NCBI GenBank assembly: GCA_051532055.1
Contig: JAOPTX010000072.1
Location: 1 to 25,396 of the forward strand
Source of the DNA: Fibrobacterales bacterium
GTDB lineage: Bacteria; Fibrobacterota; Fibrobacteria; Fibrobacterales; JAOPTW01
Reading direction: 5' to 3'
DNA: 25,396 nucleotides
The notes beneath the pieces are model-generated. The model ran no database searches. It saw only the letters and a program-made list of their open reading frames with translations, and was not told the origin of the DNA. Position numbers and translations under genes: made by a program. The stretch's first letter is position 1, and each line of letters begins with the position of its first letter. This document shows, piece after piece, positions 1-25,396 of the stretch.

Positions 1-1
1 T

Positions 2-61
2 TACCGTGCCGAGTTCACTTCTGAGCAAAGCACTGAATACAGCAATTATTATGAAAGCTGA
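2..61 (+). CDS. Possible 3' end of an upstream CDS (...YRAEFTSEQSTEYSNYYES*)
   Basis: Open frame from base 2 to TGA at 59-61, ending about 90 bp before an attC-like site as a cassette gene would; too short to identify. Confidence 0.35.
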   Translation, partial: YRAEFTSEQSTEYSNYYES

Positions 62-150
62 AAAGCTGTAAGTATGTCATTCTGGTATCTGATGATAAAC
101 AGATGTATGTACATCTCTTGGGAGAGATTAGATTTATAATCACCTACTGG

Positions 151-229
151 GCCCAACAGCAAAAGCAGGCAACGATTTTTTCTAAAGATGAAGAAGAAAA
201 TCGCTGCCAACATTTTGTGCACGTTGAGC
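151..229 (+). repeat. attC-like hairpin core, copy 1
   Basis: GCCCAAC (RYYYAAC) at 151 and GTTGAGC (GTTRRRY) at 223; stem CAAAA-GCAGGCAACGATTTT / AAAATCGCTGCCAACATTTTG; homologous to 21598-21676 and 22803-22879. Confidence 0.8.
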
Positions 230-326
230 AGGGGCAGACGAAAATAATTTATTGGGTACAGCACACCGTCCGGCGTGGATCAATGTATACACCATCAATA
301 CTATTTGAGTTGCTCTGGCTCATGTC

Positions 327-2465
327 CTAAAACACCTTCATGATCATCACTTCAGTTCTGGTATGGGGGAGAACGGGCACTGCAGTACCTGACAGGGTAA
401 AAAACCTCACCTTCGTACCGAACTGCAATTCAGGGAGAACATCGTAAGGGGAAATGACTTGATAGTGCGCTCTGCTTGTACCCTGATATGGATGATTAAT
501 AGGGGACACTGATTCGGATGAAAAACTATTCTCTTCCTCTTGTTGTGTATCAGATGAGTCTTCAGGTGCCGAGCTTACCGTATCAGTAGATTCTTCGGAC
601 GAATCTGTTGGTAGGGTATCAGATGTATCCACTGGTTGGGTATTTGAAGTATCTGTTACCAGTGTGTCAGAGCTATCTCTATGGAGTGTATCCAAACTAT
701 CCATCGGTATAACTTCAGAAGTAGTACCATAGCATTGAAACTCATGTAAGTTAGCAGCCATACCCGCTTCAGAGTTTTTTACAATAAGTCTAATTTTGTT
801 TGTTGTAACCGTGAATTCCTTTTCAACCCACCCATTGAAATCCGCCTTTTCATAGGGAAATGCATCGTGCCATGCAGTATCTACCCAATATTGTATTCTC
901 CATTCTGAAACCTGAGAATTTTTATTATCCTCGTATATTCGAGCACGCGTTACATCTTTCATTTCATCAAATTCAAATTCAACCCACCCTTCACTGCCAT
1001 CAACTGTTTTTGAATCTTGTGCTCCACCACCAGTTGATCCATCCCATAGATTGGAAAGATCAATCCAGTCATCACTGTCACGCTTATACGTTTTCTCATT
1101 AATGAAATTTGTATCTGCTAATAATGACTTGTTATATACTCTCAGCATACTTGGGTTAGGGTAGGGAGGGTCTCTTGGTTCGTCTTGGTTTCTTCCGAGT
1201 GTTTCCCATCGGAGATAATAGCTCCCACTTGAACGGGATTGTAATTCCATACCAGAGGTTTTTGATTCCACAGTTTGTAGTTGTTCTCTTAATGTTTTCG
1301 GGGGTATTAGGGTTTGATCGGGAATATATACATCTACAAGTTGTAAGGTCTCTTCATCAAGAATCCAACTGCTATTCCCGTGTTTAACATGTTCAAAGCT
1401 TTGAATAATTCGCCCAAGGGTATCTGTACCGAAACCTGAGCCTTTAACATTATGATCTATTGAACCTGTTTTGGAAATATTCCACGTATAACTAGTCCAC
1501 TGAGTTGTTTGATAAATCACCCAACGATCATTTTCCCAGCGTGTATTAAATATTTGACTTATTCCTTTTTTATCATATTTATGATACCTGACAACGGCTC
1601 TATCTTTAGTATCCCAAGTTAATCCCACACCCATATTTATTAGGCCATTTCCGGAAGACACTGGATCGACCACCACCCCTGGAGTGGAAATTTTGATAGG
1701 AAGAGAAACGGGGTCGCCACTCATGGTGACCCACTCAGAAAAATCTTTACTTTTGATAAGTGAAACATCGTGGTTTGTATTAGCATTTGGACTGTCTCGC
1801 CACACCCACACAATGTAATAGTACCCATCACGGCCAAGCTTAGGAGTACCATGGTAGGCGTTCATTTTGCCCTGCCCATCAAAAAGCCCTTTACTCGTTA
1901 ACCGATGCCACGTCTTTGTATGTATATCATATCCATTCCATATAGTGGTACCACTGCCACTACTTCCGGTACGATACTGAAAAATCAACACATTATTTGA
2001 ATTTGTAAAAAACTTAGGATACGTAACTTTATCTTCCAGCGATCCAACCATTCCTGGAGCTTCAAAGCTGGAAATATCATGGGGTTTAGAAGACCGAAAA
2101 TAAACCAACGGATCATCATGCATATTGCCACTTATATGAATATACCCTTCGTCGTCAATTTCCATTTCAATGGAATTATGACTATCCCATCCAACTTTAG
2201 AAGGAAGGGTGTGGTACTCCCACTTTGAGGAACCCAAAAGCCGTTGAGCGATGGTCATTTTACGGTCTGCATTATAATACGCTACATACTGTAATGAATC
2301 GGTGTTTTTCAAATCAAAACGAACGGGATGACCTGCCCAGACTGGTGCAATGTCCAGTGCATAGAGAGAGTGGGGAGTTATTAAAATACATACCCCTAGA
2401 ATAAAGGCTAAACATTTTTTAAGCATAGATCTAGATTGCATAAAATAGTGTGATGTGATAGACAT
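327..2465 (-). CDS. Secreted BNR_4-type beta-propeller protein (possible polysaccharide lyase or hydrolase) with F5/8-type-C/CBM32-like domain, D/S/T-rich linker and CTD-like tail
   Basis: Signal peptide; WDSHNSIEMEIDDEGYIHISGNMH and VTYPKFF...FQYRTGSSGSG motifs typical of BNR_4; WVEFEF...NKIRL...EFQCYG discoidin pattern; AAGGAG RBS upstream. Confidence 0.75.
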   Translation of the reverse strand: MSITSHYFMQSRSMLKKCLAFILGVCILITPHSLYALDIAPVWAGHPVRFDLKNTDSLQYVAYYNADRKMTIAQRLLGSSKWEYHTLPSKVGWDSHNSIEMEIDDEGYIHISGNMHDDPLVYFRSSKPHDISSFEAPGMVGSLEDKVTYPKFFTNSNNVLIFQYRTGSSGSGTTIWNGYDIHTKTWHRLTSKGLFDGQGKMNAYHGTPKLGRDGYYYIVWVWRDSPNANTNHDVSLIKSKDFSEWVTMSGDPVSLPIKISTPGVVVDPVSSGNGLINMGVGLTWDTKDRAVVRYHKYDKKGISQIFNTRWENDRWVIYQTTQWTSYTWNISKTGSIDHNVKGSGFGTDTLGRIIQSFEHVKHGNSSWILDEETLQLVDVYIPDQTLIPPKTLREQLQTVESKTSGMELQSRSSGSYYLRWETLGRNQDEPRDPPYPNPSMLRVYNKSLLADTNFINEKTYKRDSDDWIDLSNLWDGSTGGGAQDSKTVDGSEGWVEFEFDEMKDVTRARIYEDNKNSQVSEWRIQYWVDTAWHDAFPYEKADFNGWVEKEFTVTTNKIRLIVKNSEAGMAANLHEFQCYGTTSEVIPMDSLDTLHRDSSDTLVTDTSNTQPVDTSDTLPTDSSEESTDTVSSAPEDSSDTQQEEENSFSSESVSPINHPYQGTSRAHYQVISPYDVLPELQFGTKVRFFTLSGTAVPVLPHTRTEVMIMKVF

Positions 2466-2503
2466 ACTGTGTGTTCTCCTTTATGTTTAAACAATTACAA
2501 ACT

Positions 2504-5437
2504 CTACTTAAAGTGTACAACAACAACACCACTTGGGATTGAAGCCGGTACAATGATTGGTGATCCATTTATTTCAGAGCTCAACAATTTCTCACCAAAA
2601 AGCGAGTATATGCTATAGTGCTTTGCACCCGGTACAAGAGGAATTGTTTTTTGAAATGCATTGAGGGTTATGAGTTTAGAAATGCCAGCATTGTGATTTT
2701 CTGTAAGCTGTATACTTGCTACTGTGCCAGTTTCGTTACTTGAATAGTGTAGTGTTGATGATTCACTCATTTCACTGCGCGTATTCAATTCTTCAGAAGA
2801 TGGACTGATTGATTCAGACGAAATACCAATTGCCGAGCTACTACTTATACCGATTTCTGAGCCGATGTGTGAACTACTGCTCTCATCAGAAAAAGAGTAG
2901 GGTGCTATAGGCTCATAGTCGTCTGTATAGTCTATCCCACTCACATTAGAAAAATATTGAACACATACATCACGCCACTCTTTGGCGTCTATCATTTGCG
3001 TATTAAATTTTTGTTGAATTTCATCATACCGTTGCTGGTCAATTTCTCCATACACTTGATTGAGCGCACCCATATAAGACGCTACACTAGGATGGTATGA
3101 ATCGTACCGGGCAAAAATATCTTTAATGAGAGTATTACCAGAAGCCATTTTATAACTCCACGGTACATGATGAAACCAAAGCAAATAGTCTTCGGAGACT
3201 TGGCTTACATCATTAAAATTGTTTTTTACTTCTGTGTGATACTGTGATACGTTATTAGAACCGCTTGTTGTTCGGTCGTAACCAATACCGTTCTTATCTG
3301 CCTGGTGATATCCCGAACGTTTCTCAGGGCCTGGCAGGTAATGCTTTCCATCAGTCAAAAAATGTAGGCCGAGGGGCATTGTGTAATTCACATAATTTTG
3401 GTGAGATTCCAATAGTATTGGACGCAAGGCCTCTTTTACTGCCGGTTTGGGGCTAAAGGTCATTGAAATCCATTCATCCAGTATAGTCTGTGAGCTCAGA
3501 GTTGGGTCCCATGCCATCCTCCCAAAGGCGTACCAATTTGATTGTGCCATATGATGACCACACCAATTTGAATCATTTCCAATATTTGCAACCCCAGCAA
3601 TGAGACTGATCTTTGAGTTAAATAAAGAACCATCTATAAGCTTTGCTATGGTAGAACCCTTTCCTTTGGCATAGGTGTCTGACCGTAACACTTCTTCCCA
3701 CAGGGTACCCAAGTAAACCATATGGGTACTCCAACCTAAATACTCTTGAGTGATTTGAAACTCAATCCCTATGTTTGTGTTTGGCATGTTTCCAAAAAGA
3801 GGGGTGAATGGTTCTCTGGGTTGAAAATCAAGGGGACCATTTTTTACTTGTATTACCACGTTATCATCAAACTGTCCATCAATTGGTTTAAAAGACTCAT
3901 AGGCAGCACTCGCCCTATCATAATCGTCACTACTTTGACCTCCATACACAAAGGCTCGCCACATTACAATCCCTCCATGGGGTGCGAGTGCCTTTGCCAA
4001 ACAATTCGCACCATCCGCATGGGTCTTATTATAATCGTGAGGACCAGGCTGACCTTCGGAATCGGCCTTTATTAAAAAGCCACCAAAATCTGGAATGAGG
4101 GCATATATTTCTGTGGCTTTTGATTCCCACCACGCAAGTACTGATGCGTTTGTAGGGTCGGCAGTGGAGAGGCCGCCAATAGTTTTAGGTGCGGAAAATT
4201 GCGCAGTTACATACACTCGGATACCATAAGGCCTAAATACATTCGCAAGGGCCGCCACTTTTTTCAAGTTTGATGCCTTTAATATTTCTGGTTCGGCATT
4301 TACATTGTTTAATACTGTTCCGTTAATCCCGATGGATGCATTGGCTCTCGCATAATCAGTGTATCTTTGATCAACGGTACCGGGCAACTCATCCCATTTC
4401 CAAAGTGATTTTCCGGCGTACCCTCGTTCTATGCTCCCATCTGGATTATCCCAATGATTTAAAAGCCGGTAAGAGTTTTGGGGCTTACTTGATACATCCA
4501 AGGATTCTAACGAAGAGCCCGATTGTATCAGTCTCAAAAAAGCAAATACTCCATAGAGTGCCCCAATATCAGACTTCGAAGCAATCACAATACATTGTTT
4601 ACCCGCTACTAGTGTGGTTCGAATCAGATACCCTTCATTCCCCAAGTCATTTAAATTTGAAGTCAAGCTTAACGACTCAATGAGTTCTGACCCGCTTGGG
4701 CTCCCCACTATAATGGTATTTTCGGTGGTTAAAGAAGCTGTGGAAGTGATAGGTTCTCCAAGGAGGCCACCTATTCCTTTTATCAGCTCAATTTTTGCTG
4801 CATCAAGTATAGGGGAAGAACCCTCAAAAACAATTGCCTTAATGACGTTTTTAGCGGATGTAAGGTAATCCGTGTCCGAAATTTTGGGGTACCGTAACCA
4901 GAGATTGTAACCTGTTTCATCGGAGGGGGGAGTAAATGACTCTTCATTTTCCAAGACGATATAATCCAGTGCCAACCATCCACTACCGCTCTTTTTATTT
5001 TCGCCGATTAATTTAAAAGTGAGGGTATGAACACCGGGTTTTTCGATTTGTATAGTTGCGATAGATAATTCTTCATGTACTGTACTGTTTGAATACAAAT
5101 CAATGGGTACACCAATTTCCTGATCATTTAATAGTAGTTGAAATATTCCCCGAGAGTCCCCTTGTTTTACACCAACACTAAAATCATAAGATCCAGCAAC
5201 AGCAATGTTAAAGCTAAAGGTAAGGCTATCTCCTGTTTCATCCGATTCTACAATCACCCCTAAATCATTACTTCCTTCCGGATAACTAAAGTTTCGAAAA
5301 GAGACCCCATCTGTAACAGACTCAACTGCCAGATTTTCTGCCTCATATTTAAATTCCAGTCCAAGGGAGTTCGTTAAACCGAAAAATAAAATAAAAACAA
5401 TAAGCTTAAGCGCTATACTATTAAACCGTAAATGCAT
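2504..5437 (-). CDS. aguA: GH67 alpha-glucuronidase with N-terminal CBM6/CBM35-like module, Ser-rich linker and T9SS-like CTD
   Basis: GH67 signatures RLLNHWDNPDGSIERGYAG, YARANASIGINGTVLNNVN, GGFLIKADSEGQPGP, KNGPLDFQPREP, EFQITQEYLG; N-terminal YEAE...LDYI CBM pattern. Confidence 0.95.
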   Translation of the reverse strand: MHLRFNSIALKLIVFILFFGLTNSLGLEFKYEAENLAVESVTDGVSFRNFSYPEGSNDLGVIVESDETGDSLTFSFNIAVAGSYDFSVGVKQGDSRGIFQLLLNDQEIGVPIDLYSNSTVHEELSIATIQIEKPGVHTLTFKLIGENKKSGSGWLALDYIVLENEESFTPPSDETGYNLWLRYPKISDTDYLTSAKNVIKAIVFEGSSPILDAAKIELIKGIGGLLGEPITSTASLTTENTIIVGSPSGSELIESLSLTSNLNDLGNEGYLIRTTLVAGKQCIVIASKSDIGALYGVFAFLRLIQSGSSLESLDVSSKPQNSYRLLNHWDNPDGSIERGYAGKSLWKWDELPGTVDQRYTDYARANASIGINGTVLNNVNAEPEILKASNLKKVAALANVFRPYGIRVYVTAQFSAPKTIGGLSTADPTNASVLAWWESKATEIYALIPDFGGFLIKADSEGQPGPHDYNKTHADGANCLAKALAPHGGIVMWRAFVYGGQSSDDYDRASAAYESFKPIDGQFDDNVVIQVKNGPLDFQPREPFTPLFGNMPNTNIGIEFQITQEYLGWSTHMVYLGTLWEEVLRSDTYAKGKGSTIAKLIDGSLFNSKISLIAGVANIGNDSNWCGHHMAQSNWYAFGRMAWDPTLSSQTILDEWISMTFSPKPAVKEALRPILLESHQNYVNYTMPLGLHFLTDGKHYLPGPEKRSGYHQADKNGIGYDRTTSGSNNVSQYHTEVKNNFNDVSQVSEDYLLWFHHVPWSYKMASGNTLIKDIFARYDSYHPSVASYMGALNQVYGEIDQQRYDEIQQKFNTQMIDAKEWRDVCVQYFSNVSGIDYTDDYEPIAPYSFSDESSSSHIGSEIGISSSSAIGISSESISPSSEELNTRSEMSESSTLHYSSNETGTVASIQLTENHNAGISKLITLNAFQKTIPLVPGAKHYSIYSLFGEKLLSSEINGSPIIVPASIPSGVVVVHFK

Positions 5438-5595
5438 TTAACTACCCCCAAGCCACTGCTTTAAAGACTTGCCTGTGTATTCCATATTACCCTCCGATAA
5501 ATATATTTAATGCTCTACTATTATATACCGTGAGGCCAGCTTATGACCTCATTTCGTAATGTACTTCACATGTCTTTGCAAGCGAAGAGATGTAA

Positions 5596-7170
5596 TTACT
5601 CCCCAGGTACAATCATATACTGTGGAGCATTCGTAAACTTGTAAGGAAAGGACGAACCTTTCCATTTTATGATTTTACGTTCGCCAAATAGATCCTTTAT
5701 CTCAACCCTCCCGAGTGAACTCTGAATATCTCGAGTTTCCTGCGGACCTTCTTTCCAGAATACATAGATGGTGTCGGATCCTTTTTTGAATTTGAGAAAA
5801 TATACTCCAGGGGTTCCTGAGTCGATACGTTTACTAAAGGTATACCCATTAAGCACAGTGTTTAATGTTTTGTATGCATGGTACGCTTTCTTGGGGGTGA
5901 GATCATTTTCTACGAGTCCAAAATTGTGTTCTCTGTTTCCTGCGTCAGTACCATCATTCTTCCAGTCATACCAGATGCTGAGATTAACCCCCTTGGAAAT
6001 ATTCGTTAAGAGCTCTCTCACCAAACGTTGTGCCTGATCGAAGTCACTGAGTGGATTACCATCCCAGTTTATGTTTGAATAGCCCCATTCACTCGACACA
6101 ATGGGCCTGCCTTTTCCGCCGGTATATCCATCAATAAGAGCATTGAGTTTATCGTACTCACTCCTTACTGTTTCAGGATCTTGATGGCGATAGGGGTGTA
6201 CAGAGACAGCATCAATATGGTTGAGCATACCCAGTTGAAAAGTCTGTTCGATCCAACCCAAATCGATGTGTGCTGTTGCAGAGCCAAGCAGTATCGCATT
6301 GGGATCAGCCTTTTTAATAGCGGGCACTGCCATATTCATAAGTTTCATATAGGCCTTTGCATCAGAGTCTGGTGCCCAGAAAACGTGGATATTGGGTTCG
6401 TTCCACAACTCCCAGATAATGTTTTTTCCTTTATATCGTTCTACTGCTTTTGAGGCATAATTAGTCCAGGCTACTCTTCCATCATAGGTCCAGACAGAGT
6501 TCCCATATTCTTCATAGTTTTTATTAGAGTAATTAAGAATAAACAATAGCTGGAGTCCACGCTGTTCACATCCTTCAACAAGTGCGTCATATTGCGACCA
6601 ATCAAATTTTCCTTTTTGCCTCTCAACTTTATGCCAAAAGAGATCCATGCGTATAATTTTAATGCCAGCATCAGCAATCTGATCAAGTTGAGGGCTGTTT
6701 GCTCGGAAATGAATATTGACTCCAAACCCATGGGGGATAGTCGGGCCAGGGAGACCCCAATTTGCAAAATCAGGATATGTACTCGACGATTCCGTAGGTT
6801 CGTCTGAACTACTTATGGTAAGGCTATCCTGTGTTCTAATAGAACTGCTTGAGCTATTCTCTTTAGCGTCAGAAGAGGAAACTACGCGAGTACTCGAGGA
6901 CTCGGAAACGATAGAGATTTCGGGAGTATTGAAACTACTGAGGGTACTATTACCCTGCGTGCTACTGCTTGGTGTCACTTCAGGATCAGTTTTTTCAATG
7001 GAAGAACCTGTTTCTAATTCAGAACTCAATTGAGTATCACTACTATCGTTAGCAGAGGAATCTGAAATTTCTTGTTCCAGTACTGAGTCTGTTACTTTGC
7101 TACATGCGCTTGATAACAATAAGATTACAATGATTGAAAACCAAGATAAAACAAAATGACTCTTATTCAT
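5596..7170 (-). CDS. Lipoprotein glycoside hydrolase of clan GH-A (GH39/GH5-like)
   Basis: Lipobox-like SSAC, Ser-rich tether, acid/base motif WELWNEPN, SVHPY, nucleophile motif SEWGY. Confidence 0.85.
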   Translation of the reverse strand: MNKSHFVLSWFSIIVILLLSSACSKVTDSVLEQEISDSSANDSSDTQLSSELETGSSIEKTDPEVTPSSSTQGNSTLSSFNTPEISIVSESSSTRVVSSSDAKENSSSSSIRTQDSLTISSSDEPTESSSTYPDFANWGLPGPTIPHGFGVNIHFRANSPQLDQIADAGIKIIRMDLFWHKVERQKGKFDWSQYDALVEGCEQRGLQLLFILNYSNKNYEEYGNSVWTYDGRVAWTNYASKAVERYKGKNIIWELWNEPNIHVFWAPDSDAKAYMKLMNMAVPAIKKADPNAILLGSATAHIDLGWIEQTFQLGMLNHIDAVSVHPYRHQDPETVRSEYDKLNALIDGYTGGKGRPIVSSEWGYSNINWDGNPLSDFDQAQRLVRELLTNISKGVNLSIWYDWKNDGTDAGNREHNFGLVENDLTPKKAYHAYKTLNTVLNGYTFSKRIDSGTPGVYFLKFKKGSDTIYVFWKEGPQETRDIQSSLGRVEIKDLFGERKIIKWKGSSFPYKFTNAPQYMIVPGE

Positions 7171-7420
7171 GTGTGCCCCCGAGAGTGTATATTTTGTGTG
7201 TTTCCCTAACTTAAGTATATACTACGTATAGGCATGAATGTGTGTGTGCAGGACAATAACACTGTGATAATGCTGACTTTTGTTGACATGCTATTTTAGT
7301 TATTTAAAGCGGAACCTCAAAATTGTCAAAAAGCTATTAATTGGATTCAGTAACAAAAGTTTTACTATACCGGCCTGATATTAAATTATTGATCTAAAAT
7401 AATATAATTGAAACAGTGTC

Positions 7421-7450
7421 TATAATCACCTACTGGGCTCAACAGCAAAA
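7421..7450 (+). repeat. Truncated cassette-end repeat (arm A, R'' and start of core)
   Basis: TATAATCACCTACTGGGCTCAACAGCAAAA, 29/30 identical to 135-164; the rest of the core is absent. Confidence 0.85.
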
Positions 7451-7547
7451 ATATTTGGTGTAATTCCTGTTGTGATGGATAATAATACATATAGTATGAT
7501 CACAAATAGTGGCACTTTAAATACATTGTATTTGTCTTTAAATTAAA

Positions 7548-7901
7548 ATGGGAAATATGAAATTAATTATTCTTATTATTTTATTGTTTATTCTATCTGG
7601 TTGTATTTCTGATTCAAATGAAAACAACACCAATGTTTCTTCAAATTCATGTGATAACTGTACTGAGCTCACTAACTCTTCCGAAGCCACTTACTCATCT
7701 TCGTCAGAAAATAACCAGCAATCAGATTGCTATACTAAAGAACAGGCACTTGAAGATTGCGACTACCACATGGGCTGTATGAATGCAGATGTAATTGGAG
7801 CAGAATCTAATGGCTCTCATTCGATTAAATGTATTTGTGCTGGTGATGTGGAAGGTAATACTATTAACCGTTCTGATAGCGGTATCTTAAATTGCTTTTA
7901 A
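7548..7901 (+). CDS. Cys-rich lipoprotein with one 6-Cys domain (start may be ATG 7557)
   Basis: Lipobox LSGC, S/N-rich linker, Cys pattern shared with the next gene. Confidence 0.8.
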   Translation: MGNMKLIILIILLFILSGCISDSNENNTNVSSNSCDNCTELTNSSEATYSSSSENNQQSDCYTKEQALEDCDYHMGCMNADVIGAESNGSHSIKCICAGDVEGNTINRSDSGILNCF

Positions 7902-8114
7902 TTTCCATAGCTCAACATCTGACAACCTAAACAGGTTTTTTAGATAGATACATCTGTAATTCTCACCCAACACAAGAGGCATCAATAAATCCCCTTATAG
8001 ATGGATTGGTCCCTTAATAGATCACTCTATCGGGTGAAGTCTAATGCGTTAACCAGTTGATTTTTGCTTAATAAATACTATCTTAATTTTCATTTTTACC
8101 CTTTAAGGATATAC

Positions 8115-8726
8115 ATGAAAACAATATTTTATACAACTTTATTCGCATTAACTTTTTTACTTATTGCTTGTGGAGAAGACGCTACCACTGGTAACAATGA
8201 AACTATCTCAAGTTCTACCGAGGCTAGTCCAACTCGACAAGAATCATCAAATACCCAACAAGACCATCCTTCATCTGCTGGCACTAATGCAGAAGAATGT
8301 TTCGAGGAGGATTATTTGCTTGCCGTATATTGTCCAAATGATATGAATTGCTATTCTACCTCTGCTAGAATTGACGGCGACTACTCATACACCTGTATAT
8401 GTGATAATGGTGAGGCTTCTTTTGATCGTTCTATGGGTCCAAAAAACTGTGCACCAAATTCTGCCACTGAACCTACTACCTGCTTATCCAAAAGTGACTT
8501 GAAGCCATTGTGCGAATCAAAAAATATGTGTTCCCCTGTAACAGAAATTGAAATAGTGGGCAAATGGACCATTAATTGTGGCTGCGATAATGACGAAGGG
8601 TTTAGATGGGAAAGAGATCCAGATGAGCACACCCCTGCTTGTAAAACTGATTCAGGTGGAAGCACACCAGGAAATGATGACGGCTTCGATGATGGCTTTG
8701 ACGACGGCTTCGATGATGACTGGTAA
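8115..8726 (+). CDS. Cys-rich lipoprotein with two 6-Cys domains and an acidic DDGF-repeat tail
   Basis: AAGGA RBS then ATG at 8115 (MKTIFY); lipobox LIAC; two C-x9/10-C-x5-C...CxC...C units. Confidence 0.85.
   Translation: MKTIFYTTLFALTFLLIACGEDATTGNNETISSSTEASPTRQESSNTQQDHPSSAGTNAEECFEEDYLLAVYCPNDMNCYSTSARIDGDYSYTCICDNGEASFDRSMGPKNCAPNSATEPTTCLSKSDLKPLCESKNMCSPVTEIEIVGKWTINCGCDNDEGFRWERDPDEHTPACKTDSGGSTPGNDDGFDDGFDDGFDDDW
8676..8723 (+). repeat. 12-bp tandem repeat x4 encoding DDGF DDGF DDGF DDDW
   Basis: gatgacggcttc gatgatggcttt gacgacggcttc gatgatgactgg. Confidence 0.9.
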
Positions 8727-8910
8727 TCATCAAATGTATTGCACGATGAATGCTCATATGTTTGGGAGATTGTTTACTTAAGGGTTGGTGTAGCAGTGGT
8801 GAAGAATATAGTTTCTTGATCACTGATACGCACTCTCTTATGGTGCCCTACGTAATTCCGTCATTTCATCCACTTCATCTATTAGTTCTTCCTCAAAATC
8901 CATCGCCCCT

Positions 8911-10674
8911 TTACTCATACTGCAAAAAATACAGGCCTTCTTTAATTCCCTTTGGAATGTGAATATTCTTTCTTTCATCTTTAGAAATTGTTCCTGAATA
9001 GATTCGAGAACCAGACAAGGTGTATATATTAAAGCTCTTGACGGATTCAGGTACCGAAATATTCGTTGCTGCTGAGTGGATAAGCCTTCCTGTTCGCATA
9101 GTTCTATGGGTGATCATGGTGTTGAGGAGCGGGGCAATGGATGTATCACTACTCAAGTGTTCGGGTACTGTGTGAACCGATGATACTAACTCCTCTCTAT
9201 TCGATTGTGAGGAGTGCGGGTAGTGAGTACTCTCTTGTGAACTTTCTATACTGTTATTCCCATTGCTCACCCCTGAAAATGAAACGAACATACTGCTAGA
9301 AGACTGAGAGTCACTTGAAGTGTGTATTTGCTCGTGAGAGGACTGTTGGTGCGTTGATGATTCTGTTATTGAAGAAACGTGTTGCTGTGATGAGTGAGAA
9401 GAAGATTCTGGACTTGATGAAACTGATGAAACTGATGATTCTGAACTTTCAGAACTGAGGAGTGGTGGGACAGTCCAAACTCTACTGTCTCCATTGGGAA
9501 AGGTAAATGCGTTGAGTTCATCCCATATGTAATCTCGGATTGCATGTATGTTTTCGCTGATTTGGAGTGGAAGGGTGTTAGGTATACTGTAATTTAACGG
9601 AATAGGCTCCTTAAATAGTGATGAGTAGTGAACCAGCGCGGCAAGAAAATAGAGGGCTGGTCTGCCATGAGGGGCAACGTCTTCATAGAGATCGGTGAGG
9701 GGGATTGAGTTGAGAGCGGGAATAGTTTGAAAGAGCCCACTGATGATAGGGCCTACGGGGAACATCTGTACCGAAGCATCGGGTCGTTCTTGCTGTATCA
9801 TGTCTTGTAAATCTAGCCACCAGGTGTGAAAATCACCACGTGCATTGGTATGATATTCTTCCATTTCATCTTGTGTGGCGGGGAATTGAGGGAGTTTTGG
9901 CCAGTTTTCATATATGATAAATGGAATATTGGGGTAGTGGCTGCGCGCATTGTCGAGTAATCGAAAGGTTGACTCCATAGGTGTAAAGCCTCCGTATGGG
10001 GCTGTTGCAGGGGAGTTTTGTACAAAATTTGCATGAGTGATAATGATATTGGTATATGAGCTTTCTCCAAAGCTGTTGTTCCATGCAGAAGGTACTCCAT
10101 CAAATTTCCATTGAGGCGTCCCTGGGATTGTATGGTAAGGCGGCTGTCCAAATTGTCCATCAACCGCCCATTTTTTACCTCCTGCTGTTGCGAGTTGTGA
10201 GAGCCAAAATGGAATATTGGAGGTGTGTGGGTCAGGACCTAATGTATGATGTACGAGGCTATGACCGAAAATATACGTGCGCATTTCTGTAGAGTCAACA
10301 GGTCCTATTCGTAACTTGAGTGATGCATTACCCATAGATCGGTTGCCGCTTGCATCCAGAGCCATGACAGTGCAATCATACCGACCAGGGGGTAATTGAG
10401 CAAATTCCTTTGAAAGATCTGTTTGAGTGGAATACCATTCTTGTCCACTTTCTTGATGGCTCATGTGTATGGCATAATGATCAACGTCGTTCGAGGGGGT
10501 AGGGGGTTCCCAGCGGACTCTAAAAGAAGTATGCGTGATGTTTTCAGCATACAGTGCCGTAACATCAGCAGGAGGCGTTGTGTCTTGGGCAAATACTGAA
10601 GTGAGTGTGGTTGCCAAAAGAAGGCATACTGTCTGTAGGGGGCTGAAGAGAGGCTTAAAAAGGGTGTGCTGCAT
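8911..10674 (-). CDS. Secreted FN3 plus SGNH/GDSL-like hydrolase protein with Ser/His-rich linker and T9SS-like CTD
   Basis: DTTPP...ITHTSFRVRW...VMALDASGNRS FN3 pattern; IFGHSL block-I-like motif and late D-x3-H (DVAPH); tail IYTLSG...GLYFLQY. Confidence 0.7.
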   Translation of the reverse strand: MQHTLFKPLFSPLQTVCLLLATTLTSVFAQDTTPPADVTALYAENITHTSFRVRWEPPTPSNDVDHYAIHMSHQESGQEWYSTQTDLSKEFAQLPPGRYDCTVMALDASGNRSMGNASLKLRIGPVDSTEMRTYIFGHSLVHHTLGPDPHTSNIPFWLSQLATAGGKKWAVDGQFGQPPYHTIPGTPQWKFDGVPSAWNNSFGESSYTNIIITHANFVQNSPATAPYGGFTPMESTFRLLDNARSHYPNIPFIIYENWPKLPQFPATQDEMEEYHTNARGDFHTWWLDLQDMIQQERPDASVQMFPVGPIISGLFQTIPALNSIPLTDLYEDVAPHGRPALYFLAALVHYSSLFKEPIPLNYSIPNTLPLQISENIHAIRDYIWDELNAFTFPNGDSRVWTVPPLLSSESSESSVSSVSSSPESSSHSSQQHVSSITESSTHQQSSHEQIHTSSDSQSSSSMFVSFSGVSNGNNSIESSQESTHYPHSSQSNREELVSSVHTVPEHLSSDTSIAPLLNTMITHRTMRTGRLIHSAATNISVPESVKSFNIYTLSGSRIYSGTISKDERKNIHIPKGIKEGLYFLQYE

Positions 10675-10997
10675 AGGGGTAATCAGTTAATGACTTGCCT
10701 ATAAATATATCCAATGCTTGCTGAGGTAGCCCTTTTTATAAATATATGTGTTGAGTGGGGGAACAACGCATTTTCTCTTACAATACCACAAATAGATTCA
10801 GCCGGGTAATAACACGGTACTACATATTTTTGACACCAGAAACATGAATATTGAGTTCATTATTACACCAAAATGATCTTTTAATGTGAAATTAAGGGCA
10901 ATAGTGTGACTTTGTGTTAGAAAATGTGTTTGGTGATATATAATGTTACGTACGGCTCTAATGGAGGTGTATGATCCGATAAAAATAATGAACCAAC

Positions 10998-11029
10998 AAA
11001 AAAGGCTCCTCATTTTATAAGGAGCCTTT
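10998..11029 (-). terminator. Rho-independent terminator downstream of the Ig-repeat lipoprotein gene
   Basis: Perfect 10-bp stem AAAGGCTCCT/AGGAGCCTTT with T-run on the minus strand, about 20 bp after the stop codon. Confidence 0.85.
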
Positions 11030-11050
11030 CTGTTTCACTAACAAATGGTT

Positions 11051-12850
11051 TTAAAAGCCGAAGCCGAGCGGCACAGCTATAACAGCCATTCCGTTAACAG
11101 AAGTGTTTCCTTCGATAGAAACCTCAACAGTAAAAGATAGTCCGGGTGCTGCGCTTGCGGGAACGGAAAGGAGCCCGTCTGAATCAATCGTAGGCCACTC
11201 ACCAAACATACCGCCAGAGGGATCTTCTTGGACCGCCCAAACAAATGTTCCTTGTGTCTCTGAGGTTTCGCCAGTACTCTCCCAAACAACGTTAGCCGAA
11301 AGTTGAAGAGTTTCACCCGGTGATACTTTTTCATTCTTAGGAGTTATTTCGATTACCTCTTTGTCTGATGACGAAGACGATGACGATGGTGTTGTTGAAG
11401 AAGAACTTTCATTCAGGGAGGAGTTACCCTGAATTTCAGAGCTTGAGCTTTCTGAAGAATTCTGAGAACTAGAATTAGTTTCTGATGAAGACTCATCTTG
11501 GGTTATATTGCTGCTTGGAGTCTCTAGTGTAGCCTCGGGGAAGTCAAGTCCAACGCCAGGTCCTACATATGCAATCGCACCGCCATTTACCAATGTACTC
11601 TCTTCGAGTTCCGCATAGATGATCATCATACCTCCAGCGATGGCTGTTGAGGGTGCGGATACTAATCCAGATTGCGTGATCGTAGTCTTCATGCCGTTCA
11701 TGTCGGGCATATCTCCAACATCAATACCAGCGGCACCTCCAAAATCATTTCCAAAATTTAACATTTCTGCCAAAGGATCAAAAACACCCCATTTAATAGT
11801 ACCAGCATCTGCCACAACTTCTTTCTTTCTCAGATCCATAACCTGAGCCATAAATTGTTTAGATTGACTACTCCCAATATTGGCCATCAAGGGAGTAACA
11901 ACAATGACCGTATCTGCGAGCACTTCAAGTAGATAATTCCCCCTCACTCCTTGAGCAGTTGCTGAAAGAGTCGTTATCCCAATCTTTTTTGTACTCACCA
12001 GTCCATCACTATCAATAGTAGCTACGGAATCGACTGATGTACTCCAAGAATAGGAGGCTTCCATATCTTTTCCATCCATTGAATATCCCTGAGCTTTGAG
12101 TTGTACCTGATCACCCTTAAAGACCATCTCTACTTTACCATCTGCCCGCGTCACTTTAATATAGCCTAGGACAGGTGGTGGGGTTATTTCTGGTAACACC
12201 GTCACTGCAACATACCCTGTTTCGGATGATCCATTAAAAGTTCCCGTAACCTGTATGGTTGCTGTTCCCGCCTTTTTAAGGGTAACAAAGCCGGAGTTAC
12301 TCACGGTTGCTACCACTTCATTCAGACTTTTATAGGTTACTGAATAGTCACCCACGACACTCATAAGCGTTACTATTTCGAAATCATCACCAAGCATTCC
12401 CATGTAGGCAGGCGGGCCAACAATTAATTTTCCCGAAGGATTGAGTCCTACAACAGGAATGTTGATTGAGAACGACTCACCATCTACCGTTGCAGATGCA
12501 GTGATAGAAGTGGCTCCTATTCCCGTGAATTCAATCTTTCCCGACTTATCTACTTTTGCAACTGATGGATCTGCAGAAGAGTAACTGATAGTCGTTGATA
12601 CTGTCGCGCCATCTGCCCCGTACAACTCCACATCCAATTGTTCCGATTCCCCTGGCTTTAAGGCGGGTAATCCCGATTTTACAACAAGGGATGATTCCGC
12701 TGTCTCTGATTCTCCTTCGGTACTCGACCTTTCTTCAGAATCTGATTTGGAATCTGTATCAGAAATATTGCATCCAACCATAGAAACGAGAATGAGTAGA
12801 CCAAAGAAAATGACTTTTTCAATAGGCAATAGTTTTTGTATTATAAGCAT
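11051..12850 (-). CDS. Lipoprotein with multiple bacterial Ig-like (Big_2) domains
   Basis: Lipobox MVGC; repeated YSSADPSVAKVDKSG, YKSLNEVVATVSNSG and WSTSVDSVATIDSDG Big_2 motifs; Ser-rich linker. Confidence 0.85.
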   Translation of the reverse strand: MLIIQKLLPIEKVIFFGLLILVSMVGCNISDTDSKSDSEERSSTEGESETAESSLVVKSGLPALKPGESEQLDVELYGADGATVSTTISYSSADPSVAKVDKSGKIEFTGIGATSITASATVDGESFSINIPVVGLNPSGKLIVGPPAYMGMLGDDFEIVTLMSVVGDYSVTYKSLNEVVATVSNSGFVTLKKAGTATIQVTGTFNGSSETGYVAVTVLPEITPPPVLGYIKVTRADGKVEMVFKGDQVQLKAQGYSMDGKDMEASYSWSTSVDSVATIDSDGLVSTKKIGITTLSATAQGVRGNYLLEVLADTVIVVTPLMANIGSSQSKQFMAQVMDLRKKEVVADAGTIKWGVFDPLAEMLNFGNDFGGAAGIDVGDMPDMNGMKTTITQSGLVSAPSTAIAGGMMIIYAELEESTLVNGGAIAYVGPGVGLDFPEATLETPSSNITQDESSSETNSSSQNSSESSSSEIQGNSSLNESSSSTTPSSSSSSSDKEVIEITPKNEKVSPGETLQLSANVVWESTGETSETQGTFVWAVQEDPSGGMFGEWPTIDSDGLLSVPASAAPGLSFTVEVSIEGNTSVNGMAVIAVPLGFGF

Positions 12851-13104
12851 TTAAGCATCCTTAATAGTTTGAAAGTGAATAAAATATAGTAAGAGTTATT
12901 TAATGATACTTGTGATTAACATTGGAGAGGGCAAACTGTTCCAGAAAAATACAGCGGTATAATAACGTTTTCAACATTGCTTTAAAAGGGGTTTTCTTAA
13001 CAGCATAAGGTTGGTTTCGAACCAATTAATCGTTTTAATTAAAAATGGGTGCCGATAGAGGCATTAGATTAATATTGAATTCCTCTAGGTAGAGGGAAGC
13101 GAAT

Positions 13105-13268
13105 TTACGGGAGTCTTGATAGACCACATCTATCCAGTTTCTCTGAGGAGTGAAATACCTTGGTCGCGGATGGTTTTGTAATCAGTTGCTCGGAACCTCT
13201 CTACATGGGCGAGGACTTTGAGTTCACGGAGTTCTGTTGAGGGCGTCAGCTTAATCCCAGAGGTGAGT
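13105..13268 (-). pseudogene. Decayed partial duplicate of the gene at 14741-15571
   Basis: Near-identical direct repeat of about 14855-15037 (ctgaggagtgaaatac...gcgaggactttgagttcacggagttctgtt...cccagaggtgagt) with small deletions. Confidence 0.85.
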
Positions 13269-13401
13269 GTACGCGGTACTTGGGAAAATGCATCGCTTTG
13301 GCATACGATATTAAGTTTCGTATATGATTCAATACGGTGGGTTTACTCAACACTTAATTACTAATTTGTGGTCCCTGATTAAATTGAATGAGATATTTAG
13401 A

Positions 13402-14619
13402 ATGAAAATGATTTACAGTGTTTGCATGGCGCTATTGATGGCTGCTTGTACCAATAGTGTATCTATTGAAGATATTGGTGAGCCGCTTTTTGATTACTTA
13501 GCAAATGAAGATGATAGCACTTTGGTATCAGACGATTATAGAAGCGCTGTGGTAGTCAAAGATATCACCCTTGAGCCTATACTCCAAGATACTATTAATT
13601 ATATTAGAGAGCTTGAAGAGGGCAGAGTGGCAGAACACGTAGAATTATGTAGAGATCTTTTTACAAAAGAAACAAAAGAGTGCCTCTTTGACATAAACTA
13701 TGAAGTAAGATGGCCTGGTTTCACTTACGGGGGTAATTCGAGCGTACTAACTAATCAAGAAGAGTTTTATGACGAATTAGATCAATTATTTGAATATGAT
13801 ATGCATGTGCCTGGGGTAGAAGTGCTTGACTCTTTATACAACATAAAAATTGCGCATAATGAAGTTGTAAATTTTTTATCGCTCAGTAGATCAAGCGTTT
13901 CGAGAGTCGTTAGTCTATCTATAGACGCAACAAATACTGTTGATTATGATTCGTATACTTCCCAAGCAGATGTAAGGGATGATTTTGGAACTTCGTATGT
14001 CAGTGAAATTATTTTTGGCACTATTGAGTATTTTGTAATCAAACTACAGAATATATCAGATGAACACTATAGTAAAAACGACCTAGATCGTGCTTTAATT
14101 CACATTCTCAATGGTGCAACAGAACTATCTGCCTATGAAAAGAAAGTGGTGTATACCAGTGAAATTTACGTACAATTTGGTAATTCCTCAGCGTATTTAC
14201 CGTGGACTAAAGTTCCAAATCTTAATACCCTGTATGATGTTAAACAATATATGATTGATACTCGGAAAGATATAAGCGTGCCCATATCCTTGAAGTACAG
14301 CCAATATCGACAACCATTTGATCGAGATGATGAAGAATTCGAAATGGAGGTCGAGCCTTATTATATTTATTTTGCAGAGATATATTTCAGAGACTATTAC
14401 AAACTTCTGATGTGGTATAATTCTTTCGAAGATGTATCAGTATTGGAGGATGAGTTTATAGAGGCTAAAAAAGGTCTTCAGGATTTAGTGTTAGAAGTTT
14501 CGGATCCAAAATTTGATCTCAATGAAATGCCTAAACCTTCGGATGAACAGAGATATCAAACAGCGTATCATTATAGACGGAACTATGATTATAATTCCCA
14601 AAAAATAGACAAAGATTAG
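13402..14619 (+). CDS. Acidic lipoprotein, possible MACPF/CDC-like fold
   Basis: ATG at 13402 gives MKMIYSVCMALLMAAC lipobox; FGTSYVSEIIFG resembles the MACPF (Y/F)GT/SH(Y/F)x6GG signature. Confidence 0.6.
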   Translation: MKMIYSVCMALLMAACTNSVSIEDIGEPLFDYLANEDDSTLVSDDYRSAVVVKDITLEPILQDTINYIRELEEGRVAEHVELCRDLFTKETKECLFDINYEVRWPGFTYGGNSSVLTNQEEFYDELDQLFEYDMHVPGVEVLDSLYNIKIAHNEVVNFLSLSRSSVSRVVSLSIDATNTVDYDSYTSQADVRDDFGTSYVSEIIFGTIEYFVIKLQNISDEHYSKNDLDRALIHILNGATELSAYEKKVVYTSEIYVQFGNSSAYLPWTKVPNLNTLYDVKQYMIDTRKDISVPISLKYSQYRQPFDRDDEEFEMEVEPYYIYFAEIYFRDYYKLLMWYNSFEDVSVLEDEFIEAKKGLQDLVLEVSDPKFDLNEMPKPSDEQRYQTAYHYRRNYDYNSQKIDKD

Positions 14620-14740
14620 TGAGAAATTTGATTGACCAATGGTGATCACCCACAGTATTTGTTAAATCACAGTCAGTAACCTCGTGTAACGGTAGCTTAT
14701 AGTGGTTGCTCATTTGAGGTACACACCCTCTTACAGCGCC

Positions 14741-15571
14741 CTACAAAGCCAACCTCTCCTTCCCATCATTATCCTCAACACCCACTGCCTTCAACCGTTT
14801 CTTTTTCAAATACTGTTGCCGAGCATACTGGCTATTAAACTCCTTGCGTACTTCGGGGGAGTCTTGAAAGGCTACATCTATCCAGTTTCTAATCTCCAGT
14901 TCCGTAGTTCTGAGGAGTGAAATACATTGGTCGCGGATGGTTTTGAAATCAGTTGCATGGAACCTCTCTGCATGGGCGAGGACTTTGAGTTCACGGAGTT
15001 CTGTTACGAGGGCGTCAGCTTCATCCCAGAGGTGAGTATCAAAAATGACGGGGGAGTCTTCGAGGGGGAGTGCTCTGCCGAGTAAGGCAAGTTCTGTGAT
15101 ATCTCTCAGCACACCGTCCATAGCTTTTGATTTATTAAAAGAGATGATCCTTTTAATGTGGCGTGGTTCTTTCATGCACACCAGTTTTAAAATTTTAACC
15201 ATCTTAGAACGCAGTTCCTTGGCTTAAGGGGCGCGTTGTGTCCAGATGTCACGGTCGGTGGTTTCGGTGCGTAACTTTTGCTTAAAGAGTATGTCGGCGT
15301 GCTGTGCGGCCCGAGACTGCATGATTGCTTTATGTGCGGTCTCTTTACTAAACCCAAAGGTCTTGAGTGCGTTTAAGTGATTGAGTGCAGTCTTACCCAG
15401 TTCTTCTACTTCAAAGAGATATGTATCGATACGCATAGAGGGAATGTGGAGTGCATTGGTCGGTTGCGCAGTAATCTCGTCGATAATCAGGCCATAACAC
15501 GCTTTAGGTTGGTCGGGAACCTTAGAGCTGGGCCTAGTATAGGGGCTTTTGTTATCGTTCTTGCTACTCAT
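14741..15571 (-). pseudogene. Helical hypothetical protein (about 276 codons) split by one in-frame TAA at 15224-15226
   Basis: ORFs 15224..15571 and 14741..15202 are in the same frame; the 21 bp between them read AKELRSK; GGGAG RBS upstream of 15571. Confidence 0.8.
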
Positions 15572-15593
15572 GGTGTCTCCCTCGGGTTAATTC

Positions 15594-15803
15594 CTATCCA
15601 TATGCAACGGTTTGCTATAGATATTGGGTGTTTTGCAGTCCATATGTATGCTGATGCTATCCATATTGGGCAATTTCTTATCCATAGGTGGTCGAATGCT
15701 ATGGGTATGTGCTGATTTGCTCTACCTATGCAAGAGGATACTCTCTATATGTGGTAATTTCCTATCCATAGGTCACTCGATACTATCCATATTGGGTTGA
15801 TTC
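15594..15803. repeat. Degenerate 21-bp tandem array, 10 units (consensus about CTATCCATATnnnnnnnnTTG)
   Basis: Units start exactly every 21 bp: 15594, 15615, 15636 ... 15783. Confidence 0.85.
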
Positions 15804-16118
15804 AGTATATCCTTTCTTACCAGTATTGAGTAATTAAATATCTGATTTTACTAAAGAATTTTGGTTATTTAATCAGTGTAAGTCATGGCACCTAAGCTAT
15901 ATCCAAGTCATTATTAAGCTATTGCCTGTGATCTATAATTTATTACCAATACTCAAAGGACTCTAATATTGAGTACTGCTGGCTTAAGATTTACATATCA
16001 TGGTTTAATATCAATTAACATTGTTTAGAATTTTTCTGAACTAGGCATTTACATTCTCAGTCCTTATAATCAAGTTATTATCCCTAGGAAAGCTTTTCTC
16101 AGATCTGTGACTCCATAT

Positions 16119-16454
16119 GGTAGTAATTCTGGTCAAGAGTGTTGTAAAGCACTCGCAGACGGTAGGTAATTCGTGGGATATGGGTGGTATTTGCTCAGAT
16201 AGTACTTGTAATTGCCCCAATAGGGGCGGTATTCGGTGAAATATGAGGGTAAATGAGCTCAATAGGATAGGGATTATACCGGAGATCGTATTGCGGAGAC
16301 TGTATCTGGTAGGTAATGACCCGAATAGGGCATGTATTCTATTGAGTATAGGTGTAAATAAGGTCAATATCGTCGTAATTATGCTGAATATCGGAGTAAC
16401 TCACTCAGATTGATACCCAAATGTACTGAATCTAGGGGTGATTGGGAACACGAT
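16119..16454. repeat. Second degenerate 21-bp tandem array, about 16 units; reads as heptads in minus-strand ORF 16041..16367
   Basis: Units such as ggtaggtaattcgtgggatat, gggtggtatttgctcagatag, ggtaggtaatgacccgaatag in exact 21-bp register. Confidence 0.75.
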
Positions 16455-16630
16455 TGTGTGTATTAATGGTTTGAGGGGGAGTGGATGTTGTCTCTTGTGA
16501 ATGATGTTGGTTTTTACGTTGTAATTTGAGGGGGAATTTTTAGGTTTATGGTGTAAATTTACCATCTGTGTGATAAGAGTTATATGGCTTTTGATTACAT
16601 ATTATTTCTGCTCACCAAATAGGATTTGTA

Positions 16631-17047
16631 ATGTCTCCCACTAATAAACTTGGCACACCAAAAGATTTAGATAGTATCACTTTAAATGATGTGCTTGAAA
16701 ACAAGGTTTGGGTTTGGACATGGGAAGTAAACCTTGACGAAGACTATGATGAATCTTGGCAGTTGCCTATAATTGGACTTGATGATATTTCTTCTGAGTT
16801 TAGCGAGCCAGTTATCACACTAAAAGTTAAAGACACTGAGATCTATGCTTCAGGAACTTTTGATTATGATAGCAACACAATATTTGGTATTAGCATTTGG
16901 GAAAATGATAACTGGGTTTTACTTCGGCTAAGTTCTTTAAGCGAGCCTATATCGTTTATATCACTTGTTAAAATTGATGGCAAGGAAAACCTAGAATTTC
17001 AGACATCATCTAAATTAATTGATGATGCGCCATTATTAGAATTTTAG
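16631..17047 (+). CDS. Hypothetical acidic, Trp-rich cytoplasmic protein
   Basis: 138-aa ORF with AGGA RBS; no motif recognised. Confidence 0.7.
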   Translation: MSPTNKLGTPKDLDSITLNDVLENKVWVWTWEVNLDEDYDESWQLPIIGLDDISSEFSEPVITLKVKDTEIYASGTFDYDSNTIFGISIWENDNWVLLRLSSLSEPISFISLVKIDGKENLEFQTSSKLIDDAPLLEF

Positions 17048-17210
17048 ACGGAAACAACCACATGTTTTGGGATGAGTGTTTGAGGGAGATATACTAAAAG
17101 TCAGTAGCACTATGTTCAATCACTATAGTTGAGTGTTTCATACAATTATTTTATGTTTATCCTATCGGTGCAACACCCCTAACTTCGTAGCTCCTAACCC
17201 TTGGCGATAT

Positions 17211-19139
17211 ATGTTTTCAATAAGACCACTGATACTCGTGTGTATCACAGCGATACTCCTAATTCAAAACCTATCTGCAATAGAGCTTGATAGTATTCAA
17301 ACCCTCAATGGAGCTGACGTGCCTCAGGTAGATACTGTTGTTGCAGAGCCTTCTGTTGAGGGTGTATCTCTTATTCCTGTGCGTCATCATACCTATCAGA
17401 GGCTTAACCAAGATGAAAATGACTTACTTACCAATATAGGGGGTTTGAGTGTGTTACCTCATCTGTATTATCTTGATGGGGCAGTGGTTTTTATCTCCTC
17501 CAGTTATTTTGATGTCTATTCCTTACTCATAGATGACCATATTAAACAGGCTGAATATAATGTGCATGGGTATTCCGTTGCCTATGGAGATAATCATGCG
17601 GGATTGATAGATATGACATCGCGAAGAGGAGGCCTCGATAGTAGTAATTCATATTATCAAGGCTCCAAAATTTCTGTAGGGACCTTTAATAAACAAGTAT
17701 CCTATGAGGGGCACCATAGTGGGTTTCGGTGGTTTGGAGGGTATAGAAATATCAATACTGAAAATGAATTCCTAGGCATAGAAGAGTTTGCACTAGAAGG
17801 TTGGAATGATCGATATTCCCAAGTAACCATTCAGGGAGGAGCCTCCTATGATATCACGCCCGATCAGGATATTCGATTTACACTATTTTCACAGAGTCAA
17901 ACAGAACAGATGTATCCTAGTCTCTCAACTGAATCACGAATGTATGCACTAAATTATACTGTACGCTCTATTACTGAGGGTCTCGATTTGAGTGTGCACG
18001 GTTCACAGAGTAGTGCTAAAAATGTTTCAGGTTTTCGAGGGGTAGTAAAGTCCGAAACCAACTTGATTGTATCAACTGTTCGCAATGAATTGAGTGTGCG
18101 AGTCGTACCAAATCACACGATAACAGGAGTGCTTGCACTCAGTAGCATAAGTAATGGGTTCAAACAAGTATTTTCTTCGGGTGCCCAATACACTGATAGT
18201 ACTCGTACAGAAAGTGTTGTTGTAGAAACGGAACATGGAGATTCAGTAGAAGTTTGGCTTGGAAATGCGTCTATTGAAGATCAGTGGAGTGTTGGGAATG
18301 CACGTATTACTCCTGGTGCTCGTATGAGTTATCATTTCGATATGAAAGAGTTTACGTTTGATCCTCGGTTTACGCTAGACTATGCCTTAACAGCATTTCA
18401 GAAAGTGACTATTCATGTAGGAGAATATACTCAATTTATTAATACTTCAGGGCAACCTGGTGATTTTAGCATTGGTCAACCTTGGGTGTTGTTGGCTCAA
18501 CAAACTCCGTATCGTTCCATTAGTCCGAGTAGGAGTAGGCTCTATAGTATACAGTACGCTATAGACGATATACTCTCTGTTTTTTCAGCTACCGCTTCGC
18601 TTTCATATCAGAGCTTTGAAAACCTTTATGGCTTTGGAGATGATGATACTACCAATAGTGCCTATGGTAAAGAAGATGCAGTGATAGAAGACTATATTAC
18701 TTTAATCGAAGGTAATAGTTATGGAGCAAGTCTTACGCTCTCTAAAAGTGAGGGGGCACTGGAAGGGTTCATAGAAGCGGGGTATTATACCGCAATTCAT
18801 ACAGATGCCACGGGAAAAACAAGTCGTCCTTATTCTGCTAATTGGAGTAACACTATCTCTTATGATTCTCGGCTATCTATTGTATGGAAGGGGAGAGCGG
18901 GGCTCTTTTATTCAGATTGGCAGTGGTCTTCTGCGGTGCGGTATCGCTACGTTAATAGAATATACCCACCAAGTACTCGAATATTTTTGAAGTTACTTGA
19001 TCTCAGTAGTGAACATTGGCGTACGTCCCTTTCATTTGTCTTTGCAGATGGGGATATAGTATATGGCGGACGGGATGGATATAATGAATTGCCCGATCGC
19101 TGGTATCCACTTATGTGGGAGTTTGAGTATCAGTTTTAG
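17211..19139 (+). CDS. TonB-dependent-receptor-like outer-membrane beta-barrel
   Basis: Signal peptide from ATG 17211; plug-like YGDNHAGLIDMTSR; ITPGAR...FDPRFTLDY strands; C-terminal EFEYQF. Confidence 0.75.
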   Translation: MFSIRPLILVCITAILLIQNLSAIELDSIQTLNGADVPQVDTVVAEPSVEGVSLIPVRHHTYQRLNQDENDLLTNIGGLSVLPHLYYLDGAVVFISSSYFDVYSLLIDDHIKQAEYNVHGYSVAYGDNHAGLIDMTSRRGGLDSSNSYYQGSKISVGTFNKQVSYEGHHSGFRWFGGYRNINTENEFLGIEEFALEGWNDRYSQVTIQGGASYDITPDQDIRFTLFSQSQTEQMYPSLSTESRMYALNYTVRSITEGLDLSVHGSQSSAKNVSGFRGVVKSETNLIVSTVRNELSVRVVPNHTITGVLALSSISNGFKQVFSSGAQYTDSTRTESVVVETEHGDSVEVWLGNASIEDQWSVGNARITPGARMSYHFDMKEFTFDPRFTLDYALTAFQKVTIHVGEYTQFINTSGQPGDFSIGQPWVLLAQQTPYRSISPSRSRLYSIQYAIDDILSVFSATASLSYQSFENLYGFGDDDTTNSAYGKEDAVIEDYITLIEGNSYGASLTLSKSEGALEGFIEAGYYTAIHTDATGKTSRPYSANWSNTISYDSRLSIVWKGRAGLFYSDWQWSSAVRYRYVNRIYPPSTRIFLKLLDLSSEHWRTSLSFVFADGDIVYGGRDGYNELPDRWYPLMWEFEYQF

Positions 19140-19249
19140 GTGTACTCCTCGTGTCAGATCAAAACGCTCTTTTACATCTTATTTAAAAAGCATGTAACAT
19201 TATCAATAATAGCGACGTCTAATCCTTGGGCACACTAATAAGGAATACT

Positions 19250-19630
19250 ATGACTTTAAAACTATTAATACCAATGGTAGCAGCAGTGTTACTTCTGTCA
19301 TGTTTTATGAATGATGATGACTCACCCAATAATGATTCTGTTGGCATAAGCAGTTCAGCTACCAAGTTACAGATTCGTCTAGTACCATAAGATACAATCA
19401 AAGGGGCACTAATACTACCCGGTATGTCTTCAGATAATTCAGGTTCTTCATACTAAAACGATCAATTGTCTGTAACTACAGACTTATAACAGTGAGCATC
19501 TCTATATCATTTAAAGAAAGAGAAACAGGTACAATTACTTTATGGTCGAGCTTCATTTTAAATTTTGCCAATGGAAAAACCTGTTATTCTATTACAAGAT
19601 ACATATTTGTAGAGTGTGCTAACTTACTGA
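19250..19630 (+). pseudogene. Frameshifted lipoprotein remnant (MTLKLLIPMVAAVLLLSC...); 3' limit approximate
   Basis: TAAGGA RBS, ATG at 19250 and LLSC lipobox, stop at 19388-19390; protein-like sequence continues in other frames with stops. Confidence 0.6.
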
Positions 19631-19789
19631 TGGGAATGGGGTAGACTGGGGTAGTTTAAGACGGCTTTGCTACGCATTATTTTCTGAGGATAGTAAAAAA
19701 AGGAATAGGGTAAGGGCACTCTAATTCTATTTTGCGTCTTATGAACGGTTCTGCATAATACTCATTATACTGTATTATACCTTCTTTAC

Positions 19790-19846
19790 TGCCAACTTCT
19801 CGGTGTATCGTGGGGAAGTTGGCATTGCGTACTTACATAGTTGGGC
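19790..19846 (+). repeat. Right part of an attC-like core (left arm lost)
   Basis: Hairpin TGCCAACTTC/GAAGTTGGCA followed by TTGCGTACTTACATA-GTTGGGC, matching the TGCGTAC...GTT right arm of the other cores. Confidence 0.65.
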
Positions 19847-21604
19847 CCAATAGGTGATAGGAAATATTGTTTTAGGTTTGAACTCCTTGTGCTTACTATG
19901 CGGATGCAACAACAGGGCTTTAATTATTACTATATTTTAATAAATGAGGATTTTACGAGGTTATTATGAAAGTCTATTTACTTGCTTTTTGTTTTTGCTA
20001 TTTGGGTTGTGTTTTTGATAAAACAGAAATTGCTGAAATTTCTAACAGTTCGTCCGCTACTATAGTTGATAGTTTCTCTTCAAAAGTTATAGTGTCATCA
20101 CAAACATCGGTTGTTAGCTCTTCTGATATAGTCATTCAAGTTCAGTCTTCCCATAATGCTATAGGTGTTAGCTCAGAAATTCAAAGACATGTAAGTTCTT
20201 CACATAAAAGATCCAGAGTTCAAACGTCCGCTTCATCAACTTCGGACAATAGTCAAAGTTACACATCGAATGATTTTAATAAACAAATCAATAAGCATTT
20301 TCCATATGTTATACGTAATATGTCATCGCGTTATTGTGAGCCGTATACATTTAAAATTGCAGAGGATTCATTAATACAGATTATTGGGGGAAAGTTCCAA
20401 AGAGGGTTAGATAGATTAAGTGATAGTTTATATCGATTCTATTCAATTGAATTTCCTGAACACTATTTCGATGCAGTAATTCACGATAGTACCATAAACT
20501 ATATCAATTATTTTGAGGAGAGTTTAATAATGGATTTTAGCAGGAGTTATCCAGGGTGTGAAAACGAATCATATAAATTAAGGCTAGGTATGATTGATGA
20601 TTCGCTAAGTTATCCCCAATCAACTACTGAAGACCCTCTTAAGAACAAAAATAGTTACATAATGCTAGAGCCATGGGGGCAAAGTATACGGTGTAGTGGT
20701 ATAGAGGAACGGGTTAATAAAATGCCTTCCGGCAAGTCTAGAATTCAAATGGTTAATGATTCAACAATACTCATTGTTGATAGTGAAAACTATGCCGATA
20801 GTATACAACGTGTAATCATTAACAATACTTATGAGTATATGGATTATTATTCTGGTTTCATGAAAATTCGCTTTAAATATATTCCAGAAGCAGGCTGTGA
20901 GCCTGCTGAATTTGAATCAATAATTGCAGTAGGCTCAAAGCTTGGAGAAGGTGAGCGTCCTTACGATATTTCAGCATATTTTGAACCCACAGCACAACTC
21001 ACCATCGATAGCTGTAGTGAAATAGCTATAGATTCTTTAGAAGATGGTTGTAATGTTTGCACTTGTTCTAAAATAGGAATTAAGGTTTGTACCAATTTTG
21101 ATTGTGCCACAGAAAATGTCGTTTGCACAACAATAGGAAACCCTCAATGTGGTTATGATGATTCAAATGAATTTTATAAAGTACGGAAAATATTGGTGGA
21201 TAGGTTTGATGGGAATTATGAATTCGATTTTGATGAAGGCGACTTTAGCGGGGGATATAAGAGTATTGGTGTTAATAGTGTGACATCATCAAACCGAATA
21301 GAAAAGTTATCAACCGGTGATTTTATCGCCTTGAAAAACTTAATTATGCATTCTGATGTTACCTTAGAGTGGGAATATGGGTGTGATCCACACAAATCAA
21401 GATGTTACGACCAACACATATCTAAAGTTAGTCTTGTCTATAACCATGATACAATTCAAGGGTATTATCCAGATGGTACAATTAAAGGCTTATTGTTTTC
21501 AGAAGAGTTAACAGGCTTTTTGGATGAATTAATAAATTTCGAAATGAATTACTGATTATGCTAAAGTGTTCGGGGAGTTTCGATAATCACCTACTAGGCC
21601 CAAC
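19840..21604 (+). mobile_element. Cassette A, bounded by 19-bp inverted arms
   Basis: GTTGGGCCCAATAGGTGAT (19840-19858) is complementary to ATCACCTACTAGGCCCAAC (21586-21604) at 17/19. Confidence 0.75.
19966..21555 (+). CDS. Ser-rich lipoprotein with a pacifastin/VWC-like Cys motif
   Basis: YLGC lipobox, GAGG RBS; C-x9-CNVCTC-x7-CT-x3-C (DGCNVCTC). Confidence 0.75.
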   Translation: MKVYLLAFCFCYLGCVFDKTEIAEISNSSSATIVDSFSSKVIVSSQTSVVSSSDIVIQVQSSHNAIGVSSEIQRHVSSSHKRSRVQTSASSTSDNSQSYTSNDFNKQINKHFPYVIRNMSSRYCEPYTFKIAEDSLIQIIGGKFQRGLDRLSDSLYRFYSIEFPEHYFDAVIHDSTINYINYFEESLIMDFSRSYPGCENESYKLRLGMIDDSLSYPQSTTEDPLKNKNSYIMLEPWGQSIRCSGIEERVNKMPSGKSRIQMVNDSTILIVDSENYADSIQRVIINNTYEYMDYYSGFMKIRFKYIPEAGCEPAEFESIIAVGSKLGEGERPYDISAYFEPTAQLTIDSCSEIAIDSLEDGCNVCTCSKIGIKVCTNFDCATENVVCTTIGNPQCGYDDSNEFYKVRKILVDRFDGNYEFDFDEGDFSGGYKSIGVNSVTSSNRIEKLSTGDFIALKNLIMHSDVTLEWEYGCDPHKSRCYDQHISKVSLVYNHDTIQGYYPDGTIKGLLFSEELTGFLDELINFEMNY

Positions 21605-21676
21605 AGCCGAAGCACGCAAGCTTTTTTCTATGCACTGAAGTGCTAAAAGCCTGCGTACGTTCGCCAAGCGTTGCTG
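21598..21676 (+). repeat. attC-like hairpin core, copy 2
   Basis: GCCCAAC...GTTGCTG, 79 bp; stem CGAA-GCACGCAAGCTTTT / AAAAGCCTGCGTACGTTCG with compensatory changes relative to copies 1 and 3. Confidence 0.8.
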
Positions 21677-21895
21677 GACATAGGAATGGGCAGGGATATT
21701 TGATGGGGGAGACTTAATGAGTTATGCAAGGACGAAAATATTTTTATTTGGTTCGACTGCCCGTCCATGGGCAGGCTATTTTTTTATATTCTGTGTAAAT
21801 ACAAGTTATTTGCTTAATATTTCAGTTCGATATGATTCTGAGAACATTTCAAACATAAAATTCGTCTAATATCAGACACTACATTTTAGGACAAT

Positions 21896-22270
21896 ATGAA
21901 ATATTTATTCATTATTATTTGTTTGACATTCTTTATGGCTTGTGCAACCTCAATATCTACAGAACAAATTGAGATGAAGGAATTTTCATTTCCATCTGAG
22001 AATTATGATCTAACAGTATCAAAGAGAGAGTTATTTAATATTAAAATAAGGCTATGCAGCGGGTGTTTAAATGACTGGACACTAGTTGCATATGATTCTT
22101 CTAAAGTTGAACATCTCAATACAACAAATCAGGATTTTAGCTGTCAGAATTGCGATGGTGGCTCATATAATAAAACATTTAGTTTTACTGCAAAAGATAG
22201 CGGATTTACGGAAATTCGTTTTGTTGAACTAAACTTAGACACATTGTTAATTAATTTATCAGTAGAATAA
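21896..22270 (+). CDS. Lipoprotein with a chagasin/I42 protease-inhibitor-like domain
   Basis: FMAC lipobox; LTVSKRELFNIKI...W...GG...FSFTAKDSG.TEIRF matches the chagasin-family pattern. Confidence 0.65.
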   Translation: MKYLFIIICLTFFMACATSISTEQIEMKEFSFPSENYDLTVSKRELFNIKIRLCSGCLNDWTLVAYDSSKVEHLNTTNQDFSCQNCDGGSYNKTFSFTAKDSGFTEIRFVELNLDTLLINLSVE

Positions 22271-22312
22271 AAACCCACTCACCAAATGAGCAATTAGGGA
22301 CATGGTTTATGT

Positions 22313-22387
22313 TTATAACAGTCGTTGGAACGGAAACCGTTAAATGTTATATTCTGTATGAAAGTTCCGCTCAACTAAAAGTTATAA
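22313..22387 (+). repeat. Canonical-geometry integron attC site
   Basis: R'' TTATAAC, 5 bp, L'' TTGGAACG ... L' CGCTCAA, 6 bp, R' GTTATAA; followed directly by the RBS and ATG of the next gene. Confidence 0.85.
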
Positions 22388-22400
22388 TTAAGGGAAAGAG

Positions 22401-22682
22401 ATGAATAAAATTATTATTGCATATTTTTTCGTGTTAATTGGTTGCTCTTCTACTGGGGTTGTATCTATGGGACAAGGGAGTTATCTAGTCTCTAAGAAAA
22501 GTCCCCAAGTAGGTTTTGGTCCGTCTGTAACATTAAAGGCGGATGTTTATAAAGAAGCCAATGAGTTCTGTATGAAGCAAAATAAGGAAGTTGAAACAGT
22601 AAACTTTGAAAGTACTGATTCAGGATTTGCTCAATCTCCAACGGCATCTTTAGAATTTCGGTGCTCTGAAAAAAATGATTAA
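22401..22682 (+). CDS. Small lipoprotein of unknown function
   Basis: LIGC lipobox; two further Cys; AAGGG RBS; starts 13 bp after the attC R' box. Confidence 0.85.
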   Translation: MNKIIIAYFFVLIGCSSTGVVSMGQGSYLVSKKSPQVGFGPSVTLKADVYKEANEFCMKQNKEVETVNFESTDSGFAQSPTASLEFRCSEKND

Positions 22683-22802
22683 TGTTTCTAGAAAGACTTA
22701 GTTAAAAGACTCTATCCGCCGTCCATGGCTACGTTCATTAAAACAAAAATATTTTCTTTTCTCCCAAATAAGCATCATGCTAGGTATGCCCATTACTACA
22801 TC

Positions 22803-22879
22803 CACCAACAAGAAAAGCACGCAACGATTTTTTCTAGTATGAAGAAGAAAATCGCTGCGTACATTTTCAAACGTTGTAG
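22803..22879 (+). repeat. attC-like hairpin core, copy 3
   Basis: CACCAAC...GTTGTAG, 77 bp; stem GAAAA-GCACGCAACGATTTT / AAAATCGCTGCGTACATTTTC; close to copy 1. Confidence 0.8.
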
Positions 22880-22927
22880 CAAATTACTATGGGTCAAATT
22901 ATATTGGCAAATTATTTAAACGGGTAT

Positions 22928-22954
22928 AAAAAAAGCCCCACGTCCTGTGGGGCT
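22928..22954 (-). terminator. Rho-independent terminator of the ATPase gene (also a GTCC-loop hairpin)
   Basis: Stem AGCCCCAC/GTGGGGCT followed by T7 on the minus strand, about 20 bp after the stop codon. Confidence 0.75.
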
Positions 22955-22975
22955 GATTTAAAAAATAAATATTAA

Positions 22976-25075
22976 TTATGATTCTTCGAAATTAAGGTCA
23001 TCTGAACCGTCTCGTTGGAAGTACATGTTTTCGGCCATTTCTTCTAGTTGAAAAACTCTTCTACCAGATATTCGGCTGTCTCTATCGACTAACCCTCTAT
23101 CGGATAATATGCGGCCACGTTTTCCAATAAGTTGGTATGAACAGTCTAATTCAGCTGCTATATCCTTGGCAAACATTTCCTTGCGTTCATCGTGTAGTGT
23201 TTTAAGAATACCTAGTTCTGTACCTGGGAGTAAATTTTCATCATCAATAGATTGGATTAAATTCTCATATTTTCGTGATAAATTGACTACTCTGCAAGTG
23301 CCTGTTTTACATTCAGGACATAGCATGTCATAAGCTTGCAACATAGGTAGTAACTCATTTGCGTGTTTCATTTTGCAGTTATCACATACAATTTCTTGGT
23401 TAATCTTTATATATGATAAAACAATAGGAGTATAATCGAATATACGTTCAACAAAATATAAGCGTTGCTCTCTGGTCTCAGTTGGTCTACCAAAATTGAG
23501 TGTTTCTTGTTGACATAGCCCATAATTTAGTGAATAAACAGAAACTTCCCGACCATCACGATCTTTCATTTCGTAATATTTTGTAATGAAGAAGTTTAAT
23601 TCTAAAGTAGACATTATAGAAGAATAATCGCTTCCTATATGGAAATGACTTGTAGGGGTTCTTCCTGGTATGTCTTTCGTTACTTTTGAATCTTTATATG
23701 TTCTTAATTCCTTTGAGCGTTTTACTATAGCTTCAAGTAATTCTTTTAAACTATATATTGAGGATCTTTCTTCAAAAGTTTCGTGGAGAAATTTATTGAG
23801 TTTGAAATAATATGATATTTTCTCGTCAAAATACCTCCGAGATGCAGCTTGTACAGTCTTAATAGAAATTTTGCTGTCATAGATAATACTTGATTCATAA
23901 CAATAATAGAGAATATAACCCAAGATTCTAGGGTTACCGATACAAGCATAAAAGAGGACTCTCCAAAAATTTTCATTTGATGAGTCGAAATACTCACTAA
24001 CATCCTGGTCACAGAAATAAGCAATACGAGATTCAACCAATCGTTTTGTAAAATCAACTGCACGACTTTCCATGTTTGTTAAATCGTTTCTACCATACGC
24101 TCTATATATATCAAGATAAACCTCATCAATTTTAGACATATCAATTTGACCTGAATATAGTCTGCCAGGATAAATTGCAATTTTAAATTTTATGAAATCA
24201 TCAGACCAATTATTTAGTGGAGCAATAATGGTATCAACTACTTGCTCCATATCATTTTTAGGTAATTCAGAGAAGTCGTCTATAAATATGTATAAATGAC
24301 GAAGGTTAAGTTGGTCTAAGATTTCTCGTATACGTAATATTAAATTTCTAACGTTAAATATTTTAATATAGACTTGTGAATAATTTTGACTTTTCTTCTT
24401 TTCAAGCTCCTGTATTAATTCTGCAATAAATTTTGCTTGTAGTGAAGGATTATTAGAGGCGGTAGCTGTTACTTCGGTACTTGTTTTTTCAGTCTCTTTT
24501 GATGTTTCCTCTTCTGACCGTTGTGCTTGAATACTCCCTGTTGCATCAAGGTATTTATCTTCTTTGAGTTCTTCTAAAAACTCATCTAATTGTTCAAAAA
24601 GTTCTGCGGCTGACCCTGTAAATGCTTCTTTAAATTGATTCCAAAGGCTTGAAGATATTCGTGCGCTAATTTGTGATTTGATTTCATTGAGCATTTCAAT
24701 CATAAAACTTTTAAATACACTTAATCGTTGAATTGCATCAGTAGAGAGAGCATTACTAAGCTCTTCAGGTAGGCTTCCTACCATTTCAGAAGTAGATGAT
24801 TCATAGAGTGTTTTAATATCAATATATGCCCAAGTTTTATTCTTGTCAGAATTTAATTCATGCTGAACTCTTTGAAATATTGTGGACTTACCAGTGCCTT
24901 TTCTGCCAATTAAAAAAGTTGTATTGGGTTTCAAAAGTGTATTCATTGTGTGATTTTCAGGCAAGGGGTCAACATATAAGTCGTTGATTATTTTATCACC
25001 TTGATCATTTAGTAGTTCAGATCGATGATAAAGTTTAAGAGTATCAATTGTTTTTAAAAAGTTCTCTTTTTTCAT
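22976..25075 (-). CDS. P-loop ATPase (ORC/CDC6-like or STAND-like) with Zn ribbon and C-terminal winged HTH
   Basis: Walker A GRKGTGKS, Walker B YIFIDD, GNPR motif, CDNC...CPECKTG, MFAKDIAAELDCSYQLIG...GLVDR; ATG at 25075 is the more likely start. Confidence 0.85.
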   Translation of the reverse strand: MKKENFLKTIDTLKLYHRSELLNDQGDKIINDLYVDPLPENHTMNTLLKPNTTFLIGRKGTGKSTIFQRVQHELNSDKNKTWAYIDIKTLYESSTSEMVGSLPEELSNALSTDAIQRLSVFKSFMIEMLNEIKSQISARISSSLWNQFKEAFTGSAAELFEQLDEFLEELKEDKYLDATGSIQAQRSEEETSKETEKTSTEVTATASNNPSLQAKFIAELIQELEKKKSQNYSQVYIKIFNVRNLILRIREILDQLNLRHLYIFIDDFSELPKNDMEQVVDTIIAPLNNWSDDFIKFKIAIYPGRLYSGQIDMSKIDEVYLDIYRAYGRNDLTNMESRAVDFTKRLVESRIAYFCDQDVSEYFDSSNENFWRVLFYACIGNPRILGYILYYCYESSIIYDSKISIKTVQAASRRYFDEKISYYFKLNKFLHETFEERSSIYSLKELLEAIVKRSKELRTYKDSKVTKDIPGRTPTSHFHIGSDYSSIMSTLELNFFITKYYEMKDRDGREVSVYSLNYGLCQQETLNFGRPTETREQRLYFVERIFDYTPIVLSYIKINQEIVCDNCKMKHANELLPMLQAYDMLCPECKTGTCRVVNLSRKYENLIQSIDDENLLPGTELGILKTLHDERKEMFAKDIAAELDCSYQLIGKRGRILSDRGLVDRDSRISGRRVFQLEEMAENMYFQRDGSDDLNFEES

Positions 25076-25240
25076 GCTTCTGCCCAATCTTAGGTTTGAT
25101 TTACAATTTAGAATTTAATTGATGAATTATTGAATAAATATTTATAAACATATTTTCCGCCCTCCGTCGTCCTATCTACGGTCGGGATTTATACCCGTTA
25201 AAATAATAAGAAGCTGTAGTGATAGACCCATAGTAACTCG

Positions 25241-25380
25241 CTACAACACTCATAGCAGTCAATAATTTGATCATAAGTTCGCTACATTCAGCCGGTCGCT
25301 AAAGCTCCTCGTCTTCATGCAACCCAAGCGAAGCTTGGGAGCTCTCTAATTGTCAAATAACTGCTTACTCTGAGGAACTT
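25241..25380 (+). repeat. Long, degenerate attC-like core after cassette C
   Basis: CTACAAC then CTCA-TAGCAGT...ATTTGA pairing with TCAAAT-AACTGCT...TGAG; inner hairpin CCCAAGC/GCTTGGG; no intact GTT. Confidence 0.5.
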
Positions 25381-25396
25381 CACCCGAAAAGTCAAG

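Follow-up and report, generated by a model that had tools for sequence, protein, structure and literature searches.

Hairpin-bounded gene cassettes in a Fibrobacterales genome probably represent a second integron-like platform beside a classical integron

Introduction

What are the hairpins that bound gene cassettes in this Fibrobacterales genome, and which recombinase acts on them? In classical integrons, the IntI-specific insertion of the integrase reads the extrahelical bases of the cassette site, attC. The insertion and the bases it reads are regarded as the hallmark adaptation by which cassettes folded as single strands are recombined, and annotation tools therefore discard recombinases that lack the insertion. 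The window analyzed here, by which we mean the whole stretch of 25,396 nt (Fibrobacterales bacterium, GCA_051532055.1, contig JAOPTX010000072.1, positions 1-25,396 of the forward strand), contains copies of a ~75-nt hairpin that we called family B, and one short attC of canonical type, family A (Table 1). An initial annotation of the window had claimed that the hairpins at 151, 21598 and 22803 keep their pairing through compensatory changes, that their geometry departs from that of the attC at 22313, and that a recombinase other than classical IntI may act on them. It had named covariation in a larger alignment as a check.

Results

Conservation and geometry of the family B hairpins

In this genome, 29 copies of family B (E<1e-3) are spread over 13 contigs, where the hairpins bound cassettes and are co-oriented within each contig. 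Among the 61 genomes of the order, the B covariance model found the family in two, this genome and a congener, with a strong strand preference (e.g., 97.6 bits for a congener site versus 18.6 bits on the opposite strand); the family is therefore not a product of chance. A scan of the window with Rfam, which has no such family, gave 0 matches.

The compensatory changes were seen as claimed: the three copies pair as CAAAA/TTTTG, CGAA/TTCG and GAAAA/TTTT, and further pairs replace GGCA/TGCC by CGCA/TGCG and CGATTTT/AAAATCG by GCTTTTT/AAAAAGC. Covariation was also strong in the larger set of 38 covariance-model matches from this genome and the congener, an alignment that is itself fitted to the model. 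Both-sided changes occur in 17 of the 23 pairs (125 cells), 83.2% of cells are paired as observed versus 68.6% when shuffled, and the covariation score of 0.334 was reached by none of 500 shuffles, with structures slid by 1-3 columns scoring at most 0.068. The two arms co-vary, and the intrastrand hairpin is therefore under selection. The CAAC/GTTG pairs (C-G, A-T, A-T and C-G) are kept in 32, 37, 34 and 35 of the 38 copies, respectively; the outer three R''/R' positions are paired in just 15 of 37, as is expected because the flanks come from different cassettes.

The non-canonical geometry was borne out across the alignment. The 5' spacer after CAAC is 2 nt long in all 38 copies, and the 3' spacer before GTTG measures 5 nt in 31 of them; four others have 4 nt, two have 6 nt and one has 3 nt. 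The internal loop has 3 nt versus 3-4 nt (6 in one copy), and the right arm always has 2-6 more unpaired bases than the left (38/38), the mirror image of a canonical attC. The bottom strand, complementary to the genes, is the more stable in 23 of 24 copies (mean -4.2 kcal/mol). Family B has in common with attC the inverse R'' (RYYYAAC) and R' (GTTRRRY) boxes, the AAC/GTT ends, the imperfect palindrome, compensatory pairing, a more stable bottom strand and a position at cassette 3' ends in co-oriented clusters. It departs from attC in two respects. Its extra bases are not on the R''-L'' arm, where the bottom strand of attC has extrahelical bases (positions 16, 20 and 23/24), and its unpaired central spacers do not match the five to six bases that each arm of attC has according to the portion of Nivina et al. 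2016 (PMC5027507) used here.

Table 1. Positions of cassettes, sites and associated elements in the window.
Feature	Position	Strand	Details
Y-type cassette-end flank (ATAATCACCTACTGG + GCCCAAC)	136..157	+	inverted partner of Y-type cassette start
Family B hairpin, copy 1	151..229	+	R'' GCCCAAC, R' GTTGAGC; 78.6 bits (B covariance model)
Truncated site	7422..7450	+	Y-type end flank and just the first ~8 nt of the B core
Copy of the attI-like element beside the C46 recombinase	19719..19843	+	hairpin TGCCAACTTC/GAAGTTGGCA, then TTGCGTAC, 7 nt, GTTG
Y-type cassette	19840..21604	+	start GTTGGGCCCAATAGGTGATAGG; 529-aa ORF 19966-21555; end ATAATCACCTACTAGGCCCAAC
Family B hairpin, copy 2	21598..21676	+	87.4 bits (B model)
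X-type cassette	21670..22809	+	~85-nt imperfect terminal inverted repeats
X-type cassette contents	21896-22270, 22401-22682		two small lipoprotein-like ORFs; internal family A attC
Short canonical attC (family A type)	22313..22387	+	TTATAAC ... GTTGGAACGG ... CCGCTCAAC ... GTTATAA
Family B hairpin, copy 3	22803..22879	+	74.2 bits (B model)
Cassette	22873..25247	+	23-nt terminal inverted repeats 22873-22895/25225-25247, 91% complementary
STAND/AAA NTPase-like gene (703 aa) in cassette 22873..25247	22976-25087	minus	
Family B site, long-loop variant	25241..25378	+	93% identity to C47 copy; GTTG missing
End of IS110-family element	25379..25396	+	inserted between ..AAC and GTTG of B site

Cassettes and the position of exchange

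The B sites stand at cassette 3' ends in co-oriented arrays. Flanks of different cassette types combine freely at them, and the sequence common to the sites starts at CAAC and ends at GTTG, so that these tetranucleotides are where exchange takes place. The core subtypes likewise combine freely with left and right flank types and are tied to neither. Cassette ends are complementary over 12 to about 85 nt. Of the 18 cassettes between consecutive B sites, 7 have a start and an end that are complementary without gaps over 18 nt or more; among the controls, 6 of 306 mismatched pairings and 0 of 21 pairs of flanks across a single site did so. The cassette genes include a ParE/Phd toxin-antitoxin pair. 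The contigs of the probable source sample, which are not independent evidence, branch immediately before CAAC (21600/21601) and immediately after GTTG (21673) and have joints of low depth between the ends of cassettes; neither observation bears on excision.

The long-loop site at the end of the window, like its counterpart on contig C47 (43.1 bits with the B model), belongs to the family; its GTTG is missing because an insertion sequence follows GGAAC. This IS110-family element (NF033542, 119.8 bits, under the cut-off of 140) has its junction between ..AAC and GTTG at five places in the genome, at that fixed position in all five. In its fixed position within a cassette site it presumably resembles the insertion sequences of the IS1111-attC type, and it is a parasite of the B sites, not the sites themselves.

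A recombinase gene beside the B arrays

On contig C46, a gene for a XerA-like tyrosine recombinase (364 aa, minus strand) lies in divergent orientation at the start of an array, in the order recombinase, attI-like site, cassette, B site (49.8 bits), cassette, B site. The sole congener searched encodes an orthologue of 56% identity whose left flank is syntenic; next come a cassette unlike that of C46 and the B site that scores 97.6 bits. Orthologue and B-model matches each occur in 2 of the 61 genomes of the order; the adjacency in the two genomes counts as a single evolutionary event, and the DNA of the two recombinase-proximal regions is too divergent to place the attI crossover. The attI-like element recurs in the window at 19719..19843, where no recombinase gene adjoins it; this copy aligns with C46 15499-15659 and, at 79.8% over 114 nt, with the end of contig C3. 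The B arrays of C3, C47 and the window are distant from any recombinase gene, and most arrays are without an adjoining one.

The catalytic residues R225, K250, H314, R317, H340 and Y349 are present in the C46 recombinase, based on alignment. Where the IntI-specific insertion sits, the protein has a gap of ~40 residues relative to the IntI of contig C108 and an IntI-like protein of contig C44; the insertion of ~35 residues near patch III (the I2 helix) that characterizes intI_Cterm is absent. With the integron integrase model TIGR02249 it scored 183.6 bits in two stretches, model positions 181-237 being missing, and the congener protein scored 186.2, both below the cut-off of 265. Both passed the XerA model NF040815 (230.2 and 235.8 bits, respectively, cut-off 220), and the solved structures nearest to the C46 protein are the XerA proteins 4a8e and 5hxy. 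It also has an extra N-terminal part of ~95 aa. In our trees it fell outside the IntI clade (support 100 in the quick tree, 100/99 in the careful one) and outside the clade of the Xer paralogues of this genome (98 and 100/100, respectively); other Xer paralogues are encoded on C35 and C44. Of the 61 genomes, 60 have ordinary Xer paralogues, whose identity to the C46 protein is 27-50%, or at most 40% once one 88-aa fragment is set aside.

Repeats beside the closest homologues, in candidate-phyla bacteria (38-43% identity), were unlike the cassette hairpins. At eleven other Fibrobacterota loci (homologues of 34-38% identity), direct repeats lie nearby in seven, and at the three of these that were inspected the repeat units do not readily read as AAC/GTT hairpins. 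Across ~60 loci, a generic search for hairpins of the form AAC...GTT gave too much noise where GC content is high and was dropped.

The classical integron of the same genome

A bona fide IntI is encoded on contig C108 (TIGR02249, 371.7 bits versus the cut-off of 265) and is followed by family A attC sites; the bona fide IntI of the congener is likewise followed by canonical attC sites. Contig C44 holds a second, divergent IntI-like gene that has the insertion (193.6 bits). The geometry of family A could be parsed in 12 of 18 copies: the spacers are 5/6 in 11 of these, and in all 12 a left box of 11 nt faces a right box of 9 nt, which places two extra bases on the expected (left) arm. The 18 copies of A and 29 of B have one contig in common, on which they are 92 kb apart. 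The site at 22313-22387 is, as had been claimed, a family A member, with the extra base on its left arm, spacers of 4-5 and 5-6 depending on the parse, and a mere 11.9 bits with the B model. Because this attC lies inside a B cassette, the two systems are not fully separate.

A parallel in the Pirellulaceae

In Pirellulaceae (Planctomycetes), insertion-less recombinases adjoin arrays of a repeat about 140 nt long. The repeat has spacers of 2 and 4 nt, bulges on its right arm and reads yAAC-AT-GGTTTTTACGC...G(T)CGTAAAAACC-TTCC-GTTr. In 27 of 32 cassettes of these arrays, start and end match over 11 nt or more. True IntIs of Pirellulaceae adjoin canonical attC sites instead; after that of the same genome comes a canonical attC reading GGATAAC-CATCG-...-CGTACC-GTTATCC, and no copy of the ~140-nt repeat. 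The repeat is present in 16 of 121 genomes; the insertion-less recombinase occurs in 8 of these 16 versus 2 of the 105 other genomes, and IntI in 11 of 16 versus 51 of 105, counts that overstate independence since the genomes are kin. An insertion-less orthologue at E<=1e-60 was not found in the remaining 8 of the 16 repeat-positive genomes. Where both are present, repeat and recombinase are adjacent in 6 of 8 genomes; two repeat-positive genomes, both fragmented assemblies, have the recombinase and no IntI match. For two members of the recombinase clade (L081 and L116), no array was found within about 8 kb. Unlike in family B, the bottom strand of the Planctomycete repeat is the more stable in just 14 of 36 copies. 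The Fibrobacterales and Planctomycete recombinases form one clade in the quick tree (SH-aLRT 88), a grouping that the careful tree does not resolve. This split between two kinds of site and two kinds of recombinase is an independent parallel to that in the Fibrobacterales.

Discussion

Our data suggest that the family B hairpins are probably the cassette-borne sites, equivalent to attC, of a second integron-like gene-capture platform that exists beside the classical integron. We infer that the enzyme acting on them is the adjacent XerA-like C46 recombinase. The proposal that an enzyme other than classical IntI may be at work gains some support from context, namely the insertion-less recombinase adjoining B arrays, the canonical sites that follow the IntI of both Fibrobacterales genomes, and the Pirellulaceae parallel.

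A mechanism can be proposed for how such an enzyme might use these sites. The putative double-stranded site beside the C46 gene would consist of TTGCGTAC-7 nt-GTTG and about 8 nt of cassette. In the folded B bottom strand, the 3' arm presents the same spacing (TGCGTGC-7 nt-GTTG), so that the hairpin would imitate the duplex core site of a Xer-type enzyme, much as the hairpin of CTX phage does for XerCD. The 5' arm with CAAC carries four extra bases (CAAC-11 nt-GTACGCA), which puts the asymmetry on the other arm than in attC. We propose that this asymmetry and the A.C mismatches, which become G.T pairs in the bottom strand, would jointly select the strand and block the second strand exchange. 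It is quite possible, and we propose it tentatively, that such systems form a distinct class of integron-like platform, found at least in Fibrobacterales and Pirellulaceae, whose Xer-type recombinases never acquired, or lost, the I2 domain of IntI and whose hairpins combine a 2-nt/4-5-nt spacer with extra bases on the arm that is cleaved and with a cassette-specific R arm of 11-12 bp.

The strongest competing explanation, which we consider rather unlikely, is that B is an unusual, host-specific attC variant recombined in trans by a classical IntI (that of C108 or the IntI-like protein of C44, whose gene has the insertion), and that the C46 recombinase is a XerA-like bystander that became fixed next to one array in the ancestor of the genus. 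The AAC/GTT triplets, imperfect hairpin and better-folding bottom strand of B are like those of attC as described in the part of PMC5027507 drawn on here, and IntI recognizes structure and not sequence, according to the sections of Cury et al. 2016 (PMC4889954) consulted. A true IntI is encoded in every genome in which the adjacency of sites and insertion-less recombinase was seen, the window has a family A attC within its B array, and most B arrays lack an adjoining recombinase. Yet the B spacer has 2 nt and not the usual 5-6, its extra bases are not on the arm that IntI reads but on the other, the IntI of both Fibrobacterales genomes is followed by canonical sites only, and the look-alike sites in Pirellulaceae track the insertion-less recombinase and not IntI.

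It is very unlikely that the housekeeping Xer machinery moves the arrays, as it does pdif modules and CTX-type phages, with the C46 protein one more Xer paralogue without a special link to the sites. Ordinary paralogues are nearly universal in the order, but the sites and the C46 orthologue are confined to two congeners, and the protein, with its extra N-terminal part and divergent position at an array start, stands outside the Xer-paralogue clade of its genome in both trees; these points outweigh its passing the XerA model, its XerA structural relatives and the way the hairpin imitates a duplex core with no extrahelical bases of the IntI type, a feature described for CTX phage (the relevant part of PMC4792948). 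We give almost no credence to the hairpins being REP- or MITE-like selfish repeats or terminators that undergo no site-specific recombination and bound cassettes as chance intervals, a reading in keeping with MITE-like inverted repeats of 20-85 nt at cassette ends and with solitary or truncated copies (7422, C47), because target-site duplications are absent, the core is constant between units with breakpoints exactly at CAAC and GTTG, the sites are co-oriented with genes, one array starts at the recombinase gene in two genomes, and the Y1/HUH transposase raised as an alternative at the outset was found in neither genome (PF01797, 0 matches in 2/2; control positive in 6/14 genomes).

If a second platform of this kind exists, gene capture via folded single strands is possible without the IntI innovation, and part of the clusters filed as integrase-less attC has an enzyme of its own, which would alter the annotation of cassette-site clusters without an integrase. 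Whether the IntI insertion is really required for folded-cassette recombination, how a strand is chosen and exchange limited to one strand without it, and what the ancestral state between Xer and IntI was are now directly testable.

In a search of the integron, attC-like, Xer and Planctomycetes/Rhodopirellula literature, covering listings and selected passages, we found no description of insertion-less recombinases with cassette sites of their own, and a search combining integron, attC and integron integrase with Fibrobacter returned no paper. A close precedent is in the portion of Cury et al. 2016 (PMC4889954) used here, which lists 50 cases of recombinases without intI_Cterm near attC sites, 29 of them with IntI elsewhere in the genome, and concludes that these are not IntI; in an excerpt of Smyshlyaev et al. 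2021 (PMC8138268), the insertion is 'not fully conserved' in an 'integron-like' subgroup. Like the cases of Cury et al., the system described here has an insertion-less recombinase beside cassette sites and an IntI in the same genome. Unlike those cases, which were set aside as non-IntI, its recombinase comes with a site family and geometry of its own, apart from the IntI-linked sites, in two phyla.

Compared with sedentary chromosomal integrons (e.g., the VCRs of Vibrio), as portrayed in the parts of PMC5027507 and PMC4889954 considered here, the B arrays are similar in being co-oriented runs of short cassettes, toxin-antitoxin cassettes among them, each closed by an imperfect hairpin that runs from ..AAC to GTT.., with exchange at the triplets and a better-folding bottom strand. 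The array start beside a divergent tyrosine recombinase gene and an attI-like site, and the homogeneity of sites within a lineage, are also shared. The differences are spacers of 2 nt (R''-L'' side) and 4-5 nt (opposite side) instead of the usual 5-6 on each, extra bases on the R'-L' and not the R''-L'' arm, an adjoining recombinase that lacks the IntI insertion and scores below the TIGR02249 cut-off, and complementarity of cassette ends over 12 to about 85 nt and not 7 nt. B also resembles the integration of CTX phage by XerCD into dif1, as given in the passages of Escudero et al. 2016 (PMC4792948) used here: a Xer-type enzyme without an I2-like domain would use a single strand folded into the likeness of a duplex core site, free of extrahelical bases of the IntI type. 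Unlike CTX, a single phage genome that borrows the dimer-resolution enzymes of its host, the B sites are carried on many stacked cassettes beside a dedicated recombinase gene.

Hairpin sites and the cassettes that they delimit

The window is one entire contig (C72) of an assembly of 5.17 Mb in 181 contigs with 39.6% G+C. A genome-wide search with a profile made from five copies of its ~75-nt hairpin sites (family B) revealed 29 copies (E<1e-3) spread over 13 contigs. Most copies are on short contigs, as expected because a repeat-rich array breaks assembly. They share one orientation within every contig and come after genes on the same strand, which include a ParE/Phd pair in the array on contig C3.

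Features of the window and of other loci of the same assembly (G000)
Feature	Location	Strand	Remarks
Site B1	151-229	+	Named in the initial annotation; left part of window
Glycoside-hydrolase block	327-7170 (~7 kb)	-	Three genes: BNR_4, GH67 alpha-glucuronidase, GH39/42-like
Direct repeats	13109-13268; 14857-15037		~160 nt, 91-97% identical, either side of 431-aa ORF
431-aa ORF	13324-14619		No Pfam match
Tandem repeats	15585-15797		42-nt unit x5, 62-73% identity to first copy; intergenic, between small ORFs without family match
attI-like element	19719-19843		
Y cassette	Between attI-like element and B2		529-aa ORF
Site B2	21598-21676	+	Named in the initial annotation
X cassette	Between B2 and B3		Two small lipoprotein-like genes; internal canonical attC (22313-22387)
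Site B3	22803-22879	+	Named in the initial annotation
Cassette after B3			STAND-type NTPase gene, on opposite strand
Fourth B site, long-loop	25241-25378		IS110-family element cuts exactly between ..AAC and GTTG
IS110-family junctions	25379-25396; C122, C141, C46 end, C153		
IntI gene	C108 (L001 1480-2844)		
Divergent IntI-like gene	C44:10298-11176 (L002 1189-2394)		401 aa; 193.6 bits, below cut-off
Third attI-like copy	C3:261844-261972 (contig end)		Fused to B right arm (TTGCGTAC-GTTCGCCAAAC), then cut by IS110-family element

Family B sites delimit cassettes, with exchange at CAAC/GTTG. In each cassette, the sequence directly after GTTG is complementary, in inverted orientation, to the sequence that immediately precedes CAAC at its other end. 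By ungapped count, this complementarity reached at least 18 nt in 7 of the 18 cassettes between consecutive sites, against 6/306 mismatched pairings and 0/21 flanks across a single site; for X-type cassette ends it extended to ~85 nt when gapped. A recurrent A at +11 faces C at -11 of the cassette ends, which makes a C.A opposition in the top strand and a G.T pair in the bottom strand. Flank types (X, Y, Z, W, and V) recur, and left and right types at one site combine freely. With B1 on one side and a truncated B site at 7422 on the other, the glycoside-hydrolase block would represent either a reverse-oriented cassette of unusual size or DNA inserted into the array.

Other elements were observed in and around the arrays. 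The repeat-flanked 431-aa ORF could be a duplication or a small mobile element, and the 42-nt tandem copies resemble iterons or an array of binding sites. Five cassette sites are occupied at the same position, between ..AAC and GTTG, by an IS110-family element (434-aa transposase; NF033542 score 119.8 bits, under the cut-off), whose ends break the assembly there.

Structure of family B

On the gene strand the sites follow the plan xxxCAAC - 2 nt - 5-bp stem - GCA - 4-bp stem - A - 7-bp stem - loop, and after the loop 7-bp stem - C - 4-bp stem - TAC(A)/AAC - 5-bp stem - 4-5 nt - GTTGxxx. A covariance model trained on 24 full copies recovered 38 sites in this genome and a second Fibrobacterales genome, the congener. 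The initial annotation had proposed that pairing is kept by compensatory changes, and this was borne out: both partners had changed in 17 of 23 pairs (125 cells), 83.2% of cells were paired compared to 68.6% after shuffling, and the covariation score of 0.334 was reached in 0/500 shuffles, with slid structures at <=0.068, values somewhat favoured by an alignment that was fitted to the model.

The non-canonical geometry that it had also claimed was found throughout. The spacer after CAAC was 2 nt in 38/38 copies, that before GTTG was 5 nt in 31, 4 in 4, 6 in 2, and 3 in 1, and in every copy unpaired bases on the right arm outnumbered those on the left by 2-6. In the description of attC sites by Nivina et al. 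2016 (PMC5027507), spacers are of five to six bases on both arms and the bottom strand carries its extrahelical bases on the R''-L'' arm; compared to that description, family B is a mirror image in its spacers and in the arm bearing the extra bases. As in attC, the strand complementary to the genes is the better folder. The bottom strand was more stable in 23/24 copies (mean 4.2 kcal/mol), because top-strand A.C oppositions become G.T pairs there.

Two systems in one genome

A single protein of this genome, encoded on contig C108, was over the integron-integrase cut-off (372 bits vs 265). Cassettes after this IntI gene end in a ~125-nt site (family A) distinct from B, xxATAAC-AAAAC-GTTGGAGACGG...CCGCTCAAC-TCAACC-GTTATxx. 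Its geometry is that of a canonical attC: among the 12 of 18 copies that could be parsed, 11 had 5/6-nt spacers and the left arm of all 12 carried two extra bases. Families A and B have only one contig in common, on which their copies are 92 kb apart.

The family B array on contig C46 begins beside a different tyrosine recombinase. There, the order is: 364-aa recombinase gene (- strand), attI-like region, cassette of two genes, B site (49.8 bits), further cassette, and further B site. In the congener, the only one searched, an orthologue (56% identity) has the same left-hand genes ahead, and a different, X-type cassette follows it, then a B site of 97.6 bits. Orthologue and B model each occurred in 2/61 genomes of the order. 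Alignment showed that the C46 protein is without the ~40-residue insertion present in the C108 IntI and the divergent C44 IntI-like protein. It scored 183.6 bits on the IntI model, split in two pieces, and was over the cut-off of the XerA model (230.2 vs 220); its closest solved structures are XerA.

The C44 IntI-like gene is kept in the congener; it adjoins an EF-P-like gene and has no array of cassettes in its vicinity. The C108, C46, and C44 proteins, and Pirellulaceae recombinases, have N-terminal extensions of ~95-200 residues past the usual core-binding domain.

A HUH clade, suggested in the initial annotation, gained no support: a search of both genomes found no HUH Y1 transposase. Its proposal of a recombinase other than classical IntI gained from the B arrays that start beside the insertion-less recombinase in both genomes. 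The main rival is that IntI recombines B in trans and that B is an odd attC variant. A family A site inside a B cassette of the window speaks for this explanation, as does an IntI encoded wherever adjacency of recombinase and array was seen, but we consider it less likely than action by the adjacent recombinase.

A parallel in Pirellulaceae

Among the C46 homologues fetched with their flanks, Pirellulaceae recombinases (31-35% identity) are likewise without the insertion and directly adjoin arrays of a conserved ~140-nt repeat; they have an extra C-terminal extension of ~130 residues. The repeat consensus (36 copies, 6 species) is yAAC-AT-GGTTTTTACGC...G(T)CGTAAAAACC-TTCC-GTTr. With spacers of 2 nt vs 4 nt and a T that bulges from the right arm, its geometry is the same as that of family B. 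Cassette start and end matched over 11 nt or more in 27/32 cassettes, compared to 161/992 mismatched pairings. At one locus (L095), gap-filling ORFs between repeats are on the strand of the sites, an assignment only moderately safe in high-GC DNA.

A true IntI is encoded elsewhere in 5/5 Pirellulaceae genomes checked. That of Novipirellula has canonical sites after its gene (GGATAAC-CATCG-...-CGTACC-GTTATCC) and no 140-nt repeats there. Across one sample of 121 Pirellulaceae genomes, the insertion-less recombinase (E<=1e-60) was found in 8 of the 16 with the repeat and 2 of the 105 without it, and an IntI hit in 11/16 and 51/105, respectively, counts that overstate independence, since the genomes are related and in many cases fragmented. 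Repeat and recombinase were adjacent in 6 of the 8 genomes having both. Two repeat-positive genomes had the recombinase but no IntI hit, and three had neither enzyme.

In trees, the insertion-less groups of Fibrobacterales and Pirellulaceae fall outside both the IntI clade and the ordinary Xer paralogues. They were united in a quick tree (SH-aLRT 88) but not resolved in a careful one; the two groups may share descent or have converged. Further C46 homologues of other Fibrobacterota (L145, L146, L149, L152, and L153; 34-38% identity) lie within a few kb of direct repeats, 60-270 nt long, whose units do not show the AAC/GTT plan.

Proposed mechanism and comparison with known systems

Close to attC sites, Cury et al. 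2016 (PMC4889954) found 50 recombinases that lack the IntI-specific region, 29 being from genomes with IntI elsewhere, and concluded that they are not IntI. Smyshlyaev et al. 2021 (PMC8138268) describe an integron-like subgroup in which the insertion is not fully conserved. The Planctomycetes attC model of Ghaly et al. 2021 may or may not include the ~140-nt repeat. In the literature searched, no paper was found that ties insertion-less recombinases to cassette sites of their own.

The duplex beside the C46 gene reads TTGCGTAC-7 nt-GTTG-cassette. When the bottom strand of B folds, its 3' arm, TGCGTGC-7 nt-GTTG, has the same spacing, and the CAAC-bearing 5' arm has 11 nt. The C3 fusion of attI-like copy and B right arm suggests that the two kinds of site exchange at their common TGCGTAC motif. 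We hypothesize that strand choice is set, and a second exchange blocked, by the four additional bases together with the G.T/A.C positions. The B hairpin itself would mimic a duplex core site of Xer type whose R arm is 11-12 bp long, much as the CTX-phage hairpin does; Escudero 2016 (PMC4792948) describes the latter as free of extrahelical bases.

Follow-up and report, generated by a model that had tools for sequence, protein, structure and literature searches.

At positions 19840-25247 of a 25,396-nt stretch of DNA from a marine Fibrobacterales bacterium (contig C72; "the window" below), long arms pair with one another across coding sequence and most of their mismatches are A opposite C on the top strand. 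The locus raises the question of what these arms are selected to do. A one-sided pattern of wobbles offers a sequence-only test of which DNA strand folds; positions paired as G·T on the bottom strand would appear as A·C mismatches on the top. The original prediction was that selection on the arms favors pairing as a single strand of nucleic acid, the bottom strand, either across the circle junction or across the cargo, and that they are not duplex terminal inverted repeats (TIRs) bound by a transposase. Its premise, that attC recombination proceeds through folded bottom-strand single-stranded DNA, agrees with the literature, in which attC sites recombine as bottom-strand hairpins and pairing reaches 9-11 nt (PMC2727003). 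Taken as a whole, the evidence is best explained, and we think this probable, if a chromosomal array of integron-type cassettes begins at this locus, each arm pair represents both ends of one cassette, the arms lengthen the attC hairpin of the excised circle, and the wobbles are one-sided because only the bottom strand must fold.

Anatomy of the cassette array

Three integron-type cassettes lie within 19840-25247, separated by attC cores of about 72 nt that run from CAAC to GTTG and that we call type 2. Unless stated otherwise, all features are on the plus strand. The array opens with an attI-like array-start site (19780-19843, defined by alignment) that ends in TTGCGTAC-N7-GTTG and is homologous to a site beside a XerA-like recombinase gene on contig C46. 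The left arm of cassette A (19840-19858) begins with the R' box GTTG and its right arm (21586-21604) closes with the R'' box CAAC. Between them is a 529-aa open reading frame (19966-21555) without a solid Pfam match, whose N-terminus looks like a lipoprotein signal. The attC core of this cassette occupies 21601-21673 and is supported by alignments, an nhmmer E-value of 8.5e-22 and a score of 89.4 bits for model R1 on the bottom strand. Cassette B consists of a left arm (21670-21692), the left copy of a 16-nt inner block (21734-21749), two small open reading frames of 124 and 93 aa (21896-22682), the right copy of the inner block (22741-22756), a right arm (22787-22809) and a core at 22806-22876 (found by nhmmer; R1 74.6 bits). 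The 124-aa frame has a weak, sub-threshold match to a chagasin-type inhibitor. In cassette C, a left arm (22873-22895) and inner block (22911-22930) together span 22873-22930, and their counterparts (inner block 25188-25207, right arm 25225-25247) span 25188-25247. The cargo, on the minus strand (22976-25087), is a 703-aa P-loop/STAND-like NTPase for which every Pfam match falls under the curated cut-offs. The attC site of cassette C (25244-25378) is a long variant with a big terminal-loop insert, found also on C45, C89 and C100. An IS110-family insertion sequence sits in its R' box, with the end of the element (25379-25396) in place of the R' end, and there the contig stops. The identical junction occurs at five places, and C122 encodes a 434-aa protein with DEDD_Tnp_IS110 and Transposase_20 domains. 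At the opposite end of the contig, a further type-2 core (CAAC...GTTG, 154-226; nhmmer E-value 7.9e-11, R1 76 bits) is the last site of another array; the best candidate for a downstream partner arm of this core was at chance level. Elsewhere in the genome, type-2 clusters are spread over many contigs.

An alignment of 22 type-2 cores revealed an invariant CAAC and a GTTG in 20 of them. The bottom-strand consensus hairpin has compensatory changes in 6 of 18 pairs and three invariant G·U (G·T) pairs; among the 396 cells of the alignment there are 69 G·U and 2 A·C. The predicted consensus energy is -12.3 for the bottom strand and -5.1 for the top. Similarly, with model R1 the same sites reach 74-97 bits on the bottom strand vs 15-26 on the top; the model has 29 matches in genome G000 and 12 in its congener G001. 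The predicted bottom-strand folds contain an asymmetric internal loop, single-base bulges and a variable loop, a description that does not imply equivalence of these bulges to the G and T extrahelical bases. One 292-nt cassette with its attC occurs identically in two array contexts, and the identity begins and ends at GTTG. The crossover thus falls within GTTG and is the G|TT crossover of integrons. The left arm starts inside the preceding attC, within its R' box (G|TTG), whereas the right arm runs into the attC of the same cassette and finishes in the R'' box (CAAC) there; a crossover within GTTG therefore takes both arms along with the cassette.

This anatomy bears directly on the idea that the arms are double-stranded TIRs recognized by a transposase. 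The inverted repeats, 19-23 bp long and placed at both ends of 1-2.4-kb units, do resemble TIRs. However, the arms vary among cassettes and covary, and conserved attC cores link one unit to the next in head-to-tail order; the junctions fall in GTTG and show no duplications. A protein-domain search of cassettes A-C found no transposase in the cargo, and a duplex site offers no cause for a one-sided wobble bias. We consider a TIR transposon or MITE exceedingly improbable, and on this point the original prediction is supported.

Mismatches in the cassette arms

An exact recount reproduced the original tally, in which 6 of 8 outer-arm mismatches are A·C on the top strand (2 of 2 in cassette A, 2 of 4 in B and 2 of 2 in C). 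In cassette A, the non-Watson-Crick positions on the top strand are 19848 C·A 21596 and 19850 A·C 21594. Those of cassette B are 21679 C·A 22800 and 21680 A·C 22799, and its other two mismatches are transversions (21674 C·C 22805 and 21684 G·A 22795). In cassette C they are 22881 A·C 25239 and 22883 A·C 25237. The single mismatch in the inner block of cassette B is also A·C on top, as had been reported. The 20-nt inner block of cassette C (22911-22930 with 25188-25207) contains one mismatch of a different type, A·A.

The first sample comprised only nine mismatches and could be attributed to chance or to strand-biased mutation with no selection on pairing; strand-asymmetric deamination does occur in bacteria. 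The tally over many arms that had been proposed as a check was made on 30 cassettes with both ends, representing 29 distinct arm pairs (26 from G000 and three further from G001), with the attC core serving as an independent guide to strand orientation. The automated count of the outer arms gave 40 A·C and 1 G·T on the top strand and 5 transversions. Two arm pairs shortened by the loop-cut rule were read from alignments and contribute a further 2 A·C and 1 G·T, together with 3 transversions. The total over the arms of 29 cassettes is 42 A·C vs 2 G·T; in the larger sample the bias is still one-sided. In 28 of the 29 distinct pairs, an A·C on top, equivalent to T·G on the bottom strand, is present at position 11 of the arm, with numbering from the G of GTTG and an offset of one in six pairs with a 1-nt bulge. 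Outside this fixed site, transitions number 14 A·C vs 2 G·T (two-sided binomial, approximately 0.004); a value of 4e-5 applies only if five fixed-site cases from bulged arms are counted in. All cassettes come from two congeneric genomes and some arm families are related, so these mismatch counts are not fully independent. Base composition is no explanation of the bias, since the top strand is not rich in A+C: in the cassettes A+C makes up 0.482 of 44,951 bases and G+T 0.518, and GC skew in the region is positive on the top strand, the opposite of what a mutational bias generating A and C would produce. With a site fixed in 28 cassettes, 42 A·C vs 2 G·T in the arms and three invariant wobbles in 22 cores, an origin by chance or mutation is scarcely credible.

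The arms are specific to each cassette and nonetheless complementary. Cognate arm pairs share 15.3 of 18 positions, compared with 7.4 of 18 for 650 non-cognate pairs, and arms are cognate to the cassette and not to the attC that lies between them. The stems split between the two cassette ends are 15-33 nt long and reach about 58 nt with the inner blocks. The dominant signal in the arms is not drift but a single wobble, conserved at a set distance from the crossover. Position 11 could instead be a conserved protein-contact motif in which A and C are retained independently of pairing. A fixed wobble provides a simple handle for mutagenesis and for the design of strand-selective synthetic sites.

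Folding of the junction sites

Folding both strands of reconstructed circle junctions, the other check that had been proposed, gave predicted energies (DNA parameters; n=16) of -37.2 kcal/mol for the bottom strand vs -29.8 for the top, with the bottom strand lower in 15 of the 16 sites. Per folded site, there are 4.81 G·T pairs on the bottom strand and 0.19 on the top. When the same sites were folded in their array context, the predicted values were -23.5 for the bottom and -19.7 for the top. For a natural contiguous long site in G001, the predicted energies are -43.6 for the bottom strand (z -7.7) and -34.1 for the top (z -4.0). Sequencing runs were found for the sample, stored as contigs, and the "joints" in them fall in repeats.

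The fixed wobble, the 14:2 bias, the wobbles of the core and the fold energies point to selection on the arms for pairing as single-stranded DNA of the bottom strand. This part of the original prediction is supported, and the complementarity of the arms, the attC cores and the exchange at GTTG support it as well. Selection extends well past the canonical attC site into the cassette ends, which makes the excised circle, or alternatively a fold across the cassette, a selected state. We propose that in the excised circle the two arms would join and extend the base of the attC hairpin by 15-33 bp. Recombination would require only the bottom strand to fold, such that G·T wobbles on this strand are tolerated or selected and their mirror images are purged. 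The conserved wobble at position 11 would sit about one recombinase footprint from the cleavage site, and together with the three core wobbles it is predicted to make the bottom hairpin some 7 kcal/mol more stable than the top. The fixed wobbles probably act as a built-in strand marker next to the bulged bases; we infer that the hairpin folds in vivo and that the enzyme reads the wobbles. In the array, the two arms at any one attC come from different cassettes and are mostly unpaired, so that long arms would be of use only in the circle or where pairing spans the cargo.

The second of these states defines a variant compatible with our main reading, in which the arms pair across 0.3-2.4 kb of single-stranded cargo and hold the flanking attC hairpins base to base, favoring precise excision. 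In minimum free energy (MFE) folds of whole cassettes, 21, 23 and 19 of 25 arm positions are paired on the bottom strand of cassette B, the 292-nt cassette and cassette A, respectively, and the G of R' pairs with the C of R'' from the same cassette. However, the top strand is nearly equal in the same folds (18, 19 and 16 of 25), so the prediction is not strand-specific. Furthermore, MFE folding over 0.5-2 kb is a fold prediction only and disregards kinetics, SSB and the length of single-stranded DNA in vivo. We regard pairing across the cargo as possible but rather unlikely.

An RNA intermediate had also been raised in the original prediction. G·U is a standard RNA pair, and a transcript with the sequence of the bottom strand, antisense to most cargo genes, could fold with such pairs. 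In an RNA library from the same sample, the attC core and portions of cassettes B and C are represented by short contigs. However, these contigs carry no strand information and such libraries can contain DNA. There was no match to an Rfam family, and in cassettes A and B such a transcript would need to run antisense to the genes. The element bears all of the DNA-level marks of attC recombination, including cassette exchange at GTTG, and we judge selection for RNA pairing very unlikely.

Candidate recombinases and relation to known integrons

No recombinase gene was found in the 25-kb contig, and tblastn with IntI and with the recombinase encoded on C46 (rec46) gave no matches there. The rec46 gene (364 aa) lies 185 nt from the first cassette of its array and is divergent from it, heading the array like an intI gene. 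A homologue with 56% identity is at the equivalent place in G001, where the upstream genes are syntenic and the downstream cassettes unrelated. Alignment of rec46 shows 41 residues missing exactly at the IntI-specific I2 insertion, and the protein carries an N-terminal extension of roughly 100 aa. It scores 184 bits on TIGR02249, below the cut-off of 265, and 230 bits on the NCBIfam XerA model, above the cut-off of 220. Among solved structures it is closest to the XerA entries 4a8e and 5hxy, each matched in one stretch, and the IntI structure 2a3v is matched only in two. Xer enzymes resolve dimers at a single duplex (dif) site. The fit to XerA models and structures places rec46 close to the archaeal and bacterial XerA-XerC/D recombinases, from which it differs in heading a cassette array divergently and in its N-terminal extension.

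We tentatively propose that these cassettes are acted on by the XerA-like recombinase whose gene adjoins the array start on C46 and in G001. Alternative actors in trans are a canonical IntI on C108 (372 bits, I2 present), which adjoins a different, type-1 family of attC sites, and a second, orphan IntI-like protein that also bears I2. Published work reportedly holds the I2 insertion to be necessary for recombination of single-stranded attC (PMC7790495). If these cassettes are indeed driven by their I2-less neighbor, the case would serve as a natural counter-example to the view of the I2 helix as the key step from Xer enzymes to integrons, that is, from duplex to single-strand recombination, and would provide a system for the direct study of that transition. 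More tentatively still, we suggest that this is a second kind of integron, with an I2-less XerA-like integrase, in which split long stems and fixed G·T wobbles mark and stabilize the strand to be cut, a job largely of I2-read bulged bases in classical integrons.

The sites share much with classical attC: R'' (...AAC) and R' (GTT...) boxes, the G|TT crossover, cassettes that begin with the last bases of the previous R' box, a predicted imperfect hairpin with an internal loop and bulges, a bottom strand predicted to be more stable and richer in G:T, and pairing that runs past the 7-nt R box. In the published survey of 263 attC sites, bottom strands average 1.24 G:T and top strands 0.39, and the bottom-top energy gap is 2.1 kcal/mol (Nivina et al. 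2016, PMC5027507). The bottom-strand bias is already in print and the principle is therefore not new; what is unusual here is its strength, the fixed position of the wobble and the association with an atypical recombinase. By contrast with the published values, these sites have 4.8 vs 0.2 G·T pairs and a predicted gap of about 7 kcal/mol. They also differ from classical sites in a stem beyond the crossover of 15-33 nt instead of the usual 7-11 nt, in the invariant wobble at position 11, and in the I2-less XerA-like recombinase that neighbors the array start.

Clusters of attC sites without an integron integrase are reportedly known as CALINs (Cury et al. 2016, PMC4889954). The window resembles a CALIN in having three attC sites at 21601-25378 on a 25-kb contig without an integrase gene, but its array opens with a site homologous to the one beside the recombinase gene on C46, and for this reason it looks like a copy of that platform minus the gene and not like a stray fragment. 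Of the features of a complete integron, an adjacent recombinase with I2 is absent, as the window has no recombinase gene and its C46 counterpart has no I2; at the array head, where attI and a promoter would lie, we see a conserved array-start site that is a putative attI. Finally, we compared the type-1 sites of the same genome. Their bottom strand is likewise predicted to be more stable, in all 12 full-length sites (-19.3 vs -14.3 kcal/mol), but they are about 115 nt long with ...TAAC/GTTA... boxes, and their cassettes have arms of only 7-10 nt in six correctly anchored cases (10 nt by eye on C108). The two families share a single contig, C3, where they are 92 kb apart.

Anatomy of the cassettes and their arms

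A repeat search of the window recovered the inverted pairs described in the original prediction: 22873-22895/25225-25247 (23 nt, 91%), 22911-22930/25188-25207 (20 nt, 95%) and 21734-21749/22741-22756 (16 nt, 94%). Sequence inspection revealed conserved elements of ~72 nt between the three units, with the layout CAAC-...GCACGCAA...-loop-...TGCGTAC...-GTTG. Two of these separators, which we refer to as type-2 attC elements, lie at 21601-21673 and 22806-22876, and a longer attC variant starts at 25244. The arms, the left and right ends of one cassette, adjoin these elements: the left arm opens with the GTTG of the upstream element and the right arm closes with the CAAC of the downstream one. Integron gene cassettes and their attC sites are built in this way.

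We compared the arms of cassettes A, B and C position by position. The original count, in which six of the eight outer-arm mismatches were A·C on the top strand (G·T wobbles on the bottom strand), proved exact. The non-Watson-Crick positions are 19848·21596 (C·A) and 19850·21594 (A·C) in cassette A; 21679·22800 (C·A), 21680·22799 (A·C), 21674·22805 (C·C) and 21684·22795 (G·A) in cassette B; and 22881·25239 and 22883·25237, both A·C, in cassette C. The inner blocks contribute one mismatch each, A·C on top in B, also as originally reported, and A·A in C.

The two arms of a cassette match each other specifically and read as cassette ends under selection for pairing. Beyond GTTG/CAAC, cognate arms share 15.3 of 18 positions, compared to 7.4 (sd 2.3) in 650 non-cognate combinations, indicating that arms vary between cassettes yet remain complementary within each. 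One ORF-less cassette of 292 nt is present with its attC on two contigs, C89 (8030-8321) and C100 (10107-10398), with 4 differences between the copies and unrelated neighbors on both sides. The similarity begins at GTTG and ends at the next GTTG, which locates the crossover within the R' box, just as for integrons, and shows that left arm, right arm and downstream core move as one cassette. This cassette has ~33-nt arms and an internal palindrome. Both public runs found to contain this DNA are stored as contigs; they yield neither reliable junctions nor the strand of expression, as the RNA contigs carry no strand information. Contig joints such as 19862 to 21576, or 22784 back to 21666, were rejected as excision products, as they had short sides and involved repeated arms or cores.

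Several features of the surrounding sequence were recorded. The cargo of cassette C (22976-25087, minus strand) encodes a 703-aa P-loop/STAND-like NTPase, opposite to the array orientation, with all Pfam matches below the curated cut-offs. Such an opposed gene is usual in cassettes of the defence or toxin-antitoxin kind that are self-expressed. Long attC variants are found at 25244-25378 in the window and at C45:7744, C89:7858, C89:10753 and C100:6867 elsewhere in the genome; their terminal loop contains a conserved insert of ~85-100 nt, which includes a GC-rich hairpin-like motif. Near the opposite window end, a type-2 attC at 154-226 is followed by ordinary chromosomal genes (BNR, GH67) and is apparently where a separate array ends; one contig of the congener has a site with identical coordinates. 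Finally, the R' end of attC sites is occupied by an IS110-family insertion sequence in five places: window 25379-25396 (the contig end), C46, C122, C141 and C153. The assembly is broken at these insertions. The product of the element (434 aa) has DEDD_Tnp_IS110 and Transposase_20 domains, and the element resembles the attC-targeting IS1111 group.

Arm mismatches in a larger sample of cassettes

The window is an entire contig (C72) of a 5.17-Mb genome in 181 contigs, and an nhmmer profile identified ~30 sites of its attC family in that genome. A covariance model, R1, built on the bottom strand of the type-2 attC, matched 29 sites in this genome and 12 in the congener. Among 60 relatives of the same order, R1 found the family in the congener and in none of the 59 others, and a sample of 150 other genomes from the phylum gave no R1 match. 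An IUPAC pattern of the type-2 core retrieved seven stretches from genome_contigs, four on Fibrobacterales MAG records; the other three were single, chance-like matches. The same pattern retrieved six stretches from metagenome_contigs, none of them an array. The sample thus comprises two species. Rfam yielded no family at gathering score for C122, C141 or the window.

To pair arms, the best left end was sought upstream of each right end that had an attC start behind it, with all mismatch types penalized equally and with strand orientation set by the attC core rather than by the mismatches. In the source genome 26 of 32 candidates were kept. The remaining six (C7 twice, C8, C17, C21 and C35) lacked attC context, had scores of 11-13.5 and were discarded as chance pairings. 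The congener contributed four further cassettes at a score of at least 15 among 16 ends tested, giving 30 cassettes with 29 distinct arm pairs.

A(left)/C(right) is found on top at arm position 11 in 22 of the 29 distinct pairs, and in six more it is shifted one column beside a 1-nt bulge; the sole pair that lacks it is from the congener (locus L027, 9355-11281). Beyond this fixed site, the transitions in the 29 pairs are 14 A·C versus 2 G·T, alongside 8 transversions, in counts that include two arm pairs shortened by the loop-cut rule and read from their alignments. The 14 non-fixed A·C events are spread over 11 cassettes with differing arm families. The top strand of the 26 source-genome cassettes is 48.2% A+C and GC skew in this region is positive; the A·C bias thus runs opposite to base composition. 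Arm position 11 probably lies about one recombinase footprint from the cleavage site, judging by tyrosine recombinase sites in general.

Strand asymmetry of predicted folds

A similar asymmetry is present in the attC core. RNAalifold analysis of 22 cores yielded a bottom-strand hairpin of 18 pairs, six of them covarying, with three invariant G·U pairs at columns 8-74, 20-66 and 26-60. Among the 396 cells of this hairpin, 69 are G·U and 2 are A·C. The top strand formed only 10 pairs, and the consensus energies were -12.3 for the bottom strand and -5.1 for the top.

Using DNA parameters, we modeled the site in the excised circle for 16 cassettes out of 26; the remaining 10 either have the long attC variant at their end or are cut by the end of a contig. 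The bottom strand of these reconstructed junctions had the lower predicted energy, in 15 of 16 cases (-37.2 kcal/mol compared to -29.8 for the top). The same attC in its array context was predicted to fold at -23.5 (bottom) versus -19.7 (top), and the core alone at -16.5 versus -12.3. Comparison of circle and array context indicates that the arms contribute ~14 kcal/mol solely when the cassette's own ends meet. G·T pairs number 4.81 per folded junction site for the bottom strand, compared to 0.19 for the top. A natural counterpart exists in the congener, where one site flanked by arms of the same family is predicted to form a single continuous hairpin, with -43.6 kcal/mol (z -7.7) for the bottom strand versus -34.1 (z -4.0) for the top.

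The original prediction held that the arms are selected to pair as single-stranded nucleic acid, either across the circle junction or across the cargo. In whole-cassette ssDNA folds the arms paired across the cargo on both strands, so pairing across the cargo does not discriminate between strands. Bottom-strand pairing of single-stranded DNA, read as pairing of the cassette ends, is supported by these data.

Its underlying principle has been published. Earlier reports describe recombination of attC sites as folded bottom strands, with R-box pairing that may extend to 9-11 nt (PMC2727003), and a nucleotide skew in 263 mobile-integron attC sites (Nivina et al. 2016, PMC5027507), where G:T mispairs averaged 1.24 for the bottom strand and 0.39 for the top, the bottom strand was favored by 2.12 kcal/mol and this was proposed to promote bottom-strand recombination. 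Terms for extended stems were looked for in Larouche & Roy 2011 (PMC3053210), and none occurred. What sets the cassettes studied here apart is a stem past the crossover of 15-33 nt and, with inner blocks, up to ~58 nt, together with wobbles at fixed positions, of which arm position 11 holds one and the core three.

Recombinases and a second attC family

The source genome has two attC families. Type-1 sites (~115 nt, ...TAAC/GTTA...) follow a canonical IntI on C108 (TIGR02249 372 bits, cut-off 265). [quoted passage not shown] Type-2 sites lie on other contigs; only C3 carries both families, separated by 92 kb. As far as the contigs reach the two families do not mix, although contigs break at attC repeats and mixing could therefore occur across the breaks.

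The start of the first type-2 cassette on C46 is 185 nt away from rec46, a divergently oriented tyrosine recombinase gene (364 aa, L017:4355-5449). Aligning rec46 to IntI leaves a 41-residue gap that coincides exactly with the IntI-specific insertion (I2). Rec46 scores 230 bits on the XerA model, above the cut-off of 220, and 184 bits on TIGR02249, short of the cut-off of 265; its nearest structures are XerA 4a8e and 5hxy, and the IntI structure 2a3v matched in two stretches only. At the equivalent position the congener encodes a homologue of 56% identity, with syntenic genes upstream and unrelated cassettes downstream, the pattern expected of a conserved platform with cassette turnover. The C46 array-start site has a homologue in the window at 19780-19843, next to which there is no recombinase gene.

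It is quite possible, if somewhat doubtful, that rec46 is the enzyme that acts on type-2 cassettes. Against it, both species also encode a canonical IntI and an orphan 401-aa IntI-like protein that has the insertion (TIGR02249 190 and 183 bits), and the I2 helix is held (PMC7790495) to be the innovation behind single-strand recombination. Rec46 relatives at E<=1e-30 occur in 64 of 296 Fibrobacterota genomes, all at most 38% identical save that of the congener. Among 31 loci searched, none of the 28 distant homologue loci had an R1 match within 1.5 kb, and a crude AAC...GTT hairpin scan of these 28 found no convincing arrays. No integron-like platform lacking I2 was found in the openly accessible literature searched. 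The type-2 system is a marked variant: its stems, split between the two ends of a cassette, are far longer, its wobbles hold fixed positions, and its integrase may lack I2.

The orphan IntI-like protein (L002:1189-2394, on C44, conserved in the congener) gives a gap-free alignment of 302 residues with the canonical IntI, the I2 region included. Its 190 bits are below the TIGR02249 cut-off, Gln replaces the conserved His before the catalytic Tyr, and no attC lies within 1.5 kb of its gene. Both the canonical IntI (454 aa, L001:1480-2844) and rec46 have N-terminal extensions of ~100-130 residues ahead of the SAM-like domain. The first cassette after rec46 (L017:5753-7638) contains two overlapping ORFs of 319 and 309 aa, the second with a DUF6602 domain.
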